Below are positions 1-64,000 of a stretch of 64,000 nucleotides of DNA, piece after piece (within the stretch, counting starts at the first letter, position 1; every line of letters begins with the position of its first letter). The position numbers and the translations under genes were made by a program. Below the pieces are notes generated by a model. The model was not told where the DNA came from, ran no database searches, and saw only the letters and a list, made by a program, of their open reading frames with translations. This DNA comes from Candidatus Woesearchaeota archaeon. GTDB lineage: Archaea; Nanobdellota; Nanobdellia; Woesearchaeales; UBA525. The DNA is taken from NCBI GenBank assembly GCA_028818155.1, contig JAPPOH010000005.1, forward strand, positions 29,943 through 93,942, given 5' to 3'.

Positions 1-276
1 GAGCACGCGTGCGATGCTTGTTGCGTTCTCGAGCTCTTTTCGCTGTCTGAGGATGGCGTTAATTGCTCTGTATCTCTTGCTAAAATGCTTGACAAAATCT
101 TGCACCGTGTATTTTTTTGGTGCTTTCGTGTAGTTTTCAAGAATTTCTACTGTTCTTCGGGATTGTAGGAGAGCGAGGATTCGTTCTTTGTCGTTGAGTG
201 CTTCTGGCGGGACGAGAATATCTCGTTCAATGCACTTACTGACGAGTTGCTCTGTGGAGAGTTGTTCGTATGCCAT
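1..276 (-). CDS. partial CDS (5' part only, runs off left edge); N-terminal region resembling DNA polymerase II (PolD) small subunit DP1
   Basis: Manual reverse-strand translation from the ATG at 276..274 gives MAYEQLSTEQLVSKCIERDILVPPEALNDKERILALLQSRRTVEILENYTKAPKKYTVQDFVKHFSKRYRAINAILRQRKELENATSIARVL, open to position 1. It lies 30 nt downstream of orc1 on the same strand, the classic euryarchaeal oriC-orc1-polD arrangement. The DP1 assignment rests on recalled N-terminal motifs and is not verified. Confidence 0.4.
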   Translation of the reverse strand, partial: MAYEQLSTEQLVSKCIERDILVPPEALNDKERILALLQSRRTVEILENYTKAPKKYTVQDFVKHFSKRYRAINAILRQRKELENATSIARVL

Positions 277-305
277 TGCTTTTCCCTACTGATTGGTGTT
301 TCGGG

Positions 306-1598
306 CTAGTGGAACGCTTCGAGGCGTTCCTGTGCTGCTGCTTCGTTCGAAAAGACTGTGTTTGTCATGCCGAGTTCTGCTGCAACGATTTGTTTGACTT
401 TCGGGACGAGTCCTTCTGGCAGGCCGAGTGTGATCTCCCGCATTCTGCCGAATCGTCCCTTGCTAATAACTTTCGCGTTAATGATGCCGAGCATGTCCAT
501 CTCGGCGATTATATCTGAAATTCTTCGTTGTGTGAGTGTTCGCTGTCCTGTGTGTTGACAGACGCTCTTGTAGACTTCGAAGACATCGCCTGTGAAGACG
601 TTATCTCGCTTTTCGCATAAGAGTAACATTGCGTGAAGTGTTGCGTGAAATTGTTTTGGTTGTGTTTTGATAACATCGAGGATTCTGTCCCTGTCAATTT
701 TTTCTTCTGCGATGTCAATGTGTTGCACGGTGATGCGCTGGCTGCTCGCTCGCTCGGCGAGTTCACCTGCAACTCTCAGTAATTCCAGTGCTCTTCTTGC
801 GTCACCGTGTTCTCTCGCAGCGTATGCTGCGCATTTTGCGACGACGCCATCTGTTAGCGCAGTATTTTCGAATGCGTTCTGCGCTCTGTGTTCGAGAATT
901 TTTTGTAGTTGCGTTGCGTTGTATGGTGGAAACACAATCTCTTCTTCAGATAATGATGATTTCACTCTCGGGTCGAGCGTATTGCTGAAGATGAGATCGT
1001 TGCTAATACCGATAATACAGAGTTGTGCGTTCTTCAAATCTTGGTTGATCCTTGTGAGGTTGTAAATGATTTCATCGCCAACTTTTTTCACGAGTTGATC
1101 TATTTCATCAAGCACGAGGACGACGATTTGTCGCTGCTCGTCAACTGCGCGGAAGAAAATATTGTAGATTTCATCTGTTGGGAGTCCTGTGGAGGGGACT
1201 GCTTTCCCAAACATTCTTGCAAGCTCTGCGATGATCCTATACTCTGTGTCTGCGATTTTCTTTAATTTACAGTTTACATAGCATGTTTTGAGCGGGATAC
1301 CATTCTCTTCTGCTACTGATTCCATGCTTGTGAGGGTGTGCTTTACCGTCACTGTCTTACCAGAACCTGTTTTTCCGTAAATGAAGAGGTTGCTTGGGCG
1401 CTCTAAACGAAGCCCCGGAGCAAGGATTTTCGCGATGATGTTAATTTGTTCGTCTCTGTGCTGCAAGTCTGCTGGCATGTATGTGCTTTGTAGGACTGTT
1501 TTGTCTGTGAAAAGTGAGTCTGCTTTGATGTATTCTCTGAAAAATGTCGCTACTCCTTCTGTCATGCAATTCCCCCAACCCTCTACGGTCTGTTCCAA
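306..1598 (-). CDS. orc1: Orc1/Cdc6 replication initiator (AAA+ ATPase with C-terminal winged helix)
   Basis: The 430-aa ORF has Walker A GKTGSGKT and Walker B VLVLDEID, the sensor/ISN region and a C-terminal wHTH. The tool start is TTG at 1598; the first in-frame ATG is at 1565. Confidence 0.95.
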   Translation of the reverse strand: MEQTVEGWGNCMTEGVATFFREYIKADSLFTDKTVLQSTYMPADLQHRDEQINIIAKILAPGLRLERPSNLFIYGKTGSGKTVTVKHTLTSMESVAEENGIPLKTCYVNCKLKKIADTEYRIIAELARMFGKAVPSTGLPTDEIYNIFFRAVDEQRQIVVLVLDEIDQLVKKVGDEIIYNLTRINQDLKNAQLCIIGISNDLIFSNTLDPRVKSSLSEEEIVFPPYNATQLQKILEHRAQNAFENTALTDGVVAKCAAYAAREHGDARRALELLRVAGELAERASSQRITVQHIDIAEEKIDRDRILDVIKTQPKQFHATLHAMLLLCEKRDNVFTGDVFEVYKSVCQHTGQRTLTQRRISDIIAEMDMLGIINAKVISKGRFGRMREITLGLPEGLVPKVKQIVAAELGMTNTVFSNEAAAQERLEAFH

Positions 1599-1743
1599 GC
1601 GAAATGAAGGTCATTTATAAGTTCCATTGTACGCGAATGTGTATATTCGAGGATAGATGTTTCGAATTTCTGTGTTTGAGAAGCTACCCCTCCCCTTTGT
1701 TTCCTGTGGAAGTGTGTGCTTTCTGTCCCGTTCCTGTTTTTGT

Positions 1744-1767
1744 GTTCGAATCCCGGCGGGGGCATTT
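1744..1767 (+). other. tRNA 3'-end-like fragment (T-loop + T-stem 3' + acceptor 3' + discriminator) with no 5' partner; alternatively a G-string origin element
   Basis: TTCGAAT-CCCGG-CGGGGGC-A matches the canonical tRNA 3' end. The preceding bases TTTGTG cannot form the T-stem, and no GCCCCCG acceptor 5' strand lies upstream. Confidence 0.3.
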
Positions 1768-1799
1768 GCATTTTTTTGTGCTTTTTTTCCTTCCATATA

Positions 1800-1860
1800 T
1801 TATATTATAACTTTCTATATAGAAAAGAAAGAAGAAAGAAAGATGTGAGAGAAAAGAGAG
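1800..1860 (-). terminator. pyrimidine/T-rich tract (on minus strand) downstream of the giant-gene block; possible archaeal oligo-T terminator, also part of the origin AT-rich region
   Basis: The minus strand reads CTCTTTTCTCTCACATCTTTCTTTCTTCTTTCTTTTCTATAT immediately after the stop of the 575-aa gene. Confidence 0.3.
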
Positions 1861-1921
1861 GACGAGAAAACGCTTTGAAACATGTTGCAGAAGAAATGAG
1901 GGGGTGCGGATTCCAAAAGAA

Positions 1922-3649
1922 CTAACTCAACTCAGCGTGAAACACAATAGTTCCATTACAAACCCCAATATCGCTCACGTTCAGAGGAATCTGAACCTGC
2001 CAGTACGATGTGTTCATGGAAGGAGAGCCAAGCACCGTCTGCTTCGGTATAGAGAGGCGCAACTGCTGCAACGAACCAGACAACGCTTCCTTCTCAGAAT
2101 ACCCTGCAGTGATGTTCACAGCAAACCGCATGTGCTCAACAGAAACATTATCTGTCGCACACGAAAACGCATTGTTATCACCCAAACTACCACCATACCC
2201 GTACACAGTCACATTAATCTGCTGATTTCCAATATTTGAGACGTTCTGAGAAATATTCGCACTAATATCATTCCCTGAAAGATCGCCAAAGTTCATCAAC
2301 GTATCCGTCACATTCAACGCGTACAATGGATCAACGACAGCAGTATCAACAGCGGTTGCATTCAGCCCCTCCACATCATATGCAGTCACGTTACAGAGCC
2401 ACGTTCCATTCAGCGCAAAATATTGCACGTCAAATGTGCACGTGAAGTTCTTTTCATTACCAAAAGCAGCAACTTCCGAGCACGTACTGTTCGTATAGTG
2501 ATCATTTGCATCGTCTGGTGCACCAGGCGCAACACTATCGATGTGAAAAATCGAGCTCGCATTCACAATATTCGCCTCGCCATCAAGGTCAACAACAGAC
2601 GCGTTGCACTCGACAGTACGAACAGAACCAGCAGTTAAGACAATCGCACTCTCAACAGACACGTTCGGCTCAGGGTAATAGACCTCAAGTGTCAAGTTAA
2701 ACGTCAGAGAGGCACCTTCATTCCCTGATGTGTCTGTGCAGTTCACACTCCAATTATATGCGCCGTTTGACAACACAGTGGTGAAGTTTTGCACCACCCC
2801 CTTCGTCACAGAACTGCTCGTGAGGTTTACAGCTCCATTCAAGAGCAAGCTACAATTCCCAATGGAGGAAAAATCGGTCACGTTATACGTAAAGTTCACA
2901 AGATTACTCGTTTTGTTCAACGTGTTGTTTGCGGGCGCAACAAGCGTGACAACAGGCACCTCTTCATCAACAATCGTAATATTCTCTAACATATCCATAG
3001 TTTGCGCCTCAAGAATCGGACCTTCATTCTCACAAATACTGGTTGCAGTAATAGAAGAATACCCTAACACATACCCAAGCAGCGTGAAGTTCACAAGAAA
3101 ATTATCCCCACGAGTCAGCGTTGGAAACGCCCTCGTAAGGTTTCCTGCAGTTTCATTCAACACAGTGCCATTACCGAACGAAATCGAGACATTGCATGAG
3201 CCATCTGCGCCAAGCAGTGTCGCATTCACTGTTAAATTAAATTCCTGCGACCCATTGTAGCTCGTATTATCCAAAGGAGCAATAATACTAATGTTTAGCT
3301 CAGGATTCCTCGTCAGGTTAAGTGTGATGTTTATCTCAGTCGTGGAAGCGAGCGTTGCGTTCGTTAACCCATAGTGCGTCTCATTCCACGAGTACGCAGC
3401 CACAGCATCGCCGTCCGTCCCTGAAATCGTTGCGGAGTACGCACCACGGAATTGCGGCACAGGGGGAGCATTCACTGTCGTTTGAACAAACGTATTCTCG
3501 GTTGTGTCGTTCAGAAGGACAGGGAACCCATTCGCAACACCAGAGCCATTTGCATGGAAGACATATCCTTTGATATTGTGTGGTGTAGGAGGCGCAACGA
3601 CAGTCACACTCAAGAGAACAACCAAGAGAAAGAAGATCACCCGCTTCAT
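1922..3649 (-). CDS. secreted, heavily N-glycosylation-sequon-rich protein (575 aa) with signal peptide and transthyretin/CarboxypepD_reg-like N-terminal domain; last gene of the giant surface-protein block
   Basis: N-terminus MKRVIFFLLVVLLSVTVVAPP is a signal peptide. There are dozens of N-x-S/T sequons. Its start overlaps the upstream gene's stop (3646-3649). Confidence 0.8.
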   Translation of the reverse strand: MKRVIFFLLVVLLSVTVVAPPTPHNIKGYVFHANGSGVANGFPVLLNDTTENTFVQTTVNAPPVPQFRGAYSATISGTDGDAVAAYSWNETHYGLTNATLASTTEINITLNLTRNPELNISIIAPLDNTSYNGSQEFNLTVNATLLGADGSCNVSISFGNGTVLNETAGNLTRAFPTLTRGDNFLVNFTLLGYVLGYSSITATSICENEGPILEAQTMDMLENITIVDEEVPVVTLVAPANNTLNKTSNLVNFTYNVTDFSSIGNCSLLLNGAVNLTSSSVTKGVVQNFTTVLSNGAYNWSVNCTDTSGNEGASLTFNLTLEVYYPEPNVSVESAIVLTAGSVRTVECNASVVDLDGEANIVNASSIFHIDSVAPGAPDDANDHYTNSTCSEVAAFGNEKNFTCTFDVQYFALNGTWLCNVTAYDVEGLNATAVDTAVVDPLYALNVTDTLMNFGDLSGNDISANISQNVSNIGNQQINVTVYGYGGSLGDNNAFSCATDNVSVEHMRFAVNITAGYSEKEALSGSLQQLRLSIPKQTVLGSPSMNTSYWQVQIPLNVSDIGVCNGTIVFHAELS

Positions 3650-5874
3650 TGTATCCTCCTCCGCACGAACCGGACAGCCAGCGCAATAGTAATTATCAGC
3701 ACAAGCACCAATTCTATCGTTGTAGCCGTTCCTTCACCACCAACTACTTGCCCAGTAATCCCGAGCAAACCCCCTTTCACATGGAGTTCCACAGTCACAA
3801 GCGAGCTGTCAGCGACAAACTCAGTTGCACCAGAACGAAGCAAACCAGGAACAGCAACGGAGAATGCGTGCCCTTTCACATCATGCACGACAAACTCAAA
3901 TACATCACGTAAAGCCCCGCGCCCCGTTCTCGTCCGATACTGCTCACCAGTCTCAAGATCGGTGAGCACAATCGGCAAGTTTGCTCGCCCTCCAATTACC
4001 TTTCCTATGATCGTTACAGGTTCGGGCACAGCAATCACCGTCGGCTCTTGTGCTTTCGGCAGCGCATCTGCAGCAATAGCAAACAACCCAAGACCTCTGA
4101 CTGAAGAAACGAGTGTCGTTCCTTCAAGAGCAGTTCGTTGTACACGCCATTTTCCATCGTATCTGTACAAGGCAACATCTTCAATTGTAATATCGTGCTC
4201 CGCAAGCCACGACTGAGGCACACGGAAGGTGACCTCTGCCTTCTCAAGCCCTTCTATCGTACCATCTAACAACAAATGAAAGTACCCGTACACAAGCTGC
4301 TCCATCGGTTCATCAACGTCCACACGCGCCAAACGGATATCATCAGGAATAGTGTTTGCTCGCACAAAGAGCGCCTGAATGAACTCATTGAAACGGTATG
4401 TTCGCTCAAAGAGTCGTTCTTCTTCTGGCGGCAGAAACTCCTCAAAGTACTCGAGAATGCCACCACCGCCACCACTTTGTACAAATTTCTTGAATGAAAC
4501 AAGCTCAGCGGCAACAGTTTGCGTGACATTCACCGTACCATCACTCACAGCAACAATGAATGAAAATTCTTGTAGCACTGCAGGCTGATAGCGTATGAAC
4601 CCCGTCTCAGAAATGGTGAGTCCTGCTGGTCCGCTCACGAGAGCCATAGTAAGAGCATCCCCATCAGGATCTACAGGCAAGAATTGATAGAGGGCTACCT
4701 GCTCTAGGACAGGCATCTCAACACGAACGGGGACGATAGGCGGATCATTTACATTCTGCACGTGCAGCGCGTACTGTTGAGTCGCTACGAGAACACCATC
4801 GGAGACATTCACTGTGATGTTGTGCACACCCACAGCACCATTTTCAGGCACCCAAACAACAGTATCGCCAACCACATGCATGCCCGTTGGCCCAGAAACA
4901 GAAACAGTCAACGGATCGTCATCATAATCGATGGCAGCGATCGTGTACGCATACTCCACATCTTCTGTCGCGTTCACAGGAGGGGTGCTCAGAATAATAG
5001 GCATATCTGGTATGTTCTGCACCGTAAGCAAGAATGTTTGCGATGTTTCCAGCACACCATCACTCAAAGTCACATTCACTACATGCTCTCCAACATCATA
5101 TGGTCCGGGCGTCCATGATAGGAGTGAGTCAACAAGCGTCATGTTTGTAGGACCAGTGAATGAGATAGAGATTGGATCACCATCCAGATCCTCAGCCACA
5201 AGCGAATACGTCCATTCCACGTCCTGATCAACTGTCGTAGTAGGGATTGAGAGGAAGGTTGGCGCGTCATTCACATTCTGTACAGTGATCGTGAACGATT
5301 GTGTTGTCGATAAATTCCCATCCGTCGCTATATACGTAACAGCATGTGTCCCAACTTGGTGTGCAGTTGGCCGCCAAGCAATAACCCCCGTCGTCATATT
5401 AACAGTCATGCCTGTAGGACCAGCAAGCAACCCATGCTGTATGGGCTGTCCGTTCCATTCGTACGTGTCCACATAATATGCGTACTGCTGATCTTGCACG
5501 GCGTCTACATTCGGCGTGGAAAGAATCACAGGAGGCAAATCAGGCAACGTCATATTCAAGAAAAGATCAACATCATGATGAATACCTGTGAGAACAACAT
5601 CTCTTGAGCTACTATGCACGGGATTCGATGCAGTAATCCTGACAGTATGCCCATTATTCCACGATAACGCAACAGAATATCTCCCAGGACCACGATCCGC
5701 ATACACAGCAAGCACAGCACTCGTATTGAGATCTTCAAACACCACAGTCACGGCACGTGGCACAGGAGTAATCCCGTCCAAAGCATAGATATGACCATCA
5801 ATACCACGAGGAGGCTCTACTGCAGCCACGGACGTCAGCGCGAGCAACGCTACCAAAAGAACGAGCCGTTTCAT
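3646..5874 (-). CDS. cell-surface protein (742 aa): signal peptide, CarboxypepD_reg-like domain, three cadherin-like repeats with VNDAP/VNDPP motifs, C-terminal TM anchor with basic tail
   Basis: Signal peptide MKRLVLLVALLALTSVAAV. Repeats QNVNDAPTF...DLDGDPISISF, QNIPDMPII...DYDDDPLTVSV and QNVNDPPIV...DPDGDALTM. C-terminus TTIELVLVLIITIALAVRFVRRRIQ. Start and stop overlap with both neighbours. Confidence 0.85.
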   Translation of the reverse strand: MKRLVLLVALLALTSVAAVEPPRGIDGHIYALDGITPVPRAVTVVFEDLNTSAVLAVYADRGPGRYSVALSWNNGHTVRITASNPVHSSSRDVVLTGIHHDVDLFLNMTLPDLPPVILSTPNVDAVQDQQYAYYVDTYEWNGQPIQHGLLAGPTGMTVNMTTGVIAWRPTAHQVGTHAVTYIATDGNLSTTQSFTITVQNVNDAPTFLSIPTTTVDQDVEWTYSLVAEDLDGDPISISFTGPTNMTLVDSLLSWTPGPYDVGEHVVNVTLSDGVLETSQTFLLTVQNIPDMPIILSTPPVNATEDVEYAYTIAAIDYDDDPLTVSVSGPTGMHVVGDTVVWVPENGAVGVHNITVNVSDGVLVATQQYALHVQNVNDPPIVPVRVEMPVLEQVALYQFLPVDPDGDALTMALVSGPAGLTISETGFIRYQPAVLQEFSFIVAVSDGTVNVTQTVAAELVSFKKFVQSGGGGGILEYFEEFLPPEEERLFERTYRFNEFIQALFVRANTIPDDIRLARVDVDEPMEQLVYGYFHLLLDGTIEGLEKAEVTFRVPQSWLAEHDITIEDVALYRYDGKWRVQRTALEGTTLVSSVRGLGLFAIAADALPKAQEPTVIAVPEPVTIIGKVIGGRANLPIVLTDLETGEQYRTRTGRGALRDVFEFVVHDVKGHAFSVAVPGLLRSGATEFVADSSLVTVELHVKGGLLGITGQVVGGEGTATTIELVLVLIITIALAVRFVRRRIQ

Positions 5875-8800
5875 GTGAGCGGATCTGCTGTCCAGTTCAC
5901 CTCCTTCGTCGTGTCAAACACATATCCTCTCGTTGGATCAAGCGTCGTGAAATCAGGATTGTTCGCTGAAGGGAACCAACCCCATGGCACACCACCAATA
6001 TTGAAGTGAATCGTGACCTCAAACACATTCGTGTCTGAGTTAAAGCGGTCAATCGCCTGAATAGTATTATTTTCTGAAAGTACAAGCAGTGGCGGATCTG
6101 AATTCGTTGGAAGCGTCTGGTTCAGAACAGTGTGCCAGCTCATGAAGTTCAGACCACTCACTAAGCCAACACGTGTTGTTGTAACAGGCACAACACCAAA
6201 GAACGTATTATTGCATGTTGTGTTCGACTCAAACCAGTAGCTTGCAGTCATGTTCAGACTCGTGAAACCTTCCGATCCAGACGCCGGCGTGAAAACAGAC
6301 CCATTCCAATCTGTTCGCTCATAATCGGTGCTATTATAGCGCCATAGCGAAATCGCACATGCAGGCTCCGTCGAGAATGAGAAGCCGATATTCGTTGTAT
6401 TCTGGAGATCGAACCGTTCAGGAATGAGTGGGAAACTCACGAGACTCAAGTTCAAAGGAAGAACGGTCGTGTACTTCCCTCCTGCTTGCGTTCGCAGCGC
6501 AGTTACAGTGCTTCTAGCAGACTCCACCCAGTAGTACATCTGATCTGAAGACGTGGTGTGCGTATAATTCGTATCTGTAATGCCCGTCACGTTTGGCGTG
6601 CTAGGCCTGTCGCTGTAGTTCGACTGAATATACAGATTGTATGAATCAGCACCTAGAACAGCGCTCCAGTTTATCACAACATCTGTACTATTCCCGTACG
6701 TCGTGAGATTCACAGGAGATATCAAGTGGAAGAACTCGAAGAGTTCAGACGCGCCACTATTCCCCGCTTCATCAACACATGCGACGCTCCAATTCGCTAC
6801 ACCTTCTGTTGCAAGGGAAACATTCCGTATCGTCTCATTCCCTTCTGTGATGTTGATGCTTGTCTCATTCACAACACCATTGATCGTCAACGAACAGTTG
6901 AGGAAGTTCGCAAGGTTATCAGTCACTGTCCAGTTGAAGAGTACGGGACTCGAGGCGTTTGTGTCATTGCCTGGCGCATTGAGCGTTATTACTGGCACTG
7001 ACGCATCCACCCGAACAGTGTAGTTGAAGCTTGCAAAGGCAACATTGCTGAACGTGTCATTACACTCGATGTTCCAGAGAACATGACCGCTTGTAAATGA
7101 CGTATTAATTGTGTTATTTGCCTGATGTACAGGCGAACTATCACTCACATTTGCTGTCCAGCCGGATTCGTTGTGATACAAAGTGCAGGAATCGATGTTA
7201 ATATCATCAACGTAGTACGTAAACACAACAGCACTCCCGTTCCATGAATTATTTAGTGGGAGCTCTAGTGTTATATTCGGTGCAATCGTGTCAGGAACGA
7301 GTTCAAAGAATGTCGAGCCATTCCCATTATCAAGACCATCTCGCTCGCCAAGCGTTACTACGGAGTAATTTCCAAGCGGTTGCTGGAATGTCGCGTACGA
7401 AGTGATGGCTTCACCGAAAATATTCGTTTCATTCTCTGTTACTTGCTTCAAAATGTGTGTTGCCCCCGTTGCTGCTGTTGGCTCGTTCGACATATACATC
7501 CGAACACGAACATCATCTGTGTAGAACTCATTTCCACCGAAAATCTGGAATCGATCGAGAACAACAGAGTCGAATCCAGTATCAGTTCCACTGACGCTCG
7601 TGATGTACTCTCCTGTGTTATTGTACGCCGAGAAATTCATAAACGATGCGTTCTTCGTCATTACCCAAATATACCATGTGTTCGGTGCAAGCTGCACGCT
7701 ACTACCTGTAAGAACAGTATTCCCAACATAGCTGTTTCGATCTTCAATAATGTGCCCGGACGCAGTATCGAAGTCATCAAACCGAGGTCCATATCCATCT
7801 CCGTTCCCATCAACAATTCCATACCTGTTCGATGCTCCACCATTCTCATTAATCCTATTCGTTCTGAATCGTAGCTCATAATCGACAAGTGACTCTCGAA
7901 GCAACTTATATCCTCCGCCAGGGTCGCTGTTGAATGCCTTCCATGCAACATAATTGCCTCCTCCTTCATCGACAACCGCGATTCCTGTTGTCGTATGGTT
8001 CACCCATCCCTGTAGATCACCAGTTTGCATATCATCAAAGAGCATGAAAACATTGCTCGTGTTTTCTGGTGGATCTCCAGGAGTCATGTTCCCATAGTAG
8101 AGGAAGTAATGATCATCAAATTCACCTGCAGGAATGTCTTGTTGGAGAGTAAACCACAGTTCAGTATCGCTTGTGTTGAACGGACTTGCATTGTAACGGT
8201 CAATCTCTACTAGCGTAGCATTCGTGTCGTGATAATAGACAATACGTATATCAGATCCATTCGCAAGCATCAGAGGGTCACTCGTATTGACGGAGAGTTG
8301 AATGCTGTAGTTCTGCTCCACAATATGATCCGCATCGGTGTTCGTGATGTTAATGAGTTGTCTATGTGTATAGCTTTCATTCCACCAAGGAATGTCAGTG
8401 ACACTTGTGTTTGTATAGATGATGGCGGTTGTCGCGTTCGCTTGAATGGAATTGGCAAAGAGGTCTTTCGTAGAAATATTGATTTGCGCAACCTCTCCCT
8501 GCTCGTACGTAGAAGCTGTTGCTATTGTGACATTCAAATACGTGGTATCAAACACATTAAAACTGTGAAGAGCACTCGTCCCATTGTTTGATGTGTCATA
8601 GCATATAACTTGCCACGTGTAGTTTCCATCTTCCATTGAGAGTGCGAATGTTTCCGTTGTGTTCACTGTGATTGTCGTATCCGTCTGGTTCACAGTACCA
8701 TTAATCAGCAAGTCACAGCTAACAATCGCGCTCGTATCCGTCACGTTGTAGCTAAATACAACGCCAGAGGTACCCACAGTCGTGTCGTTCTGCGGAGATA

Positions 8801-11800
8801 TTAGGGATACAATAGGAGCGTTCGTGTCATTCACAATAATGTACCATGTTGTAATGCCTGCAGTATAGTTTTGTGTTTCATTGTAGATCGCACTAACATT
8901 GTACGTTCCAGGAACGGGGAATTGTGAAATGTTTTCAATAGGTGCACTGCCATTGTTGATTCGAGCACCGTTCACGTATAGTTCAAGCAGCCCACTCCCA
9001 GGATTAATGAGTCGCGCACTTATATTGGCAAACTGTCCTTCGTCTATCGTAAGATTTGCCTCGGAATCATTCAGGGTGAGGTTGACAAGTGCTTGTGACT
9101 GGACAACAACATATGTGTATTGTAATGTTTCATTCTCATTCCCAACACTATCATTCACGTACCACTTGTATACATACGTTCCAACAGCAAGGTCTGTGTA
9201 GTTGTATACGAAGATGCTCGCTCCCTGGTCTGTCGAGGAGTAATTCGCTAGCGTTCCTGTGAAGTTGTGTTCAATCAGGACAGTTTCTGGGAATGTATCA
9301 ACCACAGTGATATTGAACTGGTACTGCTGTCCTTGTACATACGTCGCCGGAGATGCAGGTGCTGTTGTATTATCTGTTGTGGATGGTATCGTTGTGTCAA
9401 TGTTTACTGTGTAGTTGAACTGCGCAAAGCTACTCCGATCCGCTAAGTCGTAACACAAAACATTCCAAAGATACGGTCCATCATCATACGTTATTGTAAA
9501 GTTGTTTGGAATGTTGTTATTTGGCGATGGATCAGACTCATTCACTGACCACCCAGTTGCATTGTGATACAACGTACAGTTTGCAAGGTTCACGTCATTG
9601 GGTGTGTAATTGAGCAACACTGATGAAGCAGTGCTGAAGGAATCATTCAATAGTGTGTTGAGTGTGACCACAGGATCCGTCAGATCGACGGTGAAGTTTC
9701 GCAACGAGGATGTGCCGAGCGCAAATGTGACGTTATCATAACATTGGACGCTCCAATTGTGTTTTGCTTCGGCGAAATCCGCAATGGTGAAGATATTATC
9801 TGCATTATTCGTGACTGTTGTGTTTGTCTGGTTAAGAATCCCATCAACAATGATGGAACAATTCTCAATTCCAGATGCGTCATTCACAGTATAGTTGAAT
9901 GTGATGTTGTTTGTATCAACGAAATCCTCCTCTACAGGATAGTTGAGCTGCACAATAGGGGGGTCAGTCTCATTGTCAACTTGCACAGTGATGTTATATT
10001 CGACAGAGACATTCGTGAACGCATTGGTGTCAGAACACTGAATGGACCAATTGTGTTCCCCATTCGCTACAAAACGCGTGATGTTCTGGGATGTTCCTTC
10101 AGTAATAGTTGTATCTGCTGCACCACTCTGTGTGCCATCAATGAGGACACTACAATTTGCAATATCTGTAGCCGCATCTGTTGTATTGAAGAAGAAGACA
10201 ATATTGTTCGTTGTTGTTTCGAGCGTGTTGTTCGCGGGACCTTCAAGATTTACAAGAGGGGGCGTTGTATCTATCCTCATCGTGAAGTTGTTTGTCGAGA
10301 ACCCACCATTCCCTTCTAAGTCGACACAGTAGACGTTCCAGAGTACATGTTCATCAGGCAACGCGACGGTGAAGTTGTTTGGAATCGCATTTGTTACCGT
10401 TGCATTTGTTTCATTTGCTGCCCAGCCAGACACATTATGGTAGAGCGTACAATTCGCAATAGCATCAAAGTCGGTCGGCGTGTAATTGAAGAAGACATCA
10501 CTTGTCAACACCCACGAATCGTTTGTTGGAAGATTCAATCCAACGACTGGAGGGGTTGTGTCAATGATTTGGAGTGTTTCATTTGTGTCATTTGTATTTC
10601 CTGCGTGATCTATTGCATATGCGAGCAGTGTCCAGTTCCCTTTCACAGAAAGATTTGTTGTTGTGAGTGTTTCATTGCTTGTGTACTGTGCAAAGAACGT
10701 CCCATTTGGATATGAGACATTCAAGTACGAAGTATTCAAGTACAAATCAGTCGCGATCCACCCAACGAACACACTCTCCACACCAAGCTCAGCAGGATTT
10801 GGTGTCGCGTTCGTAATATTCACGAACGGCGCGGTACCATCAACAATGAACTGTGAAGAATTTCTCGCGCTGAAGATACTGAACATCGTACTGACATTCA
10901 AGTCATATGGCCCGTCTATGAGTGGTGCACTAAACGTGTAATTGTATGATGCATTTCCATCCGTCCTCGTCGGCCGAAGCTCCTCAGTTAACTGTGCGAC
11001 AGTTGGGGCCCAGCTCACCCTGACTAATGGTAAAATTCCCTCACTTTCAATTGCCATGTACATGCCAGGCTCTGCAGTGTGTCCTCGTTCTCCATCTGAC
11101 TCATCCTCTTCTTCAGTGTGGAAACCAACAGTTGTTGTGTCAAGGAAACAAGTAGGCATCCATCCACCATCACCACCATCTCTCCTTGGGAAATCACCAA
11201 CAAGCACCGGTATTTGTGAGTAGACTTGCGCGAGTGCTGCTTCAAAGCACCCATCCCCATCATCAACACCTGTAATAATATCAGCGAACGAGGTTCCTTC
11301 ATACGGAACCCCCTCTATAGTTCCAGTTCCTGTCTCGCCAACAATAAAGCCATAGTCTTCAGGTTCGTGACCCTCAGAAGCAGGACATGCGCCTCCTTGG
11401 TCACAATATTGTCCCATTTCAAGCGCTATCTGCACACTCGAAGTGCCAACATTGTTGAAGTGGTTGTCTACCCAGAGCGAATCCTTGTAGGACATGATCT
11501 GCCCTGCAAGCACAGGCGTCGCACCAAACGTGTGATTGTAGTTGATCGTGCTGTACGTGGTTGGTGTGCTCGTACCAGAGCCAATCACTTGGGTTTCGTC
11601 ACGGATCAAGTGACCTTCGAAATCAAGTGTTCCGTCTCGTGTAACGAACTGCCCTTCTTCCATGATAAAAATCGAGATATTTCTGTTCGCAAAAGCGTTG
11701 CCACCAGGGTTCTGAAGACGTATCTGGAAACTCGTTGCACTGACATTCGTCATTCTAATGGATACTTCTTCTGGTGGCACAGCTGCCTCTTCTATCTGTC

Positions 11801-14800
11801 CGACAACAACAGGAGAGAGGTATGTGGTATTCATTGTCACCGTTTGCCATGATGCACCAACATCTTCAAGATGCATCACTTCAAGTGGAGAGTACACATA
11901 CGATGCAACCTCTAACACCACACCAGGATCGGGGTTATCATAGTAGATGAAGTAATCTGTTGACGATGAGTCCGCAGCAATAGCTACCTGTGTTTTGAAC
12001 AGAACTTCTGTTGCTGTATCATTGAAAGGAGTTGCATTAATTCTGTGTAGTTCAACATTTGCGCTTCCATTCCAATAAACGATTCTGAAATCACTCCCAT
12101 TTGCGAGCATGCGATTCTGACTGACAAGTGTTTCAGTATCAACTGTATAATTGATCGTCGTGCCGGCGAGGAGTGCGAGTGTTGCGTTCGTGTTCGTGAT
12201 ATTCAACGCTCGTCGATACTTCCAATCAACATCCCACCAATCTGGCGTTATATTCCGCTCAATCAAGTGTATTTCTGACGCGTTCTCAGGATTTAATCGA
12301 CTTCCGTTGAGTGTGACATTCAACTCATTATAGGTCACATTCGTCCCATCATTAAGTGTCACATTACCAGTCACTGAAAGATTTTCTCCAGGCATAACAT
12401 ATGTTTTTGAGAGAAGTTCAGCAACAAAGAGCGTTCTGTTATCAGCGATAAACGTGTAGTTAACACTCGCATACTCGGTAACATTAAGTTGATCACCAGC
12501 AGCACAAGTCCATTTGTACGTGCCAACAGGCACTGCGACACTGAAATTGGCATCAACATTCTTTCCTGTCACATTTACCGTCTGATTTCGTGTCCACGAT
12601 CCGGAGACGTTATGATAGAGCGAAACATTCTGTATGCCATAGTCATCACTAATAGTACAGTTGAATGTGACGGTAAGATCACTCAGCACAGCGCCGTCCA
12701 CTGGAGCGACAAGCGAAATGCTCATTGGCGCATTTACTGCTGTGAATGTGTAGTTATTCGTGGCAAAAGCACCAAGATTCTCTTCATCATAGCACAGGAC
12801 GTTCCACACATAGTCCCCAGGTGTGAGAAGCGTTTCAAACGTGTGATTACTTCCTTGTGTCACGTTATACAATGTTTGATTTGATGACCAGTTCCCTGTG
12901 AAATTGCTGTACAATGAACAATTCGTCATGTTACTTGGTACGTAGTTATCTGTGACGTTAAACGTGATGTTTGGCATGAGATCTGTGCTGCTAGCATTCA
13001 ATGGAGCGACAAGTGTTACTGTTGGGGGGGTAAGATCCACAGTAGTGAAGTTATGCGTGCCTGTTGTGTTGCAATTTCCAGCAGCGTCACAACTTGTCAC
13101 GTTGAAATAGTAGAGTGTTTTTACAACTAAACCTGTAATTGTGACATTGTGCTGCACCACGAAACCAGTTTCGTGCGTAAAGATACCAAGATTTATTGTC
13201 GTATTGTGTTCCACGGACGAGTTCGCAGTTTCACTCGTGTTCCAAAGAATATCTGCTTCTGTCTCGCCAGGGAACGCGATGACATCCGTCACGTTCGGTG
13301 GTGTTACGTCAGGCGTGCTTGTTGTTGTGAAATTATGAGGTCCTGTTGTGTTGCAATTCCCTGCTTCATCACAACTTGTCACGTTATAGAAGTAGAGCGT
13401 TGCCGTTGCGAGATTACTGATTGCCACACTATGACTCGTGACAAGTGTGACGTCATGCGAGAAATTTCCTAGCGATTCATTCTCTCCATATTGTACTGTT
13501 GAATTCGAATTCTCATCTGTATCCCAGACGATAACTGCGGTGTTTGCAGTAATACTTGTGGCATTTTCACCTGAGATGTTCGGTGCAGCAGTATCCACAC
13601 GTAATGTGAAATTATTCTCTGCAAAGATTGAAACGCCAAACGAATCAGTACACTCGACATTCCAAATGAAATTCCCATCAGGTGGTGTGAGTGTGATGTT
13701 CTCTTCTGTATCATTCTGTGCGATAATCGTTGTGTTTGCAACCCACGACCCTGTGAAATTCGCATAGAGTGTACACTGCATCGTCTCGTCTTCTACATCA
13801 ACATACGTGAAGTTGAAGTCAATCGGCGTCTGGTTTGTAATCGTATCATTCACTGGCACGTTGAGTGTAACATTTTGCTCTTCATTGATCGCGTCAAGCG
13901 CTTGTATGTACCACCACGTCCTATTTCCAACGTTTTCGAGAAATGCGCTTGCAGATGATGTTCTCGTTATGCGAATTTCTAGATCACTATTTGCTGAGAG
14001 GTTGACGATACAACTTGCGAAGTTCGCTCCTTCGTAGCTGTCAGTGTTCGTTCCTTGATCTCCCCGGTTGTATCCTTGTGACCAGCAGAAGTCACTATCT
14101 GCTCCATTCACACGAAGGTTTCCTACATGTTCGAGACGAGTAGTAGCGCCTGTATCTCCAGAATCTCTGAGACTGTAAACGTTATATGCGATGCGATAGT
14201 ACCCTGCGCGCAGCACCCGAATTGTGTTGGAATCTGTTTTGTTGAAGAAGCTATCGTTCCGCTGCACAGTATCGAAGTCAAGATCAATGCCTGATGTTGT
14301 ATCAAGATCTTGTCCACCAACCTCATCTATAACCATAATGACGTTTGCATCATCATCAGGTATTTTCTCAATATGGAACCATGAGCGATTTGCAGTTGTC
14401 GCGAGGGTTGCAATACTTGCTTCTGCAGCACGCCCTGCTTGGATTTGCACATAGGCATTCTCTCCCAGTTCAACAAGCGCATCTGCTGTCACGACACCGT
14501 CGCGTGTGCTGTCAAAGCCTCGTAGATTCGTTTGCGAGTAGCCAACAGGAATTCGTGAGCCATTCACGAGAATTTCAGCAAAGGTTGCTGCACGAGTATC
14601 TGTCCCTTGTTCTGCAGCCACACCATATGTAATCCTATACAGGCCAGATTCGAGTATACTCACGTTGTTCGCATCAGTTGTAAAGTTAAAGGCACTGTCT
14701 TCCCGATCTTCAGTGTCCCACGTAAGATTTGTCCCAGCAACGACATTCATCGTCTGTCCGCCAGCTTCGTCATGCGCCATGAAGACATTTGTGATGTTTA

Positions 14801-16481
14801 TGCGTTGCATATGAAGCCATGTCTGGTTCCCAACACTGTTTTCTGTTGTTGTCGTGCTCGACGTACGGAGTACGTTCAGTTCAATCTCTTCACCACCTTG
14901 CAATTCTACAAGACAATCCGACGTCATAATGTTATCTTGTACAGAATTGCCTCCTCGTGTGTAGGAGGAGCCCCAACACGCGGGTTGGAGTGTGCCGTTC
15001 ACATATATGCGCGCATTATCTTCAATACGCCCACCTCCTGTCTGTCGTGCTGTAACGCCGTAGCTGATGCGATACACACCAGCTGTTGCGACAGTGAAGT
15101 TTGATTCTCCACTATTATGTGCGTAGATAGCATCAATTCTATCTTGCGCACTCCACGTGATGTCAACACCATTCGTTTGATCGTTGAGATTCTGTCCACC
15201 AGCAGTATTTCGTAGCATGAGAATGCCTGTTGCTGCAGCAAAGTTCTCAGCATATGCTACTTGATCACCAAATCGGAACTCGATGTAGTGGCTTCCTCCC
15301 GTCAGCACTTTGCTTTTTTCTTCTCCCGTCGCGTTACAACTATAATCCTCGATGAAAACGGAGTTGTTCACCCACGCGTAACTTTCAGTGGTTCCCCCAC
15401 ATGTGAGTTCGAGGAACTTGAGATCTTCTGTTTCTGCAGTATTACTCCATGTGGTGCCATTCGATGCACGAATAGTTAAGTTTGCGGTCCCTTCTGTGAT
15501 GAATTCAACAGTCCAATTGTTGCCTACAATAGGTTTACTCTTGACATTCAAAATGGTGAGGTTCGTTTCACCATAGCCAGGATCGACTGGGTCAAAGTGT
15601 ACGTCATACGGCTCTCCTGGTGTGATGAACTTGACAAACGTCCATGTTCCCGTGCATTCTTGATTCTCAAAATCCCATTCAATACACTTCCACAGCTTTT
15701 CTCCAGTTGCAACCCGCGTGAGTGTCCCATTTGTGAAATTAAGGGCGCTCGGATCAATAGCATAGGTTGACGCTTCTTTTCCTTCAATAACTGCAGGCTT
15801 TGCCTCATCATCGAGCCCCAGCACTGATTGTTGTGGGAACTCACAGTCTCTGATGATAACTTTCTCTGTTTTGCCATCAAACGACATCTCCACGTCATGT
15901 TTTCCTCGGATCGTGGCCATTTCTCCCATGGTTTTGCTTTCGAACCTTGTCGCTCCCTCTGGTTTTACACGCATGCCGGTGCGGCTGGGCCTGTTCTTTC
16001 CATGCAGGATGAACGATGATAGTTCTTCAAGCGTTTCATTTCCTGTCTGGTTAGCTCTTGGAGTGAGGATAGTCACTTTTCGCTTGCTCACAGACACATT
16101 CGTAATGTTCAACGAGACAGATTCAAGTACTTGGGTAGGTGACTCAATGATAGGAGCCTCTGCCACTAGTACTGTTGTTTCCATGAGAATAAGGCGCACT
16201 GCTCGGTCGACAAGCTGGAAGATGTGCTCCCCTGCTTCGAGTGGCGCAAATATGACTGGAAAGGTAATCGTTCCGTCCGCATCAAGGAGTCTAAGTCGAG
16301 CACTCGGTGTTACAACTTCAAGCAATGTGCTTGTCGTATTTACAACAGCTGCCCCAGAAAGGGTAATTGTGATGTTTTCACCGACAGCTGGGTCTTCCGG
16401 TGTGACATTCAGCGAGATGTTCTCTGCAGCAGCAAACGTAAGGAGCAGCAGAATTAGTATGAGAAGGCTATTTTTTTTCAT
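5871..16481 (-). CDS. giant secreted multi-domain adhesin-like protein (3536 aa). It has more than 25 Ig-like beta-sandwich repeats, each with a conserved Cys pair (NCSLY/NCTLY ... WNVxCxD), plus FN3-like repeats, ConA/LamG-like lectin-like domains and extreme N-x-S/T sequon density
   Basis: Uninterrupted 10.6-kb ORF with signal peptide MKKNSLLILILLLLTFAAAENIS. Its N-terminal domain set is paralogous to those at 16693..25050 and 25047..41267. No TM segment. Confidence 0.9.
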   Translation of the reverse strand: MKKNSLLILILLLLTFAAAENISLNVTPEDPAVGENITITLSGAAVVNTTSTLLEVVTPSARLRLLDADGTITFPVIFAPLEAGEHIFQLVDRAVRLILMETTVLVAEAPIIESPTQVLESVSLNITNVSVSKRKVTILTPRANQTGNETLEELSSFILHGKNRPSRTGMRVKPEGATRFESKTMGEMATIRGKHDVEMSFDGKTEKVIIRDCEFPQQSVLGLDDEAKPAVIEGKEASTYAIDPSALNFTNGTLTRVATGEKLWKCIEWDFENQECTGTWTFVKFITPGEPYDVHFDPVDPGYGETNLTILNVKSKPIVGNNWTVEFITEGTANLTIRASNGTTWSNTAETEDLKFLELTCGGTTESYAWVNNSVFIEDYSCNATGEEKSKVLTGGSHYIEFRFGDQVAYAENFAAATGILMLRNTAGGQNLNDQTNGVDITWSAQDRIDAIYAHNSGESNFTVATAGVYRISYGVTARQTGGGRIEDNARIYVNGTLQPACWGSSYTRGGNSVQDNIMTSDCLVELQGGEEIELNVLRTSSTTTTENSVGNQTWLHMQRINITNVFMAHDEAGGQTMNVVAGTNLTWDTEDREDSAFNFTTDANNVSILESGLYRITYGVAAEQGTDTRAATFAEILVNGSRIPVGYSQTNLRGFDSTRDGVVTADALVELGENAYVQIQAGRAAEASIATLATTANRSWFHIEKIPDDDANVIMVIDEVGGQDLDTTSGIDLDFDTVQRNDSFFNKTDSNTIRVLRAGYYRIAYNVYSLRDSGDTGATTRLEHVGNLRVNGADSDFCWSQGYNRGDQGTNTDSYEGANFASCIVNLSANSDLEIRITRTSSASAFLENVGNRTWWYIQALDAINEEQNVTLNVPVNDTITNQTPIDFNFTYVDVEDETMQCTLYANFTGSWVANTTIIAQNDTEENITLTPPDGNFIWNVECTDSFGVSIFAENNFTLRVDTAAPNISGENATSITANTAVIVWDTDENSNSTVQYGENESLGNFSHDVTLVTSHSVAISNLATATLYFYNVTSCDEAGNCNTTGPHNFTTTSTPDVTPPNVTDVIAFPGETEADILWNTSETANSSVEHNTTINLGIFTHETGFVVQHNVTITGLVVKTLYYFNVTSCDAAGNCNTTGTHNFTTVDLTPPTVTLVAPLNASSTDLMPNITFNVTDNYVPSNMTNCSLYSNFTGNWSSNQTLYNVTQGSNHTFETLLTPGDYVWNVLCYDEENLGAFATNNYTFTAVNAPMSISLVAPVDGAVLSDLTVTFNCTISDDYGIQNVSLYHNVSGSWTRNQTVNVTGKNVDANFSVAVPVGTYKWTCAAGDQLNVTEYASVNYTFIADNRTLFVAELLSKTYVMPGENLSVTGNVTLNDGTNVTYNELNVTLNGSRLNPENASEIHLIERNITPDWWDVDWKYRRALNITNTNATLALLAGTTINYTVDTETLVSQNRMLANGSDFRIVYWNGSANVELHRINATPFNDTATEVLFKTQVAIAADSSSTDYFIYYDNPDPGVVLEVASYVYSPLEVMHLEDVGASWQTVTMNTTYLSPVVVGQIEEAAVPPEEVSIRMTNVSATSFQIRLQNPGGNAFANRNISIFIMEEGQFVTRDGTLDFEGHLIRDETQVIGSGTSTPTTYSTINYNHTFGATPVLAGQIMSYKDSLWVDNHFNNVGTSSVQIALEMGQYCDQGGACPASEGHEPEDYGFIVGETGTGTIEGVPYEGTSFADIITGVDDGDGCFEAALAQVYSQIPVLVGDFPRRDGGDGGWMPTCFLDTTTVGFHTEEEDESDGERGHTAEPGMYMAIESEGILPLVRVSWAPTVAQLTEELRPTRTDGNASYNYTFSAPLIDGPYDLNVSTMFSIFSARNSSQFIVDGTAPFVNITNATPNPAELGVESVFVGWIATDLYLNTSYLNVSYPNGTFFAQYTSNETLTTTNLSVKGNWTLLAYAIDHAGNTNDTNETLQIIDTTPPVVGLNLPTNDSWVLTSDVFFNYTPTDFDAIANCTLYHNVSGWAANETNATVTNAIPNNFTVALPDEHVLWNVYCVDLEGNGGFSTNNFTMRIDTTPPLVNLEGPANNTLETTTNNIVFFFNTTDAATDIANCSVLIDGTQSGAADTTITEGTSQNITRFVANGEHNWSIQCSDTNAFTNVSVEYNITVQVDNETDPPIVQLNYPVEEDFVDTNNITFNYTVNDASGIENCSIIVDGILNQTNTTVTNNADNIFTIADFAEAKHNWSVQCYDNVTFALGTSSLRNFTVDLTDPVVTLNTLLNDSFSTASSVLLNYTPNDVNLANCTLYHNATGWSVNESDPSPNNNIPNNFTITYDDGPYLWNVLCYDLADRSSFAQFNYTVNIDTTIPSTTDNTTAPASPATYVQGQQYQFNITVVDTFPETVLIEHNFTGTLANYSSTDQGASIFVYNYTDLAVGTYVYKWYVNDSVGNENETLQYTYVVVQSQALVNLTLNDSEANLTIDEGQFANISARLINPGSGLLELYVNGARINNGSAPIENISQFPVPGTYNVSAIYNETQNYTAGITTWYIIVNDTNAPIVSLISPQNDTTVGTSGVVFSYNVTDTSAIVSCDLLINGTVNQTDTTITVNTTETFALSMEDGNYTWQVICYDTSNNGTSALHSFNVFDTTYLNVTIATASTYEQGEVAQINISTKDLFANSIQANATTAIIYTNTSVTDIPWWNESYTHRQLINITNTDADHIVEQNYSIQLSVNTSDPLMLANGSDIRIVYYHDTNATLVEIDRYNASPFNTSDTELWFTLQQDIPAGEFDDHYFLYYGNMTPGDPPENTSNVFMLFDDMQTGDLQGWVNHTTTGIAVVDEGGGNYVAWKAFNSDPGGGYKLLRESLVDYELRFRTNRINENGGASNRYGIVDGNGDGYGPRFDDFDTASGHIIEDRNSYVGNTVLTGSSVQLAPNTWYIWVMTKNASFMNFSAYNNTGEYITSVSGTDTGFDSVVLDRFQIFGGNEFYTDDVRVRMYMSNEPTAATGATHILKQVTENETNIFGEAITSYATFQQPLGNYSVVTLGERDGLDNGNGSTFFELVPDTIAPNITLELPLNNSWNGSAVVFTYYVDDINIDSCTLYHNESGWTANVSDSSPVHQANNTINTSFTSGHVLWNIECNDTFSNVAFASFNYTVRVDASVPVITLNAPGNDTNASSPVLFNWTVTDNLANFLNCSLTINGVVNETSINITEGNETIRNVSLATEGVANWSVACVDEAGNSGASELFEFFHLISPVNLTTYGNSTDVVINWSAVLGADSYNLYIQSNYSDRPSTPNVTGITDTNYTHTTSSDQMYYWVESARSTVTALRTQAGGKYTTVLPLNLSLVSFPLIPERFDLQNTTNIGFSFSTEPACAISLWRYNSTDYERTDWNGSVFTPASGSEGFTSLNMTASYWFESNTTCNNTFFGVVPVTTTRVGLVSGLNFMSWHTVLNQTLPTNSDPPLLVLSENNTIQAIDRFNSDTNVFEVTIHFNIGGVPWGWFPSANNPDFTTLDPTRGYVFDTTKEVNWTADPLT

Positions 16482-16599
16482 TTTCCACCTTCTCTTCGTT
16501 GAACTGCTGCATCATCAGCTCAACTTTCGACGATACTTTCATCGCGTTCTCTTTGCAGAGGCGCTTGAACATGACGAATACTTCTTCGTCAATCGTCAT
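16468..16599 (-). CDS. small ORF (43 aa) with ribbon-helix-helix/CopG-like pattern, overlapping the start of the 3536-aa gene by 14 nt
   Basis: Manual translation gives MTIDEEVFVMFKRLCKENAMKVSSKVELMMQQFNEEKVENEKK, a beta-strand followed by two helices. Two TTTATAAA TATA-like boxes at 16655-16675 and the palindrome CCATATAAGTATGG at 16627-16640 lie upstream. It is absent from the ORF track because it is under 60 aa. Confidence 0.45.
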   Translation of the reverse strand: MTIDEEVFVMFKRLCKENAMKVSSKVELMMQQFNEEKVENEKK

Positions 16600-16654
16600 C
16601 GTTATTTTTCGTTTGCCCACTCGGAATCCCTATAAACCATATAAGTATGGTTCT

Positions 16655-16675
16655 TAGAGGGTGATTTATAAAGAG
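16655..16675 (-). promoter_or_regulatory. two TATA-box-like elements (TTTATAAA x2) in the 211-bp gap between the 2785-aa and 3536-aa genes; likely internal promoter for RHH-ORF + 3536/742/575-aa genes
   Basis: TTTATAAA at 16655-16662 and 16668-16675, 55-75 nt upstream of the small ORF start codon on the minus strand. Confidence 0.4.
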
Positions 16676-16692
16676 AATTTATAAATCTTCGC

Positions 16693-19600
16693 CTAGACAA
16701 TCTCAAAGAAGAAGCTTACAGTGTCTTCACTCCCCTTGTATGAGGCTAGGCGTGAGGGCACTTTAATTTCATAGTCATACGTTCCAAACATGCCTGCTTG
16801 TGAGACATTAATGTTCGCTACGAATACGAGATCCTCTTCATCCGTTGTGTCAAATTGATCATTCGCAGATGCATCGTCGGCACTATCCCATAAAATACCA
16901 GTCCAGAATGCAGTGACGTTCGTACTATTCACATACGGCACGTTTTCAACGAAGTTACTTGTGAAGTTCACACCCCTCACACTCAGAGGAGTATTCGTGC
17001 CACCACCCCAAATTTCTTCAAGAGAATCCTCGAACGATGATGTATTGAGGTTTGTATCAGCATCGGTAAAGTCATTCCCAGTTGGACTCCCCCCTTCTGT
17101 CCGTGTAAGAGCGTAGAGATTCACAATGGAGAATGCACTGTCAGTGTCAGCAACAAGCAAATGACCAGCAACATTCGAAACATTGCCGAACTCATAGTAC
17201 GATGTGTTATCCCCCCCGCTGTGGAGCACGATTCCTGATGAGACATTTCCATAGTAGATTTGATACTGCTCAACAGTAAGATTTATCGTCACATTATTGT
17301 TGAGAAGATTCGCGTCATCTTGTGTATTCATCGGATCCACAGTCACGAAAATTTCATTTACGCCAGGCAACAAGATGTACGACACATTCACGACCACAGA
17401 TTGGCTAATGTTGAGCTCAGCAATCGTTATATTCCCATTGATTTGGTCGCCGCCTTGCCCACCTGTGAAGAACTGCACAATGATGCTGTCATTCGTATCA
17501 GTATTCCCTTGGTTCGTGATATTCGCGAAGAGCGTTATGTTAACCCCTTCAACAAGTGACTCACCACTCGTCGTCACATCAGTCTCATTGACCTTCAAAT
17601 CAGGACCGGTAATATTAATAGTGAAATTAAGCGGCGCAAACGCACTATTCCCATATGTATCGTAACAAAGGACATTCCATTCCCGTACGCCAACATTCAC
17701 GAACTCTTCATAGAATGTGTTATTTTCACCATTCGTAGGAGTTGTGTTTGTCACGATAGGATCAAACGTTACTTGCTCGAGATAGAACGTGCAATTATCT
17801 AGGTTGATATCATACGGAGCATACGTAAAGTTGAAGCTCCCTGCGCCACTCTCAAAGAAATCTGGCGGCGCGTAGAGCGTGACGTTTGGAGGAGTTGAAT
17901 CCGTAACAATTTCAAACTGTGCCCACCCCGTTCCATTCGTGAAGTTAGAGCGGTACGCTTCAGAGACAGCAGAGTAATTCCCAAAGACTTCAGATGCAGT
18001 GGGGAATTGCATGAGAACAAACCCACTTGAATCTGTCTCACTCTCATTCCTGTATATGTGCCACTCCTCTTCTTGAAACGCTGTAGTAATATTGGCGTTT
18101 GTCATCTTGTCACCAACGACTTCGAAGTTATCCCACATACAATGATCTCCAGCGTTCCCAGGAGCGCGCCCACCAAGGTTAAACTGAATGACATCATCAA
18201 TATTACACTCAATTCCAGCGTATGTGCACGCGTCATATGGTCCTATCTCAAAGTAATCAACAGGCTCAGGTGTTGCATCATTCGTATAGCACGTTGTTGT
18301 GTTTGCGTTCGTGCAGTTAAGAAGCAACGTGTATGTTGCCGCGTTATCATCAGTTGTGATGAGCGTACAAAACTCACTCAGAGAATCCAGGCTTGCACCC
18401 ACAAAGTCAGATGAAGCACGAATACTATCACACGGACTCGTTCCACAGAGTGAATTGTTGTTGGTCATGTTGAAAATAACCCCCCGCTCAGGAGCCCAGA
18501 CATCCAGGTCTTGTAATCGCAAGGCATAATCTGTCGATGAGTGTGCCTGATCAGCACCATCGTCCGTCGTACAGAACTCATAGTCTCCACCATCAATACA
18601 TGCATTGAAATTACCCCACGGGCTGTTTTCCGTGCACAAATTCGCACCACAGTTTGTTCCAGTTGTATCAAACCATCCATCCCCTCCCGAACTATCTCCA
18701 AAATCTTCCGTCATAATCGTCACAGTCCGCGAAATCGCAGCATAACCAGGATCTGTTGCGCCAGAATTGTTGTAGTAAACGTGATACATTTCATCATTTG
18801 TTGCACCACCACTAATATTCGCAAGGAACCTGAACTCACAATACTCATCGTCATCACCACCAAGCGCTTCAACAGGGATGACAGTGTAGTTGTTCTTCAC
18901 ATTGCTGCTATTCAACAGAATTAACCGAATTTCATTCACACAATCCGAGATATTCCCAGCCAATCCAGTAATGTTAGCAAAAACAACAACATCTGTTCGT
19001 GCGCTTGCAAGTTGATTCGTTATGAGGAGGGGTTGTCGTTTCTTCCATGACGTGTTCCACCACTTGAATGTTGTATTCCCATAGATAATGTCAGTTGTCA
19101 CATTTGTTTGTAAGCCTGTTCCGAAAATATCTGTTGTGTTGGTTGTGATATTAGCAATATCTCCCACTTCGTATTGTAGCTTGTTTGTCGTTACATCAAC
19201 ATTGATAGAATCACTCTTCAACACCGTGAAATTGAGCGTGAAACTTGTGTTGAAATTACTTTGCACATCATAGCATTGCACTCGCCACGTATAATTCCCA
19301 TCCTCGAGATATACATTGAACTCTTCTGTGGCGCCAACAGTTACTGACGTGTCAGTCTCATTCTCAAGCTCATCGATAAAGAGTGTACAATTGTCTATGG
19401 ATATGCTATCAGATACATTGTACTGAAGCACAACATTGTTCGTCCCAACAAACGAGCTGTTTTCAGGAGAGAGTTGTGTTATAATTGGTGGTGTGATATC
19501 CAGTATAGTGATCCAGTGTGTTTCCACACTAGATGTATGATTCTCTGTCTCATTGAAGACAGCAGTCACATTGTAGAATCCAGGTTCTGCAAAGAACGTA

Positions 19601-22600
19601 AAGTTTGTGATTGGAGCACTTGCATTCTCAAGCAATGTACCGTTCAAGTAAATTTCGATGTATCCAGCAGAAGGTGTGATGAGTGCTGCCGTGATATTTA
19701 CAGAGCTACGCTCTATGATGGTGAGGTTTCCATCAGTATTATTCAAGAGAAGATTGATAGAACCAGTCGCTTTGTTAATGATATACGTATGAAGAGGAGT
19801 TTGGTTAATATTATTACTCGTGTCGTTTGCATACCAGCGATACCGGTACGTTCCACCAGCAAGATCACTGATTGTGTAGTTGTATATGTTCGAGACAGAA
19901 AGTGCAACGGTTTCATTGATCAGTGCGCCGGTAAAATTATGCTCAAGAAGAACTGTGTCAACAGCAACATTATCTATCCATGTCGCATTGAATTCGTACA
20001 AGGCACCAGAACTGTACGTTGCTGGAGATGCAGGATCTGTCGTATTGCTCGTGTACGTTGGCGGACTTGTATCGACAATAATTGTCCTGTTGCTGCTGTC
20101 AAACGACCCTCGACCAGATTGATCTTCACACAACACGTTCCAGATGTACGTCCCATCTACTATTGAGCGTACAAAAACACTTGGCTGTCCATTCAGTGGT
20201 GTTGTATTCACTTGCACAGCAATCCAACTTCCCGTTTCATTCGTATACAAGGAGCAGTTGTTGAGATTTGTATCGTTCCCTGTGTAGTTGAATGTAATAC
20301 TCGCTCCAACAAGTGCGCCGTCTGAGGGAGCATTGAGCATGACTGTTGGATCTGTAAGGTCAATTGTGAAATCATTCGTCACAGAGGTTCCTGAATTGAA
20401 ACTTGTACTGTTGTCAACACACGTGATACTCCAGTTGTGCGCACCTTCAGGCACTGTCGCGTTGAAGAAATTCGGCACAAAATTATTCACAAAGCATGCT
20501 GGTGTGACTGGTGCACGAAGATTGCCTGATTCGAGTGCCCCCCAGTACACGAGTTCTCCAGTGTGCGTGTCACAGTCGTCAGCTACGTCTTGTTCACAGT
20601 AGCGGAAATCCATACCACTTGATACGACATTCCGAGCCCAAGGATACTGCGGATCTTGCCCACCGTCGTCATCGTTTTGCGTCACCATGACAATAGGATC
20701 GCCGAAATTTGGACTGAAAGAGGCAGGCGTCCATCCTGAATTAGTGATGTCTGCACTTCCGTTCTGGTATCCAACGATTTGTGTTTCTGTTATGGCCACC
20801 CACCCAACAGTCTCTGTTGCATCCCCTCCAGTACACGTATCTACTACCCCTTCGTGTACACAACCAATAACAGTCGTATGGCTTGCGTTCGTATCTGCCC
20901 CTTCAACCCACGCATTGAGAGCCATTTCTCCTGTGTTTTGATTGTACGTGTTTGTGGTTGTGAAAACGTGTGGTGTTCCCGAGAGTGTTTTGCCAAAGGA
21001 AACTGCGTTATCTGCCCCATTGTGATTGATCCCAGTGGTTGTTCCTGCAGCGATCCAGTCATAATTTGCGATAGCATCAACATCGAATACTACATAGTGT
21101 ACATCCTCAAGTTCAGTTGTCGTGTCACACGTTGCTGCACCGTTGTCGCTACACAAGCTAACGTTGAATCCTGTGGTTGTTACATCTTTCACGACAGGCA
21201 CAAAACCGTTATTATCTTCAGCCGCTCCGGCGTTCTGGCTTGCGGGCGTTGCAATCACGACAGGCACACTCGCATATGTGTTGTTGAACGTAATATAGAC
21301 AAACGTGAAGTTCCCCACTTGTGTTGCCCCTGCTTCCCCAATTACCTGGTTTCCACACGTCTGGTTTAAGACTCCATCAATGTAAAGCTCGCATCGATCA
21401 ATTCCTGTCGCGTCTTCAGGTGTGTAATTGAAGGTGACATTGCTCTGAGGGATGTGCTCATTGTCAACAGGATCATTCAGTGTTATCAGAGGAGGATCAG
21501 CATCAACAACACTCACAGTAATGTTGAAGAACGCCACTGTCCCTTCATTTCCATTATCATCAGTACAGTTGACTGTCCAATTGTACTGCCCATTCAAGAG
21601 AAATTCTGTGAACGTGAACGTCACACCGTCAGAGATCGTCGTCTCCGTCTGCTCAACCACATCATTAATGATAAGCTCACAGAAGTCAACATCACTCATT
21701 ACATCATTCGCACTTGCATTAAATTGTACATTATTCGTCTCATTTTCAAACGTGTTGTTCGTTGGCACAAGTAAGGTAACAATTGGTGGTGTAAGGTCAA
21801 CAATGATAGTTCTATTGAGCGTTTCATATGATGTCACCGAATTTCCTGCTTCATCAATACAGTTCACAGTCCACAAATAGTGCCCTTCTGCAAAGTCAGT
21901 TGTGATGAAACTCTCTCCACCATTGGTGATCGTTGTGTTTGTTTCATTCGCATCAAATGTCCCTGTCGTGTTCACATACAATGTACAGTTGTCTACTTGA
22001 TTGGTATCACTCGTCGTGAAATTGAATGTAATTGTACCTGTCCCATATTCTGTCGCGTTCACAGGCAGGTTAAGTGTGAGATTCGGTCCAAGCGTGTCAG
22101 TGATATATGTAAAGTCAGCGGTCGAATTCCTACTATTACTGAAAACATCATATGCAACAACACGCCAGTAATAGATCGAGTTAGCGTCGAGAGCGAAATC
22201 TACAACTCTTGAAGTGTTCGTGATAGGATCATTATCATACGTGAAATCAGGACTATCGAAGTCACTCGATTTATCGAGAATAATCGTGTAGTTATCAAAT
22301 GTATCATCTGTCGTTTGCTCCCATGATAGATTCGGTTGTAAGTTCGAGGAAACTGTTCCGGAGAGGGGCAGTAACAAGGTGAATGGAGTCGGATCGCTTG
22401 TGTAAACTTCAAATGATAGTCCTGGTGAGGTATTCTGTCCTACTTGTCCAAACGTATCGTTCGCCCATATGAGTGTAATGTTATAGATACCTGACTGATT
22501 TGTTTCTATGATGGTGTGTATGAATGTATCACCATCTTGTGTGAGCGTATAGTTCTTTCTTGTTCCATTCGGGAAGAGCAATTCAACAAGTCCAGTATCA

Positions 22601-25050
22601 ACACCAAATGTGTCAGTTATCGTCGAGTTGAACAATATGTACTCGCTTTGATTGATCGATGTGTCGTTGATGACTCCATCTGTTATCGACGGGGTTACAT
22701 TATTCACATGAACAGTGAAATTATGCACAGAGAAATCACTATTCGCATGCGTATCAATACATTGCACGTTCCAGACGTACGTTCCATCTGCAAGACTCAG
22801 TACTGTGATATTTGTAGTTGTTGCAACAGGAACATCTGTGGCACTCGCATTCGGCGCCCATGAGCCAGTACTATTCGTATAGAGTGTACATGTCGCAAGC
22901 ACCGCATCGTAGTTATCAGTTGCTGAGAAGTCAAAGTCAACATTGTTGTCATTCACTTCAGTGTTATTTCCAGGTGCAAGGAGTGTGACGACAGGTGCTG
23001 TGAAATCACACACACCATCCCAACGGCTCCCATTACTATGATATGTTGAGAAGAGTGCATCATCTGTGTCATTCGTGTATGCAATAGCAAACGTATTGTT
23101 ACATAACCCTGTATTAAGGTGGGAATTCCAGCCAGTCACACCTATTAGTTCGTATGTAGTATCGGGAGAGCTCGTCACAATGAACGGAGCTGTGACTTCA
23201 CTTCCCGTTTGGTTGTATACTGCAGCTTTGATTGTTCCATCAGATGTATCTTGCCAGGCAACGACAAAATGACTTTGCGAGGCATTGTTAATTTCCGCGA
23301 TATCAACACGACTATCTGTTCCAGCATTCGCATCAATCTGTGTGTTACCAAGTAACGTCGTGAACGTGAGACCATTCGGCCGTCGTATACCAATGAAAAT
23401 GTCATCAACATTCGAATCATAGTAGACATACGCAAACGTATCATCCTGCAAGTGCGTCACAGCAACTTGCCCTGTTTCTCCAACATTCGTGTCAACATCC
23501 TGATTGTTTCCTCTTGAAAGCCCATCTGCAGCAACCCACCGTAGTGTCGCGTCATTCGGCGGATCATCAAATCTGATATAGATCCAGTGCGAACTGTTCA
23601 CTTCTGCACAGTCGACAAGATTCTGCAGTGTGAGTGCAGGAGCAATATTCCCGTCAACATTCCATTCATTTCGAATTTGTGCTCCATCATTCCCCCATAT
23701 CTCAAGGTCAGCATCTCCATCAGCAGTATTCGCCCAAACAATGCCGAATTCACTTCCAATTTGACAGAGTCCAACATCCATATTCGCTCCGATATTCGGA
23801 TCAACTTGGGTTTCCCCTTGCACTTGTGTTCCAGTGCTATCATAAATAAAGAAGTCAACATCATCTTCAGGTCCATCACCCACAGCAAACACAAAGTGCG
23901 TCCTATTGATAACTTCAACAGCAACACGACTTGTCAGATCCCCTGTTGTGTCAACATCGACTTCATCCACCAATTGCGTCCCATTCGTATTCCAGATTTC
24001 AAACGAGGCATGATTGTTGGCATCCCCGTCGATGAACCCTATGACGAGTGTTGTTTCATTTAACGCAGTCAGTCCAACGTCAATCGCTTCATTATCGTCA
24101 AACGTTTCAGCAAACCCAGGATCTGTCGAATTAATTATGAAGTCATATGACTCTCCTGGTGTGATGCTTTGTGCGTACGTCCAATTTCCGTAGCATGTTT
24201 GTGCTGTGAAGTTCCATTCAACACATTTCCATAATTGCGTACCTGTCGCGTTTGAAGTTACTGTTGCGTTCGTGAAGTTCACTGCTGATGGATCAATTGC
24301 GTACATTCTCGCTGGAGCCCTCTCACGGATGATAACTCCATCACTCTCGACGGGTTCTACACCTATTTCAAGCCCTTGTTCAATCACGACATCCCGAAGC
24401 GCGATACGTTGCACGGGAGCAGAGCTAAAAATGACATCCATATCATAGTGTTCCTCACTTAATTCTGGTGTAAACTGCCCTAAGTTGATAACATTCCCTA
24501 TTTTGTCTTTTATGAGGATTCCAGAGGGCACTATCTCTTTCTTACTTGTCTTCACTTCAAGAATACGGAGCCCATCATCCATAACAGGAGGGGGGAGTGA
24601 GATTTGTGGTGTGGTGTTTGTTCTGTTCTCAGATGTATTCACTTGCACAGTAACAGGTGTTGTATTCTGCACGCTTCCATTCCCAGATATTGTAACAATC
24701 GTTCTTCTTTGTCTCGGGGGAGCTGCTGTTTCAACCTCAGCGATGGCAGTAAAGGAAATGTTCACCCGTCCTGAAACAGTAAACGCTTCAATGACATAGT
24801 CGCCAGCCTCTCGAGGAGTAAACGCGATAGAAGAACTCGGTTCTCCCATCAAGCGATACCGTTCCTCCCCGTGAACGATCGTGAGGGAGGAAATTTCACT
24901 AAGGACTCGTATGACGACAGGCGTCCCAACTTGCTGCACGTTAGAGGAGATGAAGAACACATCATTCGACACTGGCTCGCTGAGAACAGGCATAAGCAGC
25001 AGCACGCTCAGTAGTGCAATGACCATTACTCGTTGTTGCTCACCTCTCAT
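16693..25050 (-). CDS. giant secreted multi-domain protein (2785 aa); contains CARDB-like domain, Ig-like Cys-pair repeats, one copy of the ~270-aa Cys-rich cassette domain, conserved C-terminal domain shared with the 5406-aa protein
   Basis: Uninterrupted 8.4-kb ORF. The N-terminus has a signal-peptide-like hydrophobic segment (VMVIALLSVLLLMPVLSEP). The C-terminal ~100 aa (ILWDSADD...GTYDYEIKVPSRL) is homologous to the C-terminus of the next gene. A CARDB-like segment ends in DDANLLNNN. Confidence 0.9.
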   Translation of the reverse strand: MRGEQQRVMVIALLSVLLLMPVLSEPVSNDVFFISSNVQQVGTPVVIRVLSEISSLTIVHGEERYRLMGEPSSSIAFTPREAGDYVIEAFTVSGRVNISFTAIAEVETAAPPRQRRTIVTISGNGSVQNTTPVTVQVNTSENRTNTTPQISLPPPVMDDGLRILEVKTSKKEIVPSGILIKDKIGNVINLGQFTPELSEEHYDMDVIFSSAPVQRIALRDVVIEQGLEIGVEPVESDGVIIRERAPARMYAIDPSAVNFTNATVTSNATGTQLWKCVEWNFTAQTCYGNWTYAQSITPGESYDFIINSTDPGFAETFDDNEAIDVGLTALNETTLVIGFIDGDANNHASFEIWNTNGTQLVDEVDVDTTGDLTSRVAVEVINRTHFVFAVGDGPEDDVDFFIYDSTGTQVQGETQVDPNIGANMDVGLCQIGSEFGIVWANTADGDADLEIWGNDGAQIRNEWNVDGNIAPALTLQNLVDCAEVNSSHWIYIRFDDPPNDATLRWVAADGLSRGNNQDVDTNVGETGQVAVTHLQDDTFAYVYYDSNVDDIFIGIRRPNGLTFTTLLGNTQIDANAGTDSRVDIAEINNASQSHFVVAWQDTSDGTIKAAVYNQTGSEVTAPFIVTSSPDTTYELIGVTGWNSHLNTGLCNNTFAIAYTNDTDDALFSTYHSNGSRWDGVCDFTAPVVTLLAPGNNTEVNDNNVDFDFSATDNYDAVLATCTLYTNSTGSWAPNASATDVPVATTTNITVLSLADGTYVWNVQCIDTHANSDFSVHNFTVHVNNVTPSITDGVINDTSINQSEYILFNSTITDTFGVDTGLVELLFPNGTRKNYTLTQDGDTFIHTIIETNQSGIYNITLIWANDTFGQVGQNTSPGLSFEVYTSDPTPFTLLLPLSGTVSSNLQPNLSWEQTTDDTFDNYTIILDKSSDFDSPDFTYDNDPITNTSRVVDFALDANSIYYWRVVAYDVFSNSRNSTADFTYITDTLGPNLTLNLPVNATEYGTGTITFNFTTSDTNQVDNCTLYVNTTGTFDANETNTTITNGGESFITTDFAEGHYLWTVNCIDEAGNSVTSYETLNRTIIVDLTPPIVTLLVPTNNTFENETNNVQFNASANDVMSDVDFCELIINDVVEQTETTISDGVTFTFTEFLLNGQYNWTVNCTDDNGNEGTVAFFNITVSVVDADPPLITLNDPVDNEHIPQSNVTFNYTPEDATGIDRCELYIDGVLNQTCGNQVIGEAGATQVGNFTFVYITFNNTYASVPVVIATPASQNAGAAEDNNGFVPVVKDVTTTGFNVSLCSDNGAATCDTTTELEDVHYVVFDVDAIANYDWIAAGTTTGINHNGADNAVSFGKTLSGTPHVFTTTNTYNQNTGEMALNAWVEGADTNASHTTVIGCVHEGVVDTCTGGDATETVGWVAITETQIVGYQNGSADITNSGWTPASFSPNFGDPIVMVTQNDDDGGQDPQYPWARNVVSSGMDFRYCEQDVADDCDTHTGELVYWGALESGNLRAPVTPACFVNNFVPNFFNATVPEGAHNWSITCVDNSTSFNSGTSVTNDFTIDLTDPTVMLNAPSDGALVGASITFNYTGNDTNLNNCSLYTNETGSWIAVQVNTTPLNGQPSVFVRSIVDGTYIWNVLCEDQSGRGSFDSSNRTIIVDTSPPTYTSNTTDPASPATYSSGALYEFNATWIDNVAVDTVLLEHNFTGALINETVALSVSNIYNYTISDLAGGTYRYRWYANDTSNNINQTPLHTYIINKATGSINLLLNNTDGNLTIIERSSVNITAALITPSAGYIEIYLNGTLLENASAPITNFTFFAEPGFYNVTAVFNETENHTSSVETHWITILDITPPIITQLSPENSSFVGTNNVVLQYNVSDSISIDNCTLFIDELENETDTSVTVGATEEFNVYLEDGNYTWRVQCYDVQSNFNTSFTLNFTVLKSDSINVDVTTNKLQYEVGDIANITTNTTDIFGTGLQTNVTTDIIYGNTTFKWWNTSWKKRQPLLITNQLASARTDVVVFANITGLAGNISDCVNEIRLILLNSSNVKNNYTVIPVEALGGDDDEYCEFRFLANISGGATNDEMYHVYYNNSGATDPGYAAISRTVTIMTEDFGDSSGGDGWFDTTGTNCGANLCTENSPWGNFNACIDGGDYEFCTTDDGADQAHSSTDYALRLQDLDVWAPERGVIFNMTNNNSLCGTSPCDSIRASSDFVGASLDSLSEFCTLITTDDNAATYTLLLNCTNANTTTCYTNDATPEPVDYFEIGPYDACTYAGIECNIDDVIQFNLGGRAPGNAGDHCMWDNFEVVGDKMTNANITTAFQEEEWHIYRNESETDSSGFVLMQFPTASEVFGNYSAVSEAYRSNFTNGTGWAQFEIVTDSTPPNVTLYAPPDFFESGAGSFNFTYAPYDINLDNCTFYLEQVTFDPIVTNTTPTNGENNTFYEEFVNVGVREWNVLCYDTYGNSAFAPLNFTINITGPDLKVNETDVTTSGESLVEGVNITLFANITNQGNTDTNDSIIVQFFTGGQGGDQINGNITIAELNISQSVVVNVSYILLPGVNEIFVTVDPMNTQDDANLLNNNVTINLTVEQYQIYYGNVSSGIVLHSGGDNTSYYEFGNVSNVAGHLLVADTDSAFSIVNLYALTRTEGGSPTGNDFTDADTNLNTSSFEDSLEEIWGGGTNTPLSVRGVNFTSNFVENVPYVNSTNVTAFWTGILWDSADDASANDQFDTTDEEDLVFVANINVSQAGMFGTYDYEIKVPSRLASYKGSEDTVSFFFEIV
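20510..21330. repeat. copy A of ~820-bp intragenic repeat cassette (encodes ~270-aa Cys-rich domain ...PVVIATPASQNAGAAEDNNGF...DPQYPWARNVV...FRYCEQD...ELVYWGA)
   Basis: Long stretches align base-for-base with 32090-32930 and 38370-39210. Examples are the TTCTGGCTTGC[AG]GGCGTTGCAATCAC segment and the CAGTAGCGGAAGTCCATGCC segment. Spurious antisense ORFs with near-identical peptides recur at each copy. Confidence 0.8.
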
Positions 25051-28000
25051 CGTAGTTCAGTATAGAAGCTTACCGATCCACCTCCGAGTATATAGTCACG
25101 TAATGTCGCAGGAATTTTGATTTCATAATCATATATTCCATATTGTCCTGCTTGTGATTCGTTCATGATTGTCACAAACACAATGTCTTGCGATGTATTG
25201 TATGCTGAGCCACCATCACTTGTATCCCACAAGATACCTGTGACAAAGCTACTTGTGTTCGTACTATTCACAACAGGAATATCTGTGATTGTCCGCTTGA
25301 ATGATTGTAGCGTAATAGAGGCTACAGGCGCTCCTCCGCTCGTCCACGTGAGATTAACACTGTCATTCAATGATGTTGCGTTCAGTTGCTGATCAATCTC
25401 TTCGAAGTCATCATTTCCTGTGTCAGTTCCATTTGTTGTGTTTCTCCCAATTGCTTGTAGTGAGGTGAAAATCAGAGAACTATCAGTGTCAGCAACGAAG
25501 ACATTACTTCCTGTTACGTTTGTTTGATTCCATTTGAATGCGCTGATGATAGATGCATCAGATATTTTGAGCTCATTTCCACTTGTTCCTGCAAAGATTT
25601 CGAAATGCCCGACATTGAAGTCTCTGAATGCTTCGTTATTACTTTCATTTTCTTCAGCAATACTACCATTTGTCGCAAGCGGCGGATCAACAAGTACATA
25701 GATTCTATTCAAGCCAATGACTGCTGAGTGATTCATGCTGACAGTTGTATTCTCGCCAATCCCCAAACTGGCAATAGTGGCATTCCCATTGATTTGTACA
25801 CCGCCCAGATCAGGATCACCAAGGAAGAACTGCACAGTGATATTCGTAGCGTTCAAGTTTCCAATGTTAAAGACTGTTGCATTGACTTCCACTGTCTGAT
25901 TTTCGATCGGCGTGCTGTTGCTGAATGTAATATTCCCTGCATTGATTTCTAAGTCGGAAAGCTCAACGAAGAATTGCCAGGTTTCACTAATGCCTGCGTT
26001 TGTCGCATTGTCAATACATGTTGCATTCCAGAAGTGGTAGCCGCTGTTGAGATCATTCACGGTGAAATTGTGGAAACTGCCATTCGTCACGGAAACATTC
26101 ACACTCACCACAACATCGTCGAGGGTCAAGTTACAGATGAGCGGCGTGCCAAGATTGTCACTCACCGTGAAGTTCAATGTTACGCTTGTACTTGAAAGAT
26201 TAGTATCGTTTAGCGGTGTGAGGAGTGTGACATTTGGTGGTGTTACATCTACATAGATGACAATCTCAGTATCATTTACTACATGTCCTGCTTCATCAAG
26301 TGCTTGTACAATGATTGTGTGATTCCCTTCTGTAATCGCGTTGAGTGTTGCAGTAGCTTCAACGCCATTCGTGCTCGTCCCGTTTGTATTCGCCACACCA
26401 TCCACATAGATTGTGTAGTTCAGGATAGGATCAAGATTGTCCGTGATGTTGAAATCAATGCCTGGAGTTAGTGTGTTGAACCACGTGTTGTTTGCGGTCG
26501 TGGTATTCGGTACTGGTGGCGTAAGATCAACATAGAACGTCAGCACAGTACTATTGTCTATGTTTCCTAACTCATCTTCTGCCTCTACAGTGACTGTGTG
26601 TTGTCCCTCAGCCAAGTTGCTGAGATTAACAGTGTTTCTCGTATTGTTCGTAGTTGTGTTCGTATGGTTCAGTGTACCATCGAGGTAGAACGTGTAGTTG
26701 AGGTTTGCTGAGAATACATCTGTGATGTTAAACTCAATCGTTACGTTCGTGACGGCATACCATGAGTCATTCTGTGTGAGGAATGTCACGTTCGGTGCTG
26801 TTGTATCAATTCGTATAGTGAGTGGTGTTGAATTCTTGAATCGCTGTAGTGTATCATTTGCCTGTACAATGATTGTGTGCACACCATCAGCTAGTGCTGT
26901 GATGTTCAAGCTGTTGTTTTGCAGATCTTGCACGACACCGACTTGTCCGTTTGCTGTGTCATCAACATAGATAACGTAGCTGAGATTCCCTCCAGTAAAG
27001 TCACTGATGTTGAAATCAATTTGTGGCGTTGTGTCTGCTGTAATGTTATTCTCTAATGGTTGTGTAATATTAGCGAAGAGAAGACTAATATTCCTTGATG
27101 CATTATTGTTGTTCTCGACAAGCTCCCCAATCAGTCCATCAGGATCCGCGGAGACAAAGATTTCATGGTAACCAAACGTAATGTTCCAACTTACCGAGAA
27201 GATCGTGGAGCTGTTGAATGCCACAGTCTGTGTGTCGTTGCCAATAAGTGTTCCTCCCGCACTCGGTAGCCCATCCCAGAACTGTACAAGTACGTCGTTT
27301 GCTCCTGTACCGCCTATGTTGCTCACATTTGCGGTAATATTTATTGTTTCACCTAGGTCAGGATTTGTCTCGTTGAAGTTTATTCGTGATGTTTCGTTGA
27401 GGACGAGATCTGGCTGGTTGATAACGAACGACTGTGTGAGGGAGTTGTTCGTGTTTCCAAGATCATCACTGCATGTGACATTCCAGTCATGAGAACCATC
27501 TGCAAGTCCAGCTACCGTTGTATTGAAGTCAGTGTTCGCAGTTCCAGTTATGCCAGTCACTGTGATGTTGTTGCTTGCATTCGTCACGAAAAGCGAACAA
27601 TTCACAGTTGACCCAGGGTGATCAATTGGTGTCCAGTTGAATGTGACATTATTACTATTCAACGTCTCGAGGTCCAGTGGTAGATTGAGTATAATTGTCG
27701 GACCGAACAAATCAACGTAGAAAGTGTAGTTTGTGTCATTTATGCCCTCATTGCTACTCAAGTCGATACAACTAACTGTCCAATTATACTCTCCATGTGC
27801 TAGTGCTGTGAGATTAAAGTCATTCGTCACGTTATGTGATACTGTTGTGTTCGTTTGATTGTTAAGACCATTCACAATGAGTGTACAGTTCCCAATGTTC
27901 TCTGAATTGTCAGTTGGTGTGTAATTGAGCATGAATGACGTTACTGCTGCTCTCGTTCCATTCGATGGAGCGTCTAGCACTACTTTAGGCGGTTCATTCA

Positions 28001-31000
28001 CTGTGAAATTGAATGTGTCTGATGCGCCAATTCTTCCAGAATCATCAGTACAGGATACTTCCCATAGGTGAAGGCTGTCATTGATGCTGGAAATTGTCGT
28101 GTTTGCTACAGATCCATTCGGGGAGTCGATGTCTCCTGCAACAAGCACACTGTCAAGAGAGACGTTACAACTGAGAGTAGGATCGATATTGTCAATCGCA
28201 GTCCAGTTGAAGAGGATCGTACTCACAGCGAATGTTGTCCCGTTCGGATGATGTGGTTGTACTGTTGGATTTGTGAAGTCAATGTAAATAGTCCGTATTT
28301 CAGAAGCTCCTCGCACAACATCATTGTCTGTGCAGTTTACCTGCCATGTATAACTACCTTCATTCAAACTTTCTAGTGTGAAATTGTTCTCAGCATTGTT
28401 CGTTATCGTTCCATCTGTTTGGTTGTTTGATCCATCGATAATGAGTTCACAGAAACCACCAGAGTCAAAATCTGCGACACTTTGTGGAGTGTAGATGAAT
28501 GTTACGTCTCCATCACTGTCACTTGCGTTGTCATCAGGGGAATTGAGAATGACATTTACATCAGGACTCACACTGAAGTTCAGCGTTTCAGATGTATTCA
28601 CAAATCCAGTATTGTCAATGCACGTAACATTCCATGAATAGTTCCCTGCTGTGAAACCTGATCCTGTCACCACAGTTGCTGTTCCATTGTCTGCTGTGGT
28701 CGTTATATTCACATCCCCGTTCACAGTGACGTTACAGTCAAGCACAGGGTCAATATTGTCGATTGCTGTAAAGTTGAAATCGACCGTCGTCACGAAGAAT
28801 GTTGCATTGTTTGCCGGAGCATTGAGTGTAACTGTAGGCGTTCCACTATCAACGTGGAATTCTCTCACAGGAGAACCAGAACCTGAGAAACCATTTGTAT
28901 CAACACAAGTCACTGTCCAGTTATGGACGCCCTCAGGAATGCCGGTCAGATTGAATTCGTTCGGATCATCTCCGTCTTGGTTTGGAATTTCCGAGCTGTT
29001 CTTCGTTTGATTGACAATGCCATCGATAATGAGTGAGCAGTTTGAGAGGCTAGATTCGACAACGGTGTAGTTGAAGCTAATATTGCCTACTGGCGTCCCA
29101 TATCCATCCACAGGTGTGGTGAGCACGACAAGTGGGGCTGCGTCATTCGTGAAGTTCAATGTGTTGCTGATTCCTGTGTTGTTATTGTCGTCATAACATG
29201 TAACGTTCCAATAATGGAATCCATCACCAATACCTGAAACTGCGCCTGTGGTGACTGATCCATTCACTGCTGTCGTTGTATTCCAGTATGTTCCTTCATC
29301 AACACTAATGTTGCAGAAGAGTAATAGATCAACATTATCTGCAACTGTGAAGTTGAATAGAATGTCATTTGATGAGTGTACAGTTCCATCCGGATCAATC
29401 GCAGTTACAACAGGATCTGTCTCGTCAATAATTAACCTGAACGGGCCATTTGTTGCATTTCCAATGTTTCCTACAGTATCTGTGCATTGCACTGTCCAGC
29501 TATAATCACCTTCACCCATGTTCTCAATAAGGAACGATTGGTTCACCATCTCAGTAATTGTTGTATTCGTTTGATTTATCTCCCCATTAAGCAACAATGA
29601 GCAGTTTGCAATGGTTGTTCCGAGATCATTCGCAGTATAGACAAACGTGATATCCGTGACATCATCAATTGTATTATTCGGCGGAGCAAGGATTGTCACT
29701 TCTGGAGGGAAGATATCACTCGCAATGCCAAAGATTGCATGATCTACTCCGAGACTATCTGGATCTGCCACTGCCCGTCCAACAGCTGAGTAGTTTCCAA
29801 AGTCTCTCCCGGATGAATTCCAGAGGTTCGTGAAGTTCCCACCCACTCCTGATTCGTTTATGTCTTGCTGTAGGTGGATTTGATGTCCTGTAAGTATAGC
29901 TTCTATTGAGCTATAGTTCGAGAGTTCAACAACGAACGTTGTTACTGTGTTTGTGTTTGAGGCTGTTTGTTTGTCGTAGGAAAGATTCGTTCCATTTGTG
30001 AGCGTTGCAATGAGCATTGCATTCGTGTATGTTGTTCCTCCTCCTGTACTCTCCCATGTACTGATGTGGAATGTTCTGTTCAGTACAACTTCGTTTATCG
30101 CGACAGAAGTGTCAGTGCTGAAGGCAGAATCATCCACTTGTGTCACTGTCCTCCTTGGCATCTCAACCATAAACCAGTCAATCATTGCAACGCCGTTTGC
30201 CCCCACAGATCGTTCAAAGCTCACACGATCACTTCCGACAAACTCAGCCCTGACGTGGTTCTCGTCTAATCCTGTGTCATTCGCAATCGTTCGACTCATA
30301 ATGATGAAACTTCGTGTGTCATTGAATGCATTGATCACAACAGTCTCTATCGTGTCACCTGCGTCCATTGTTGCTGTTCCATTTTGAACTCGTGTTCCTT
30401 CCCATGTAACAACTTGCCATGCGACATTCGATTCGGCACCCCCTGTGAGTCGCTCAAATTCGATCTGCGTACTATTTACAAAGTGTCCTCGAACAAATGC
30501 AATATTATTGAGTGAGGTACTAGTTGAGTCTCCACTGGCAGACACAACGATGAAGCTCTTTGTCACATCAACTTCAGCAATGTCCGCTGTTGTCGTTAAC
30601 GTCCCTGACGTGAGTGTGTTATTTCCTTGTTGCATCGTAATATCCTCATGCTCAATAACTTGCCACGAAATATTCGCCGCTGCCGTACCAAGGTAGCGCG
30701 AGAAGTGCAAGTGCGTACTGTTCGTAATATTTCCTGTGAATCTATTCCCATCAGGCGATGTGTCAGCAGAATTAGCTGTGAAAAGCAAGAATGAATTTGC
30801 TACTGTAACAGGTGTTGGCAGCTCCACAATGAAATCTGCCCCCGTCCCATCAACCGTTCCTCGCTGTACATTTCCACGACTGGCTACTGTTGCATTTGCT
30901 GGCGAGCCAGATGCCCCAGTGTTATTGAAGTACGCAAAGTAGCGATCTTGGTCGAACGCATTTGCTGTGATGTTCGCAGCAAAGAACACTTCACAGTAAT

Positions 31001-34000
31001 GTGTTCCATTCCCATCTACTATTGTCCGGGGTAGTTCAACGGTTACATTGTTTTTGAATTCCACAATGCGGAGCTCTGTATCACAATCAGTGTTATATCC
31101 GTCCAGATTTGAAATATTCACGAGAACAACTTCCCCATAACGAGGGCTATTTGTTGTCTCATTGAGATCAATCGCAATACGCCTTCCCCATGACGTGTTC
31201 CACCACGGAGCACCGGTTGTTGAAGCATTTGTGTAAATGATATCTGTCGTAACATTCGTATTCAATTGTGCCCATGAGGAATTGAACACTGTCACAGTGA
31301 TATTTACAATCTCTCCCTGCTGATAATTCGACTTATCAGTCACCACCGAGATGTTTACTGGCAGCGTTATGTTTACAGTAACAAATCGAGTTTCTGACGT
31401 ATTCACATTCCCAGACGCATCACTACATGTGACGTTCCACTCATGTATTCCATTCCCCAGTGTTTGCACTCTGTTAGTTAACGTGTTGTTAGGGGCATTG
31501 AAATTCAAGTTACCACTATCAACAACACCATCAATCGTTAGATTGCATGTCATATTCGCAGAAAAGTCATCAATAGGTGTGAAATTGAAGTTGATTGCTG
31601 GAATTAGTGCAGTTGTATCGTTCAGCGGCAAACTTAAGTTGATGAACGGTGGTATTCCATCAATATTTATCGTGTATGGTCCATTATACGCGGTGCCATT
31701 CTCACCCAAGTTATCTGTACAATTCACCGTCCACGTATGCACGCCCGTAGCCATGTTGTTCACAATGAAGGAGTTGTTTCCTGGCACGGTGAGTCCGGTC
31801 GTATTAGATCGGTTAACAACATCGTCAATGATGAGCGAACAATTGCCGATGCCATCTCCATCTTGTACATAGTATGTAAAGTTGACAGTATTCCCAGACT
31901 GTGTCGTCCCATTTACAGGTACTTGTAACTCAATGAATGGCGGACCTACAATCGTGAAGTTTCTTGTTTCAGAGATATTATAGTTCCCTGCTTCATCAAC
32001 ACACGTAACATTCCAGAAGTGTAACCCATCAGGCAGTGTGAGATTTCTATTTATCATGACCTCTGCACAGCCGTCAGGAGGAGGTCCAGAGACATTTCCT
32101 TCCTCGAATGCACCCCACACCATGAGTTCAGCAGCGTGTGTGTCACACGTATCTGCAGCGTCTTGTTCGCAGTAGCGGAAGTCCATGCCGCCTGCAACAA
32201 CGCTTCGGGCCCAGCGATACTGTGTGTCTTGTCCACCAGCGTCATCGTTTTGTGCCACCATAACAATGGGTGTTGTATACGCAGGTGTGAATGTTGCCGC
32301 AGTCCACGTCGAACTTGCAATAGCAGCACTACTGTTCTGGTATCCAACGATTTGTTCGTCAGGGGTGATCGCCACCCACCCAATCGTTTCTGTTGCGTCA
32401 CTCCCTGTACAATCATTCGCTATTCCCTCGTGCACACAACCAGTGAGCCCTGTCTGTGATGTTGTCGTATCAGCATCATCAAACCAGAAGCCCATCGCCA
32501 TTTCACCAGCATTTTGCGTGTATGTTTGCATCGTTCCCCACACGTGCGGTACACCACTCAGCGTTTTCCCGAAGGACATAGTTTGTTCGACGCCATTACC
32601 TTGGATGCCTGTTGACGTTCCTGCAGCGATCCAGTCATAGCCAGCGATCGCATCAACATCAATAACAACATAATGGACGTCCTCAAGTTCAGTTGTCGTG
32701 TCACACGTCGTTGCGCCATTGTCGCTGCACAAGCTGACGTTGAATCCTGTGGTTGTTACATCTTTCACGACAGCAACGAAGCCGTTATCGTCTTCGGCTG
32801 CTCCTGCGTTCTGGCTTGCAGGCGTTGCAATCACAACAGGGGTTGATGTATACGTTCTATTGTACGTGATGTATGCGAACTGGAAATCTTCAACCTGTAC
32901 CGCACCAGCTTCACCAATCGTCTCATCACAGCTTTTATCGTATGCCCGTGCAGGTGATGGGATGTTGGAATCTTCCACCACACCATTTATGGTGATGTTA
33001 CAGAGAAGCTCAGTATCAAGGTTGTCGAAAACTGTGAAGTTTAAGCTCGCCACACCTTCTGTGAATGTGATACCGTCCGTTGTGTTGAGGAGCGCGAGCG
33101 GTCCTATAGTATCAACGGTGAAGTTTCTTGTGCTGCTGCTCCCCTCAAATCCACCAAGATCAGTGCAGTTCACACTCCACAAATGCACACCATTCGAAAT
33201 ACCAGTAATGTTAAAGAAATTCGGCTGGTTTGCTGTTACGCTTGTATTTGTTTCATTTGCTACACCATCAAGAATAAGTGTACAATTACCTATTCCAATA
33301 GGATCAACCGGTGTGTAGTTGAACAGCACAGTACTTTCATTCAAGAATGCGTTCGCTGCTGGCGCATTCAGGGTGACTGTGGGGGGTCCTGTGTTCTGTG
33401 TGAAATAGAATGTTTCGGATGTAGCACTATTTCCTGCTTGATCAATACATGTAACGCTCCAATTGTGTGTTCCATCAGGCACCGAGAAGACGGTGACGTT
33501 TGCCTGTCCGCCAACATCCGCTGCGACGTTGCTCACATTAAGGATATCGTCGATCGTCAAGTTGCAGATCAGCGTTCCTGTGAAATCATCTGTGCCGTTC
33601 CAACCAAACGTTACATTCGACGTTGGTGGGCTCGTGTTGTTTCCAGGAGTATCAAGTGCAATACTTGGTGCTACGTTGTCAATTCGCACATCAATTGTTT
33701 CATTATTCTCTGCACCAAACGTATCGTTACACTCAGCAGTTAGATTGTAGAGCGCGTTCGCAGCTACTGTCGTGTCTGACGAATTGTAGAAACTCGTTGC
33801 ATTTGCCTTTAGTGTTCCTTCAGGTCCAATACCGATGGTGTCGTTATGATAGTAGTAATCACACACATCGACACCGTTATCATCTTCCGCGCTGATATTG
33901 GAGAGTTGTGTCAACCGAATATTTGGCCGCATTCGCGTCCGCACTTCAACGTAATCTGTGAAAATATCAGCACGAGCATCAATACCTGCTGCAGTTGTTT

Positions 34001-37000
34001 GGTTTCCAACGATGAGGATGTGGAGATCACCGTCATCAAGAATATCATCGACGCCTTGTAATTCGAGTTCAATGTACATATCTGCAGCTATCGTGTTGTT
34101 CGCTTCATGTATTCGAGTGTATGAGTTACTCGTGTGGTTGAATACGTAAATATAGAATGTATCTGCTGTCTGGAATGTTTGCTGTGTAACATACCCTTCG
34201 TAGAAGAAGAGGATTTCTTCTATATCGATCGGCGATTCAGTCACTTCAAATCGGAAGCTCTGATAGACGGACTCTCCAGTATCTGTTGTTGTTGTCGTCG
34301 CAAGTCGAACGTTATTCGACGTTGTGACAGATGAGTAACTCGAGGTTGATATTTCTGTTTCTCGAACGGGGGTACTTGTCGGCAGCAAACTTCCGTTTGC
34401 ACCATCATATAACGCATGTATGTTACTTGGATGCGTGATACCTGTGTATGTGTACGTGCTCACCACATCAGCAGGTTCGATAAATTCAATGAGTGGCTCA
34501 TGTGTCATTCGCTGCCACTCGAATTCAATGTACGCTCCAGGACTTGTCGCTGTGCCATCATTTTCAAAGTCACCACATCCAACATCTGTGAATGCCCGCC
34601 CTGTCCAGAGTGCACACGAGAGTGTGTCATCTTCTCCCTGATCATATACAAAGATTTCATCATTTCCAGGACTGCTCGATGTGATAACATGTCCAACATC
34701 TCCTCCGCCTGGTTGTCCAATAGGATTTCCTTCACCCCAATCACTAAACGACCATGAATTTGAGCTAATCGTGTAGAAGCCACCTTCAGGGAAGTCTTCA
34801 TTCGCATCAACCCACACATATACGATCTGGTCACCTGATTTTTCAATGGCACAGCTTGTTGAATGCAGGGCTGCTGTTCCTTCGTTCCCACCACATTCAC
34901 TTGCAGTATCTTGTACGGGTGTTTCCGAGGATAGTGCTTTCGAGAATGCACTGCCATCCCAGTAGCCACCATCACGATCAGCATCCTGATCACACGTCAT
35001 AACACCGATGTAATCGTGTGCAAACGACCCTGTCGATGGTGATTCTCCACACAAATGCACCTCTCGGGCTTCAGCACCAAGACCATCGTAGATGTTGCCA
35101 AGATGCGTCCACGCATTTGTGCTTGGCTGGAATCGCCATGCATAGAGATCGTCTGAGTTATTCCCGTATGCGAAGAGCATTTCTCCAGAATTTCCTTCCC
35201 ATGCACATGAGAACTGCTTTCTGTCATCTCCATCAGCTTCTAATGTAACGTTGATCGTATGGTTAAACACATTGTTGTCTCCATCCCACACGGTTGCGTA
35301 AATATCACCTGTTCCCGCATCATTTTGTATGCCCATGCCGATGAGGTTAGTGTCCTTTTGTGCACAAAGCTCAAGCCATCTGAAGTCGTTGTTCGGCGCT
35401 CCACTGATACTGTATGTCTGCTCTGTACTGAGATTATCTCCATTCCACAATCTGTAAGCGAAATCCCCATCAAGCCCATTTGCTGTCTCATACACGACGA
35501 GACAATCTTCACTGACGAGATCTTCACATGCGACATCGAAACTACGCTGCACATCCAAGCCCCGATTCGGCTCTACTTGTGTGATATTATGCCACACTCT
35601 GTTCACGATGTCGAATACCGCAAAATCAATAGAGTTATCGACTTCTTGAATCATAGCATAGCACTCGGGCCGCCGTTGAGCACAAACAAATCGATACCAT
35701 GAGATATTGCTTCCAAGTGCGCCAAAGATGTTTTCTTCTTCGCCAAGTACACCGGTCCAATTCCTCTGTAGCGGATTCTCTGGATCAGTGAGGTTTGCGT
35801 ACAGGAGTATTCCAACTTCACCAAACTTCGGTAGTTCAAGATCATTGAACTCTGATGGGGCGTTGACAGTGAATGCACGTTGTTCACTCGTATTCTTATT
35901 CGCACGATTATCAGTGCACGTGACATTCCACGTGTGTGCTCCGTTCGCAACTTCAACAGATCTAGTCGTTGCAGTGCCATTGGGAGAGGGGATGTTTCCG
36001 AGACGAATAGCACCATCAACGATAAGATCACACGCAAGCTCAGGATCTGTATTGTCCGTTGCAGTCCAGTTGAATGTGATCAATGAGACAGCAAAGCTTT
36101 CTGACACGAGCGGTGCGTTGAGGACGATAGTGGGCTCCTCTTCATCAACAATACAGGTGCCACCCCACTCCCCTCCGTCTTGGTAGAACCCTTTCCAGAC
36201 AAGATCCCCAGAGCTGTTTGTGAATGCTACTACAAAGGAACCCTCACAGATGCCAAAGCCAAGCTGCGTGTCGGCGCCAATCGCATCATGTAGGAGGTAT
36301 GTCGCATCAGGCTCACTTGTAATGTTGAATGGTCCTGCCACATAGCTGCCGTTATTATCGAAGACTGAGGCTTTGATGCTGTTATCTGCTCGGTCTTGCC
36401 AGACGACAGCGATATTGCTCGTCCCTTGGAACTCAACTTCTGCGGCAGCAACTCTCGTTTCAGTCCCTAAGTCAGTGTCAACTGCAGCAGAGCCGATTGT
36501 TGTGAACGTATCACCTCCAACATCAAGCACAGTGAGATTGACGTGGTTGACGGCACTGTCGAAGTACACAATACCAACGCGTTCTCCTCCAATGTGTGCA
36601 ATCGCAACCTGTCCTGTTTCACCAATATTCGTGTCAATATCAGTTATGTTGTTGATGATGCTCGCACCTGTGTTTGGAATGATTCTTGCGCTCAAGTCAT
36701 TCTGACTGTCATCGAACCATGCTGTTACGGCGCGCGTGCTGTTCGTTGTTGTACAATCGACAAGGTTCTGGAGTGTTTGTGCAGGCGCAATGTTTCCATC
36801 AATGTTGAACTCACTCACACTCAACGTGCCATCATTCGTGTAGATCTCTCCATCATAGTCGTTATTCAAATCTTCTCCATACGCGACAATGAACTCTGCA
36901 CCGTACTGGCAGACGCCCATGTCTGTGAAGATATTTACATCTGCGTCAACCTGTGTTTGTCCCACCACCGCAGAGCCATTTTCGTGATAGATGTAGAAGT

Positions 37001-40000
37001 CAACATCTTCTTCAGGACCATCATTCACGATGACAACGAAATGTGTTTCATTGATCGGTGCCGCTGCGATGCGACTGGAATCGTCAACAGTTGTATCGAT
37101 ATCAACTTCTGGCACGAGGAGTGTTCCATTTGCGTCCCAAACTTCAAATGATGTGTGATTACTATCAACATCAACCCACGTCACAATAATCGTTGTGTTA
37201 TCGAGTGCCGCGAGTGCTACATCTTGTCCCTGGCTGGCATCGACGTATCCGGTAGGCACATCAACTGTGACGAACCGCGTTTCACTCGTGTTTACGTTGC
37301 CAAATGTATCTTGACACGTGACGTTCCAAATATACAAGCCATCTGACAGAATGAGCGATTTGTTTGCCGCTACACCTGCGCTCGATCCAATTGTGGCTTC
37401 CACATTGCCATTTATGGTCAAGTTACAACTAAGGAACACTGCCTGATCGTCATCAGCTGTCCAATTGAAATCAGTGAGTGATGTGGGTACTGTCGAATCG
37501 TTCGCTGGGGAATTTAGTGTGATGTTTGGTGCGATGTCATCAAACCCACAGAAGCCATCCCATGTACTTCCATTCACGAGGAAGAGTTTTCGCTCACCAA
37601 CGGCAGAGCTATTCGTGAATGATACAACGAATGTCCCATTGCAGAGCCCAGCTTCGTGCTGGGAATTGTATCCTGCAACACCGTGCAATCTGTACGTATC
37701 ATTGATATTTGTGCTAATGTTAAAGGCCGGTGTGATGAGCGTTCCTGTTCTGTTGTACACAACAGCCTCAATGACATCTTCTCCTTGATCATACCATGTC
37801 AGCACGAACATGCTTTCATTGTCTGCTTCAATTTCTGCAACATCTAATCGCACTTGCGAAGTAACAGACGTGTCAATGTTAACAGGGCCAACAGCCGCTG
37901 AGATGGAATCTGCGGATGTATCGACGACAAGCATTTTCACAGTGCTCTCTGGAGAATCATAATAGAACATTGCTATGTCTTCGTCTCGTAACCCTGCGAG
38001 TGCCATCTGTGATGTGCCACCAACATCAAGATCTGCTCCTGATGGCCCTGCAACGATAGATCCTGTTTCATCGTAGAGTGCTGCTGTGAGGTCGTCTGTC
38101 GCGTCATCAAACCAGCTCACGAACCACCTCGTGTCGCTCACCGGCACAACGGAAACGAGATTCTGTAAGTTTTGGTCAGGCGCGACGTTATCGTCAATAT
38201 CGAATTCAGTAGCTTCAACACTGCCGTTGAGATAGTGGATCATGCCGTGAAGATCATCGCCGCTCGTGTCATCGACCCACGCAGAAACGATTCGATTTTG
38301 AATGTATGCTGATGACACGTCAACATTTACGCCCGCATCCGTATCAAGAATGAATGGCGCACCGATCGTACCTTGTTCAAATGCGCCCCAGTACACGAGC
38401 TCACCTGTGTGCGTGTCACAATCATCATTCCCGTCTTGTTCACAGTAGCGGAAGTCCATGCCACCAGCGACAACATTTCGGGCCCACGGATATTGTGGAT
38501 CTTGTCCACCGTCATCATCGTTTTGTGTCACCATGACAATAGGGTCTGCAAAGGTCGGTGTGAATGTTGCTGCTGTCCAGTCAGAGTTGCTGATGTCGGC
38601 ACTTCCTGATTGGAAGCCACCTATTTTGTGATTTCCCGTGTCAATCGCAATCCAACCAACAGTTTCAGTGGAGTCTCCTCCTGTACAGGTATCTCCTGTG
38701 TCTTCATGGACACAGCCAAGAACAGTCGTATGACTTGCGTTTGTATCCGCTCCCTCAATCCATGTGTTCATCGCCATTTCACCAGCAGTTTGCGTGTATG
38801 TTTGTGGTGTCGCGAAGACAAAGGGTGTTCCTGAGAGTGTTTTGCCAAAGGAAACGGCATTATCTGCCCCATTGTGATTTATCCCAGCGGTTGTTCCTGC
38901 AGCGATCCAGTCATATGCTGTGATCGCATCTGGGTCAACGACGACGTAGTGGACCGTTTCAAGATCTGTGTCAGTGTCACACGTTGTTGCGGCGTTGTCT
39001 CGACAGAGACTGACGTTGAATCCTGTGCTCGTTACATCTTTTACGACAGGAACGAAGCCGTTATTGTCATCGGCTGCTGCTGCGTTTTGGCTTGCAGGTG
39101 TTGCAATCACAACAGGCGCATTCGAGTATGTGTTTGCGAACGTGATGTATTGGAAATTAAAGTCTTCAACTTGTGTGCTCCCTGCTTCGCCTATTGGTCG
39201 GTAGGTGTGGTGTCCGCTTTTATTGTAGACGTAGATGTAGTTTGTATCATCATCTGCGTCATAGAGATTGATCAAGAAGTGTGTCGTGTTGATTGTCGCT
39301 GCATCAATGCGTCCCCAGTTTGACGATCCATCTTGCACATCGGTATCAATGTCAATTGCTCCATACAGATCTGTCTCATTTGTGTGTATAATTCTGAAAC
39401 TTGCATCCTGACTTGTCTCTTCTATGTATGCAACAACGTAGAGATCTTCATCTAGTGCTGTGACGTCTGATTCGACGACAGGCTCATCGGAAAACTCTGG
39501 GTCGATTGCCAAGTACCATGGTCGTGCTTCGGTAATTGTTGTTGTGTCGTACGCGACTTTCGATTGTCCAAGTTGGTAGAGTTCTGGGGTGATTTTCGGG
39601 ATTGTTGCTGTGTAGCTCACTGTGGAGCCGTTGCTGAGGTTATTCCACGTAAGGAAAATGTTCGTCGTATCTTGTGTTTGCGTTGCTGTGCTTGTGATGT
39701 TTGTGAAGTTGATGGGCAAGACTTCTGTATAGTTGAACGCACCGCTATGGTTGAATGACGTGACTGTTACAGACACAGCGAGCAGCTCTTTGAATGGATC
39801 TATCGTCACGGGCGCATTCCTGATGATGTCGAACGGATAGTGTTCCTGCACGAGGAAGAAGGAGAGCATGCTCTGGTTCACATTCACATCGTGTGCTTCC
39901 ACGAAGAGATCGTATGTTCCTTCTTGTTCTGGTGTGTATATCGCTTCGTACACTCCATCAGATGTCTCTATGATCGTTGTGATATTCGTCGTTATGTTAT

Positions 40001-41267
40001 TCGGGTCTGTGACAAGCAGTTGTATATCTGCGTTACTCACGAGGAATCCGTTGTTGTCGAGCACAACCATGACGATTTCTGCTGTCTCATTCGGGCGATA
40101 GATGGGCTTTCTTGTGTTGACTGTGGCAACGCCTGTCTCTGCGTAGCCAGGATCGCCAGGGTAGAGGAGAATATCGTACTGTTCTCCTGGCCTGAGGTAC
40201 TTGTGCAATTCCCATGTGCCGAAGCATGTTTGTGTGGTGAAGTTCCATTTTGCACACTTCCAGAGTTGGCTTCCTTGTGCCGTACTCGTCGCTGTTGCAT
40301 TACTGAAGTTCAAATTGTCAAGGTTAATCGCGTATGCTTTGAGTACAGGATCGCCGTTGATCTCAACGCTTTCTTTCGGGAGATCATCAATGCCAATTTC
40401 AATCGTTTCCTGCGGTACACAGTCGTGAATATCTAGCTTTTGTACTGCTCTACTGTCTGGCGTGACGTGGACTTCGTATGAGTTGTTGCTGTTTTTCTCA
40501 AACTTGACAGCTGCGTATCGTCCTTGCCCTTCATTATTCACAACGCCGAAGGTAAAGAGGCCATGCTCATTTTCAAACTCTTGTGCCGGAACGTCAACAA
40601 TGAGTGCAGGTTCTGGTTCTTCTATCTCATCACCGGGCTCTGGTTCGTCAGGTGTTGGTTGTGGAAGGAGTGCTGGTTGGACGGTGAATGCATGTCTCCC
40701 TACGACGGCACCATTCTCGGAGATGATGATTTCGTGCAAGCCTGGATACTTTGGCACGAACGGTGAATCTCGCCATGGGCCGAAGTATTTGAACAAGCCA
40801 CCAGGGCCGTTGATGATGATCTTGATATCTTGTGTTGGGGGTGGTGTGATGGATATGTGGACGTTTTGCTCTGCTCTCGGTTCTTCGCTGATGGTGATTG
40901 TCCTTGTCTTATTCGTCTCGTTCGCTTCTTGGACGGTGAATATGTCTTGGTGCACAACCTGTCCTGAGCTGTCGATGAGTTGGACGGTGTATTCGCCCGG
41001 TGTTTTCGGCACGAATGGAACAACCTCCCCTGGTTCATCTAGGAGCCTGTACTTTGCTTCCGGCGCGAAGATCATGATACGTGAGCTGTCGTTTGTTGTG
41101 TTGATGAGGACGGGTTCTCCAACGTTGTAGAGTGTTTTGTCTGTGATTGCTATTGTGAGTGGAAGGATTACTAAGAGTGCTACAATGAAGGCGTACTTGG
41201 CTGTGGTGGATTGTCCTCTAGCCATGTTTCCACCTCTTGATGATCGTTGGATAGAATGTGTGTCCAT
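25047..41267 (-). CDS. giant secreted/anchored multi-domain protein (5406 aa; about 5392 aa if it starts at the alternative ATG 41225). It has an N-terminal signal anchor, two copies of the ~270-aa Cys-rich cassette domain, at least two CARDB-like domains, many Ig-like and FN3-like repeats, and the conserved C-terminal domain
   Basis: Uninterrupted 16.2-kb ORF. N-terminal hydrophobic segment AKYAFIVALLVILPLTIAITD. The alternative start 41225 overlaps the upstream regulator's stop by 8 nt (CATGGCTAG). The C-terminal ILWDTSDGGSA...GIYDYEIKIPATL matches the 2785-aa protein. Confidence 0.9.
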   Translation of the reverse strand: MDTHSIQRSSRGGNMARGQSTTAKYAFIVALLVILPLTIAITDKTLYNVGEPVLINTTNDSSRIMIFAPEAKYRLLDEPGEVVPFVPKTPGEYTVQLIDSSGQVVHQDIFTVQEANETNKTRTITISEEPRAEQNVHISITPPPTQDIKIIINGPGGLFKYFGPWRDSPFVPKYPGLHEIIISENGAVVGRHAFTVQPALLPQPTPDEPEPGDEIEEPEPALIVDVPAQEFENEHGLFTFGVVNNEGQGRYAAVKFEKNSNNSYEVHVTPDSRAVQKLDIHDCVPQETIEIGIDDLPKESVEINGDPVLKAYAINLDNLNFSNATATSTAQGSQLWKCAKWNFTTQTCFGTWELHKYLRPGEQYDILLYPGDPGYAETGVATVNTRKPIYRPNETAEIVMVVLDNNGFLVSNADIQLLVTDPNNITTNITTIIETSDGVYEAIYTPEQEGTYDLFVEAHDVNVNQSMLSFFLVQEHYPFDIIRNAPVTIDPFKELLAVSVTVTSFNHSGAFNYTEVLPINFTNITSTATQTQDTTNIFLTWNNLSNGSTVSYTATIPKITPELYQLGQSKVAYDTTTITEARPWYLAIDPEFSDEPVVESDVTALDEDLYVVAYIEETSQDASFRIIHTNETDLYGAIDIDTDVQDGSSNWGRIDAATINTTHFLINLYDADDDTNYIYVYNKSGHHTYRPIGEAGSTQVEDFNFQYITFANTYSNAPVVIATPASQNAAAADDNNGFVPVVKDVTSTGFNVSLCRDNAATTCDTDTDLETVHYVVVDPDAITAYDWIAAGTTAGINHNGADNAVSFGKTLSGTPFVFATPQTYTQTAGEMAMNTWIEGADTNASHTTVLGCVHEDTGDTCTGGDSTETVGWIAIDTGNHKIGGFQSGSADISNSDWTAATFTPTFADPIVMVTQNDDDGGQDPQYPWARNVVAGGMDFRYCEQDGNDDCDTHTGELVYWGAFEQGTIGAPFILDTDAGVNVDVSSAYIQNRIVSAWVDDTSGDDLHGMIHYLNGSVEATEFDIDDNVAPDQNLQNLVSVVPVSDTRWFVSWFDDATDDLTAALYDETGSIVAGPSGADLDVGGTSQMALAGLRDEDIAMFYYDSPESTVKMLVVDTSADSISAAVGPVNIDTSVTSQVRLDVAEIEADNESMFVLTWYDQGEDVIEAVVYNRTGTLITPAFNISTNINDTYRLHGVAGYNSQHEAGLCNGTFVVSFTNSSAVGERKLFLVNGSTWDGFCGFDDIAPNITLNSPANDSTVPTSLTDFNWTADDDQAVFLSCNLTINGNVEATIGSSAGVAANKSLILSDGLYIWNVTCQDTFGNVNTSETRFVTVDVPTGYVDASQGQDVALAALDNTTIIVTWVDVDSNHTSFEVWDANGTLLVPEVDIDTTVDDSSRIAAAPINETHFVVIVNDGPEEDVDFYIYHENGSAVVGQTQVDADVNIFTDMGVCQYGAEFIVAYGEDLNNDYDGEIYTNDGTLSVSEFNIDGNIAPAQTLQNLVDCTTTNSTRAVTAWFDDSQNDLSARIIPNTGASIINNITDIDTNIGETGQVAIAHIGGERVGIVYFDSAVNHVNLTVLDVGGDTFTTIGSAAVDTDLGTETRVAAAEVEFQGTSNIAVVWQDRADNSIKASVFDNNGSYVAGPFNITSEPDATYLLHDAIGADTQLGFGICEGSFVVAFTNSSGDLVWKGFYQDGGEWGGTCIVDEEEPTIVLNAPLVSESFAVSLITFNWTATDNTDPELACDLIVDGAIRLGNIPSPNGTATTRSVEVANGAHTWNVTCTDNRANKNTSEQRAFTVNAPSEFNDLELPKFGEVGILLYANLTDPENPLQRNWTGVLGEEENIFGALGSNISWYRFVCAQRRPECYAMIQEVDNSIDFAVFDIVNRVWHNITQVEPNRGLDVQRSFDVACEDLVSEDCLVVYETANGLDGDFAYRLWNGDNLSTEQTYSISGAPNNDFRWLELCAQKDTNLIGMGIQNDAGTGDIYATVWDGDNNVFNHTINVTLEADGDDRKQFSCAWEGNSGEMLFAYGNNSDDLYAWRFQPSTNAWTHLGNIYDGLGAEAREVHLCGESPSTGSFAHDYIGVMTCDQDADRDGGYWDGSAFSKALSSETPVQDTASECGGNEGTAALHSTSCAIEKSGDQIVYVWVDANEDFPEGGFYTISSNSWSFSDWGEGNPIGQPGGGDVGHVITSSSPGNDEIFVYDQGEDDTLSCALWTGRAFTDVGCGDFENDGTATSPGAYIEFEWQRMTHEPLIEFIEPADVVSTYTYTGITHPSNIHALYDGANGSLLPTSTPVRETEISTSSYSSVTTSNNVRLATTTTTDTGESVYQSFRFEVTESPIDIEEILFFYEGYVTQQTFQTADTFYIYVFNHTSNSYTRIHEANNTIAADMYIELELQGVDDILDDGDLHILIVGNQTTAAGIDARADIFTDYVEVRTRMRPNIRLTQLSNISAEDDNGVDVCDYYYHNDTIGIGPEGTLKANATSFYNSSDTTVAANALYNLTAECNDTFGAENNETIDVRIDNVAPSIALDTPGNNTSPPTSNVTFGWNGTDDFTGTLICNLTIDDILNVSNVAADVGGQANVTVFSVPDGTHNWSVTCIDQAGNSATSETFYFTQNTGPPTVTLNAPAANAFLNESTVLFNYTPVDPIGIGNCTLILDGVANETNTSVTANQPNFFNITGISNGVHLWSVNCTDLGGFEGSSSTRNFTVDTIGPLALLNTTDGITFTEGVASLNFTVFDNLDTELLCNITINGVVEDSNIPSPARAYDKSCDETIGEAGAVQVEDFQFAYITYNRTYTSTPVVIATPASQNAGAAEDDNGFVAVVKDVTTTGFNVSLCSDNGATTCDTTTELEDVHYVVIDVDAIAGYDWIAAGTSTGIQGNGVEQTMSFGKTLSGVPHVWGTMQTYTQNAGEMAMGFWFDDADTTTSQTGLTGCVHEGIANDCTGSDATETIGWVAITPDEQIVGYQNSSAAIASSTWTAATFTPAYTTPIVMVAQNDDAGGQDTQYRWARSVVAGGMDFRYCEQDAADTCDTHAAELMVWGAFEEGNVSGPPPDGCAEVMINRNLTLPDGLHFWNVTCVDEAGNYNISETRNFTIVGPPFIELQVPVNGTTQSGNTVNFTYYVQDGDGIGNCSLIIDDVVNRSNTTGLTVPGNNSFIVNNMATGVHTWTVNCTDNLGENGTAYNGPYTINIDGIPPFINLSLPLNDTTALIPAINFNFTPIDDFSANMTCNLTIDGVVDSGNLNFNAPNNTLTNRVQTLGNGIHEWNVTCSDASGNVNTSETRFVTVNITLPVNISVVTDKSNYQQGEIVNITVTVFNSSWAQLNTNVTTDIIYTNASTTGAPWWNTSWGRRIAIDLNETTNSPRYGEVVLVNISNLDGYNTDCDTELRIVEFKNNVTVELPRTIVDGNGTHYCEVFFAANITANAFDQDRYFAYFNNTGASGSPANATVASRGNVQRGTVDGTGADFIVELPTPVTVANSFLLFTANSADTSPDGNRFTGNITNSTHLHFSRYLGTAAANISWQVIEHEDITMQQGNNTLTSGTLTTTADIAEVDVTKSFIVVSASGDSTSTSLNNIAFVRGHFVNSTQIEFERLTGGAESNVAWQVVTWEGTRVQNGTATMDAGDTIETVVINAFNDTRSFIIMSRTIANDTGLDENHVRAEFVGSDRVSFERSVGANGVAMIDWFMVEMPRRTVTQVDDSAFSTDTSVAINEVVLNRTFHISTWESTGGGTTYTNAMLIATLTNGTNLSYDKQTASNTNTVTTFVVELSNYSSIEAILTGHQIHLQQDINESGVGGNFTNLWNSSGRDFGNYSAVGRAVADPDSLGVDHAIFGIASDIFPPEVTILAPPNNTIDDVTDITFVYTANDLGTTIANCSLLLNGEINQTNTTITEMVNQSFLIENMGEGDYSWTVQCTDTVGNIGNATNGPFRLIIDETDPVVTAIDPDGTVHSSNDILFNFTVADNVDLLLFCNISVDEGTYWNTTTAVNGSVTTGAVSGIGDGFHYWNVTCYDDNNNTGISNTLNFTNDAAPLVVLTTPVDGYGTPVGNISFNYTVVESSLSNCSLIIDGIVNQTKNSSEIPNQDGDDPNEFNLTGIPEGVHNWTVTCVDTNGFSGSGSPVREFHVDSGTPTVTLNAPANNATFFVTTVDFNFTAIDNIDPVLDCNVTVNGDVNITTTADNGTATVVTGSGFTAGNYSWNVTCIDNTGFVNTSETLNFSVSPDVNVILNSPDDNASDSDGDVTFIYTPQSVADFDSGGFCELIIDGSNNQTDGTITNNAENNFTLESLNEGSYTWQVNCTDNDVVRGASEIRTIYIDFTNPTVQPHHPNGTTFAVSTILFNWTAIDNIDPTLSCNVSLDSVLVAGDIDSPNGSVANTTISSINDSLHLWEVSCTDDSGRIGASDTFNFTVNEPPKVVLDAPSNGTRAAVTSFMLNYTPTDNSENIGNCTLIVNGLNNQTNTTVSHNVTNDFNLTALAHGEYNWTVSCIDLSSNEGINDTNYTFYVDLFGPTIILNLPLDLETLNSNNVTFNWTPIDHPGSTVNCSLFVTNASNNITVTGITGTANTDFNTTVAGLADGSHDWNVTCSDDLGNTNNSLTQSFVINQPDLVLNETSRINFNETNPDLGETINITANVSNIGGTGANDVLVQFWDGLPSAGGTLIGNDTQTVAFNSSTIFSVSWNITFGYHEIFVSADPDGLIGELVENNNNASRNISLLFANITQPLENNITADTTPQIDFNISDFTGGNLSYVIYVDDTANGQVGVVQDLQNNSLNITALADGVHTIIVQANDTLQRFKNSTPLTIRIDTTAPNVTFLTQNDSWYAVTNVTIEFNITDVFSANLNYTFYLDGTLNHTNTTTNNTRNTVNLSNLAEGQHTVTVEAEDELGNIDNSTVLTFYVDLTPPVPNTTTANNTWFNTLTPGIDFNITDNLDPILNYTIYVDGVANTNGTSTNGVEATATLNAITEGNHTIIVQALDEAGHVVNDTEIVIYVDVTPPNVTLLTPLNDTNLSSTSVTLNFTVSDNLGTPLICNLTLDDVVVSVNVSVTNGSFHNFTVNDLNSGYHFWNATCIDNATNAGISETWQFFVELSDLEINAGNITFSNSTPIENQTVEVNATVFNIGNLNATNITVQFFLGDPDLGGVQINGNATIASLGIGENTTVSMNHSAVIGLNRIYVLVDPPLATNGSIAEENESNNEAFRDFNVGHFEIFAGTSGNELKISDASIISAFKWNQTNVTGSNVFVADTDSSLIFTSLQAIGRNTTNGTDTGNDDFEEIDQQLNATSLNDSVNLTWTSGGAPVASITLQSFKRTITDIPVVNSTNTSSFVTGILWDTSDGGSAYNTSQDIVFVTIMNESQAGQYGIYDYEIKIPATLRDYILGGGSVSFYTELR
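32090..32930. repeat. copy B of ~820-bp intragenic repeat cassette (within 5406-aa gene)
   Basis: Same alignment as copy A. The antisense ORF 32698..33318 peptide MSHVVAPLSLHKLTLNPVVVTSFTTATKPL... parallels MSVSHVVAALSRQRLTLNPVLVTSFTTGTKPL... at 38968. Confidence 0.8.
38370..39210. repeat. copy C of ~820-bp intragenic repeat cassette (within 5406-aa gene, ~5.4 kb from copy B)
   Basis: Same alignment as copies A and B. Confidence 0.8.
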
Positions 41268-41697
41268 GGATTAAGCGTCCTGGTTTCGCGAAAAAGTCAC
41301 TTCTCAGGAATTCCTTGACGGTGAGCCAGCGTGCATTGACCGCTTCTGATCTTGTGAAGTCCTTTGTGATGATTAAGAGGCCGTCTGGTCGTTCGAACGC
41401 CAATTTAATGTTGTATTCTTTGGCGTGCTTCTCTATCCATTCGTGTTTTTTGTTGTCTGTGTGGACTAAAGAAAGAAGGAGTAATGCTGCGTTGTTGTTT
41501 AGATTGATGCGGCAGTTGTGGCTGTGGCCGATTGTCTCTTTTGTGAGGATGTTGTCGTTGAGAAGTTTTGTTGCAGTTTTGTGTGTGTTCGCGTATGCGG
41601 TGCCGGTATTTTGTGCGAGTTGTCGTATTGTGTATGCTGCGCGCAAGTCGTGTGCAAATACTGCTATCAGTCTCAGTGTCAGTTTTGTTACTTGCAT
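41218..41697 (-). CDS. winged-HTH DNA-binding protein (159 aa), putative transcriptional regulator; first gene of the giant-gene transcription unit, stop overlapping the start region of the 5406-aa gene
   Basis: HTH-like segment YTIRQLAQNTGTAYANTHKTATKLLNDNIL. ATG start at 41697. Divergent promoter region with a palindrome array immediately upstream. Confidence 0.7.
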   Translation of the reverse strand: MQVTKLTLRLIAVFAHDLRAAYTIRQLAQNTGTAYANTHKTATKLLNDNILTKETIGHSHNCRINLNNNAALLLLSLVHTDNKKHEWIEKHAKEYNIKLAFERPDGLLIITKDFTRSEAVNARWLTVKEFLRSDFFAKPGRLIHGHTFYPTIIKRWKHG

Positions 41698-41699
41698 TC

Positions 41700-41805
41700 G
41701 CTGCCTATTATAGCATTTCTGCTATGATATTATAGCTTTTGTTTATAAAGGTCTTTATAAGAGTTGTGCCTGTTGCGCGTATTATAGTAAAAAAGCTATA
41801 ATAAG
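41700..41805. promoter_or_regulatory. divergent intergenic region with repeated TATTATAGC motif, including a perfect 8-bp inverted repeat TATTATAG-N8-CTATAATA; candidate operator array for the wHTH regulator
   Basis: TATTATAGC at 41707, 41729 and 41780. The inverted copy GCTATGATA is at 41721, and GCTATAATA at 41795-41803 (inverted-repeat half CTATAATA at 41796-41803). AT-rich TATA-like context on both strands. Confidence 0.5.
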
Positions 41806-41808
41806 GTT

Positions 41809-42552
41809 GTGGTCGAAAAGCTTAAATATCATCACTCAAGAGTAGTGTATATGTCGTCTTCACGAGAAAGAGCCGAAGCACTCATGGAACAATTGCGACC
41901 GAAAGGAAGAGCTATGGGAGAAGAAGCGCTTCGCAATAGAGATCTTACAGGACTCCTCAACGCAGAGCTTCTTGTTCGAGATTCATATTCTCTCGATAAC
42001 GTAGCGTGGGTATTTGACTTAGGCTCAGATTACGACAGGTATTCAGCAGACGACTACATTAGCGACAGGCTCAAAGAAACTCAACATGGAGAGACCGCGA
42101 CAGCAGCTCTCGAATTGTATGGTTCTCTTCCAGCAGGAAACACAGCTCTTGCTCTTAAACAAACATCCGATGGCAAGTACGTCGCCCTGGGACGCTTTCC
42201 GAAAGGGACAAAAATACTGCATCCAAATTGGCGAGATCGAGAGGGCTATGTGTATCTCGACTCACCAAAAGAGGAATATGTTCTATTCGTGCCAACAAGT
42301 GGCTGTACAAAAAGAGCGTGCGAACTTCTCACACAATTGAATGAGCAAACACATACGCGTGACCCTCTCGGAGTTAATGATGTCCAGAACGAACTCTCAG
42401 GTGGTGAAGTTCTTACAGTATTACAGTTTTCAGGTACGACAGCACGGGAAGCATGGGACTATCTCCATGCAGGAGTCGCCGGTGTATTCGATAACAGTTC
42501 TTCAGGAGAAGATATACAGAGATACAGGATTCCTTCTGAAATGTTTAGATGA
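41809..42552 (+). CDS. hypothetical protein (247 aa; probable true start at internal Met ~41851)
   Basis: ORF-track ORF with no recognisable motifs. It is divergent from the regulator gene. Confidence 0.55.
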   Translation: MVEKLKYHHSRVVYMSSSRERAEALMEQLRPKGRAMGEEALRNRDLTGLLNAELLVRDSYSLDNVAWVFDLGSDYDRYSADDYISDRLKETQHGETATAALELYGSLPAGNTALALKQTSDGKYVALGRFPKGTKILHPNWRDREGYVYLDSPKEEYVLFVPTSGCTKRACELLTQLNEQTHTRDPLGVNDVQNELSGGEVLTVLQFSGTTAREAWDYLHAGVAGVFDNSSSGEDIQRYRIPSEMFR

Positions 42553-42726
42553 TCACCATTCCATCATCATTCCTAGCTTTGCCTAGAAAGATTCGAGATC
42601 TTCATTTTTTACATTCGGGATGATGTCGAATCAATCAAATCTCTCAAGAAAATCAAGAACTTCAGTATCGCCTGCTTTAGTTGCCGCATCTTGGATTCTT
42701 GCAATCATATTTGGTCTGTCAAACCA

Positions 42727-43917
42727 CTACCGCTCAATTTCTCCTCGTTGGGTTAATTCATACGTGCTCCCAAAACCCATATGGAGACTCAACATAACCT
42801 CTCTATATCCACCACTTTCAATTGCATCGTGCATCTGCGTAACAAGCGCCTCTCCAAGGTCATATGCATCGACACCATACATTTTCTCGTAAGTGCGTAT
42901 GCCTCTATCAAGTCCAACAAAACCTCTGTCACTTACATGCTCAATTGCATCCGTGACATAGTCTCTCACTTCGTCGTGGAGATCGAAAACATCATACCCT
43001 GCTTCTGCTGAATACTTGAGGAAATCATCTAAGCTCGATATATTGTGATTATTAAGTGCTGTCCGTTCTATATCGACGTGCATGTACGGATCCTTCTCAC
43101 CACGTAACGCCTCCAAAAAGTCAATCGCATTGTGTGCCCAACTCAGGTTTCCATTATTGGCGAGCGAATCCACCCATGACGTAACGGAATCAATGTACTG
43201 TTTTGCGGTGTCGCTCGTAGTTTCGATGAGATATTGTACAGTATCTCTCAGATCTTGCACGTCAACAATACTTCCATCCATCGCGCTGAGGACTTCTTCA
43301 CGAAGGAACGGTGTCCAAGCATCTGCTGTGCCATGAAGTTTCATCTCTTCTATTGCGTATGCGAACTTACGATCTGCCATGGCTTTCTCTACAACTTGGT
43401 TCGAGAGTTCATTAGGAACTGCGGCATGCTTTCTGAGGAGTTGCAATGCCTCTGCAACCTTGCTGTAATTCGGTGCAGGAACATCCATCATGATCTTCCG
43501 TTCCAAGCTGCGATGAATCGACTCTGTCAGTTCACTTGCATACCCTGCAGGATCTTCTCCAAAAAGCGCAGCCTGATGTTCGAGTCGAGAACCTACATAG
43601 GTAATGATTGTATCTTCATTTGCTATAGCATCGAGAATCTCGCGCTGCCACGTGCCAAAGTGTGCTTGGGTAGGAAGATTGCATGCCTGGAGCCGTTTCA
43701 GCGCTGCGATTTTACTCGGTGTACTGGCAATGCCAGATCGTTCACTCACTCCTTTATCGAGTGCTACAGGATCACAGCGTTCTTGCGCATACAGTCCGAG
43801 AGGTGTGAGTAGCGTGGCGAGCGTGCTCAGTACTACCTTCGAAAAGAGTCTCCGCATAGCAGAGTTACAGAGGAGTAACTTATAAAGTTTTCTTTTTTTG
43901 TTACTTATAAGTGGCAA
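42727..43917 (-). CDS. secreted hypothetical protein (signal peptide MRRLFSKVVLSTLATLLTPLGLYAQE; likely start ~43857), all-helical by composition
   Basis: ORF-track ORF with an N-terminal hydrophobic signal after an internal Met. Confidence 0.65.
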   Translation of the reverse strand: MPLISNKKRKLYKLLLCNSAMRRLFSKVVLSTLATLLTPLGLYAQERCDPVALDKGVSERSGIASTPSKIAALKRLQACNLPTQAHFGTWQREILDAIANEDTIITYVGSRLEHQAALFGEDPAGYASELTESIHRSLERKIMMDVPAPNYSKVAEALQLLRKHAAVPNELSNQVVEKAMADRKFAYAIEEMKLHGTADAWTPFLREEVLSAMDGSIVDVQDLRDTVQYLIETTSDTAKQYIDSVTSWVDSLANNGNLSWAHNAIDFLEALRGEKDPYMHVDIERTALNNHNISSLDDFLKYSAEAGYDVFDLHDEVRDYVTDAIEHVSDRGFVGLDRGIRTYEKMYGVDAYDLGEALVTQMHDAIESGGYREVMLSLHMGFGSTYELTQRGEIER

Positions 43918-43960
43918 TATTTAGAAATTTTTATAAAGGTACACCAAATCACGTAGTGCA

Positions 43961-45121
43961 ATGCCTCACTCCGTCGTCGTCACGTTCGATCCAGATCGAT
44001 ACCGAGACAATTCCGCAAGTCACATAGTACACGCTTTAAGAAGAAACCACGAATTTTCTGTTGACAAACTCACATTTCGCTCGAGAAGCGAGCTAGAAGC
44101 TTCACAAGAACGGCACAAAGAGACGCTCGCTGCTGCAGACGTTATTGTACACAACAGTTTTCTCTTATATGAACAAGCAAGAGCTGAAGTGATGGGCATT
44201 CACGACGAACACAACGCATTCCATGCAGTACTCAACGAGGAGATCAGCGGCATCGCGGCTGCTGGAACCTCTATAGTACTTTCCTACAATGCAAACCTCG
44301 GTGATTCGGACGCACGTGCAGCAGGGATTCCAACAGTGCCGAAGATATCTGTTGATGCATGGAAACAGGATCCGTTTTACCCAGCAGTGTTCAGACACAA
44401 AGGATCTTGGAAAGGAAAAGGTATTTTTTGTATCGACAACTATGATCAGTTCGAGCGCCTACTTGATGAGGGGTATTTTCAACGTCAACCTCGACGTTGG
44501 CGTAAACAAGCTTCACGACTTGACCCAGATGATATCGATGTGATGCGAATGATCGACACACCGAGCGATTTTTTCACACATTACCGGGTTTTCACTGCAG
44601 GAAATGGAGAAATCCTTGGCGCAGTGCTTTCGTATTCAGCCCAGAAGAAGAACGCAGGCGAAACAGTGACTGGCATATCAGGCATTTTAGGCCCAGATTG
44701 GACTCAAGCATATTTCACTCCAAGAAGTCCATTTTATCTAGGATTGCGCAAGATCACTTCGAACAGCAGTACTGGTGGCAGACAAATTACATTGGATCCG
44801 ACAAGCGACGCAAGATGTATTACACAGCTAGAAGAACAGATATTGGAGGATCATGGTGTAGTGGATCAAAAACTGCCTGGTGATCTTCGAGGATACGCTT
44901 TAGCAATCGCGAGACTATACGCTCCTTCCGGAGGGTATGCTTTGGGCATCGATTTCTTCCAAGAGAGAGAAACGAAAATGCTTGGGGAAGTGAACTTAAG
45001 TCCTGGGAGTCGCATCTTCTCAACGTTGTTCAACAATGGAAGACATCATGAAGACACTGCTCGTCGCATCGGGGGAGAGAAAATCGCAGAGGCGATGTAC
45101 AGACAACTACATGCCGCTTAG
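43961..45121 (+). CDS. ATP-grasp family enzyme (RimK-like ligase fold), 386 aa
   Basis: Motifs KGSWKGKGIFCID, YRVFTAGNGEILGAV and GIDFFQERETKMLGEVNLSPG resemble ATP-grasp signatures (GVDLL...EVNxxPG). Confidence 0.6.
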   Translation: MPHSVVVTFDPDRYRDNSASHIVHALRRNHEFSVDKLTFRSRSELEASQERHKETLAAADVIVHNSFLLYEQARAEVMGIHDEHNAFHAVLNEEISGIAAAGTSIVLSYNANLGDSDARAAGIPTVPKISVDAWKQDPFYPAVFRHKGSWKGKGIFCIDNYDQFERLLDEGYFQRQPRRWRKQASRLDPDDIDVMRMIDTPSDFFTHYRVFTAGNGEILGAVLSYSAQKKNAGETVTGISGILGPDWTQAYFTPRSPFYLGLRKITSNSSTGGRQITLDPTSDARCITQLEEQILEDHGVVDQKLPGDLRGYALAIARLYAPSGGYALGIDFFQERETKMLGEVNLSPGSRIFSTLFNNGRHHEDTARRIGGEKIAEAMYRQLHAA

Positions 45122-45185
45122 AGTATTTAACCCAGTCTAGCAAGTTCTTCTTAGGTGCTCACATTGCATCATGTTCCTAGAACAG

Positions 45186-45473
45186 CTAGAATTCAAATCC
45201 GAGGATGTTCATAATGAATTCATCTATTTCCTTCAACTTCTCTTTGTTGAGGGAGACTTGCAAGCCATACGAGGTTGGTTTTGTGAGAAGCAGTTGCTCT
45301 TTCACCAACGCTTTCGCTACATTTTTGACGTCTTTCTTCGCATGAGCAGGAAACCCTTTCTTCAGCGTGTCAAAATGTGTGTGTACGCCACCCAGCACTT
45401 TTTTTCTGCGTAAGTTGTACAGAATAGTTGCCCTTACCTTATCCTCGTTGTTCATGAGAATGGGGAATAGCAT
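45186..45473 (-). CDS. small hypothetical protein (95 aa), possible wHTH
   Basis: ORF-track ORF, divergent from the next HTH gene. The inverted repeat AATGTTTC (45483-45490) / GAAACATT (45518-45525) lies in the shared promoter region. Confidence 0.5.
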   Translation of the reverse strand: MLFPILMNNEDKVRATILYNLRRKKVLGGVHTHFDTLKKGFPAHAKKDVKNVAKALVKEQLLLTKPTSYGLQVSLNKEKLKEIDEFIMNILGFEF

Positions 45474-45555
45474 TGAATATTTGAATGTTTCTAAAATTGA
45501 AATTTAAAAACAATAATCGAAACATTTATTAATCTACGAAGATACACTCATTGTT

Positions 45556-45861
45556 ATGAAAACGGAAACAATATTCGTGGAAGTATTTGGGCGTAGCCCA
45601 CTCATGAAGGTGCTGGACTTCCTCATTACGTATCAACTCTACGATTATCCATTAACTGAAATTGCAAAGAATGCGGGTGTCAGTTATTCAACACTCCAGA
45701 CATTCTGGAATAACTTAGTGAAGAATAACATTGTTGTCAAAACGAGAAGAGTGGGGAAATCAGACTTGTATATGCTCAATACAGACAATCCTGCAGTACA
45801 ACAACTCTTAAAACTCGACTGGAACCTCATACAAGGGGTTGAAGAACCTATTGCTGCTTGA
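45556..45861 (+). CDS. small winged-HTH transcriptional regulator (101 aa)
   Basis: LTEIAKNAGVSYSTLQTFWNNLVKNNIVV is an HTH with a following wing. Confidence 0.65.
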   Translation: MKTETIFVEVFGRSPLMKVLDFLITYQLYDYPLTEIAKNAGVSYSTLQTFWNNLVKNNIVVKTRRVGKSDLYMLNTDNPAVQQLLKLDWNLIQGVEEPIAA

Positions 45862-45924
45862 TTCTCTCAAATTTCTCTTGAATTTCTTCTACCGCATATT
45901 CTTCCGCTTTTTTCGAGAGTGCTT

Positions 45925-46326
45925 TCACCATTCCATCATCACTTTTCTCTTCGCGAGCGGCGTGATGGCAACTTGCCGCTTCTTCAATCCTTTCGTCAGT
46001 TCTTTTGGGAGCCTCAGTGTAAAATTATCACCATCAAACGAGAGTTTTCTCGTGAATGAGAAGGATGTTTTCTCAAGTGCACGCTTCACTTCTAATGCAG
46101 TGTCAAGCTTCTGCGCCTCATCGAAACCGAGTAATTCTCTCTTACACTTCGGACAACGGAACACCTTGATCGTAAGTGTTATTCCTCCAGACAGAGGATA
46201 ATTTTTTGCAACAAGCTTCATTTTTCTATTATCTTTGCCACAGTATGTTGTTCCCTTCGATGTAAATGCGTCTTTCGAGAATTCGACATCCACACCTTCC
46301 AATTTTTCTAGATCGATGTTTTTCAT
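45925..46326 (-). CDS. putative antitoxin: zinc-ribbon (CPKC) + AbrB/SpoVT-like swapped-hairpin domain (133 aa from internal Met MKNIDLEK)
   Basis: FRCPKCKRELL and TRKLSFDGDNFTLRLPKELTKGLKKRQVAI are AbrB/MazE-like. Its ATG overlaps the stop of the upstream toxin gene by 4 nt. Confidence 0.55.
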   Translation of the reverse strand: MKNIDLEKLEGVDVEFSKDAFTSKGTTYCGKDNRKMKLVAKNYPLSGGITLTIKVFRCPKCKRELLGFDEAQKLDTALEVKRALEKTSFSFTRKLSFDGDNFTLRLPKELTKGLKKRQVAITPLAKRKVMMEW

Positions 46327-46583
46327 TTTCGTTTGTAATGCTTGATTTGTTTCTTGTCTGATGGGTACGCAGTAGTTATCTGAGCCTTTCTTTTTCTGAG
46401 GGTGAAGAAGATGGTAACGAATCGCGCTGCACAACCAATCGCAACAAGTTGCCGTCCACCAACTTTTTTGAAGATTGGTGCATCATAGTGCAGCACAGAT
46501 ACGATCTCTGCTGCTGAGATGCCATGCTTCTTCTCAACTTTCTCAAGGATATGGGGCTCGATCCGCACGTGATCAATCTTCAT
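46323..46583 (-). CDS. putative toxin, DUF4258/BrnT-like small protein (86 aa)
   Basis: The MKIDHVRIEPHILEKVEKKHGISAAEIVSVL...ITTAY pattern is typical of the DUF4258 toxin family. It is translationally coupled to the downstream antitoxin candidate. Confidence 0.55.
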   Translation of the reverse strand: MKIDHVRIEPHILEKVEKKHGISAAEIVSVLHYDAPIFKKVGGRQLVAIGCAARFVTIFFTLRKRKAQITTAYPSDKKQIKHYKRK

Positions 46584-46708
46584 ACCCTACTATTTTCGTA
46601 AGGTTTTCTATATATAAATCTTACGATTCCTCTCGAAGTCATAGAAGATGGAAATCTCACTGCAATTAAATAGTTTGTGGCCGCACATGTCCAGTGGAAG
46701 AATAAAAA

Positions 46709-47092
46709 TCAACTCGCGAGCGCCTGCACGAGCGGACTCATTTTCTCGTATGCAGGGATCGTGAGTTTTTCAGTTATCGCAGTGTTCTCTTTGTACATGA
46801 CGAGTGTCAGAATCAAATAATTTCTCCAATTGGTGAAATGCACCTGCACACGATCGATCTCTCTGAGTAATTTCTTTGTACTGATGTTCCCTGAGCCAAG
46901 GTACTTGAAAAAACGAGATGCTTGCCATATCTCGACAGCGACAAGCTGTTGATTCTTATCGATGTCAAGGTGGAAATTATCTTGAACTTCTATACTCTCG
47001 CTCGATGTGCGCTTCGGGTTGCCTATGAAGAGGATGTCATCTTCATAGTTGTAGAGCCATGTGTATGCCATATTCATTGTTGCTTCCTCCAT
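46709..47092 (-). CDS. DUF2283-family protein (N-terminal YNYEDDILFI...IEV...LDIDKNQQLVAVEI) with C-terminal extension
   Basis: The motif pattern matches the DUF2283 family; a second member is at 57190..57393. Confidence 0.55.
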   Translation of the reverse strand: MEEATMNMAYTWLYNYEDDILFIGNPKRTSSESIEVQDNFHLDIDKNQQLVAVEIWQASRFFKYLGSGNISTKKLLREIDRVQVHFTNWRNYLILTLVMYKENTAITEKLTIPAYEKMSPLVQALAS

Positions 47093-47117
47093 CTTTTTAA
47101 TGTTTTTGCGCCAATTT

Positions 47118-48110
47118 TCATTGCATACATGCTGGAAAATACGTGTACGTGTGCTCTCGCAGAATCATTAACAATTCGTGTCGCTTGAGCACTGTTTTCA
47201 ATAAGCTTCTGAGCTCCATAAGCACATCGTTGAGCTCCATCCTCGTCTTGATCCTGAGCTCAATCTGAATGTCTGCCGTGCCAATCGTCTTGTAGAAGTA
47301 CGTGACGTTTGGGTGATTCAGAAGAAAACTGTTGAGTTGCTGCTCTAATGAAGGTGAGAGTTTTCCAAGTTGCAAGCTGACGAGGTACCAATTGTACCCG
47401 AGCTTTTTCGGCCAGACGTCTGGACGGTAGTTGATGATGATGCTTTCTTTTTCTAGACGTGCTAACCTGTATTTGAGAAAGTCTCTTGTGACATTGAGAT
47501 TCGCTGCTGCTGTCGCCAGTGGTATTCTCGCGTTGTTCGCGAGGAGACTGAGGAGTTTTGCGTCTGTTGCATCTACTGTTGCTTTCGCATCTGTTTGTTT
47601 GAGTGTGAAGACTGGATCCTCTTCAGTGTAGAGGAAGCTGAATGGCACAGCGTATTCTTCTGTGAGGAGGTTTCGTTCGTACGTATCAATGTATTCCTTG
47701 AATTCGTCTTCAATATCTTTCATGATCTCAACCATTTGCATACGATCCTTTGCGAAGAGTTTGAGAACAATATCATATGTGCCGATGCAGCGCACGAGCC
47801 ACGCGATGTGTGGATGGGTTTCTAGTTTTGTGAGGATTGCCTGTTCCGTTTCGATGTCGATGTTCCTGAGTTTTAGTGCGATGAGGTACATCTCCCAGCC
47901 GAGCTTCTTGACGTCGATGATGGTGTTGAAGCCTGTGAGGAACCCTTGTTGTTGGAGTCTCTTAATTCTGTATGCGACAGATTCTTTGCTGAGGCGGACG
48001 CTCTTTGCTATGCTTGCGTATGAAGCTCTTGCGTTCTTGAAGAGTGCTCGGAGAATTTTCTTATCTTTCTCGTCGAGCGGTCTCGCTAAGAGTGTTTCAT
48101 CAGGCTCCAT
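47118..48110 (-). CDS. tandem Lrp/AsnC-family transcriptional regulator (two HTH_AsnC + RAM modules), 330 aa
   Basis: Two HTH modules, KDKKILRALFKNARASYASIAKSVRLSKESVAYRIKRL and DAKLLSLLANNARIPLATAAANLNVTRDFLKYRLARL, each followed by a RAM-like domain. Confidence 0.85.
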   Translation of the reverse strand: MEPDETLLARPLDEKDKKILRALFKNARASYASIAKSVRLSKESVAYRIKRLQQQGFLTGFNTIIDVKKLGWEMYLIALKLRNIDIETEQAILTKLETHPHIAWLVRCIGTYDIVLKLFAKDRMQMVEIMKDIEDEFKEYIDTYERNLLTEEYAVPFSFLYTEEDPVFTLKQTDAKATVDATDAKLLSLLANNARIPLATAAANLNVTRDFLKYRLARLEKESIIINYRPDVWPKKLGYNWYLVSLQLGKLSPSLEQQLNSFLLNHPNVTYFYKTIGTADIQIELRIKTRMELNDVLMELRSLLKTVLKRHELLMILREHTYTYFPACMQ

Positions 48111-48207
48111 ATGATTCGTAAATAGCTATTTTTTTATAAAATTTTTGCTATTTGATAGAAAATTTTAGAGATTATTTTATATTATACTACTGAATAGTGG
48201 TTTCGCA

Positions 48208-49080
48208 ATGAACTGGCAAGATATATTTGAAGAAGCTCAGGAGCATGCTGGCATTACACTTGATGAGATACTGCGCGTGCCAGAAAAACTACAGTATGTA
48301 TCCTGGAAAAAAGCGCGTGTCTCTCGGGATACGCTGCAACGATTGCAAGAGGAAGCACTCGCAGTGCCTATTCAAAACGGTGAAGTCGTTGTTATCGATT
48401 TCTCAGATCCAGAAAACATGTACAAGGGCCCTAAGGAAGAACGCGACCAATATCGTGACACAAATGCAATCTTCTTCCATACAAATGTGGACAAAGTAGT
48501 GGATGAAGAGACATTAATACAAGCACATGTGCATATGAAAAACTTAGGGGGCAGCGGCTATCATATTCACATCACGTCATTTGATATGCACCTCCTACCT
48601 GAGACATTCAGGGGGGTTACATCGCAATACTCAGAGAATTTCCCAACATGCGCTCCCACACCATTGGAAGCAGACATCGATGCAGATTACGCAAACATTA
48701 TGCAGCTCCTCCGTAGACAAGTTCCCGACTTCTGCATTCTTGGTGAAAGTGGAACGGGTAAGACGTGGTTGTTGCAACGTTTACTTCGTGATACGACACA
48801 GAGTAATGCATTCAGGGACTATAATCGAGCGTACTTTGACCTCGCAGCAACAAGCCCAGAGGAAGTACGAGACTACGCTGCAAAAGAAAGCCCTGATTTG
48901 TTGCTCGTTGATAATGCCACTGACTTGGGCACGTGCTTCGATAGAGGGGCTGCTCTGCTGGAGCAAAGGTCAGGCATTACGTCGAACATGCAAATCGTGT
49001 ACGCATCTACAGGAGTGTACGCACTTCGCGGTTGTATGCCATACAGGCTTGGTCCTGGTAGACTTGCCCGCGTTGATTGA
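48208..49080 (+). CDS. P-loop NTPase of unknown family (Walker A GESGTGKT at ~aa 186; Walker B LLLVDNATD)
   Basis: ORF-track ORF. It is followed 10 nt later by the next ORF, which has a GAGGTGGGAGA SD-like sequence. Confidence 0.7.
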   Translation: MNWQDIFEEAQEHAGITLDEILRVPEKLQYVSWKKARVSRDTLQRLQEEALAVPIQNGEVVVIDFSDPENMYKGPKEERDQYRDTNAIFFHTNVDKVVDEETLIQAHVHMKNLGGSGYHIHITSFDMHLLPETFRGVTSQYSENFPTCAPTPLEADIDADYANIMQLLRRQVPDFCILGESGTGKTWLLQRLLRDTTQSNAFRDYNRAYFDLAATSPEEVRDYAAKESPDLLLVDNATDLGTCFDRGAALLEQRSGITSNMQIVYASTGVYALRGCMPYRLGPGRLARVD

Positions 49081-49089
49081 GGTGGGAGA

Positions 49090-49932
49090 ATGCAACAACT
49101 GGGTTTGGATGAGGCGACCACACGACTGGAGAAACTTCTTACCCAATACAAGGGGAACTATCGGTTAGCGGTCACATTTCTGCTCCGAGAACGCTTCACG
49201 GCGTCAGGACTTGAGTATTGGCAGCTCGCATCCGATGAGCCGCTCTCTCCAAGACATATAAGTGTAGAAACGTGCAAATGGTTCCTTGATCCGCTCCATC
49301 ACAGAATAACGGAAGAAATTGATTTCACTCGAGAACGCAAGCACGGCCTTTTTCGTCCAGGCTTCGTTGAGATGTGTGATCGTCTTAATATCGATGATGC
49401 GGGAACGCAGTATCTTCTCGGCATGTATCAAGACGGGGAGTTCTTTGGTGGAGAGCTAGGTATTGTTTCGTACGAAAGAGATCTTGCAATACGAAGACAG
49501 TTCAAGACAATCACATCAATCGGCCCTGAGATAGTTGAACTAAGAATCCCAGAGTATCTTGCTGAACTTAAGAGGAGAATGAGGAAACACGACCTAACAT
49601 ATACTATTCTCACACCCAACGAACAGCAAATAAAAGAACTCTACGACAGATTACGCGAGGACGGAGGATTCTTACCAACATTTCGTGGGATGGTAATGCC
49701 TTTAGAGATGCAAGAGACGCAGGTGTATTATGGCGATACCAGAAGGATAGCTCGTGTGCCGTGCTTTTCAGAACGGAGAAGCCCATACTGGGTGTATCGT
49801 ACTCCGTCAAAAGAGCTGCTCGCAACCGCACAACTCGCTGAGGGATTCTATACACACATGCAGAATGGGGGTAATCCTCTCACACTGGACGGAAAGCTCT
49901 TTGAGCACAGGGACTGGCCAGATTCTTTATAA
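49090..49932 (+). CDS. hypothetical protein (280 aa), translationally close to upstream P-loop NTPase
   Basis: ORF-track ORF with an RBS-like GGTGGGAGA upstream. Confidence 0.6.
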   Translation: MQQLGLDEATTRLEKLLTQYKGNYRLAVTFLLRERFTASGLEYWQLASDEPLSPRHISVETCKWFLDPLHHRITEEIDFTRERKHGLFRPGFVEMCDRLNIDDAGTQYLLGMYQDGEFFGGELGIVSYERDLAIRRQFKTITSIGPEIVELRIPEYLAELKRRMRKHDLTYTILTPNEQQIKELYDRLREDGGFLPTFRGMVMPLEMQETQVYYGDTRRIARVPCFSERRSPYWVYRTPSKELLATAQLAEGFYTHMQNGGNPLTLDGKLFEHRDWPDSL

Positions 49933-50023
49933 ACACATTCGTCCCTCGAGCATACTCAGTCACCTCTCCAAAGTGATAAAAATCACAACCTTTATAAACT
50001 CCACAGTGATCCCATGTACTACA

Positions 50024-50836
50024 ATGAGCATCGTCCAAAAAGACTTCCTGAAGAAGATCAAGGATTTCGGCCTCAACAGTTACGAGGCAAAAATCTGGAC
50101 AGCACTCCTCTCACGAGGCATCTCCACCGCTGGAGAGCTGTCTGACATCGCAAATGTTCCACGATCACGATCGTATGACGTTCTTGAATCACTCGAGAAG
50201 AAGGGCTTCATTATCATGAAGATCGGCAAGCCAATCAAGTATATTGCTGTTGATCCAGATGAAGTCGTTGAACGAGTCAAGAAAAACGTGAAAGCAGAAT
50301 CTGAGAAACAGGTTGAAACGCTCGAAAGTATCAGAGAAAGCGACCTGCTCGATGAACTCAAGAGCTTACACAAAAATGGTGTTGAGATGGTCGATCCTTC
50401 AGAGATCACGGGCGCGCTCAAATCTCGACACAACGCATATGATCAAATCGATCAGATGATCAGGACAGCTGAGAAAGAACTCACACTCGTCACAACAGAG
50501 GAAGGTATCCTGCGAAAAGCAGATACGCACTTCCGAAGCTTGAAGAAAGCGCACGATCGTGGTGTGAAAATCAGCATCGCATGTCCCGTTACTGATAAGA
50601 ACAGGTCAACGATTTCCGATCTCCAAAGTATTGCAACAATCCGAGATGTCACAGTGCAAGCACGTCTTGTCATCGCTGACAACAAGGAAGTCTTGTTCAT
50701 GCTGCTTGATGATGACGCAGTCCACCCAACATATGACGTTGGTGTCTGGATTAACACACCATTCTTCGCAGCTGCTCTGATGGAGATGTTCTCACTCGTT
50801 TGGAAACAGGCGAAGGAAGTCAAAGTCAAGGTGTGA
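50024..50836 (+). CDS. TrmB-family transcriptional regulator (270 aa from Met MSIVQKDFL)
   Basis: N-terminal TrmB HTH LLSRGISTAGELSDIANVPRSRSYDVLESLEKKGFI plus a C-terminal TrmB-like domain. Confidence 0.8.
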   Translation: MSIVQKDFLKKIKDFGLNSYEAKIWTALLSRGISTAGELSDIANVPRSRSYDVLESLEKKGFIIMKIGKPIKYIAVDPDEVVERVKKNVKAESEKQVETLESIRESDLLDELKSLHKNGVEMVDPSEITGALKSRHNAYDQIDQMIRTAEKELTLVTTEEGILRKADTHFRSLKKAHDRGVKISIACPVTDKNRSTISDLQSIATIRDVTVQARLVIADNKEVLFMLLDDDAVHPTYDVGVWINTPFFAAALMEMFSLVWKQAKEVKVKV

Positions 50837-50838
50837 GC

Positions 50839-51162
50839 ATGACTACCGCCGATGTAGCACTTCCTAGTGCAGATGCTGCACGTTCGAAAGGGCCAGTAAG
50901 AAGGTTTCTCGGTTCGTATGTCGAAGAAGGATGCACAGTAACACTAGAACAAAGTGGTTTTTTTCGACGGACAAACTACACAACGATAGATCATGATGGC
51001 AGACAACGAACAGAACAGCATCAAGAGCCAAATATTGTTGACCTTCTCGCTGTTCTTGCCGGAGGACTCGGCTTTTTTCAAAGGCGAGCAGAACGAGGAG
51101 CTGAGAGAATGCAATATACAGATAGATTCAGAGACGATGTTCTTCACGCAAATCAATACTAA
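50839..51162 (+). CDS. hypothetical protein (~107 aa from MTTADVAL)
   Basis: ORF-track ORF 50800..51162 whose upstream part overlaps the TrmB gene; weak. Confidence 0.35.
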   Translation: MTTADVALPSADAARSKGPVRRFLGSYVEEGCTVTLEQSGFFRRTNYTTIDHDGRQRTEQHQEPNIVDLLAVLAGGLGFFQRRAERGAERMQYTDRFRDDVLHANQY

Positions 51163-51192
51163 ACTCCTAGATACACAACACCTTTCTCTGTT

Positions 51193-51963
51193 TTGAAATC
51201 ATTCTCAGAACTTTGTGTGTCCATGACCAGTGGCTTTTTAAACAAACTCAAAACAAATTCTCAGATGGACCCGCCAAAGTGCACACTGAAAATCCTCGGC
51301 ACGAATCATATTGCAGAGGAATCCGTCCGTGACATCAAGAAGACATTCAAAGAGTTCAAGCCAGACGTTATTGCTGTGGAATTAGATAAGAGAAGATTAC
51401 AATCCTTGCAAGAACGACTCAAAGGAGCAAAACAGTCCATCCCACTCAGCATGATCAGGCACGTGGGACTCACAGGCTTTCTCTTCATGGTCATCGGCGC
51501 GTTCGTACAGAAGAAACTCGGGAACATCGTCCACGTCCAGCCAGGCATGGATATGCTCACGACCATCCAAGAAGCGAAAAAAATAGGCAAACCAACATTT
51601 CTTGTTGACCAAGATGTCATGATTACGATGCGGCACCTCTCCAAAGCCTTCACGTGGAGAGAAAAGTTCCAGATCCTCTGGGATGTCATCGCTTCCCCAT
51701 TCTCAAAGATCGATATCAAAATCGACATCAGAAAAGTTCCAGATAAGAAAACAATCAAGCAACTCCTGCAACTCCTCAAGGAGCGCTACCCATCTATCTA
51801 TAACGTGCTCATTATCGAGAGAAACGTCGTCATGGCGACGAGGATTGATAGGATTATCAGAGCACAACCTGGAAAGAAAATTCTCTTAGTCGTAGGAGCA
51901 GGACATGAAGAGGATCTCACGGCGAGGTTCAAGGTGATTGAACATCTCGTGACAGTTGTGTAA
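51193..51963 (+). CDS. TraB/PrgY/GumN-family protein
   Basis: N-terminal LKILGTNHIAEESVRDIKKTFKEFKPDVIAVELDKRR matches the TraB family signature (LIGTAHVS...PD.V.VEL). The family's conserved near-C-terminal GAGH motif is also present. Confidence 0.75.
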   Translation: MKSFSELCVSMTSGFLNKLKTNSQMDPPKCTLKILGTNHIAEESVRDIKKTFKEFKPDVIAVELDKRRLQSLQERLKGAKQSIPLSMIRHVGLTGFLFMVIGAFVQKKLGNIVHVQPGMDMLTTIQEAKKIGKPTFLVDQDVMITMRHLSKAFTWREKFQILWDVIASPFSKIDIKIDIRKVPDKKTIKQLLQLLKERYPSIYNVLIIERNVVMATRIDRIIRAQPGKKILLVVGAGHEEDLTARFKVIEHLVTVV

Positions 51964-52325
51964 GAAAGCTTATTAGGAGATACACCACTTCCCCTGTAAT
52001 GCATGCATTACTCTATACAGAAACACACCCTCAAAGGGGAGAGAGACCAGAAACAACATACTTCATAGCGGATCTCCGAGGATGCAAATCTCTCGGGCTC
52101 GGGAGCACGTTGTGCACGACAAATAGCGTTGTTTTCGCAGATCAGCTAGCACAATTAGAAGAAGTTGGTGTTCAGTTACACTCTCAAAGACCACTTCGTG
52201 CTCTTTCACCCTGGAGACCGGGCGGACACTACAGAGATCCAATCCGTGTCACGACAGCCCCGTTCACTCCTTAGCACGAATTTCGAAAGATAACCTTTTT
52301 AACCTCGCTTTTTAAAGACTCGACT

Positions 52326-53192
52326 ATGGCAATGCCTGGCGCACACAACGTGTGGTACAATCTCAAGAACTATGTGCGTGTTATGCCCGACGAATTCATC
52401 GGCATCTGTGTCACAGCGGTCTTCGCTTCATTCATCCTCACATTCAACGATTGGGGGACAACAACATTCAACGTGGCAGCAGGACTGCGCTCATTATTGA
52501 CAGTCTTCATTTATCTCGCAATCATTTTTCTTATCACAACATGTATCGCAAAGTTAATCGGTATCAAGCAAGGATTTCTCGTGTACTATCAGCCACATTT
52601 GATCGGCATGATGGCAGGATTGATCATTTGCGTCGCCTCAGCAGGCTACTTGCCTATTTTCTTGCCGGGAGGGTTCAAACTTGACTATCCACACAGGATG
52701 GTCATGGGAAAATGGCGTGGCTACCACAGACAGTGGGAGCTTGGCATGATTAATGGGTTATTCCCGCTCGTGATTCTTGCGTTTTTGTTGCTCTTGAACC
52801 CCTTGTACATGACCACAGGGAATGAGATGTATGTGAAACTAATCGTGGTCACATGTCTCGTTGCAATCTTTGCGATGATTCCCCTGCCGAATATTGCGTT
52901 GGAGTATGGTGGTCGTGTGACGGACTTCTTCCGGTACTTGAAAGGCGCAACCTTCGGCTTTGATGTGTTTTTCTGCAGCAAGAACTGGTATACTGCTTTG
53001 GTGACGTACGTGCTTTTCTTCAGCATCGTCTCGTATATTCTCACGAAGTCTGGTGCAAAAGTTGGCGTCGCACTCTACATTCTCAGCTGGATTGTCGGCG
53101 GACTTGCGCTGTTCATCTATAGGCATATCGTCTATGATCCTTCCTCTGGGCAAGAGTATCACTTCACCTATTCCGGTGGAGAGCCTGAGTAA
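52326..53192 (+). CDS. polytopic membrane protein of unknown function (288 aa, ~7 TM)
   Basis: Multiple long hydrophobic segments. Confidence 0.7.
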   Translation: MAMPGAHNVWYNLKNYVRVMPDEFIGICVTAVFASFILTFNDWGTTTFNVAAGLRSLLTVFIYLAIIFLITTCIAKLIGIKQGFLVYYQPHLIGMMAGLIICVASAGYLPIFLPGGFKLDYPHRMVMGKWRGYHRQWELGMINGLFPLVILAFLLLLNPLYMTTGNEMYVKLIVVTCLVAIFAMIPLPNIALEYGGRVTDFFRYLKGATFGFDVFFCSKNWYTALVTYVLFFSIVSYILTKSGAKVGVALYILSWIVGGLALFIYRHIVYDPSSGQEYHFTYSGGEPE

Positions 53193-53606
53193 ATTATCTT
53201 CGCAAGTGTTTTTCATACTCTTGCAGAAACTGATCAATCACTTCTCTTTCTCGTTGCATCCTATGTTGCCTTCCTTCCTCAATATGCTGTTCTGCTTCAG
53301 GAACGGATGCTGTAAAAATTTGATGGAACTGGCGAACTTCATGAGGAAGATGTAACATATCTCCAGTAGGGTGAACAAGGGCGCTTCCTTCAGGACTGTA
53401 TCCATCACGAAGCCAGACCAAATCTCTTGTTCGTTGGTCTCGTATTGCGAGCGGTGAGCGCTGGAATACATCACTCTCTTGCATACCTGCATCTTCAACT
53501 CCAAGCGCTTCCACAAGTATAGCGGCTCCTGTCTTGTATGCTTCGATAGGATTATCGCTGATATGCACGTCCATACATTTAGATTCATGTTCGTGTATAA
53601 AAAGAT

Positions 53607-53873
53607 TCACACAAACGAATACAACCCTTTGAATGCCAAATAGATAGCCAAACACAACGCTGCCGTCTGGTGTGTGTGCCAGAAGAACCAGAACATGAGC
53701 AGCCCAATGATCACATCTACAACACTCAGAATATCTGGCATCGTGATGAGTCCTTTGACGATAATCGCAAGGCCCATGCCTGCCTGCAGATGGTTGAATG
53801 GATGATCAAATACAATGCCGACGAATGCAATCGCCGCGAGGACGTCGATTATCCCGAAGAACCAGAGGAGCAT
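53607..53873 (-). CDS. small membrane protein (88 aa, 3 TM)
   Basis: Hydrophobic ORF; 53194..53655 (-) downstream may be a second hypothetical gene. Confidence 0.45.
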   Translation of the reverse strand: MLLWFFGIIDVLAAIAFVGIVFDHPFNHLQAGMGLAIIVKGLITMPDILSVVDVIIGLLMFWFFWHTHQTAALCLAIYLAFKGLYSFV

Positions 53874-54030
53874 GTTGCGAGGAATTTGAGAGAGTATTTA
53901 TTGATTTTTTTACTATAGAGAAAGGAATTTCTCGTCAATAACATCGACGACAAATCCGAAACCTTTAAAAGGACAATTCCCTAAAATCACGTCTAAGAAA
54001 GGACAGAAGTCCATTCGAGGTGGCATTAAC

Positions 54031-54258
54031 ATGGCAAAAAAGGTTGCAAAGGTTGGCGTCAAGAAGGAGGGAGGCTATCTCTACTTCGTTGACAAACAAG
54101 GAGACGTTAGTCGAGCAAAGATGGCTCGCGGCGGAAAGAAAGGCGGTAAGCCAGAGAAAGTTGCGAAAGCAGGCGTCAAGAAGGAGAAGGGATACCTCTA
54201 CTTCGTTGATAAAGACGGCGACATTAGCAACGCAAAGATGGCTCGCGGTCGAAAGTAA
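54031..54258 (+). CDS. small highly basic protein (75 aa) made of two tandem ~37-aa modules (VAK[VA]GVKKE.GYLYFVDK.GD[VI]S.AKMARG)
   Basis: Internal duplication is visible in both protein and DNA. An SD-like GAGGTGG lies 7 nt upstream, a TATA-like TTTAAAA at ~53958, and T-tracts follow the stop. Confidence 0.6.
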   Translation: MAKKVAKVGVKKEGGYLYFVDKQGDVSRAKMARGGKKGGKPEKVAKAGVKKEKGYLYFVDKDGDISNAKMARGRK

Positions 54259-54343
54259 ACCTTCTTTTTTTCAACACTTTTTCTTGTACCTGCACGTAGT
54301 GCTCTATTTACCATTCTCATGTAGAAATAGTTAAATAGAGTAC

Positions 54344-54988
54344 TTGAATCCTCGATGCATGCATGAACGATCACTAGGGAGAACAGTTCACATTTCAGAC
54401 CCGAACCTTCCTAAACCAGTGGGAGAGTTTTTTCGAAAGTGTAGCTCTGACTATGCGATCTGGCAAGGGCAAGCGTATTCAATACGGGACAAATCGAGAA
54501 GAGGAGGTCTCACTCTCAGGATGGGACCAATAGGAAGTGTACCAGGTCTCACATGCGAAGATATCTACATCGAGCGCGTTGAGCGAGGAAGAATTCCTGT
54601 AAGTATGTATGAAATAACAACAGAAATACTACCCTTCGCGTGTTTCCCAGAAGGCACTCGTGATGAAGTCCTTAAATTTTCAAGATCTTCAGTAGCACGA
54701 CACGATATAATGCTAACAAGAGATGGAGATGATCTTATACGAACACAAGAGCAAGTAACACGCGTTACTGGAGCGTACCTGGATCGTGTTGAAGAGCATT
54801 TCTTAGGGAGAAAAATAGGTTACTCAGCACTTGAACCTCCATTTGAGGAACACCCAGACGGAGGATTCAGAATACCAAGCACTACTGCACGCATGCAGCT
54901 TCTCCAAAACGAGAGAGGTTATGATCTTCAAGTCACAAGTAATGGAGAAACCTGTGTCGCAGGTACGTTAGTCACAATACCCCAGTAA
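54344..54988 (+). CDS. hypothetical protein (214 aa)
   Basis: ORF-track ORF with no recognisable motif. Confidence 0.55.
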   Translation: MNPRCMHERSLGRTVHISDPNLPKPVGEFFRKCSSDYAIWQGQAYSIRDKSRRGGLTLRMGPIGSVPGLTCEDIYIERVERGRIPVSMYEITTEILPFACFPEGTRDEVLKFSRSSVARHDIMLTRDGDDLIRTQEQVTRVTGAYLDRVEEHFLGRKIGYSALEPPFEEHPDGGFRIPSTTARMQLLQNERGYDLQVTSNGETCVAGTLVTIPQ

Positions 54989-55029
54989 TTTTCGCATAGT
55001 TTTTTAAGCACCATTTCTAGCATGCGGTC

Positions 55030-56298
55030 ATGGGCGAGGCATGCGACGACTTATTCGAGAACGCATTACAGCAATTACACCAAGCGTTTGAGCATATTGA
55101 CGTTTCCGACGATGTAAAAGCACTTCTTACAGTGCCGAAAGAACTCGTCACGTTCAACATTCCTGTTCGCTTGGATAACGGAGACCTCAAAACATTCACA
55201 GCGCACAGAGTCCACTATAATGACGCGATTGGCCCCTGCAAGGGAGGTATTCGCTACCACGAGTCTGTCTGTCTGGGCGAGGTAAAAGCTCTTTCCTTCT
55301 GGATGGCAATCAAATGCGCGTTAGTGAACGTCCCCTTCGGGGGTGGCAAGGGTGGCGTGCAAGTGAACGTCAAAGAGCTCAGCAAGGCTGAGTTAGAAAG
55401 GGTCAGCAGAGGCTTCGTTCGAGGAGCGGGCGACTTTCTCGGCCCGGATAAGGACATCCCTGCCCCAGACATGTACACCACGAGCAAGATCATGCTGTGG
55501 ATGAGTGACGAGTACAACACGATTAAAGGATCGTACCAGCCAGCATTCATCACAGGCAAGCCAATCGAACTCGGAGGCTCCGAAGGGAGAGAGACGGCAA
55601 CCGCACGAGGTGCGTTCTTCTGCACGAGAGAATTAGCGAAGGCAAAAGAACTGGACGTCCAGAAAACAACAGTGGCCGTCCAAGGCTTTGGAAATGCTGG
55701 TAGTTATTTAGCAGCAATGCTCCACGACTACGGCTTTAAGGTCGTGGCAGTTTCTGACAGCCAAGGCGGCATCTACAAGAAAGCAGGGATAGACCCTGTC
55801 AAGCTCAAGTACATGAAGAAGAAGTGGAAGCTGTCTATTCCTGAACTAGCAAAGGACATGAAAGCGAAAAAGATCACGAACAAACAACTCCTCGAACTGG
55901 ACGTGGATATCCTCGCGCCCTCAGCATTAGAGAACCAAATCACGAAGAAGAACGCACGGAACGTCAAAGCAAAGTATATCGTTGAAGTCGCGAACGGCCC
56001 AACAACGCCGGCAGCAGATACAATTCTCGAGAAGAAAAAAATCTTGGTCGTTCCTGATGTGTTGGCGAACGCAGGAGGCGTGACTGTGAGCTATTTCGAG
56101 TGGGTGCAGAACAAAGAAGGGTACTACTGGGATGCGGACACGATCGACGATCGGTTAGAGAAGATCATGGTGCCTGCCTTCCATAGAACGTATGAATTAA
56201 TGACGGAGAAGAAGGTTTCTATGCGGACGGCTGCATTCTTAACAGCGATTCAACGGATTGCGAAGGCGGTGGACGCGAAGGGGCTTATTGGGGTGTAG
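55030..56298 (+). CDS. gdhA: glutamate dehydrogenase (Glu/Leu/Phe/Val dehydrogenase family)
   Basis: The active-site region KGGIRYHESV, the dimerisation domain and the NAD(P)-binding Rossmann segment GFGNAGSY are all present. Confidence 0.95.
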   Translation: MGEACDDLFENALQQLHQAFEHIDVSDDVKALLTVPKELVTFNIPVRLDNGDLKTFTAHRVHYNDAIGPCKGGIRYHESVCLGEVKALSFWMAIKCALVNVPFGGGKGGVQVNVKELSKAELERVSRGFVRGAGDFLGPDKDIPAPDMYTTSKIMLWMSDEYNTIKGSYQPAFITGKPIELGGSEGRETATARGAFFCTRELAKAKELDVQKTTVAVQGFGNAGSYLAAMLHDYGFKVVAVSDSQGGIYKKAGIDPVKLKYMKKKWKLSIPELAKDMKAKKITNKQLLELDVDILAPSALENQITKKNARNVKAKYIVEVANGPTTPAADTILEKKKILVVPDVLANAGGVTVSYFEWVQNKEGYYWDADTIDDRLEKIMVPAFHRTYELMTEKKVSMRTAAFLTAIQRIAKAVDAKGLIGV

Positions 56299-56635
56299 CG
56301 TATTTTTCTACGAGCGCTTTGAGATCGTCTGGCATAATTCCTTTCGGGATTTTTTCTTGGTATCTTTCTAGAGAACCAGGGGGAGCATCGCCAATACTAA
56401 CGACAGGAATGTTGCGGTAGTCTGCATAAGCAGGGTCTCGTTCGAGCGTGTCAAGGAACTCATCACCATTCTTCTCTGGCATGTTGTGGTCGAGGAGGAT
56501 CAGATCTGGTTTTTGTGCAAGTTGCTCTAACGCCTCAACTCCATTCTCAGCTTCAAGAACTTCGTGGTCTCGTTTCAATGCTATTCTCATTGTTGTCCGT
56601 GCCGCGGAGTTATCGTCAACGATGAGGACTTTCAT
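56285..56635 (-). CDS. stand-alone response-regulator receiver domain (CheY-like)
   Basis: VLIVDDN, LILLDHNMP and conserved downstream Thr/Lys positions. It overlaps the gdh end convergently by 14 nt. Confidence 0.85.
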   Translation of the reverse strand: MKVLIVDDNSAARTTMRIALKRDHEVLEAENGVEALEQLAQKPDLILLDHNMPEKNGDEFLDTLERDPAYADYRNIPVVSIGDAPPGSLERYQEKIPKGIMPDDLKALVEKYATPQ

Positions 56636-56659
56636 ACGAATTGGGTTTCGTCATCACTC

Positions 56660-57172
56660 TTAAATGTTGTAGATTTTCCTATATAAAAGAATGAATACGT
56701 CCTTCTCGACTTTCAAGCCTGCTTTCACGAGTGCTTCTGCTAATTTCTCCCCTCGTGTCTCTTCTTCCACAGGTTTAAATTTAAAGAGCGCGCGGAACGT
56801 ATCGGTGCTCAAATAGCCGTCGTGCATTTGAATCACGGCAGCTTTTCTTTTGAGAACGTTCCCTTTCATGAGATCCACGGAGAATCCGTCTCGCGCGGGT
56901 GGTTTTCCAAGAAAGCCATGCAGCCAGAGACAGTGCTGGACAAGGTCCCTGATGATTTTTTTCAAAGGGGTGTTGTTCATGTAACTTTCTAACTCGACGT
57001 TCTTCCACTGAGTAAAAGACATCTCTTGTAATTTCTCAGGCTTGTACAGCGCGCCAAGGTACTTCTTCACGCGCTGCTTCGTCTTCCCATTCTTCCACGT
57101 GTTCTCGACGAGATACGCGTATTTTTTCCCTGAGATCGTTTTGACGCGAATGAACATGGTGCTTTTAGGCAC
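56660..57172 (-). CDS. hypothetical protein (170 aa) whose N-terminus (RVKTISGKKYAYLVENTWKNGKTKQRVKKYLG) resembles the N-terminal motif of IS1634/IS4-type transposases; no DDE domain
   Basis: Motif resemblance from memory only; the remainder is unrecognised. Confidence 0.5.
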   Translation of the reverse strand: MPKSTMFIRVKTISGKKYAYLVENTWKNGKTKQRVKKYLGALYKPEKLQEMSFTQWKNVELESYMNNTPLKKIIRDLVQHCLWLHGFLGKPPARDGFSVDLMKGNVLKRKAAVIQMHDGYLSTDTFRALFKFKPVEEETRGEKLAEALVKAGLKVEKDVFILLYRKIYNI

Positions 57173-57189
57173 CAGCTAATATTTAATGA

Positions 57190-57393
57190 TTATGCTTGCA
57201 ACTCAGTCATTTTCTCAGGCGTTAGCACTTTGCTCGCATTCAGAATCTCAATCCCGAGTAGTTTCCCCTTCTCATTCAAATCAAGTACAATATCTTTGTC
57301 TAACTCCATAGTTTTCTCCACAGCGCTGTCAGCGACCGGATAGGTTACATAGAGATAGCCAGCATCCACTTCTTTGTCGTACTCGAATTTCAT
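57190..57393 (-). CDS. DUF2283-family small protein (67 aa)
   Basis: MKFEYDKEVDAGYLYVTY...LDLNEKGKLLGIEILNAS is a canonical DUF2283 pattern. Confidence 0.65.
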   Translation of the reverse strand: MKFEYDKEVDAGYLYVTYPVADSAVEKTMELDKDIVLDLNEKGKLLGIEILNASKVLTPEKMTELQA

Positions 57394-57469
57394 ATAAGAT
57401 CATTTCCACTCCTTGTTTAAAATTCTTCTCCCCCAACCCTTAAATAACACATTCTCATTCCCACAGCTG

Positions 57470-58609
57470 ATGATGGACATCCCATACGAGCAAGCTGTTG
57501 AAAAAATAACAACAGAAGCGAACACTTCTGCAGAAGAGATCGAGCAAAAAGTCAAAGCGAAGCTCGAAGAACTCTCCGGACTCATCAGCAAGGACGGCGC
57601 GATCCACATCGTCGCGAACGAACTTGGCGTGAAACTTACACCAGAGGTGAAAGAGAGTGGTGGTGAGGTCACTATCTCGTCTTTAACAGTCGGCATGCGA
57701 GGCGCAATCGTCACAGCGAAAGTCTTGCAAAAGTACGACGTGAAAGAGTTCGATAAGAACGGCCGCCAAGGCAAGGTGGCGAGCATGCTCGTCGGCGATG
57801 CCTCCGGAATAACACGGTTAGTCTTCTGGAACGACCAAGTGGAGATCTTCCAAGAGCTCAAAGAGAACGATATTCTGAAAGTCACGAACCCGTTCGTGAA
57901 GGAATCGTACATGAAGGATAGGCTCGAGCTCCAAATGAACGATCAGTCACAACTCACAGTCAATCCAGAAGGGGTGACTGTCGAGGTCAAACCACGAGAA
58001 ACGCAAGATAGAACGCCCAAGTACATCAAAGACCTACAAGGCGGCGAGCAAAACATTGAAGTTGTGGCAACCATCGTCCAGGTCTTTGACCCTGTGTATT
58101 ACGACGCGTGCCCGGAATGCAGGAAAAAAGCAGAGAACAACCTCTGTCCGACGCACGGGGAGGTCACTTCTGAGCCAAACTTCAACGTGAGCCTGTTCAT
58201 CGACGATGGCACAGGAAATATTCGCACGAGCTTCTGGAAGAAACAGGCGATCCAACTCACTGGGTTAACAGACGAGCAGATGGTCTCGTTCAGAGAAAAC
58301 CCTGCCGGGTTCGAGGAGAAAAAGAACGATCTTCTTGGTGAAATCATCAAGGTTGTAGGGAGTGTCAAGAAAAACGAGCAGTACGATCGTATCGAGATGA
58401 ACGCACAATTAGTGTTCACTGACGTGGATCCTGCTGTCGAGATGAAGAACCTCGAACAGAAGTTCGAGAGTAACAGAAAGGAAGCACCAACAGAGACCCC
58501 GAAAGAGGAACCGAAGATGGAAGAACCTGTTGTGGTAGGCGAGACAGCAAAGCCTAAAATCAAAGAAGAAGTTATCTCTCTGGACCAGCTCGAGGAGATG
58601 GGGAAGTAG
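57470..58609 (+). CDS. RPA-like single-stranded DNA-binding protein (OB fold + C4 zinc ribbon CPEC...CPTHG, Lys/Glu-rich tail)
   Basis: The OB fold GMRGAIVTAKVLQKY...ASMLVGDASGITRLVFWND is followed by a zinc ribbon. Start taken at MDIPYEQ; the ORF-track start 57413 is less likely. Confidence 0.65.
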   Translation: MMDIPYEQAVEKITTEANTSAEEIEQKVKAKLEELSGLISKDGAIHIVANELGVKLTPEVKESGGEVTISSLTVGMRGAIVTAKVLQKYDVKEFDKNGRQGKVASMLVGDASGITRLVFWNDQVEIFQELKENDILKVTNPFVKESYMKDRLELQMNDQSQLTVNPEGVTVEVKPRETQDRTPKYIKDLQGGEQNIEVVATIVQVFDPVYYDACPECRKKAENNLCPTHGEVTSEPNFNVSLFIDDGTGNIRTSFWKKQAIQLTGLTDEQMVSFRENPAGFEEKKNDLLGEIIKVVGSVKKNEQYDRIEMNAQLVFTDVDPAVEMKNLEQKFESNRKEAPTETPKEEPKMEEPVVVGETAKPKIKEEVISLDQLEEMGK

Positions 58610-59252
58610 CTCTTCTGAGCGGCTGCGCTCCCGACCACATGTCTATAAGTCGTATAAGCCGAATACCTTCTCTGTCTAATACTTGTTTCTGCGTGATACC
58701 ATGTTCTCGCATTCCTGCTCGCATGGTACTGCGTGTTGGCTCAAATGGCAAAGTCCCTTCTTCATACATGCGCTGCAGTCCTCGAAGAACATACCCGTTT
58801 CTTCGGTAGGAATTCATTAATTTTGCTCCAATAAGGCCGCATGCAACCCCAACACTCGGATAGAGCACAAGCGATGTAATAACGTCCATACTTGCAGAGT
58901 GCCCTGGCTCAATATAAACATTTCTAAAATTCTCAAATTATAGATCAAGCAGCTTCTCTAATCTTCCAACAGTAAGCAAGTTTGGTTGATGAGGAAGTCT
59001 CCCTTGCGCGCCCAATCGAGCGAGCTCATCAACTCATTCACATCTGTCGTTGTACAAAGTAACAGGATTTCTTATAGTATCAACACCAGCAACAACCGCT
59101 GCAGCAGTCACTCCATATAGTGCAGCAACGCCGAATGTGACTGTGAGCTCGTTGACAAGATATGACATGTTTGTATCATGGCTGACGAGAATAAAAACGT
59201 TCCCCTAAAGCTTTATAAACTCCCAAGTCAGGAATATACTTGGTGATATATT

Positions 59253-59447
59253 ATGGGCGGTAATAAATGTAAATGTGTAATGGGAGTTCTTTTGCTGCTT
59301 GTTGGTCTTTTGTACCTCGGAGCAGACATGGGCTGGTGGTCCTTCTGGACTGTGAGCTGGTGGACGATGGCATTCTTGTTCATGGGTCTGTGCAAATGCA
59401 TGGCGAGCATGTGCTGTGATAAGGGTTCCTGCAAGACAAAGAAATAA
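59253..59447 (+). CDS. small Cys/Trp-rich membrane protein (64 aa)
   Basis: Two hydrophobic segments and a CKCMASMCCDKGSCK tail; weak. Confidence 0.35.
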   Translation: MGGNKCKCVMGVLLLLVGLLYLGADMGWWSFWTVSWWTMAFLFMGLCKCMASMCCDKGSCKTKK

Positions 59448-59476
59448 CTTCTATTTTTTTTCTTTTTCTTTTTACT
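59448..59476. terminator. bidirectional T/A-rich tract between convergent genes
   Basis: TAACTTCTATTTTTTTTCTTTTTCTTTTTACT. Confidence 0.35.
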
Positions 59477-60404
59477 ATACTTCAAAAACACACTTCCTAG
59501 GCTCTCGTGCTTTGTACAGACGTTCTATCCGGTTACTCGCAACGGTTGAACCAAGTTCACGAGCATGCATAAAATGTTCTGCAGCCTTCTCTTCCCTCCC
59601 TTGTCGTTTCGCCAGATCTCCTAATTGGATGTGTGGCGCGGGCTCACTAGGCTCAAGTTCTGCACTCGCAGAAAAAGCACTATGAGCGTTCATGGAAGTA
59701 GATTGCTGGTGTGTCACCTGTAACAACTGGTAACGTCGTCCAACATGATAAAAATCACTCGCACTCTCTGCTGTTCTTCTTAATTCTCTCACTCGCATTC
59801 GCTCTCGCACCGTAAGATCTCTGTAATATTGTGCAGCTCCATGTTTGCCATCGTGTACGATAGTGAATGGTGAAAAGAGTTCTCTGTCAGGCGTGACGTC
59901 GTTTTCTGCTATTGTGCCGTGTTCTTTGCCTGGTACATACACTGGACTCTCCCATATGATTCCATCATATCCTGTTCCTCGCCGAAAGAGAAACTCACGA
60001 TTGCATCGAAAATCCCTCCCTTCAAGGTAGACTTCTCGTGCACGAATGATGTCATATGTTCCATCTTCTGTATCAACAAAAGAACGAAGAGCATCCAAAT
60101 CTCGCAAATCTGGTCGCATGTCTTGGTGTAGACGCATACTCCAATCAGCATTTGCTTTCTCAAGTAAGGTGTTTATTGCGTGACTAAAGTTGTTTTGCCA
60201 TTCGTACGGAAATACAGTGACTGGTATCGACCAGTCTGCAACAGTAGCTTCCACAATCTCTTGTGTGCTGTCTGTTGTCTGTGTGCTGATTCCTATGACT
60301 GCTTCGTCAAGAATAGGCCTGAGAAGTTTTAGTGTTCTATCTATTTTGAGTGCTGATGCTTCGGCATTGTTGAGGAGTGCACAAACTGCAAGAGTTTTTC
60401 CCAC
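59475..60404 (-). CDS. putative glycosyltransferase-like protein (309 aa; GTG start; leaderless-type promoter)
   Basis: N-terminal region LAVCALLNNAEASALKIDRTLKLLRPILDEAVIGISTQTTDSTQEIV resembles a GT2 Rossmann start. TATA box TTTAAATA at 60428-60435 lies 24 nt upstream of the GTG. Confidence 0.5.
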   Translation of the reverse strand: MGKTLAVCALLNNAEASALKIDRTLKLLRPILDEAVIGISTQTTDSTQEIVEATVADWSIPVTVFPYEWQNNFSHAINTLLEKANADWSMRLHQDMRPDLRDLDALRSFVDTEDGTYDIIRAREVYLEGRDFRCNREFLFRRGTGYDGIIWESPVYVPGKEHGTIAENDVTPDRELFSPFTIVHDGKHGAAQYYRDLTVRERMRVRELRRTAESASDFYHVGRRYQLLQVTHQQSTSMNAHSAFSASAELEPSEPAPHIQLGDLAKRQGREEKAAEHFMHARELGSTVASNRIERLYKAREPRKCVFEV

Positions 60405-60664
60405 GAAGGTGTAAACAGCAAGGAGTATTTAAATATAACTATTATAACTACTGAAGAGTGACTATAGAAAGCACTGGACACATAGTTTCTCGTCGATAAA
60501 ACAGTGAAATCACCACTGGACATGTACGCGTGGCGTATTTAAATGAAATCTGTCTCTTTGTTCTTGTTGGAAACACCAACACCCCCCTTTCGGCTGCTGT
60601 GGACTCCCACCGCTGTACCACTCTCGCGGTGGCCCACAACTCCTTTCCCGAAAGATGAAACAAA

Positions 60665-61480
60665 ATGAAAAACAAACACTGGCCAAAAACGGATATTGAG
60701 TATATGAAGAAGCATTACTCAGATATGGAAGATGAATATCTTGCTTGGTTTTTCGGAAGAACACCTAATGCAGTACGTATTATGGCTCACAGACTTGGTT
60801 TGAGTAAGAGATCTGTTCAATACAGACTGGGTTTGAAATTAACGCAAGAAGAAGAACAAGTTATTGTTGGAGGTCTTCTAGGTGACCTACATTCAAGAGT
60901 TACAAAGACAGCAAAAAATCCAAGACTAGAAGGTGGTCATGGATTCAAGCAGAGAGAATACATGCTTTGGAAAGTATCGCTTTTGAAGAGATTAAAATGG
61001 TGGATTTACAAGACAAAAATTAATACGTATTCCTACCAGAGTAAAAATTTTCCAGCACTCTGGAAGTATCAAAATTTATTCTACCCAAATGGTGAGAAAA
61101 TTATCACAAGAGAGACTCTTGATCTTCTTGATGATTTTGGTGTTCTTATTTGGTATCTTGATGATGGATCATACGTTAAAAAAGATAAATCATGTCGTTT
61201 CCACACGAATGGCTTCTCAGCTAACGAGCAGAAAGAGATTCTTTGGTGGTTTAACGAAAAATACAGTATAAATCCAAGAATTCATACACAAAGAGACTCA
61301 AAAAACTACCCTGGAAAAAAATGGGAATACATCTACATATCCCGAAAAGATACGAAAAAATTATTCAAATCCCTTGAAAAATTCGAAATTCCTGACTGTA
61401 TGCGATACAAATTCGGTCGGAATTTATCACACTCCACTAATTTTCACGAGCAAGAAGCTATGGCTCCGAAAATTGGGTGA
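60665..61480 (+). CDS. free-standing double-motif LAGLIDADG homing-endonuclease-like protein (I-SceI-like) with N-terminal HTH extension
   Basis: Motif 1 VIVGGLLGDLHSRV and motif 2 LIWYLDDGSYVKK (compare I-SceI GLILGDAY / WFMDDGG). N-terminal HTH LAWFFGRTPNAVRIMAHRLGLS. Not embedded in any host ORF. Confidence 0.8.
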   Translation: MKNKHWPKTDIEYMKKHYSDMEDEYLAWFFGRTPNAVRIMAHRLGLSKRSVQYRLGLKLTQEEEQVIVGGLLGDLHSRVTKTAKNPRLEGGHGFKQREYMLWKVSLLKRLKWWIYKTKINTYSYQSKNFPALWKYQNLFYPNGEKIITRETLDLLDDFGVLIWYLDDGSYVKKDKSCRFHTNGFSANEQKEILWWFNEKYSINPRIHTQRDSKNYPGKKWEYIYISRKDTKKLFKSLEKFEIPDCMRYKFGRNLSHSTNFHEQEAMAPKIG

Positions 61481-61511
61481 AACAAGATCCGAAAGGAAAG
61501 GAGGTATATAA

Positions 61512-61784
61512 ATGGAACAAACATATCAGTTCAAACCTGAACAAAAGGCAATGCCAGTGAAGAGCTTCAAAGCAGGAGCCCTACAAATAGCCATCTGGGA
61601 GAACCAGAGCGAGATTAACGGGCAACCACAAAGCTACAAAACCGTTTCTTTTGACCGCCGCTATAAGGATAAAGATGGCAATTGGAAATCTACGAGTCAG
61701 TTACGATTGAACGACCTGCCAAAGGCAGCACTGATTCTCAACGAAGCGTACAAGTATTTGGTACTCACAGAACCAAATGAATAA
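61512..61784 (+). CDS. small hypothetical protein (90 aa) with strong SD (AGGAGGT), stop overlapping the radA start
   Basis: ORF-track ORF with AGGAGGT 10 nt upstream and a TAA inside the radA ATGAATAA. Confidence 0.6.
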   Translation: MEQTYQFKPEQKAMPVKSFKAGALQIAIWENQSEINGQPQSYKTVSFDRRYKDKDGNWKSTSQLRLNDLPKAALILNEAYKYLVLTEPNE

Positions 61785-62793
61785 AAACCACGAGGTACTC
61801 ACGATGGAACAAGAGGTAATTATGGAAGAAGAAATCACAAAGGCACCAGAACAAGACACGGTGAAGGACATGACGGTCATGGACCTTCCAGGCGTCGGTG
61901 CTGCAACAGCAGAAAAGCTTGAGAATGCAGGATATGATGACCTGATGAGCATTGCAGTCGCATCCCCAGGAGAGATTGTGAATGCATCCGGTGTCTCAGA
62001 GTCTGTGGGCAGGAAGCTCATTCAAGCTGCAAGAGCTTCATTAGAAATGGGCTTCACCAGCGGCGAAGACCTCATGAAAAAGCGAGAGACAGTCGAGAAA
62101 ATCAGCACGAACGTGCAAGATTTCGACAGAATCCTCGGCGGCGGCTTCGAAACGGGCTGCATTACCGAATGTTTTGGCCAGTATGGGAGTTGCAAGACGC
62201 AAATTGCACATCAACTTGCCGTGAATGTCGTCGCACAAGACCCAGAAGGCGTGACAGTGTTCATTGACACGGAAAACACCTTCAGGCCTGAGCGAATCAA
62301 ACAATTTGCAGAGGGCAAAGAACTTGATGGCGATGAAGTGCTGAAAAACATTCGTGTTGCGAAGGCATACAACTCCGATCATCAAATGTTGTTAGCTGAA
62401 AAGGTTGAGGAGCTCATCAAAGATGGCGTGAAGGTTAAGGCAGTTGTTGTTGATAGCCTGACAGCACACTTTCGAGCAGAGTTTGTCGGACGAGGCACGT
62501 TAGCTGAGCGACAGCAGAAGATCAACAAGCACATGCGAGTATTATCAAAGCTTGCAGACCGCTACAACATTGTTGTGTACGTGACAAATCAAGTCATGGC
62601 GAAGCCAGACGCGTTCTTTGGCGACCCAACAGAAGCGATCGGCGGTCACATCGTTGGACATAACAGCACGTTCAGAGTCTACCTCAGGAGAGGCAAGAAA
62701 GGCACGAGAGTTGCGAAACTTGTTGACGCACCAAACATGCCTGACGACGAAGCGGTCTTTATGGTAACTGAGACGGGCATTATCGATGTCTAA
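61777..62793 (+). CDS. radA: RadA recombinase (archaeal RecA/Rad51 homolog)
   Basis: N-terminal HhH DLPGVGAATAEKLENAGY, Walker A GQYGSCKTQ, Walker B VVVDSL, L1/L2 regions. Confidence 0.95.
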   Translation: MNKNHEVLTMEQEVIMEEEITKAPEQDTVKDMTVMDLPGVGAATAEKLENAGYDDLMSIAVASPGEIVNASGVSESVGRKLIQAARASLEMGFTSGEDLMKKRETVEKISTNVQDFDRILGGGFETGCITECFGQYGSCKTQIAHQLAVNVVAQDPEGVTVFIDTENTFRPERIKQFAEGKELDGDEVLKNIRVAKAYNSDHQMLLAEKVEELIKDGVKVKAVVVDSLTAHFRAEFVGRGTLAERQQKINKHMRVLSKLADRYNIVVYVTNQVMAKPDAFFGDPTEAIGGHIVGHNSTFRVYLRRGKKGTRVAKLVDAPNMPDDEAVFMVTETGIIDV

Positions 62794-62796
62794 CTT

Positions 62797-62812
62797 TTTT
62801 TTTCTTTTCATA
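62797..62812 (+). terminator. oligo-T tract after radA
   Basis: TTTTTTTTTCTTTTC directly after the stop. Confidence 0.4.
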
Positions 62813-62847
62813 TAACTATATAAACAACGATAGCCACTCGAGTAATA

Positions 62848-63015
62848 ATGGAAAAAAGTGAACTAGATATGGAAGCGCTCAAAGCGAAGATGGAGCTATT
62901 AGATACTGAACCGATGTCTCCCGAAGATGAGAAATTCTTAGAACAAGCGCTAGAGGCAGATAAAAAGGGAGAAACGATATCACTCGAGGATCTTAAGAAA
63001 GAACTCGGAGTGTAA
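62848..63015 (+). CDS. putative antitoxin (55 aa, acidic), partner of downstream RelE-like gene
   Basis: Manual translation gives MEKSELDMEALKAKMELLDTEPMSPEDEKFLEQALEADKKGETISLEDLKKELGV. Its stop abuts the toxin ATG (TAAATG). Confidence 0.5.
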   Translation: MEKSELDMEALKAKMELLDTEPMSPEDEKFLEQALEADKKGETISLEDLKKELGV

Positions 63016-63270
63016 ATGTTCAAGCTGAAGATAGATGTTCAACCTAGAAAATTTCTTCGAAAATGTGACATGAGGATACGGGCAAGATTGACGAGATCTC
63101 TCAAAAATCTCACTATTGATCCTTTTCCCCCAGATACAAAACGTATCGTAGGAAGAAAACAAAAAGCATTTAGAAAAAGAGTCGGAAACTGCAGAATTTT
63201 GTATACTGTTAACTTCACTGAGAAGAAAATCGTAGCCTTTAAAATCGAAAAACGAGAAAGAGCGTACTAG
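63016..63270 (+). CDS. RelE/ParE-family toxin (84 aa)
   Basis: C-terminal KRVGNCRILYTVNFTEKKIVAFKIEKRERAY matches the RelE pattern RVGDYRIIY...IxHRKDVY. Confidence 0.75.
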   Translation: MFKLKIDVQPRKFLRKCDMRIRARLTRSLKNLTIDPFPPDTKRIVGRKQKAFRKRVGNCRILYTVNFTEKKIVAFKIEKRERAY

Positions 63271-63345
63271 AAATCATAAAATGGACAATATTATCCAAAT
63301 ATGGATAACGTTGAGGGAGATTGACAGAACAGTAACTTCTTTAAA

Positions 63346-63597
63346 GTGGTCAGCGTTTCTCATGGTATGATTGAACGTGCACTCGAGACAGGCTATGAAG
63401 CCATTGAATCTGCTTACCGTCTTGCATTTGGCCCTAGAGGTAATCTCACTGCAACCGTACGAACCCCTCGAGAAGATTTTGGAAGTCTCCCATGGACACT
63501 TCGTACGATGAAAATAGATGCTGTAGTAGCATATCGCACTCTTCGATACAAGTCACTCAACGCGGCAAGAACTATCGATACTCGTCTCGGATTCTAA
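63346..63597 (+). CDS. hypothetical protein (83 aa)
   Basis: ORF-track ORF only. Confidence 0.3.
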   Translation: MVSVSHGMIERALETGYEAIESAYRLAFGPRGNLTATVRTPREDFGSLPWTLRTMKIDAVVAYRTLRYKSLNAARTIDTRLGF

Positions 63598-64000
63598 TCA
63601 CTCCATCTTCGCGTTGCCCATCCAATCGCGATGATCTTTCTTCATAAGACCAAGGGCAGCCTCAGGACCATGCGAGCCTGCAGGATAGAAATGAATACCA
63701 TTATCGGAAGAACGGAGTGCATCGGTGATCTTCCACGCCTGCTCCACGAAATCCCAGCGCGTAAAGAGTGTCTGATCTCCCTTTGCGCAATCCTCTAACA
63801 TAACCTCGTACGCCTCTGCCGAGTTCCCAGCAACTGCATCATGCACGTAACTCATCGCATGCGGACTCACTTCTCGGTCACCTTCAGCTAAATTAAAGAG
63901 AAACTTCACACCTTCATCAGGCTGAATACGAATGACAAGCACATTCTCGCCCGTACCGCGTTTCGCGTCACAAAACATCTTACAATCAGTATGTTTGAAG
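63598..64000 (-). CDS. zwf: partial CDS (3' part; runs off right edge): C-terminal domain of glucose-6-phosphate 1-dehydrogenase
   Basis: VLVIRIQPDEGVKFLFNLAEG, AYEVMLEDCAKGDQTLFTRWDFVEQAWKI and YPAGSHGPEAA are hallmark G6PD C-terminal motifs. The reading frame stays open to position 64000. Confidence 0.8.
   Translation of the reverse strand, partial: FKHTDCKMFCDAKRGTGENVLVIRIQPDEGVKFLFNLAEGDREVSPHAMSYVHDAVAGNSAEAYEVMLEDCAKGDQTLFTRWDFVEQAWKITDALRSSDNGIHFYPAGSHGPEAALGLMKKDHRDWMGNAKME

Follow-up and report, generated by a model that had tools for sequence, protein, structure and literature searches.

Archaea of the DPANN group have small genomes and a limited biosynthetic capacity; most of them are uncultured, and the machinery of their cell-cell contacts is poorly understood. 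The closest described counterparts of the proteins considered here are DPANN surface proteins reported in 2024 (cited in PMC12153357), which, as far as the citing account describes them, have signal peptides and multiple Ig-like folds and carry 13-52 predicted N-glycosylation sites over lengths of about 900-1,300 aa (at most ~4 per 100 aa); some include lectin-like domains, and aglB is present in that genome. N-glycoproteins and aglB have been reported for cultured DPANN archaea (bioRxiv 10.1101/2023.10.27.564410; bioRxiv 10.64898/2026.06.04.730037), in cultured Nanobdellati both surface proteins and archaellins are glycosylated (bioRxiv 10.64898/2026.06.04.730037), and a distinct DPANN/Euryarchaeota clade of AglB is mentioned in work cited in PMC8993221. 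In the Sulfolobales S-layer protein SlaA there are 31 consensus sites, or one in every 30-40 residues (PMC2948927; PMC12153357), and the giant SPEARE-type proteins of Nanohaloarchaeota have been suggested to act in host contact (PMC10266531). Here we describe an operon for three giant secreted proteins that, like the proteins reported in 2024, have signal peptides and multiple Ig-like folds, and that in our best reading, to which we give a probability of about 0.65, carry an AglB-dependent glycan coat maintained by selection.

The operon lies in a window of 64,000 nucleotides, the whole stretch of DNA that was analysed, on a Candidatus Woesearchaeota (DPANN) contig from a metagenome-assembled genome (MAG). 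Archaeal genes for Cdc6/Orc1, TrmB, RadA, PolD and PCNA are found on the contig, and identical proteins are carried at NCBI under the name 'Candidatus Woesearchaeota archaeon'. All five genes, and the features located within them below, are on the minus strand. The first gene, C (25047..41267), encodes a secreted giant of 5406 aa with 269 sequons, 20 Ig-like modules, two H-type-lectin blocks, a CARDB domain and a conserved C-terminal domain. Its secreted paralogues are B (16693..25050; 2785 aa, 138 sequons, 10 modules and one H-type-lectin block), which has the C-terminal domain in common with C and is 100% identical to NCBI OXR66_03695, and A (5871..16481; 3536 aa, 216 sequons or 6.1 per 100 aa, 14 modules and a BclA_C-like domain), which is identical to NCBI OXR66_03685. 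The giants have masses of 303-583 kDa each, summing to 1.27 MDa. Gene D (3646..5874) encodes a 742-aa surface protein with He_PIG/Big_9 Ig-like and PGF-pre-PGF domains and 10 sequons, and gene E (1922..3649) a secreted protein of 575 aa without an anchor, which with two modules and 44 sequons has the highest sequon density of the five (7.7 per 100 aa, O/E 3.6). An N-terminal hydrophobic signal sequence was found on all five proteins and is the sole hydrophobic segment of A, B and C; the only transmembrane anchor of the operon is at the C terminus of D (about 3649-3735). The synteny of the operon is kept in GCA_003694805.1. At the related locus L083 an orthologue of D is found in the equivalent position, and in the orthologue of E at that locus 73% of the sequons are positionally conserved. 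Kinship between the C terminus of E and the C-terminal domain of B and C was considered and dropped, since BLASTP gave no alignment between them. Rfam and tRNA scans of the window gave no matches, and an NCBIfam scan gave none for A, B or E.

Based on counts of N[^P][ST], the giants A, B and C together hold 623 sequons in 11,727 aa (5.3 per 100 aa), compared to 214 expected after residue shuffling (68, 52 and 94, respectively). The corresponding O/E ratios are 3.2, 2.6 and 2.9, with z = 20, 13 and 21, so that the extreme density claimed by an earlier note on this DNA is real and withstands the shuffling test which that note had named. The same holds against the local background, as the 16 other ORFs of the window have 20 sequons in 5,215 aa (0.38 per 100 aa, O/E about 0.95). 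Some of the figures in the earlier note need correction. It had placed ~13,000 aa within 5871-41267; this interval encodes 11,727 aa, and 13,044 aa, with 677 sequons, is reached only by adding D and E, which lie outside it. One sequon per 8-12 residues describes the dense stretches only, the mean spacing in the giants being one per 19 aa: a density of at least one per 12.5 aa is seen in 41%, 10% and 25% of the 200-aa windows of A, B and C, respectively, and the peak is 15 sequons in 120 aa. The span that it quoted as holding about a dozen (A residues 928-1053; 13323..13700) has 10 in 126 aa, and the thousands of glycans that it foresaw come down to ~620-680 sites, an overstatement of roughly three- to five-fold. 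The note had also attributed the many plus-strand ORFs to the composition of the reverse strand. This is weakly supported by the codon-aligned antisense frame (2.0-2.5 stops per 100 codons in the giants versus 3.2 in other genes); the stop density of the other frames is similar in both, and most of the antisense ORFs follow from the length of coding sequence that runs without interruption.

The excess is specific to the sequon as a motif. Of 400 a-x-b residue pairs the most enriched is N-x-T (3.0x), followed by N-x-S (2.4x), with the third reaching 1.7x, and the reversed [ST]-x-N is found at ~1.1x and N-x-N at 0.48x. Proline is nearly absent from the middle position, with NP[ST] in one of 624 cases compared to seven of 251 (2.8%) for [ST]PN (Fisher p = 9e-4), and its exclusion at +1 applies when S/T follows (0.16%, versus 1.7% for N-P-non-S/T; p = 0.007). 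This exclusion limited to a following S/T, the preference of Thr over Ser and the directionality of the motif support the view, at the level of sequence, that the excess carries the fingerprint of recognition by an oligosaccharyltransferase (OST). The bacterial PglB-type extended sequon (D/E-x-N-x-S/T) was rejected, as D/E at -2 is found in 12.4% of the sites versus 12.6% in the background. A, B and C thus combine a signal peptide, a Pro-free +1 position and no requirement for D/E at -2, as in archaeal AglB-type targets.

The Ig-like module of 94 aa is present in 46 copies with 7.1 sequons per module. A representative copy (C residues 2625-2719; 33111..33395) was modelled with AF2 as a nine-strand beta-sandwich (pLDDT 97.5) and has eight sequons, six of them within strands. 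Foldseek related the model to the CelAly B1 domain (TM 0.86), the FN3-like modules of CbhA, the BIg domain of SiiE and PKD, and Pfam scores of 31.8-117 bits for Big_13 (threshold 27) and 55 bits for CARDB place these proteins among the bacterial Ig-like repeat families. Searches of PDB by sequence with A, B and an alignment of the H-type-lectin block returned only one marginal Fn3-like match and one chance match. In the modules, 72% of the sequon Asn fall in strand columns; the residue at +1 is hydrophobic, aromatic or Cys in 68% of the strand sequons versus 27% of those in loops, and the strand sequons are flanked by alternating hydrophobics at -1, +1 and +3. The earlier proposal that sequons sit at conserved positions of each module is correct in that hot columns of the NC[ST], NFT and NVT types exist; however, each of these carries a sequon in only 33-59% of the 46 copies, and over 45 columns have one in at least one copy.

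The non-Ig domains, about 2,600 aa, show no enrichment of sequons (O/E 1.2). They include the H-type-lectin blocks of B (residues 1237-1514; 20509..21342; five sequons, O/E 1.2) and C (residues 692-971; 38355..39194; 77% identical to the B block, two sequons, O/E 0.6), and a second one of C (residues 2784-3067; 32067..32918; 70% identical to the B block, four sequons). Scanned alone, the B block scored 35.9 bits for H_lectin (PF09458), above the gathering score of 24 bits, and in whole-protein scans the three copies reached 19.7-22.7 bits against this threshold; the block had no sequence match in PDB. These sequon-poor 'heads' were chosen post hoc, and among them only the H-type-lectin assignment passes a curated threshold. 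The giants also have an all-beta N-terminal domain that defines the family (A residues 195-325, 15507..15899, AF2 pLDDT 86; equivalents at 24046-24444 in B and 40080-40475 in C), with the motif YAIDP..NFT..T....G..LWKC..W.F..Q.C.G.W....ITPG..Y......DPG; Foldseek gave no significant PDB fold match and Pfam no match for it.

Additionally, we compared the sites between relatives. Between the paralogues 43% of the sites are positionally conserved at 38% overall identity, with 57% not at the aligned position, and between A and its orthologue 60% are conserved at 51% identity, which, judged from the alignments, supports a density that is kept up while individual sites turn over. In 66 ORFs bearing the N-terminal domain in other DPANN genomes, from related loci searched with a seed alignment of six sequences of that domain, there are 7,215 sequons in 145,796 aa (median 4.9 per 100 aa, O/E 2.67). 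The module profile matches 42,105 cluster representatives, and the top 147 of these have a median of 5.7 sequons per 100 aa; as sequons are part of the profile, its top-150 list is skewed to sequon-rich sequences and was rejected as an unbiased control. As the bacterial control we used one named Bacteroidota protein, the homologue P0148, which has 49 matches to the module profile with an O/E of 1.28 and seven NP[ST], showing no depletion.

On the 214,583-bp contig, the search for glycosylation machinery covered the window and ~19 kb of flanks. It revealed neither AglB nor a flippase nor any clear agl glycosyltransferase in the window or in the 10 kb on either side of RadA and gene E, and a scan for WW[DE][YWFN]G across 1.2 Mb of related loci gave no match. 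The only hint of glycan machinery is a sub-threshold GT2-like ORF at 59475-60404.

That the sequons are a chance by-product of a composition rich in N, T and S is hardly tenable. Asn and Thr are indeed abundant in the giants (10% and 12%, respectively), but the shuffled sequences with this composition fall about 400 sequons short of the 623 seen, the reversed motif of the same composition stays near expectation and N-x-N is below it. Moreover, 623 of the 1,153 Asn (54%) fall in sequons, and the Asn outside them make up 4.5% of the residues, not far from the 3.6% Asn of the other ORFs, so that sequons account for essentially all of the surplus Asn. It is improbable, too, that the excess was inherited from a sequon-bearing ancestral Ig module and preserved by a preference of strands for polar-hydrophobic-polar patterns, with no glycosylation involved. 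Hot columns common to 46 homologous modules and the location of most module sequons in strands with flanking hydrophobics would fit such an origin; however, alternation predicts equal enrichment of T-x-N, T-x-T and N-x-N, which was not seen, and Pro is barred at +1 specifically before S/T. Sequences outside the repeated module are equally enriched (O/E 2.7-3.1), the density is held although more than half of the paralogue sites are off the aligned position, and the Bacteroidota protein from the same module family has next to no excess.

Two further explanations accept the sites as genuine. The proteins may make up the cell's S-layer, with a SlaA/SlaB-like pair, accessories and ordinary S-layer glycosylation, and not be fibrous adhesins; we consider this rather unlikely. 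In Nanobdella an unanchored many-site Ig-fold protein and a partner with a transmembrane anchor were suggested to form such a pair (bioRxiv 10.1101/2023.10.27.564410), roles that the anchored D and the unanchored, sequon-densest E could fill. Three paralogues of 2.8-5.4 kaa with lectin, C1q-like and CARDB domains resemble modular adhesins more closely than lattice proteins, though, and they carry two to three times as many sequons per residue as Sulfolobales S-layer proteins (PMC12153357). No S-layer family was matched in Pfam or NCBIfam and no S-layer relative in PDB, where the marginal Fn3-like match was the one relative with a solved structure found by sequence. The sites could also be evolutionarily real OST targets that are now used sparsely or conditionally, giving tens and not hundreds of glycans and no continuous coat; this is somewhat unlikely. 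The small genomes and limited biosynthetic capacity of DPANN point in this direction, as do the agl genes not found near the operon in the flanks examined. Likewise, the presence of a sequon is not its use, the S-layer protein of Nitrosopumilus piranensis having eight sequons and no detected glycan, and Nitrososphaera viennensis one unoccupied site of six predicted (PMC12153357). On the other side, cultured Nanobdellati do glycosylate their surface proteins and archaellins (bioRxiv 10.64898/2026.06.04.730037), and the density is held in 66 or more divergent relatives despite the turnover, with NP[ST] purged, indicating ongoing selection on many sites.

We therefore favor a glycan coat over incidental glycosylation on the combined evidence of the sequon excess, the OST signature, the turnover of sites at held density and the signal peptides. 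This agrees with the coat envisaged in the earlier note, except that the coat would not be uniform, the non-Ig domains being unenriched. The three giants are probably sugar-coated surface fibres of a tiny archaeon of symbiotic type. We infer that AglB would act on the sites and that they would be occupied, and likewise propose a role for D and functions for coat and heads. The giants are strings of disulfide-containing Ig-like beta-sandwiches, interspersed with H-type-lectin, BclA_C/C1q-like and other domains. They would leave the cell by the Sec pathway and be N-glycosylated by AglB at N-x-S/T while the chains are not yet folded. In the strand sequons, Asn and Thr would face the solvent with the hydrophobic residue or Cys between them buried, and as most sequons are within beta-strands the modification would be needed ahead of module folding. 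The product would be a glycan-coated stalk with ~620 glycans if fully occupied, which at ~1.2 kDa per glycan would account for about a third of its mass. The heads, lectin-type and other, would stay largely bare. Attachment to the cell surface would presumably be via D, a link to the giants based on gene order alone. Such a coat may plausibly protect so long and extended a protein from proteases and aggregation and keep it in solution, while the bare domains would bind, for example, host-cell glycans.

For a large class of DPANN giants these results give a quantitative signature: an approximately threefold sequon excess, purging of NP[ST] and more than half of the Asn in sequons. They also predict that glycan makes up about a third of the fibre mass, that glycosylation precedes folding, and that the unglycosylated lectin-type domains are candidate sites of host binding. 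More tentatively, and in our view doubtfully, the sequon density may be the adaptation that defines a very large and undescribed DPANN family of megadalton surface fibres with shielded stalk and bare heads. The N-terminal all-beta domain without known fold relative could then be the marker of the family; by analogy with viral envelope proteins, a continuously renewed glycan shield could hide the stalk, its sites shifting at held density, and only the lectin and other heads could be bare for engaging host-cell glycans. If true, this would be a device of a symbiont-host arms race and not generic envelope glycosylation.

Viral shields such as that of HIV-1 gp120 (PMC2920574) resemble the giants in that the sequons are selected and their number stays roughly constant while positions shift, but this is an analogy only, as fold, organism and glycosylation machinery are all different. 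The giant Ig-repeat adhesins of bacteria (Salmonella SiiE BIg; Big_13/Big_7; Bacteroidota P0148) have the module fold and the tandem architecture in common with A, B and C, whereas secretion and anchoring differ and the Bacteroidota homologue is without the sequon excess. SPEARE-type giants likewise come from DPANN, span several thousand aa and combine a Sec signal with Ig/fibronectin-like domains in tandem; however, each is one membrane-bound protein, 8,880-9,409 aa long, that includes a VirB4/TraG-like ATPase domain (PMC10266531), and A, B and C, with no ATPase domain by Pfam scan and no anchor, are not of this type. SlaA is likewise archaeal, extracellular and beta-rich, with a high sequon density that is regarded as adaptive (PMC2948927; PMC12153357), but it forms a lattice, belongs to another lineage and has no detectable homology to the giants, in which the density is ~2x higher over 11.7 kaa. 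The Ig-fold DPANN proteins reported in 2024, likened here by their description in the citing work, are 3-5 times shorter and mostly anchored at the C terminus; compared with what is stated there, the giants are somewhat denser in sequons (5-6 per 100 aa), and the excess over composition and the turnover are shown statistically. As heavy N-glycosylation of Ig-fold surface proteins is already described in DPANN and other archaea, the general picture is unchanged, and the giants of this operon are an extreme example of the described many-site Ig-fold DPANN surface proteins and not a new type of system.

The interval 5871-41267 of the window is wholly taken up by three uninterrupted minus-strand ORFs for giant secreted paralogues, namely C (25047-41267, 5406 aa), B (16693-25050, 2785 aa) and A (5871-16481, 3536 aa), together 11,727 aa. 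They are followed on the same strand by the anchored protein D (3646-5874, 742 aa) and the secreted protein E (1922-3649, 575 aa), and the ~13,000 aa of the earlier note are reached only when these two are added (13,044 aa). The window derives from a metagenomic scaffold of 214,583 bp (ENA ERZ23496502, ROBB21-1 scaffold_7), and A and B are identical to the NCBI hypothetical proteins OXR66_03685 and OXR66_03695 ('Candidatus Woesearchaeota archaeon'), respectively. Housekeeping neighbours are archaeal: Orc1/Cdc6, TrmB, Lrp/AsnC, glutamate dehydrogenase, RPA, RadA, PolD and PCNA. The gene for the RadA recombinase has a free-standing LAGLIDADG_2 homing-endonuclease ORF immediately upstream (60665-61480 and 61777-62793). 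Directly upstream of C, a 159-aa ORF without assigned function (41218-41697, minus strand) overlaps by 50 nt with C as read from its first ATG; the true start of C may be Met15 (MARGQSTTAKY...), immediately ahead of the hydrophobic signal segment.

The giants carry 623 N-glycosylation sequons (N[^P][ST]; A 216, B 138, C 269), a density of 5.3 per 100 aa. Shuffling of residues led us to expect 68, 52 and 94, giving observed-to-expected ratios (O/E) of 2.6-3.2 with z values of 13-21, and the extreme density noticed by eye thus survives, with corrected figures, the comparison with shuffled composition that the earlier note had named as its refuting test. Sixteen other ORFs in the window contain 20 sequons in 5,215 aa (0.38 per 100 aa, O/E ~0.95), a local background that the giants therefore exceed ~14-fold. 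With 44 sequons (7.7 per 100 aa), E surpasses even the giants in density. D differs sharply from all its operon partners, being low in Asn (3.2%) and having only 10 sequons, yet ~3 times its composition-based expectation. One sequon per 8-12 residues, as proposed in the earlier note, is found in dense stretches only, the overall mean being one per 19 aa; 16 or more sequons are reached in 41%, 10% and 25% of the 200-aa windows of A, B and C, respectively, and the densest 120 aa in the giants hold 15. The span quoted there as holding about a dozen (A 928-1053, window 13323-13700) has 10 in 126 aa, and the 'thousands of glycans' come down to 623 potential sites, or 677 including D and E. Sequence composition, also offered as the explanation of the antisense ORFs, has a minor effect only: codon-aligned antisense stops number 2.0-2.5 per 100 codons in A, B and C, compared to 3.2 elsewhere.

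The signal is sequon-specific and not a property of polar-rich sequence in general. When the 400 possible a-x-b pairs of A, B and C are ranked by enrichment, N-x-T (3.0-fold) and N-x-S (2.4-fold) come first and second, the third reaching 1.7-fold, while the reversed motif is at ~1.1-fold and N-x-N at 0.48-fold. Proline occupies the middle position in 1/624 N-x-[ST], compared to 7/251 [ST]-x-N (Fisher p = 9e-4) and 9/529 N-x-non[ST] (p = 0.007). Sequons take 54% of all Asn in the giants, and Asn outside sequons amounts to 4.5% of residues, near the 3.6% Asn of other ORFs, so that the Asn richness consists of the sequons themselves. No preference for Asp or Glu was found at -2 of the sequons of A, B and C, which fits the archaeal/eukaryotic kind of sequon and not that of bacterial PglB. 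In the same three proteins, Tyr is enriched 1.9-fold at -2 and Phe, Trp and His ~2-fold at -1, which recalls the 'aromatic sequon' of eukaryotic glycoproteins and may merely mirror a beta-strand context.

All five proteins start with a signal peptide. A C-terminal transmembrane helix with trailing basic residues is found in D alone, which additionally has a PGF-pre-PGF domain. A, B and C are 25-40% identical to each other and share a conserved N-terminal all-beta domain of ~110 aa (A 195-325, 15507-15899; B 203-335, 24046-24444; C 265-396, 40080-40475; minus strand) with the motif YAIDP..NFT.ATVT..A.G..L.KC..WNF..Q.C.G.W....ITPG..Y.F.L.P.DPGF.E. This domain gave no Pfam match and, with a fair AF2 model (pLDDT 86), no significant PDB fold match. 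It is the feature shared by the homologues found and recurs across many DPANN genomes in giant proteins, some of which have several copies. An iterated HMM detected 46 copies of a 94-aa Ig-like module with two conserved Cys (A 14, B 10, C 20, E 2), which AF2 predicts to be a nine-strand beta-sandwich (pLDDT 97.5), with the CelAly B1 domain, CbhA FN3-like modules, SiiE BIg and PKD domains as nearest PDB folds. Three minus-strand H-type-lectin blocks of ~280 aa (20509-21342 in B; 38355-39194 and 32067-32918 in C; Pfam H_lectin 35.9 bits on the block scanned alone, threshold 24) are 70-77% identical to each other, compared to 25-40% for the remainder of B and C. This difference speaks for a recent duplication, for gene conversion or for a much stronger constraint on the block, which was found in none of the 30 homologues retrieved. 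A has a BclA_C-like domain, and B and C have CARDB and a common C-terminal domain. The latter covers the last ~220 aa of B (approximately 16693-17350) and C (approximately 25047-25710), after CARDB, and ends exactly at the C terminus. It also occurs, with the motif ..YDYEI.VP..L..Y......V.F..E.., in several homologues, and as its bearers have no membrane anchor it may serve in attachment or sorting; no similarity to it was detectable at the C terminus of E.

Each Ig-like module carries 7.1 sequons on average (range 3-11). The earlier note placed them at conserved positions, which is partly right: hot columns exist (NC[ST] at 38, NFT at 61 and 92, others at 14, 26, 44, 48 and 51), but even the best-filled column reaches no more than 59% of copies, and sequons occur in over 45 different columns across the 46 modules. 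Strand columns hold 72% of the module sequon Asn, compared to 58% of model residues, and a hydrophobic, aromatic or Cys residue stands at +1 in 68% of strand sequons against 27% of loop sequons; hydrophobic and aromatic residues are enriched at -1, +1 and +3. In the model, Asn and Thr of strand sequons therefore face the solvent with x buried, and we infer that glycan transfer would have to happen on the unfolded chain, ahead of module folding. The excess is equally strong outside the modules (O/E 2.7-3.1). No enrichment is seen across ~2,600 aa of non-Ig domains, the lectin blocks among them (30 observed, 24.7 expected), a contrast that is indicative only since these islands were picked post hoc.

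Between paralogues, sequon Asn stands opposite sequon Asn in 43% of cases (58% within 3 residues), compared to 39% for other Asn and an overall identity of 38%, and partners carry similar sequon numbers. Another Woesearchaeota MAG, GCA_003694805.1, has an orthologous operon in the order giant, giant, He_PIG anchor protein and 607-aa protein; against it, 60% of sequons are position-conserved in A (identity 51%) and 73% in E (identity 47%), and the D orthologue (L083 20800-23172) likewise has 10 sequons (O/E 1.4). Sites are thus somewhat more conserved than average, with roughly 40-55% turning over at constant density.

The excess recurs in other genomes. When the N-terminal domain was used to scan GTDB species representatives, 183 stretches were confirmed, and 79 loci were kept, with Woese-, Pace-, Nano-, Aenigmat-, Micr- or Altiarchaeota labels, or automatic ones. 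Their 66 domain-bearing ORFs contain 7,215 sequons in 145,796 aa (median 4.9 per 100 aa, O/E 2.67), compared to ~1.0 per 100 aa in neighbouring ORFs below 1,000 aa. Many genomes with such giants are auto-labelled 'uncultured Methanosarcinales archaeon' (L008, L015, L023, L027, L029, L030, L080 and others), which looks wrong given genome size and content; they include a 774-kb 'chromosome' (OZ246410.1). Among 1.84 billion proteins, 42,105 cluster representatives matched the module profile; the best 147, a list biased by the sequons in the profile itself, have a median of 5.7 sequons per 100 aa. A protein among the matches that is named Bacteroidota matches the module 49 times and is 8.4% Asn, but its O/E is 1.28 and NP[ST] occurs 7 times in it; the module fold by itself therefore does not impose sequons.

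A glycan coat is the best-supported reading, resting on sequence signatures and not on chemistry. The chains of A, B and C would be exported via the Sec pathway, with AglB N-glycosylating them while still unfolded, giving an Ig-module stalk with a glycan coat, with lectin and other heads largely bare, presumably held at the cell surface via D. At full occupancy, a glycan of ~1.2 kDa, the size determined for a cultured strain of Nanobdellales (bioRxiv 10.64898/2026.06.04.730037), would add ~750 kDa to 1,273 kDa of polypeptide. No aglB was seen in the window, in 10-kb flanks fetched around RadA and gene E, or among related loci totalling 1.2 Mb. The sole glycosylation-related hint in the window is a 309-aa ORF (59475-60404, minus strand) with a glycosyltransferase family-2-like N terminus, a sub-threshold Pfam match (E = 1.3e-4, 22.4 bits against 23.3), and a TPR-like C terminus.

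Our full-text literature search found no paper on this giant-protein family or its sequon statistics, which is weak evidence of absence. For Sulfolobales S-layer proteins, a site every 30-40 residues counts as a high density (PMC12153357), and SlaA has 31 consensus sites (PMC2948927). Giant Ig-repeat proteins of Nanohaloarchaeota are membrane-bound and, unlike A, B and C, have a VirB4-like ATPase domain (PMC10266531). N-glycoproteins have been detected in cultured Nanobdellati, and Nanobdella aerobiophila, whose genome has aglB, encodes Ig-like-fold surface proteins with 13-52 predicted sites in ~900-1,300 aa, some with lectin-like domains (bioRxiv 10.1101/2023.10.27.564410). Many predicted N-glycosylation sites on Ig-fold DPANN surface proteins were therefore known beforehand, and A, B and C add an extreme, well-replicated example of this phenomenon.

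Follow-up and report, generated by a model that had tools for sequence, protein, structure and literature searches.

A tandem-triplicated H-type-lectin-like module in giant surface proteins of a Woesearchaeota archaeon

We identified three cassettes (A, B and C) in two giant secreted proteins encoded by a 64-kb stretch of DNA (the window) from a Candidatus Woesearchaeota (DPANN) MAG. Each cassette is a ~271-residue module of three tandem homologous H-type-lectin-like (PF09458) six-stranded beta-sandwiches. Taken as a whole, the reading that we consider probable is that of a triple H-type-lectin knob carried on giant surface proteins, its copies alike mainly through purifying selection, with some old and patchy exchange. 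A divergent fourth copy, module D, occurs in a third giant protein. The neighboring genes for Orc1/Cdc6 and RadA are archaeal. The features are:

5871..16481, minus strand: g3536, secreted giant protein of 3536 aa, carries module D
9672..9968, minus strand: uninterrupted paralogous Ig-like domain in g3536 (aa 2172-2270), showing the loop that takes the A/B insertion
11046..11858, minus strand: module D, divergent fourth copy in g3536 (aa 1542-1812; family HMM 57.3 bits, i-E 3.5e-19, model positions 11-266)
16693..25050, minus strand: g2785, secreted giant protein of 2785 aa, carries A (NCBI MDD9953414.1, "hypothetical protein")
20347..20493, minus strand: C-terminal half of the Ig-like domain hosting A (g2785 aa 1520-1568)
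20530..21342, minus strand: cassette A, triple H-type-lectin-like module in g2785 (aa 1237-1507; repeat 1 aa 1237-1330, repeat 2 aa 1331-1424, repeat 3 aa 1425-1507), from sequence, PF09458, internal repeat homology and AF2 model
21358..21498, minus strand: N-terminal half of the Ig-like (Big_13-type) domain hosting A (g2785 aa 1185-1231), aligning with g3536 aa 2172-2218
25047..41267, minus strand: g5406, secreted giant protein of 5406 aa, carries B and C (NCBI MDD9953415.1, "Ig-like domain-containing protein")
32103..32918, minus strand: cassette B, triple H-type-lectin-like module in g5406 (aa 2784-3055), from sequence and PF09458
38376..39194, minus strand: cassette C, triple H-type-lectin-like module in g5406 (aa 692-964), from sequence and PF09458

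Cassettes A, B and C are homologous, in frame and ~815 nt each, within ~20 nt of the coordinates given in an earlier reading made from the DNA alone (the sequence-only reading). They are the sole long DNA repeats among the giant genes; at 100 nt or more, the window has one other direct repeat, a small unrelated pair at 54035-54258. Each has its nearest relatives in the other two (68-79% protein identity), the closest outside protein reaching 58-59%. The cassettes stand clearly above their flanks: across 900 aa of paralogous A/B context, protein identity is 60-93% within the cassette vs. 18-42% outside it. The description of a discrete, unusually conserved, Cys-rich domain of ~270 aa holds up, and its Cys-containing motifs are found in the cassettes. 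On the other hand, copies called near-identical, with long identical runs, share only ~70-76% of their nucleotides (A-B 0.71, A-C 0.755, B-C 0.695), the longest identical runs being 37 nt (A-B), 27 nt (A-C) and 23 nt (B-C), and the supposedly invariant DPQYPWARNVV reads DTQYRWARSVV in copy B. Assembly duplication is excluded by differences at 24-30% of positions. B and C are separated by 5457 nt (6276 nt start to start) with the reading frame kept.

The giant proteins have signal-peptide-like N-termini, arrays of Big_13, CARDB and Ig domains, and 138-269 N-glycosylation sequons each. The knob would be displayed on giant, heavily N-glycosylatable, signal-peptide-bearing surface proteins. Alignment shows A and B to be nested in a loop of an Ig-like spacer domain and bracketed by two cysteines. 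In g2785 the cysteines are Cys1232, after the N-terminal half of the host domain, and Cys1519, before its C-terminal half. Aligned with the intact g3536 domain, the two halves are identical to it at 56 of 98 residues (57%), and this domain, which has no insertion, is the closest to the host of A. Cassette C sits in a context unlike that of A and B, and has no flanking cysteines. The sequence-only reading had also noted a divergent relative in the 3536-aa protein; this is a complete fourth module (D), of which only the last third had been caught. Module D keeps the Cys pair in its middle repeat only and scores 13.4 bits with PF09458, below the 24-bit cut-off.

Family assignment starts from repeat 1. 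Scanned as a module alone, it scores 36.0 (A), 27.2 (B) and 27.5 bits (C) with PF09458 (H_lectin), for which 24 bits is the curated gathering cut-off; within the whole giant proteins the scores are 19.7-22.7 bits, under the cut-off. Pfam recognizes only this repeat in A, B and C, and in homologues PF09458 matches other repeats too. Repeats 2 and 3 are tied to the H-type lectin family because of their profile-profile homology to repeat 1: hhalign relates the internal repeats to one another at 99.3-99.7% with profiles from 146 modules, and at 80-95% with profiles from a shallow seven-sequence alignment (A2). The AF2 model (pLDDT 82.3, pTM 0.86) has 6-7 strands per repeat, and its fold matches include Helix pomatia agglutinin (HPA), SLL-2 and discoidin, on one or other of which the six-stranded antiparallel beta-sandwich is superposable. 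A domain that the sequence-only reading could not place in a known family, while guessing correctly that it might be lectin-like, is now assigned as a tandem-triplicated H-type lectin.

Each repeat contains one Cys pair (C-x6-7-C), which probably closes a hairpin as a disulfide, and the pTM of 0.86 predicts one compact unit. Because of this pTM, the repeat homology and partial structural matches, we propose as the most likely arrangement that the fused repeats surround a pseudo-threefold axis, which would give a "single-chain trimer" binding knob. Multi-repeat matches with 136-159 aligned residues include the PCSK9 C-terminal domain, single-chain APRIL-BAFF-BAFF, single-chain C1q and herpesvirus dUTPase-like proteins, all of which we take to be single-chain pseudo-trimers. 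Over the whole module, TM-scores for PCSK9 and APCbeta are low, at 0.28-0.37. Among viral proteins, one matches along the full module (TMq 0.69, E 6e-9), and no sequence relative was found in 2.9 million viral contigs. Among the known systems compared, the only multi-repeat structural matches are the PCSK9 C-terminal domain, APCbeta of the apicomplexan PLP1 and engineered single-chain TNF-family ligands, which have three similar beta-sandwich subdomains per chain and are pseudo-threefold. However, with TM-scores of only 0.25-0.37, different subdomain folds and no similarity in sequence, the likeness is one of architecture, not of family.

Among A, B and C, dS is 1.28-1.61 and dN/dS, a comparison that the sequence-only reading had suggested, is 0.10-0.20; thus, it is mainly purifying selection acting on the protein that keeps the copies similar. 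At conserved residues the copies use the same codon in 55-57% of cases vs. 40-41% after codon shuffling (z 4.7-5.1). The flank signal is z 0.8-1.6, and the same test gave no shared-codon signal between module D and A, B or C. For the A-B pair, cassette and flanks differ in this codon signal by only ~2 SD, a difference that is partly expected because identical residues in alignments of 25-30% identity are often chance matches.

The copies are mosaic, with repeat 1 grouping A with B and repeats 2-3 grouping A with C. Polarized with the outgroup P0020, positions 6-77 contain 5 AB sites vs. 1 AC and 1 BC, and positions 107-262 contain 13 AC sites vs. 1 AB and 3 BC (Fisher test on the AB/AC counts of the two segments, p 0.002). 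Three-way site patterns are uneven along the cassette at all sites (permutation p 0.0002) and at third codon positions (p 0.006), and per-repeat identities agree (repeat 1, A-B 85% vs. 77% protein identity). Segment-specific rate changes, not exchange, could account for part of such patterns. Given the mosaic signal, the excess of shared codons and the position of the module in a loop where the 57%-identical g3536 domain has no insertion, some exchange between copies is likely, old and patchy. The discordance expected of gene conversion is present and fits old exchange only. Within this genome, A, B and C probably descend from an ancestor more recent than that of their flanks, whether by lineage-specific duplication or by concerted evolution; no sign of recent or ongoing gene conversion was found.

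The sequence-only reading explained the likeness of the copies by recent gene conversion or cassette exchange. The copies would then be substrates for recombination-based variation, conceivably of an antigenic or phase type, and the segment between B and C could be deleted or duplicated. The cassettes are indeed far more alike than their flanks, with shared codons in excess and a mosaic signal, and B and C are in-frame direct repeats of one gene. Yet synonymous divergence already largely refutes this explanation, which we judge very improbable: synonymous sites are near saturation (dS 1.3-1.6), DNA identity is only 70-76%, and no near-zero-dS tracts were found between A, B and C. With ~30% divergence and longest identical tracts of 23-37 nt, the copies are poor substrates for homologous recombination. 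Each copy lies in frame inside one of three long intact ORFs, silent or promoterless donor copies are absent, and the conserved flanking recombination segments of cassette-based antigenic variation are absent from the flanks, which are 18-42% identical. The public collections searched contained no variant contigs, close relatives or strain variants, and no sister genome with positional orthologues. Furthermore, the module retains 37-55% identity between phyla, a degree of conservation at which selection by itself accounts for much of the difference between cassette and flanks. Old exchange between copies is likely and recent exchange is not supported; as for the B-C interval, its in-frame spacing would permit deletion or duplication, and no such variant was found in the public collections.

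The opposite explanation is plain duplication and divergence with zero exchange, the module being the slowest part of paralogous giant genes and C deriving from a later duplication of an A-like copy. The low dN/dS, the deep conservation of the family across archaea and CPR bacteria, the status of A-C as the closest pair overall and the possible dilution of the flank codon signal by alignment noise all favor it. We nonetheless consider it unlikely, as repeat 1 groups A with B (5/7 polarized sites) and repeats 2-3 group A with C (13/17), third codon positions are uneven too, and the nearest match to the host domain of A is a g3536 domain without the insertion. Almost no probability attaches to an origin of the repeats in faulty assembly, with contig segments collapsed or duplicated, or in a diversity-generating retroelement (DGR). 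Such elements are common in DPANN archaea (PMC7443923), but apart from this nothing speaks for either except the repetition itself; 24-30% of sites differ, all frames are kept, contexts are distinct and the module fold is not a C-type lectin fold. The DGR signature, with differences confined to template adenines, is not seen among the mismatches (A at 25-33% of them vs. 29% in copy A overall). On the reading that combines selection with old exchange, strong purifying selection would hold the module while the Ig-like spacers drift, giving the contrast with the flanks, and the three copies would retain traces of patchy exchange on top of their shared, genome-specific ancestry.

The role of the module is probably adhesion: the knob would bind a glycan or other surface ligand on a partner cell or substrate. 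In sequence, the module is only marginally similar to H-type lectins of solved structure (HPA, E 0.87, repeat 1 only). In that weak alignment, HPA positions 63, 83 and 84, which we take to be the GalNAc ligand residues, face non-conserved residues; sugar specificity, and even sugar binding, is therefore only putative. The most conserved motifs of the family are in repeat 3 (NDDxGxQDPQYPWAR and RYCEQD...CDxH..E..W). A lectin-like fold may instead bind protein or peptide, or be structural or oligomerizing, an alternative that we find rather doubtful. The non-conserved ligand positions and the diverse receptors recognized by phage fiber knobs of like fold favor it, whereas the heavy glycosylation of archaeal and CPR cell surfaces counts against it, and no partner gene is evident. 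[quoted passage not shown]

Known H-type lectins, such as HPA, coral SLL-2 and the C-terminal domains of Dictyostelium discoidin I/II, normally act as homotrimers with ligand pockets at protomer interfaces (PMC6048534), and the module is the likely counterpart of this threefold working unit in one chain. In contrast to these lectins, its units are fused and diverged from each other, each has an extra Cys pair, and the known GalNAc-ligand positions are not evidently conserved. Its hosts are archaeal giant surface proteins, not small soluble lectins, and it can be nested in an Ig-like domain. In the type IVb minor pilins CofB and TcpB, a C-terminal H-type lectin domain trimerizes at the pilus tip, and the stand-alone module relatives P0001, P0003, P0019 and P0023 likewise pair a pilin-like N-terminal hydrophobic segment with the module. 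The CofB trimer, however, needs three subunits where a single chain here supplies the three domains, the ligand of CofB is a peptide (CofJ), not a sugar (PMC6048534), and a sequence relationship of CofB/TcpB to the module is not detectable. The knobs of phage tailspikes and R-type pyocin tail fibers (LKA1 gp49, phi297 gp61, PA0620) have a similar fold but are homotrimers of separate chains.

The family occurs in DPANN, Methanosarcinales, halophile-like archaea and CPR bacteria, with 1192 representative proteins matching at E <= 0.001; among the 118 best-scoring ones, which were examined further, 25 have two or more full copies. The module is a widespread family that has not been annotated as a unit: NCBI gives "hypothetical protein" or "Ig-like domain-containing protein," and Pfam sees one weak repeat. 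Lectin-like surface proteins of DPANN have been proposed as host-attachment factors; these giants (ConA/LamG-like proteins and C-type-lectin-fold DGR targets) are likewise large, glycosylated, organism-specific and secreted, and combine Ig/PKD arrays with a carbohydrate-binding-type module (bioRxiv 10.1101/2023.10.27.564410; PMC7443923). The lectin fold described here differs in being H-type, triplicated and without a DGR signature, and the papers found do not mention the module.

We tentatively suggest, as a possibility somewhat short of an even chance, an undescribed, widespread family of single-chain pseudo-trimeric H-type lectins. In giant adhesins and pilin-like proteins of episymbiotic DPANN archaea and CPR bacteria, as well as of some Methanosarcinales and halophile-like archaea, they would be the knob that recognizes partner cells or glycans; patch-exchanged paralogues inserted in Ig-like loops may constitute a repertoire of specificities. 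With recent conversion unsupported, an attractive phase-variation scenario, itself without support, falls away. For host recognition and attachment by ultra-small DPANN archaea and CPR bacteria, ConA/LamG-like and C-type-lectin-fold proteins have been the candidates to date. The module would add a concrete, testable candidate that is compact, strongly conserved and recurrent, and its length of 271 aa would suit production in isolation for glycan arrays and structure determination.

The three cassettes (A, B and C) each encode a ~271-residue module of three fused H-type-lectin-like sandwiches that are under strong purifying selection and are displayed within giant secreted proteins of Ig-like spacers. 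The locus is archaeal, flanked by genes for Orc1/Cdc6 (306-1598, minus strand) and RadA (61777-62793, plus strand). An exact-sequence look-up returned MDD9953415.1 (NCBI label "Ig-like domain-containing protein") and MDD9953414.1 ("hypothetical protein"), both from a Candidatus Woesearchaeota MAG. Five secreted-protein genes, g5406, g2785, g3536, g742 and g575, are arranged head to tail, all on the minus strand. The three that carry modules are named for their lengths in amino acids. Cassette limits were set by the encoded protein (IGEAG...WGA[LF]E).

Giant genes and the modules they carry
25047-41267, minus strand: g5406, carrying cassettes B and C
38376-39194, minus strand: cassette C (g5406 aa 692-964)
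32103-32918, minus strand: cassette B (g5406 aa 2784-3055)
16693-25050, minus strand: g2785, carrying cassette A
20530-21342, minus strand: cassette A (g2785 aa 1237-1507)
5871-16481, minus strand: g3536, carrying the divergent module D
11046-11858, within g3536: module D (aa 1542-1812; family HMM 57 bits, i-E 3.5e-19)

All five proteins have signal-peptide-like N-termini. Arrays of Ig-like, Big_13, CARDB and cadherin-like domains occur in g5406, g2785, g3536 and g742, and the three largest proteins each contain 138-269 N-glycosylation sequons. Stop and start codons overlap at g5406/g2785 (25047-25050), g3536/g742 (5871-5874) and g742/g575 (3646-3649). Together with the shared strand, this suggests that the five genes form one long operon of surface proteins.

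In a whole-window repeat search the giant genes gave just one set of long direct repeats, in three copies (~20505-21220, 32078-32796 and 38351-39072). This search and the protein-delimited limits place the cassettes within ~20 nt of where the sequence-only reading had put them, and the Cys-containing motifs it described are found there. The cassettes do stand out from their surroundings. Along a 900-aa paralogous stretch of A and B, identity is 60-93% inside vs 18-42% outside, with sharp edges, and outside the cassettes the best mutual matches of the giant proteins are ~30-44%. However, copies described as near-identical share only 0.695-0.755 of their nucleotides, and the supposedly invariant DPQYPWARNVV is DTQYRWARSVV in cassette B. 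The observation is real, but the nucleotide-level likeness was overstated.

Pairwise comparison of the cassettes
A-B: DNA identity 0.71, protein identity 0.72, longest identical run 37 nt
A-C: DNA identity 0.755, protein identity 0.79, longest identical run 27 nt
B-C: DNA identity 0.695, protein identity 0.68, longest identical run 23 nt

The only other direct repeat of at least 100 nt in the window consists of two 107-nt copies, 78% identical, in a 75-aa lysine-rich ORF (54031-54258, plus strand). This ORF comprises two tandem ~37-aa repeats (KVAKxGVKKExGYLYFVDKxGDxSxAKMARG) and could encode a small duplicated nucleic-acid-binding protein. A 290-aa ORF (48208-49080, plus strand) has weak NACHT/AAA_22 P-loop matches under the curated cut-offs and adjoins the oppositely oriented gene of an AsnC-family regulator (47118-48110).

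The domain, previously left without a family, is an H-type lectin in tandem triplicate. When A, B and C are scanned in isolation, their first thirds score 36.0, 27.2 and 27.5 bits against Pfam H_lectin (PF09458; curated cut-off 24), and single repeats match H-type lectins in fold searches. The three Cys-containing segments noted earlier are equivalent parts of three internal repeats of ~94, 94 and 83 aa, each closing with C-x6-7-C-x5-6-E-x-V-x-[YW]; in module numbering the Cys pairs are C64/C71, C162/C170 and C249/C257. Profile-profile comparison matches the thirds to one another at 80-95% probability with a 7-sequence alignment, and at 99.3-99.7% (E 1e-20 to 1e-27) with profiles from 146 family members. 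AlphaFold2, run on a shallow alignment, predicts one confident unit in which each repeat has six to seven strands (mean pLDDT 82.3, pTM 0.86). The proteins matched over more than one repeat are single-chain mimics of beta-sandwich trimers. Alignments of 136-159 residues were obtained with the PCSK9 C-terminal domain, single-chain APRIL-BAFF-BAFF, single-chain C1q and herpesvirus dUTPase-like proteins, and PLP1 also matches beyond one repeat through its APCbeta domain. H-type lectin domains form homotrimers with the binding pocket at subunit interfaces (PMC6048534), so the simplest reading of the predicted structure is a trimer fused into one chain, and we infer that the repeats would pack with threefold symmetry. 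The tandem-triplicated H-type lectin module is thus probably a single-chain trimer. A PDB sequence search with one cassette gave no match, and the family profile matched only HPA there, marginally. NCBIfam has no model for the triple module, which is described neither there nor in the searchable literature. A 784-aa predicted viral protein (BFVD UPI001E6AE1CA_1) aligns structurally over the entire module (TMq 0.69, E 6e-9, 18% identity).

The nucleotide-level likeness had been attributed to recent gene conversion. Among A, B and C, dN/dS is 0.10-0.20 and dS is 1.28-1.61 (Nei-Gojobori), indicating that the protein is under strong purifying selection and that synonymous sites are nearly saturated. 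These dS values, with DNA identities of 70-76%, rule out recent conversion. Several other origins of the pattern were also ruled out: assembly duplication, because the copies have diverged, are all in frame and occupy different contexts; diversity-generating retroelement mutagenesis, because mismatches lack adenine bias; and dual coding or RNA structure, because synonymous sites are free to vary, plus-strand ORFs across the cassettes differ between copies, and the window contains no Rfam families or tRNAs.

A residual signal nevertheless persists in codon choice. Where two copies have an identical aligned residue, they use the same codon in 55-57% of cases vs 40-41% after within-cassette synonymous shuffling (z 4.7-5.1), so about a quarter of synonymous states are still shared. 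The signal falls to z 0.8-1.6 in flanking paralogous regions and is absent for module D. For A-B, cassette and flank differ by ~2 SD, and noisy alignment of the flanks may account for part of this. Among 146 modules, the nearest relatives of A, B and C are one another, the nearest outside protein being P0020 (58-59%). The signal is mosaic, with three-way site patterns that vary across the cassette (permutation p 0.0002 overall, 0.006 at third positions). With P0020 as outgroup, polarized sites in repeat 1 join A with B (5 AB, 1 AC, 1 BC), whereas those in repeats 2-3 join A with C (13 AC, 1 AB, 3 BC; Fisher p 0.002 for the AB and AC counts). Protein identity follows suit: 85% for A-B vs 77% for A-C in repeat 1, and 78% and 82% for A-C vs 63% and 69% for A-B in repeats 2 and 3.

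The insertion sites add to this picture. Judged by their flanks, A and B sit within a Big_13-type Ig-like repeat. Reading along g2785, DPPLITLNDPVDNEHIPQSNVTFNYTPEDATGIDRCELYIDGVLNQT is followed by C-GNQV, the module and SGNLRAPVTPA-C, after which the Ig-like domain resumes (...VPEGAHNWSITCVDNSTSFNSGTSVTNDFTIDLTDP); the two bracketing cysteines are Cys1232 and Cys1519. A paralogous domain at aa 2172-2270 of g3536 is uninterrupted. Pairwise alignment of this domain with the two host halves of g2785 gives 56 of 98 identical residues, and it has a 17-residue loop at the module's insertion point. B is inserted into that loop in a more divergent Ig-like repeat, within the same bracketing cysteine pair; C lies in a different, non-Ig context without these cysteines. 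Cysteines on both sides occur in only 8 of the 134 family modules with enough flank, A, B and P0020 included, so this "stapled" nested form is lineage-specific. The insertion site shared by A and B, the overall closeness of A to C, and the closeness of A's host domain to the uninterrupted g3536 domain point to an old, patchy process in which the module was exchanged or relocated between paralogous genes. Such exchange is all that is indicated; the proposed role as recombination substrates is unsupported as a current process, and the cassettes are not a variation system.

The sequence-only reading was right that g3536 holds a divergent relative, although the segment it saw (~11000-11400) is only the third repeat of a full module. 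Module D is complete, keeps the Cys pair in its middle repeat only, and resembles a Cys-poor module subtype.

A ~100-aa C-terminal region (VPxVNSTN..TGILWD..YDYEIKVP) is common to g2785 and g5406 (16693-17000 and 25047-25350, minus strand) and recurs at the C-termini of P0005, P0024 and P0030, giants of unrelated length. A shared function in anchoring or sorting is probable. Over the ~400-aa C-terminal regions (g2785 aa 2381-2784, g5406 aa 5004-5405) the shared-codon excess is z 3.2. The g3536 C-terminus differs and is common to P0010.

The module family is widespread and is unannotated as a unit. A word-indexed protein search found only four relatives vs 1192 representatives by exhaustive profile search (E <= 0.001), 163 of them at E <= 1e-30 and many 2000-5700 aa long. 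Among the best 150 of the 1192, 118 proteins contain 146 full-length modules; 25 of the 118 have two or three copies (19% to 84% identical within a protein). Matches in genomes include "Archaeon BMS3Abin16" (55%), a second Woesearchaeota MAG (48%), MAGs of Methanosarcinales (37-45%) and the CPR bacteria Peribacteria and SR1 (37-38%). No relatives were found beyond 55% in genome contigs or 48% in metagenome contigs, except for 61% over a 59-residue fragment, and 2.9 million viral contigs yielded no sequence relatives. A Cys-poorer variant occurs in several acidic, halophile-like archaeal proteins. In P0022, P0026 and P0027, Cys-free and Cys-pair subtypes stand side by side at 19-25% identity, indicating an older split within the family. 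The copies in P0009, another giant protein (aa 1385-1651 and 2002-2268), are 84% identical, and a stretch of >100 residues reads as identical; recent duplication or homogenization may thus occur in other genomes, though not seen here. P0001, P0003, P0019 and P0023 are stand-alone proteins of ~440-546 aa with one triple module and an N-terminal hydrophobic segment (e.g., ...KKSQASMEFLMSYGWIIIVALVAVGG) that we read as an archaeal type IV pilin-like signal. Their layout recalls pilus-tip minor pilins bearing an H-type lectin domain. The P0001 gene has housekeeping neighbors in an uncultured archaeon.

As for function, the repeats would pack as a pseudo-trimer with one to three ligand pockets in the grooves between repeats, and the Cys pairs would make disulfides stiffening the hairpins. 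A further disulfide, in A and B, would shut the base of the insertion, so that a knob projects sideways from the Ig-like rod. Residues conserved family-wide are concentrated in repeat 3 (NDDxGxQDPQYPWAR, RYCEQD...CDxH..E..W), which suggests a single critical pocket or face. GalNAc/Gal is the typical ligand of H-type lectins (PMC11377244, PMC6048534), and by analogy we slightly favor glycan binding. The HPA ligand positions are not evidently conserved in the marginal match to HPA, and in CofB the same fold binds a peptide (PMC6048534). For this module we consider a protein or peptide ligand rather unlikely. Lectin-like surface proteins of other DPANN archaea have been proposed to act in partner-cell adhesion (bioRxiv 10.1101/2023.10.27.564410; PMC7443923), and a similar role would fit this module. 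The module is a good experimental handle on surface recognition in DPANN archaea and CPR bacteria.

Follow-up and report, generated by a model that had tools for sequence, protein, structure and literature searches.

What kind of protein is encoded by an open reading frame (ORF) that runs for more than 16 kb in a Woesearchaeota (DPANN) archaeon, and is it a single gene at all? In the window (the whole 64-kb stretch of DNA analysed here), the ORF listing and the translation give one minus-strand frame of 5406 codons that opens with ATG and contains no internal stop (Table 1), confirming the single uninterrupted ORF of the preliminary description. Given the base composition of the ORF itself, the probability of 5406 stop-free codons arising by chance is ~1e-134, and the ORFs in the other frames of this interval are all at most 222 aa long. 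The gene likely starts at Met15 (ATG at 41225), which lies 5 nt downstream of a Shine-Dalgarno-like GAGGTGG and overlaps the stop codon of the upstream gene (ATGGCTAG). The public record MDD9953415.1 (5392 aa, 'Ig-like domain-containing protein', from a Candidatus Woesearchaeota MAG) matches this start.

The ORF could also be an assembly chimera, in which at least two paralogous giant genes were fused through internal repeats, either the Ig-like modules or a cassette of ~820 bp. The scaffold was assembled from short metagenome reads, and a single assembled contig is the only record of the protein sequence. The protein has a mosaic look, with a backbone like that of homologue P0001 and a block like the neighbouring gene and P0006/P0008. 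The cassette, described earlier as a repeat in two copies, is actually present in three, two of them in the giant gene and the third in its 2785-aa neighbour, and copies 2 and 3 occupy the same Ig-module position in these two genes. The copies share only 65–78% DNA identity, however, and the longest exact repeat within the 39-kb gene cluster is 37 bp; TRF detects no tandem arrays. Among the three cassette paralogues dN/dS is 0.10–0.21, with dS nearly saturated (1.25–1.6), which supports purifying selection and bears out the earlier suggestion that the locus is under selection. Because of this divergence, the short exact repeats and the low dN/dS, a collapse of repeats or a mis-join within the cassette, which had been named as what would refute the single gene, is unlikely. 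In addition, the frame and the host domains run on correctly over every junction, the interrupted domain being resumed on the far side of each cassette, and the flanking domains stand in the same order in independent homologues. The orders head to propeller and unique region to Ig to CARDB to C-terminal domain (CTD) each occur in independent assemblies, and relatives of 5171–6807 aa lie on contigs of 240–440 kb. We therefore regard a chimera as very improbable: the ORF is a genuine single gene, intact and under selection, as previously proposed.

The order of domains given in the preliminary description is also right, and the N-terminal anchor, the two beta domains, the YAI domain and the CTD were all found. 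The full order is signal peptide, two small beta domains, YAI-MG2 head, two six-repeat modules, a unique region, Ig-like modules, CARDBs and CTD. Beta-sandwich modules are indeed many, but 'dozens' was generous: we count 19 Ig-like modules of one family, one of them split, and ~10 other beta-sandwich domains. Pfam matches comprise Big_13, Big_3_3, CARDB and MG2/filamin. The small beta domains, which carry the motifs YRLLDEPGE and PKYPGLHE, are also found at the N-termini of the 2785-aa and 3536-aa neighbours, and the head contains the motif YAINLDNLNFSNATATSTAQGSQLWKCAKWNF at ~aa 310-342. Propeller-like copy 1 is split by lectin cassette 1 between its repeats 2 and 3, while the split Ig-like module has a Cys on either side of its insert (KSC...DGC). 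The unique region (aa 1803-2480) has no sequence match in Pfam, NCBIfam or PDB, and the region aa 3300-3850 has no family match, its conserved domain (aa 3300-3480) being present in 42 of 94 long family members. Altogether, ~35–40% of the protein (head, propeller-like modules, unique region, aa 3300-3850 and CTD) lacks a sequence match in Pfam, NCBIfam and PDB.

Table 1. Features of the giant gene and its surroundings in the window (residues numbered along the 5406-codon frame)
Feature	Position	Strand	Remarks
Maximal ORF	25047..41267	-	5406 codons, 16.2 kb
Probable CDS of the giant	25047-41225	-	5392 aa, ~581 kDa, pI 4.05
Predicted N-terminal signal peptide or signal anchor (MARGQSTTAKYAFIVALLVILPLTIAITDK)	41130..41225	-	only hydrophobic segment
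Two tandem small beta domains, aa 47-205	40653..41129	-	37% identical to each other
Conserved head, aa 240-600	39468..40550	-	YAI..LWKC..WNF domain, MG2/filamin-like Ig domain, third conserved domain of ~125 aa
Six-repeat propeller-like module, copy 1, aa 601-1240	37548..39467	-	repeats of ~55 aa; followed by an Ig-like module (boundary at aa 1243-1336)
Lectin cassette 1, aa 691-965	38373..39197	-	three H-type-lectin-like subdomains in tandem; one Cys pair in each
Six-repeat propeller-like module, copy 2, aa 1341-1660	36288..37247	-	uninterrupted
Unique region of ~680 aa, aa 1803-2480	33828..35861	-	common to a few homologues (P0001, P0002, P0007, P0076)
Split Ig-like module, aa 2719-3111	31935..33113	-	HMM positions 1-53 before lectin cassette 2, remainder after
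Lectin cassette 2, aa 2784-3057	32097..32918	-	nested in Ig-like module
Region aa 3300-3850	29718..31370	-	conserved domain aa 3300-3480 and internally repeated part
Array of eight Ig-like (Big_13-type) modules, aa 3851-4617	27417..29717	-	uninterrupted
CARDB aa 4620-4720, four Big_13/Big_3_3 aa 4734-5102, second CARDB aa ~5104-5213	25629..27410	-	
Family-defining CTD, aa 5191-5406	25050..25697	-	~215 aa; motifs NSTN..F.TGILWD and YDYEI.IPA.LR.Y
Paralogous 2785-aa gene	16693..25050	-	its start and the giant's stop share 4 nt
Three further secreted-protein genes	1922..16481	-	3536 aa, 742 aa (C-terminal TM anchor), 575 aa
Upstream gene, 159 aa	41218..41697	-	stop overlaps Met15 start codon; winged-helix signals weak

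The segment aa 21-46 is the only hydrophobic one in the giant; should the signal peptide be cleaved, no anchor is evident in the protein. The number of N-X-S/T sequons (269) far exceeds that in shuffled sequences (94 ± 8). From these features we infer a secreted, heavily glycosylated surface protein of ~580 kDa.

Five genes for secreted proteins, the giant first, lie in one orientation over 39 kb; together they encode 13,044 residues, and all the products have signal-peptide-like N-termini (5 of 5). In the product of the next gene (2785 aa) the head recurs, with a single propeller-like module, an Ig split by lectin cassette 3 (20341-21504), and CARDB followed by the CTD; a profile search found no CTD in the 3536-, 742- and 575-aa proteins. 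The 64-kb window has an archaeal gene context (Cdc6, RadA, RPA and TrmB). TATA-like boxes are seen upstream of the 159-aa gene. Target proteins of diversity-generating retroelements are reported in Woesearchaeota and Pacearchaeota. The giant was rejected as such a target: no template/variable repeat pair was detected, no exact repeat in the cluster exceeds the 37 bp given above, and the window contains neither near-identical repeats nor, among the ORFs scanned, a reverse transcriptase (RT).

The CTD (269 bits against the CTD profile, A1) connects the giant to many other proteins. The profile matches 818 representatives of 50%-identity clusters, always at the extreme C-terminus, and in species-representative genomes a stop codon follows 71–83 codons past the CTD motif in 118 of 118 motif matches. 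The genome match titles shown are all archaeal, most of them labelled DPANN, and the named homologues are from Woesearchaeota or Pacearchaeota, bar one weak match in Nitrosopumilaceae. In the giant, as in homologues such as P0001 and P0002, a CARDB directly precedes the CTD. CARDB and the YAI domain (29–53% identity) are each found in 68 of the 94 long members, complete short members (520–741 aa) also have a signal peptide and the CTD, and tandem giant genes recur in other places. Judged by sequence, the giant is a member of a large, uncharacterised, lineage-specific family of adhesin-like proteins (at least 818 clusters at 50% identity) that appears to be restricted to the Woesearchaeota and Pacearchaeota lineages. 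Its defining features are a signal peptide, a conserved YAI-MG2 head at the N-terminus, a middle that is freely shuffled, and CARDB followed by the ~215-aa CTD as an invariant end. No description of the CTD family was found in the literature searched, and the CTD has no sequence or structural relative in PDB.

This membership also puts the size of the giant into perspective. Archaeal proteins of at least 5000 aa are rare (PMC11573180), and the giant therefore falls in the extreme tail of the distribution. Its earlier ranking among the largest archaeal proteins is overstated all the same: published archaeal proteins reach 9,409, 9,159, 8,880 and 8,553 aa (PMC10266531, PMC6642349), and five of the best 150 CTD matches are longer than the giant (6807, 6061, 6018, 5866 and 5808 aa). 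As one member of a large lineage-specific family of giants, it is notable but neither a record nor a new kind of protein.

Each of the cassettes is a triple H-type-lectin-like unit nested inside another domain. When subdomain 1 is scanned alone, its match to Pfam H_lectin (PF09458; gathering score 24) reaches 28.4 bits; in full-length context the score drops to 20.4–22.7 bits, below that threshold. By hhalign the three subdomains prove homologous (95.8% and 97.2%), subdomains 2 and 3 being tied to H_lectin only via subdomain 1, and Foldseek gave no match for the cassette. Support for an H-type lectin identity is thus moderate. Known H-type lectins are trimers of separate chains. The likeness to lectins such as Helix pomatia agglutinin and SLL-2 lies in the first third of the cassette, to which the other two thirds are homologous, whereas the cassette fuses three copies in one chain, is inserted in another domain and is only 15–19% identical to known lectins. 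Among the long family members, lectin cassettes are rare (3 of 94). The same cassette forms the C-terminal part of stand-alone proteins of ~440 aa, one with a pilin-like class III signal peptide.

Taken together, the giant is probably a Sec-exported, very acidic, densely N-glycosylated fibrillar surface protein that acts as a glycan-binding adhesin. About two dozen Ig-like and other beta-sandwich modules would form a long stalk displaying the putative ligand-binding modules: two triple H-type-lectin-like cassettes, two propeller-like modules and the ~680-aa unique region. Their targets may be glycans or further envelope components, on a host cell or a surface; such binding would suit the episymbiotic lifestyle proposed for DPANN archaea. 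The CTD stays the same on passengers that range from 0.5 to 6.8 thousand residues. For this reason it more likely serves to anchor, sort or assemble the protein at the envelope of the archaeon itself, this end then presumably being proximal to the cell, than to recognise a target. A bolder proposal, which we put forward tentatively, is that the CTD may be a new archaeal module, specific to Woese/Pacearchaeota, which sorts proteins to the cell surface or anchors them there, comparable to the LPXTG, T9SS-CTD or PGF-CTERM signals, and which tethers these passengers, and that the triple H-lectin cassette may be a mobile glycan-recognition unit swapped between adhesins and pilins, thereby changing host specificity.

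Two other functions deserve consideration. The giant might be a structural component of the envelope or glycocalyx, an S-layer-like or halomucin-like coat: together with the four secreted proteins encoded next to it, it would build or protect the surface of the archaeon itself. The extreme acidity and sequon density of four of the cluster's five proteins, the 39 kb given over to five secreted-protein genes of the same orientation, and conserved ends that could be self-assembly interfaces around a variable middle are all consistent with such a coat, and halomucin, as cited in PMC6642349, is a precedent for a giant protective glycoprotein. An S-layer, however, usually consists of one protein that is highly conserved and far smaller; the shuffled middle and the rarity of the lectin cassettes suit variable ligand recognition better than a lattice, and the cassette is also found on a pilin-like protein. 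We consider a coat unlikely. Still less probable is an extracellular enzyme platform, with a catalytic domain (glycosidase, protease or lytic enzyme) in an uncharacterised region and Ig and lectin modules that direct it to its substrate; such a platform would be akin to the murein-transglycosylase proteins known from Woesearchaeota and Pacearchaeota. There is room for such a domain in the ~1,900 aa without a recognisable family, enzymes are often accompanied by lectin-like and CARDB domains, and Castelle et al. described for these lineages extracellular proteins that carry a lytic transglycosylase domain and reach up to 3,000 aa (PMC8204110). Yet Pfam, NCBIfam and PDB sequence searches at permissive thresholds revealed no catalytic family, and the regions in question look like all-beta repeat or sandwich modules. 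A glycan-binding adhesin thus remains our preferred reading.

Woesearchaeota and Pacearchaeota rank with the most widely distributed of the uncultivated archaea, and an adhesin of this kind would bear on how they attach to hosts. If the genome is small, as is typical for DPANN, 13,044 residues over 39 kb would be a large investment. A very long ORF is by itself not surprising, as giant surface proteins are already recognised as a hallmark of DPANN symbionts and the giant is in GenBank under a generic name. The CTD profile provides a handle for finding the adhesin repertoire in MAGs, and the conserved ends and swappable lectin cassette are concrete handles for experiments.

Several known systems resemble the giant in part. 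Halomucin of Haloquadratum walsbyi (~9,159 aa), set beside it here by description only, is likewise a giant, secreted, glycosylated archaeal surface protein, but it is much larger, belongs to a free-living haloarchaeon and has a proposed protective role. The murein-transglycosylase proteins (fam00969; PMC8204110) occur in the same lineages, are extracellular and large (up to ~3,000 aa), and have a proposed role in host attachment; Pfam detects no lytic transglycosylase domain in the giant or its four neighbours. Bacterial fibrillar/RTX adhesins (MpIBP, SiiE, LapA and Bap) share a tandem Ig-like extender with interspersed ligand-binding (lectin-like) modules and conserved terminal modules for retention or secretion, whereas the giant has an archaeal Sec-type signal peptide, dense N-glycosylation sequons and other terminal domains. 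Assignment to the RTX/type I-secreted adhesins was rejected, as RTX nonapeptide repeats are lacking (no HemolysinCabind or related Pfam match), there is no C-terminal T1SS signal, and the organism is archaeal. That cultivated DPANN symbionts have giant surface proteins is well established (PMC6642349, PMC10266531); these include the SPEARE and other membrane-anchored giants of Nanohaloarchaeota (5,998–9,409 aa). Laminin-G domains, a TM helix close to the C-terminus and a cytoplasmic ATPase domain (VirB4/TraG-like, formerly 'restriction enzyme') are found in SPEARE only. The giant, which ends instead in CARDB and the novel CTD, was rejected as a SPEARE protein: it has no hydrophobic segment past aa 46, no ATPase family in Pfam and no Laminin_G/LamG match at E ≤ 0.01, and homologue and CTD-profile searches indicated no sequence kinship. 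What the two have in common are DPANN organisms with small genomes, several giant genes together taking up ~4% of the genome, secreted ectodomains of several thousand residues with Ig-like and other adhesion modules, and a proposed role in host attachment.

The preliminary description reported an uninterrupted reading frame of 5406 codons, and this is borne out. The ORF listing of the window recovers its exact coordinates, on the minus strand and with an ATG start, the translation contains no internal stop, and the longest ORF in the other frames within it is 222 aa. At the frame's own base composition (stop-codon probability of 0.055 per codon), the chance of 5406 codons without a stop is ~1e-134. 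Translation probably begins at Met15 (ATG at 41225): a Shine-Dalgarno-like motif (GAGGTGG) lies 5 nt upstream of this codon, the codon shares bases with the stop of the 159-aa gene before it (ATGGCTAG, a pattern of translationally coupled genes), and a start here agrees with the public gene call of 5392 aa. At mature size, the protein has a computed mass of ~581 kDa and a pI of 4.05. It is deposited in GenBank as MDD9953415.1 ('MAG: Ig-like domain-containing protein [Candidatus Woesearchaeota archaeon]'), is recorded from one contig and is the sole member of its own 90% cluster. By an exact match to the neighbouring gene, the window belongs to scaffold ROBB21-1_SAMN13943220_METAG-scaffold_7 (214.6 kb) of ENA assembly ERZ23496502.

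The giant, from a DPANN archaeon labelled as Woesearchaeota, is an acidic protein of many domains that bears a signal peptide and is rich in sequons. An HMM grown from a single module identified 19 Ig-like modules of one family, and we infer that the two six-repeat modules are propeller-like. There are 269 N-X-S/T sequons, compared with 94 ± 8 in composition-matched shuffles, an excess characteristic of extracellular glycoproteins in archaea. Searches of PDB sequences gave no meaningful match for the C-terminal domain (CTD), the lectin-like cassette, the head, the propeller-like module, the unique region or residues 3300-3850, and NCBIfam likewise had no match for the unassigned regions. The giant gave no match to DUF2341, which had been suspected by eye at residues ~3400-3480 and is flagged in some homologues; in the homologue P0008 this domain sits in another region than the equivalent of these residues.

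Features of the giant protein, its gene cluster and the rest of the window (nt, window coordinates; aa, residues on the 5406-aa scale)
Feature	Position	Strand	Remarks
159-aa gene	nt 41218-41697	-	upstream of the giant gene
Giant gene	nt 25047-41267	-	5406 aa
Signal peptide or anchor	aa 15-46		only hydrophobic segment
Two small beta domains	aa 47-205		37% mutual identity
Acidic Pro/Glu linker	aa 205-240
Conserved head	aa 240-600		'YAI..LNF..LWKC..WNF' domain, MG2/filamin-like Ig, third domain
Six-repeat module, copy 1, then Ig-like module	aa 601-1240		~55 aa per repeat
Cassette 1	aa 691-965; nt ~38351-39197		between repeats 2 and 3 of copy 1
Six-repeat module, copy 2, then Ig-like module	aa 1341-1660		uninterrupted
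Unique region	aa 1803-2480		no family match
Six Ig-like modules	aa 2529-3299		third (2719-3111) split by cassette 2
Cassette 2	aa 2784-3057; nt ~32078-32918		inside this third module
Conserved domain with internal repeats	aa 3300-3850
Eight Ig-like modules	aa 3851-4617
CARDB, first	aa 4620-4720
Four Big_13/Big_3_3 modules	aa 4734-5102
CARDB, second	aa ~5104-5213
CTD	aa 5191-5406
2785-aa paralogue	nt 16693-25050	co-oriented	4-nt overlap with the giant's stop
Cassette 3	nt 20505-21220		in the 2785-aa gene
Segment with 43-aa ORF	nt 16468-16692	-	contains the 211-bp gap
3536-aa, 742-aa and 575-aa secreted-protein genes	after the gap	co-oriented	742-aa gene at nt 3646-5874 (-)
tRNA-like element	nt 1744-1790	+	GTTCGAATCCCGGCGGGGGCA
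Tandem ~107-nt copies	nt 54035-54258		intergenic
LAGLIDADG endonuclease gene	nt 60665-61480	+	free-standing
radA	nt 61777-62793	+

The two ~820-bp repeats described previously are both present in the giant gene, and a third copy lies in the next gene. Scanned alone, the first third of the cassette scores 28.4 bits against Pfam H_lectin (gathering score 24); when the long protein is scanned whole, the same match is sub-threshold (20.4-22.7 bits). Profile-profile comparison finds this first third homologous to the second (95.8%) and to the third (97.2%), and the cassette is thus an internal triplication. In an AlphaFold2 model of cassette 2 with the Ig module that it splits (mean pLDDT 75), most cassette blocks reach ~85-94. 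HMM positions 1-53 of this Ig module precede the cassette and the rest follow it, with Cys on both flanks. Since Foldseek returned no significant match for the cassette model, we hold the assignment to the H-type lectins with moderate rather than firm confidence. H-type lectins already known form trimers out of separate chains; fusion of three copies into one unit whose ends are adjacent would suit insertion into a loop. The cassette is rare among long family members (three of 94), and also forms the C-terminal part of stand-alone proteins of 420-480 aa, one of which (P0032) begins with a pilin-like class III signal sequence. No match to the cassette was found in phage genomes by tblastn.

The giant belongs to a large, lineage-specific and uncharacterised family of Woesearchaeota and Pacearchaeota. 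Its N-terminal 2450 aa retrieved 31 proteins of 1527-4277 aa, nearly all of the named ones from these two groups, that have the head, the domain at residue 3300, CARDB and the CTD in common while their middles differ. A profile built from the CTD alignment (A1) gave 818 matches among 1.84 billion cluster representatives (771 of them below 1e-10), and in all matches listed the domain reaches the protein C-terminus or lies within a few residues of it. Among the best 150 of the 818, 94 proteins have at least 1500 aa and ten at least 5000 aa; the giant is sixth by length in this set, after proteins of 6807, 6061, 6018, 5866 and 5808 aa. A degenerate DNA motif for NS[ST]....F.TG[IV]LWD, scanned over GTDB species-representative genomes, detected at least 118 loci. 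A stop codon follows 71-83 codons past the motif in 118 of 118 matches, which are therefore genuine C-terminal domains. The 80 record titles listed for these loci are all archaeal, mostly Woese-, Pace- or Nanoarchaeota, with two Micrarchaeota and some given as generic 'archaeon' or 'uncultured Methanosarcinales'. We found no published description of the CTD/head family in the literature searched. Part of the family may already be covered by a recent Pfam entry, PF27237; this entry is in the precomputed Pfam list of the homologue P0001 and absent from our local Pfam matches for that protein.

The giant stands second in a run of co-oriented genes. Five of these are large, and together they span 39.3 kb and code for 13,044 residues. 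The 159-aa product shows only sub-threshold winged-helix signals (HVO_A0114, RepL, HTH_IclR), and its gene is not conserved beside the homologue P0009. The 2785-aa paralogue shares the head, CARDB and the CTD with the giant; it contains a single propeller-like module, and its cassette (cassette 3) splits an Ig module. In the 211-bp gap after its stop are two TATA-box-like elements (TTTATAAA), and a 43-aa ORF (MTIDEEVFVMFKRLCKENAMKV...; no Pfam match) runs into the start of the 3536-aa gene; together these point to a promoter inside the cluster and to a small, coupled leader gene. The 742-aa and 575-aa genes each overlap the preceding gene by 4 nt. Unlike other members of the cluster, the 742-aa protein has few sequons (10) and no Cys; it carries He_PIG, Big_9 and cadherin-like domains, a C-terminal TM anchor and a basic tail, and, speculatively, might be a membrane partner of the anchorless giants. 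Tandem giants also occur elsewhere, as a 5750-aa gene precedes P0009 (4021 aa). When related loci were searched for a conserved partner downstream of the CTD gene, the genes there were tandem family members (starting within 600 nt in 18 of 106 loci by a strict criterion) or otherwise heterogeneous. At three loci of other Woesearchaeota (L006, L026 and L114), the CTD gene adjoins a gene for an ~800-aa protein with a signal peptide, an extracellular beta domain, a TM helix and a HerA/VirB4-like P-loop ATPase; tblastn detected no homologue of it in the window.

The window also encodes Cdc6/Orc1, RadA, RPA, TrmB and Lrp/AsnC, confirming its archaeal source. No tRNA genes or Rfam families were found in it. 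In the interval that separates cdc6 from the end of the surface-gene cluster, GTTCGAATCCCGGCGGGGGCA resembles a tRNA T-loop and acceptor 3' end followed by T-runs; ARAGORN (introns also allowed) and Rfam found no tRNA there, and its 21-mer (1744-1764) is unique within the window. The element may represent the 3' half of a split tRNA or what is left of an integration site. The LAGLIDADG gene lies immediately upstream of radA, and the tandem ~107-nt copies, 78% identical, are upstream of a 214-aa ORF at 54344.

An ORF of this size with internal repeats might be an assembly chimera, and the preliminary description raised repeat collapse or a mis-join inside the cassette. Both are unlikely. The cassette copies share only 65-78% DNA identity, the longest exact repeat across the 39-kb cluster is 37 bp, and TRF found no tandem array, so nothing is likely to mislead a short-read assembler. 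In addition, the domain interrupted by each cassette picks up again on the far side, and the flanking orders recur in independent assemblies from other organisms: the head is followed by the propeller-like module in P0006, P0008 and P0133, and the order head, unique region, Ig, residue-3300 domain, CARDB and CTD is found in P0001, P0002 and P0076. A chimera is thus highly improbable, and the giant is an intact gene under selection. The selection proposed previously is supported by dN/dS values of 0.10-0.21 between cassette pairs (dS 1.25-1.6, Nei-Gojobori), by which the copies are old duplicates, each under purifying selection.

For the function of this intact protein, we propose that it would be exported by Sec and N-glycosylated, and that its Ig-like modules would form an extended stalk, on the order of 100 nm long if ~25 beta-sandwich modules span ~4 nm each. 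The stalk would present the lectin-like cassettes, propeller-like modules and uncharacterised domains, which may attach to a host or surface by binding its glycans or envelope components. A role in anchoring or assembly is favoured for the CTD, because it stays the same and always comes last on passengers that differ greatly in size and content, as is typical of sorting or anchoring modules. We consider it unlikely that the giant is a structural coat, and less likely still that it is a platform for enzymes.

That cultivated DPANN symbionts characteristically have giant surface proteins is well established (PMC6642349, PMC10266531). SPEARE proteins have 5,998 to 8,553 aa (PMC6642349), and proteins of 8,880 and 9,409 aa are known from Nanohaloarchaeota (PMC10266531). 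Archaeal proteins of at least 5000 aa are few in a UniProt survey (PMC11573180). The claim that the giant is among the largest archaeal proteins therefore holds in that it lies in the extreme tail; it is no record, given longer family members (to 6807 aa) and these published giants. Overall, the preliminary observation is confirmed and its interpretation supported in part. The nanohaloarchaeal giants carry a C-terminal TM helix, a cytoplasmic VirB4/TraG-like ATPase and LamG, all three absent from the Woesearchaeota giant, and lacking the TM segment and ATPase it is not a SPEARE protein; their linked ATPases resemble the protein beside the CTD genes at L006, L026 and L114. Targeting by a diversity-generating retroelement is rejected, as no template/variable repeat pair was found in the window and no reverse transcriptase among the ORFs scanned. 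Large Woese- and Pacearchaeota proteins in the literature have a lytic transglycosylase domain (PMC8204110), which the giant lacks. The working mode proposed here is similar to that of bacterial fibrillar adhesins, although the giant has no RTX/T1SS features. The giant is a DPANN giant adhesin-like surface protein, of a kind already recognised but from an uncharacterised Woese- and Pacearchaeota family, and its standout features are the domain-in-domain triple lectin-like cassette and the orphan, strictly C-terminal CTD.

Follow-up and report, generated by a model that had tools for sequence, protein, structure and literature searches.

In the window analysed here, a stretch of 64,000 nucleotides from a metagenome-assembled genome of the Woesearchaeota (DPANN), a free-standing open reading frame lies directly ahead of a two-gene operon, which consists of a small gene, called sm in the following, and the recombinase gene radA. 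The open reading frame is referred to as HEG (homing endonuclease gene). The locus comprises the following features:

60472-60480 and 60514-60522, forward strand: two exact matches to an operator-like motif, CACTGGACA, upstream of the sm-radA TATA box
60535-60545, forward strand: TATA-like box GTATTTAAATG
60556-60664, forward strand: structured 5' leader of the sm-radA operon
60557-62/60659-64, forward strand: leader stem P0
60565-70/60576-81, forward strand: leader stem P1
60587-93/60648-54, forward strand: leader stem P2
60607-13/60626-32, forward strand: leader stem P3
60656-60663, forward strand: 8-bp direct repeat TGAAACAA flanking the HEG, upstream copy
60665-61480, forward strand: HEG, 271 aa, with its own start and stop codons
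60680-60835, forward strand: N-terminal HTH-like domain of the HEG (about residues 6-57), helical, about 55 aa
60845-61414, forward strand: I-SceI-type LAGLIDADG core of the HEG (residues 61-250, approximately)
60884-60886 and 61160-61165, forward strand: catalytic Asp codons of the HEG, D74 and D166/D167, respectively
61478-61504, forward strand: conserved box TGAAACAAGATCCGAAAGG and Shine-Dalgarno sequence GGAGG (61500-61504), the 3' end of the native leader and ribosome-binding region of sm
61512-61784, forward strand: sm, first native gene of the operon, encoding a protein of about 90 aa
61777-62793, forward strand: radA recombinase gene

The features described in a first-pass annotation of this DNA, namely the open reading frame, its two motifs, a TATA-like sequence and a hairpin, are all present where they had been placed, and the gene indeed lies immediately upstream of the radA unit, separated from radA by the 90-aa sm gene. 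The gene start had to be corrected, as the DNA at the proposed position 60426 is non-coding and the open reading frame starts at 60665. The assignment of radA follows from Pfam (Rad51, E = 6.8e-81, and also HHH_5); its first 8 nt are shared with the end of sm. As comparison set we used the 80 most similar GTDB species-representative radA loci, which show 63-80% RadA identity to the window, and in about 75 of these 80 loci sm is found directly upstream of radA. The structure model of sm (pLDDT 84) exhibits four strands and a C-terminal helix, and no match was obtained in Pfam, NCBIfam, PHROG or PDB. An uncharacterised, radA-linked small protein is exposed as a by-product of this study.

The HEG translation carries the motifs VGGLLGDLHS (residues 68-77) and IWYLDDGSYVKK (residues 162-173), and LAWFFGRTPNAVRIMAHRLGLSK at residues 26-48. 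It had been proposed to be I-SceI-like and to belong to LAGLIDADG_3. The first part is borne out: Pfam LAGLIDADG_2 (PF03161), the family of I-SceI, matches residues 65-233 with E = 1.4e-27 and 97.1 bits (cutoff 25), covering profile positions 2-168 of 168, and a profile search against the PDB yields I-WcaI (6.5e-14) and I-SceI (3e-11). The second part has to be dropped, since PF03161 is the sole Pfam match and LAGLIDADG_3 (PF14528) gives none at E<=0.1. In the AlphaFold model (pLDDT 92, pTM 0.84) and its fold matches, two LAGLIDADG helices lie in a single chain with a pseudo-dimeric alpha-beta-beta-alpha-beta-beta-alpha core; I-WcaI (E = 1e-14) and I-SceI (E = 1e-13) are the best PDB fold matches in Foldseek, with TM scores of 0.73-0.74. 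The residues D74 (GGLLGD) and D166 and D167 (WYLDDG) are invariant across 22 sequences, as are most core residues, among homologues that are only 40-66% identical at the amino acid level. Both motifs align with GNILGD and WFMDDG of I-WcaI. Profile matches, fold model and alignments together establish the family, the predicted fold, and the intact state of the catalytic residues under purifying selection.

The HTH-like N-terminal extension recognised in the first pass is well supported. It is kept in 21 of 22 aligned homologues, the exception being the distant P0025, and is modelled as four short helices with pLDDT >95. The N-terminus matches PHROG 323, a "transcriptional regulator", with E = 3e-6, while matches to GcrA and sigma-70 region 4 are both sub-threshold. 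At the other end, the C-terminal tail (residues 256-271) is disordered (pLDDT <50) and variable among homologues. Sequence and structure model indicate that the product is a monomeric I-SceI-type LAGLIDADG endonuclease with an additional N-terminal HTH-like module, which is predicted to bind DNA.

The TATA-like sequence and the hairpin had been regarded as part of the HEG's own 5' region. Here, we observe that they belong to the conserved leader of sm-radA, which is also present in relatives without the HEG. The TATA-like sequence noted before, TTTAAATG (60538-60545), falls within the box listed above, which aligns with GCGTATTTAAGC/TATATAAA of relatives without the HEG; from the sequence we infer that it serves as promoter for HEG, sm and radA as one transcription unit. 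In non-carrier loci, most leader regions contain one to three copies of the CACTGGACA motif, placed about 10 nt ahead of the TATA box; most carrier loci have it upstream of the HEG, with diverged or no clear versions in L007 and L099. Leader structure was tested by single-sequence folding and by permutation of arm complementarity. The leader reaches a minimum free energy of -32.1 kcal/mol (z = -3.74; 0 of 200 shuffles were as stable), and the hairpin CCACCGC-N12-GCGGTGG (60607-60632) of the first pass forms in this fold as P3. In the window, the leader-closing stem arm just upstream of the box is the 3' arm of P2. This arm covaries with the leader sequence further upstream: the within-sequence helix scores 7.46 vs 6.57 for cross-sequence pairing, and 0 of 2000 permutations reached the within-sequence value. 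MAFFT combined with RNAalifold recovered only the mini-hairpin of the box, because the leaders differ in length; this mini-hairpin covaries from GC to CG. The overall leader architecture is common to the window and the relatives without the HEG.

The box TGAAACAAGATCCGAAAGG is unique within the window, and each of the 79 loci without the HEG has a match to it ahead of sm (79/79), roughly 70 of these matches being clean by reading. No systematic difference in the box was found between HEG-carrying and HEG-free alleles; a box variant, GGGAATACC, accompanies the HEG. Rfam matched no family in the whole window at the gathering threshold, and a search of 60380-61560 at E<=10 returned neither a group I/II intron model nor a known leader motif. 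Operator, structured leader and box upstream of sm-radA represent a candidate for a new cis-regulatory RNA in Woesearchaeales.

As judged by comparison with its relatives, the HEG is an ORF-only insertion in the two-gene sm-radA operon, placed within a 5' leader that is both conserved and structured. Its downstream copy of TGAAACAA is formed by the first eight bases of the box, which begins at 61478, and the HEG stop codon is formed by the first three. Among random window pairs, 0.4% share an exact 8-mer as the two junction windows do. When the HEG and one repeat copy are removed in silico, a leader is obtained that aligns end to end with those of HEG-free relatives. These alignments demonstrate a precise placement of the HEG between the structured leader and the ribosome-binding box of sm, accompanied by an 8-bp duplication. 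The same stop-in-box junction is found in L001, L004, L177 and L179, while in L007, L008 and L099 the HEG overlaps or closely abuts sm. A scan of the window for tRNAs found none, and a tRNA-linked integration is therefore not indicated.

None of the 80 closest species-level radA loci carries the gene (0/80). In a tblastn search of 83 loci without the HEG, only chance-level matches away from the site were obtained instead of remnants, and no pseudogenised or degenerate copies occur among about 25 homologues. All close homologues with usable flank (those of the window, L001/L097, L004, L007, L008, L010, L098, L099, L177 and L179) are located directly upstream of sm-radA, while distant LAGLIDADG_2 genes sit at other loci. 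Carrier loci occur at scattered places in the RadA tree. A clean presence/absence pair is provided by L177, with the HEG, and L081, without it, which are syntenic on both sides and share nucleotide identities of 83% in RPA, 93% in sm and 88% in radA; where L177 has 22 nt and the ORF, L081 has a leader of 75 nt. The presence/absence polymorphism suggested as a check in the first pass is thereby confirmed, and no conserved housekeeping family occupies this position in all relatives. Furthermore, the carriers L001 and L010 are devoid of the structured leader, which is kept by non-carrier lineages nested between both, so that a simple deletion of the HEG cannot regenerate the HEG-free allele. Viral contigs contain many distant LAGLIDADG_2 genes, yet none of the radA-leader subfamily and no sm homologue; neither a viral nor a plasmid vector for the subfamily was identified.

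With a GC content of 0.355, the HEG is the lowest of 23 long ORFs in the window (mean 0.464, sd 0.028). It is total GC, not GC3, that sets it apart as a clear outlier; GC3 alone was discarded as a sign of foreignness, as it is similarly low in the ORF at 54359-54985 and in the upstream glycosyltransferase-like gene (59475-60404). Purifying selection on the HEG is strong, N-terminal domain included (dN/dS 0.08 for codons 1-170, L001 vs L177). For this one pair, dS is 0.45 in the HEG vs 1.41 in sm and 1.35 in radA, i.e., about threefold below the flanking genes, with RPA being saturated. Host genes at the locus are heterogeneous in dS, ranging from 0.39 to 1.59 for L177-L081. A mosaic patch of about 180 nt lies inside the HEG. 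Over nine carrier loci, HEG divergence correlates at r 0.92 with the divergence of the neighbouring sm and at r 0.64 with that of RadA, which also fits a long vertical residence with repeated loss; the copies are old, with 40-66% amino acid identity. The contrast between RadA (96%) and RPA (69%) identity for L001-L081 was considered as a sign of cassette transfer and set aside as weak, since only six pairs are comparable and RadA is simply very conserved.

Most relatives lack the HEG, so that a mobile homing endonuclease gene is more probable than a housekeeping gene. The explanation that we favour, and hold to be fairly probable, is that of a free-standing HEG which is transcribed from the radA-operon promoter and spreads among relatives by intronless homing. 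The HEG would be transcribed as first cistron from the operator/TATA promoter of the host operon, and its enzyme would make a double-strand break in HEG-free alleles at or near the sm-radA locus. By analogy with free-standing endonucleases of phages, the highly conserved box of the leader or the adjacent coding sequence of sm/radA are candidate targets. RadA-dependent repair of the broken allele from a carrier donor would then bring in the ORF together with a short stretch of flanking DNA. Spread would take place mainly among related lineages, and the HEG tree would for this reason roughly follow the host tree. In favour of horizontal spread are the low HEG dS of the pair L001-L177, the mosaic patch, the box variant GGGAATACC, the scattered carriers and the low GC, whereas the correlation of HEG divergence with sm and RadA counts against it. 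The absence of decayed copies runs contrary to the classical cycle of invasion, decay and loss.

The main competitor is a domesticated accessory gene of the radA operon, i.e., an old, vertically inherited LAGLIDADG+HTH protein that was lost repeatedly in most Woesearchaeota. Possible roles are the regulation of the operon via binding of the HTH to the CACTGGACA operator or the box, or that of a repair or recombination nuclease acting with sm and RadA. This is in agreement with the constant position as first cistron of the same operon, with the strong purifying selection that extends to the N-terminal domain, with the lack of pseudogenes and remnants, and with the tight HEG-sm correlation. The HEG also looks integrated into the operon where it overlaps or abuts sm, and the overlap of HEG stop and sm start in L007 and L008 suggests translational coupling. 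A precedent for the domestication of a LAGLIDADG+HTH protein is WhiA, which is among the fold matches (3hyi, 8dy9). However, a gene missing in 80 of 80 closest radA loci is dispensable, and its conservation across the host clade is not uniform. The lack of the structured leader in L001 and L010, as opposed to its retention in nested non-carriers, speaks against this reading, and so do the low dS, the mosaic patch and the GC outlier. Because the catalytic residues are invariant, including the Asp residues, which are not retained in WhiA or maturases, and because the distribution is patchy, we regard a domesticated DNA-binding protein as less likely than a mobile HEG and give it the weight of a serious minority view.

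Somewhat more doubtful is a reading in which the HEG is specialised on the regulatory leader of the very recombinase operon needed for its own propagation. It would target the ultra-conserved box or operator DNA, or be anchored there by its HTH, and would ride the regulated promoter and structured leader so as to be made only alongside RadA, with two sublineages whose insertion sites, one ahead of the box and one behind it, lie about 30 nt from each other. In a stronger version, the HEG might serve these DPANN archaea as a conditional trigger of RadA-dependent recombination that the host tolerates. An inactive relic, a former HEG that no longer cuts DNA and is tolerated in the leader, might be read from the disordered tail, which varies between homologues, but appears improbable in view of the full-length ORF, the confident model, the dN/dS of 0.08 and the invariance of catalytic and most core residues at the given divergence. 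Most characterised LAGLIDADG_2 enzymes, I-SceI and I-WcaI among them, are encoded by group I introns, and the RNA surrounding the HEG is structured; both would suit an ORF carried by a self-splicing element, be it in the leader or within a host protein. Yet group I and II intron models give no match even at E<=10, the structured RNA is unchanged in relatives without the ORF, and the ORF is independent, being neither inside nor in frame with any host protein. In line with the first-pass annotation, we rejected an intron or intein origin on these grounds and attach hardly any probability to it.

Free-standing HEGs are well studied in phages and organelles. Our literature search found them hardly documented in archaeal chromosomes, with no case in DPANN archaea and no prior description of the one reported here. 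In the favoured reading of a mobile HEG, the gene occupies a 5' UTR and spares the essential recombinase gene, while the leader fold and the ribosome-binding box are left intact. The case would also indicate that genes flow between uncultivated Woesearchaeota through homologous recombination. A natural combination of LAGLIDADG with an extra HTH module is relevant to meganuclease engineering and bears on the origin of WhiA-type regulators.

Among known systems, I-SceI and I-WcaI share with the HEG the PF03161 family, the single-chain, two-motif LAGLIDADG fold (TM about 0.73) and LAGLIDADG helices that each end in an acidic catalytic residue. They are only 22-24% identical to it, are encoded by group I introns in yeast mitochondrial rRNA genes and have no N-terminal HTH-like domain, whereas the HEG is free-standing and lies within a 5' UTR of an archaeal chromosome. 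The same Pfam family also includes LAGLIDADG_2 genes of phages and viruses, for example of Bacillus phage Sophrita and crAss-like phages, which are annotated "homing endonuclease with LAGLIDADG motif" and some of which align from about residue 4-20 and hence appear to share the N-terminal extension; they show 23-32% identity, occur in other hosts and at other loci, and none falls into the radA-leader subfamily. WhiA/DUF199 (3hyi, 3hyj and 8dy9 in Foldseek) likewise fuses a LAGLIDADG scaffold to an HTH. It is a bacterial transcription factor, conserved across Gram-positive bacteria, which has lost the catalytic residues and carries its HTH at the C-terminus, whereas in the HEG the catalytic Asp is invariant, the HTH N-terminal and the distribution patchy.

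With regard to genomic arrangement, a close parallel is offered by the seg/mob genes of phage T4, in which endonuclease ORFs lie between conserved genes, use host promoters, as free-standing HEGs do, and are patchily present among relatives (PMC2988022). In particular, the free-standing segA lies beside the recombinase gene uvsX, which is cut by SegA (PMC2988022); uvsX is the phage counterpart of radA, and SegA adjoins it as the HEG adjoins sm-radA. The T4 enzymes are of the GIY-YIG or HNH type, reside in phage genomes and have demonstrated homing, whereas the HEG is a LAGLIDADG gene of a DPANN host, is located inside a structured regulatory leader, and its mobility is inferred only. RecA/RadA inteins and the I-Bth0305I intron in phage recA mark recombinase loci as recurrent homes of HEGs (PMC3239194, PMC11377839). 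These elements interrupt the coding sequence and need protein or RNA splicing; the HEG sits in the 5' leader instead.

The endonuclease gene is a genuine, free-standing gene of the I-SceI type with an N-terminal HTH-like domain. Its setting in the window, which according to the source name of the adjacent protein derives from a Candidatus Woesearchaeota MAG, is as follows, with an RPA-like gene located 2 kb upstream:

60472-60664: promoter and leader, upstream of the endonuclease ORF
60665-61480, plus strand: endonuclease ORF, 271 aa
61478-61504: conserved box, downstream of the endonuclease ORF
61512-61784, plus strand: sm, a 90-aa ORF downstream of the endonuclease ORF
61777-62793, plus strand: radA (Rad51 Pfam match, E 7e-81)

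The three peptide strings quoted in the first-pass annotation were all found in the ORF translation, and its assignment to the I-SceI-like LAGLIDADG enzymes is upheld by Pfam family, structure-profile matches and fold matches. The label LAGLIDADG_3 was wrong: the sole strong Pfam match is LAGLIDADG_2 (PF03161; E 1.4e-27, 97 bits vs a cutoff of 25), the family which includes I-SceI. Among solved structures, a profile of 22 homologues matches I-WcaI (6.5e-14) and I-SceI (3e-11), and the same two enzymes are the best fold matches (E 1e-14 and 1e-13, TM about 0.73) of an AlphaFold model with pLDDT 92 and pTM 0.84. D74 and D166/D167, the acidic residues at the ends of the two LAGLIDADG helices, are invariant in 22 out of 22 sequences. 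Profile, fold and catalytic residues were each tested, and each supports LAGLIDADG_2 membership. In the model, four short helices (pLDDT >95) make up the N-terminal ~57 residues, a segment conserved in 21 out of 22 aligned sequences. Its weak matches, to PHROG 323 'transcriptional regulator' (E 3e-6) and, below cutoff, to GcrA and sigma-70 region 4, are consistent with the HTH-like extension described earlier, which might provide additional DNA contacts. As a whole, the initial observation stands.

A set of 5.8 billion clustered proteins contains only about 25 close homologues (42-57% identity, N-terminus included), each of which stems from a DPANN MAG or a metagenome. When 1.8 billion representatives were searched with a profile, the LAGLIDADG_2 superfamily proved very large (11,327 at E<=1e-3), with only about four representatives belonging to the tight subfamily. 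Wherever flanks were readable (the window and related loci L001/L097, L004, L007, L008, L010, L098, L099, L177 and L179), the close homologue lies directly 5' of sm-radA; more distant LAGLIDADG_2 genes have other genomic contexts. We also took the 80 GTDB species-representative loci with the RadA sequences closest to that of the window (63-80% identity) and scanned them with HMMs for RadA, RPA, sm and the endonuclease. sm is immediately 5' of radA in about 75 of them, the endonuclease gene was detected in none, and tblastn with all 22 family members as queries found no remnants in loci lacking the gene.

In a RadA neighbour-joining tree, carriers of the gene are scattered among non-carriers. 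The most informative pair is carrier L177 and non-carrier L081, which are syntenic on both sides, with nucleotide identities of 83% (RPA), 92.6% (sm) and 88% (radA and downstream) and promoters alignable as far as the TATA box. Past this point L081 continues with a 121-nt leader and the box, L177 with 22 nt, an 816-nt ORF and the box. The presence/absence polymorphism proposed as a check is thus seen, in the species-level loci as in this pair, and no conserved housekeeping family, the proposed counter-evidence, occupies the position in all relatives. Among Woesearchaeota the gene occurs sporadically, and its site is the same every time. Its upstream flank is variable (L177/L178, 2050-2825; L179, 260-949) and in some loci contains genes of mobile elements: IS91-type transposase fragments in L178 and none in L177, a Fic protein gene and, in L179, a Bro-N domain protein gene.

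The gene is inserted in the sm-radA operon, within its structured 5' leader. Direct repeats of 8 bp, TGAAACAA, flank the ORF on both sides (60656-63 and 61478-85); of random window pairs, 0.4% share such a repeat. TGA, the stop codon, forms the opening triplet of the box, a junction also present in L001, L004, L177 and L179. With the ORF and a single copy of the repeat taken out, the sequence can be aligned over its full length with the nearest non-carrier leaders. Carriers show two configurations. In clade A the insertion is upstream of the box, with the leader kept (window, L004) or lost (L001, L177, L179, L010); in clade B (L007, L008, L098, L099) it is downstream of the box and overlaps or abuts the sm start.

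The TATA-like TTTAAATG (60538-60545) and the hairpin arms CCACCGC-N12-GCGGTGG (60607-60632) are readable as reported, but the long leader containing them, previously ascribed to the endonuclease gene, is not its own. Non-carrier relatives share a layout ahead of sm: one to three CACTGGACA motifs, a TATA box about 10 nt on, a ~75-130-nt leader with hairpins, and the box TGAAAYAAAAnnCGAAAGnAA followed by GGAGG and the sm start. The box is matched in 79/79 loci examined, roughly 70 of them clean by our reading. The window leader folds into stems P0-P3 (-32.1 kcal/mol, z -3.7), P3 being the reported hairpin. The 14 nt just 5' of the box include, in the window, the 3' arm of P2. Over 59 leaders, these 14 nt form helices of greater mean length with the leader upstream of them than with leaders taken from other sequences (7.46 against 6.57; 0/2000 permutations reached the own-leader value). 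Leader helix sequences vary from lineage to lineage, and the box mini-hairpin shows GC-to-CG exchanges. Since the layout is common to relatives without the gene and own-leader pairing holds across lineages, the leader with its TATA box and hairpin appears to be a host regulatory element.

The sm-radA regulatory region (window 60472-60664 and 61478-61511; L014-L096, 5' of sm) carries the near-invariant box TGAAAYAAAAnnCGAAAGnAAGGAGG. Because the leader matches no Rfam family, operator repeats, TATA box, structured leader and box are a candidate new cis-regulatory RNA or operator in Woesearchaeales. A second operator and TATA module, CCACTGGACATGTGCGG...CTATTTAA, lies at 46650-46700 (minus strand) and suggests a shared regulator or promoter type. 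It is located 5' of two ORFs:

46323-46583, minus strand: 86-aa ORF with a sub-threshold BrnT-toxin match
45925-46434, minus strand: 169-aa ORF

The sm protein has four strands and a C-terminal helix (window 61512-61784; L014-L096) and no match in Pfam, NCBIfam, PHROGs or PDB. In one case, L016, the contig with the homologue lacks radA and contains small ORFs of unknown nature; it is possibly a mobile element. The conserved operator-leader-box and the radA-linked sm protein are side findings which deserve separate study. Just 3' of radA, a second low-GC islet (0.35-0.38; 62750-63350) contains ORFs of 55 and 84 aa. The longer of them has a weak, below-cutoff resemblance to ParE toxin (E 0.002), and the islet may represent an inserted toxin-antitoxin system. 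Three consecutive giant ORFs cover over half of the window:

5874-16481, minus strand: about 3,500 aa
16696-25050, minus strand: about 2,800 aa
25050-41267, minus strand: about 5,400 aa

We consider it moderately probable that this endonuclease gene is a homing gene and mobile. In favour of mobility are its patchy occurrence and the clean contrast between L177 and L081. The GC content of 0.355 is the lowest of the window's long ORFs (23 ORFs, 0.464 +/- 0.028), and the gene's GC lies below that of its neighbours in 6/6 loci examined. Between L001 and L177, endonuclease codons 1-170 give a dS of 0.45 (dN/dS 0.08), far under the flanks (sm 1.41, radA 1.35, RPA saturated), and therefore the ORF was shared later than the host genes diverged, although this contrast comes from one pair only, at a locus with heterogeneous host dS. 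A mosaic patch nearer a third allele spans codons 171-235 (dN 0.48, dS 1.26); over ~180 nt (L001 6519-6695) L001-L177 nucleotide identity drops from ~85-94% to 55-66% and L177 is closer to L179, a pattern indicative of recombination among alleles of the endonuclease gene. In L001, L177, L179 and L007 the gene is associated with a variant of the box mini-hairpin, GGGAATACC, which is absent from the nearest non-carriers L081, L069, L050, L084 and L090 (these have the CCGAAAGG/GCGAAAGC types); the variant could represent a form of the target that resists cleavage, or else a tract that was co-converted. L001 and L010 have lost the structured leader, which non-carrier lineages nested between them retain, so simple deletion of the gene cannot restore the non-carrier allele and replacement by recombination is required.

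Domestication as an accessory gene is rather unlikely in our view. A host role is favoured by the lack of any decayed copy, strong purifying selection over the whole protein, the overlap of endonuclease stop and sm start in L007 and L008, and an endonuclease identity that tracks sm (r 0.92) and RadA (r 0.64) over nine carrier loci; such tracking fits long residence as well as transfer limited to relatives. The enzyme is probably active, and an inactive relic is quite improbable. An intron or intein origin is very improbable.

For the endonuclease gene, the enzyme class, the intact active site, the position as first cistron behind operon promoter and leader, and the site specificity of insertion are established. 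The ORF would be co-transcribed with sm-radA, the enzyme would cut alleles without the gene, and RadA-dependent gene conversion would follow. One candidate target is the leader box, which is very conserved and lies at the insertion junction. Another might be the coding sequence of the adjoining sm or radA; the analogy here is with free-standing endonucleases of phages, whose cleavage sites lie hundreds of bp away from the gene (PMC2988022).

In the literature we found no LAGLIDADG gene described from the leader of radA, nor any from DPANN archaea. Phages and viral contigs contain distant relatives (23-37% identity) that have N-terminal extensions. The likeness to WhiA is limited to the combination of LAGLIDADG scaffold and HTH: WhiA is defined by lost catalytic residues and is uniformly conserved, and the radA-leader endonuclease has neither trait. 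Its lifestyle is like that of the T4 seg/mob genes, and the closest parallel is SegA, whose gene adjoins the recombinase gene uvsX and which cuts uvsX (PMC2988022).
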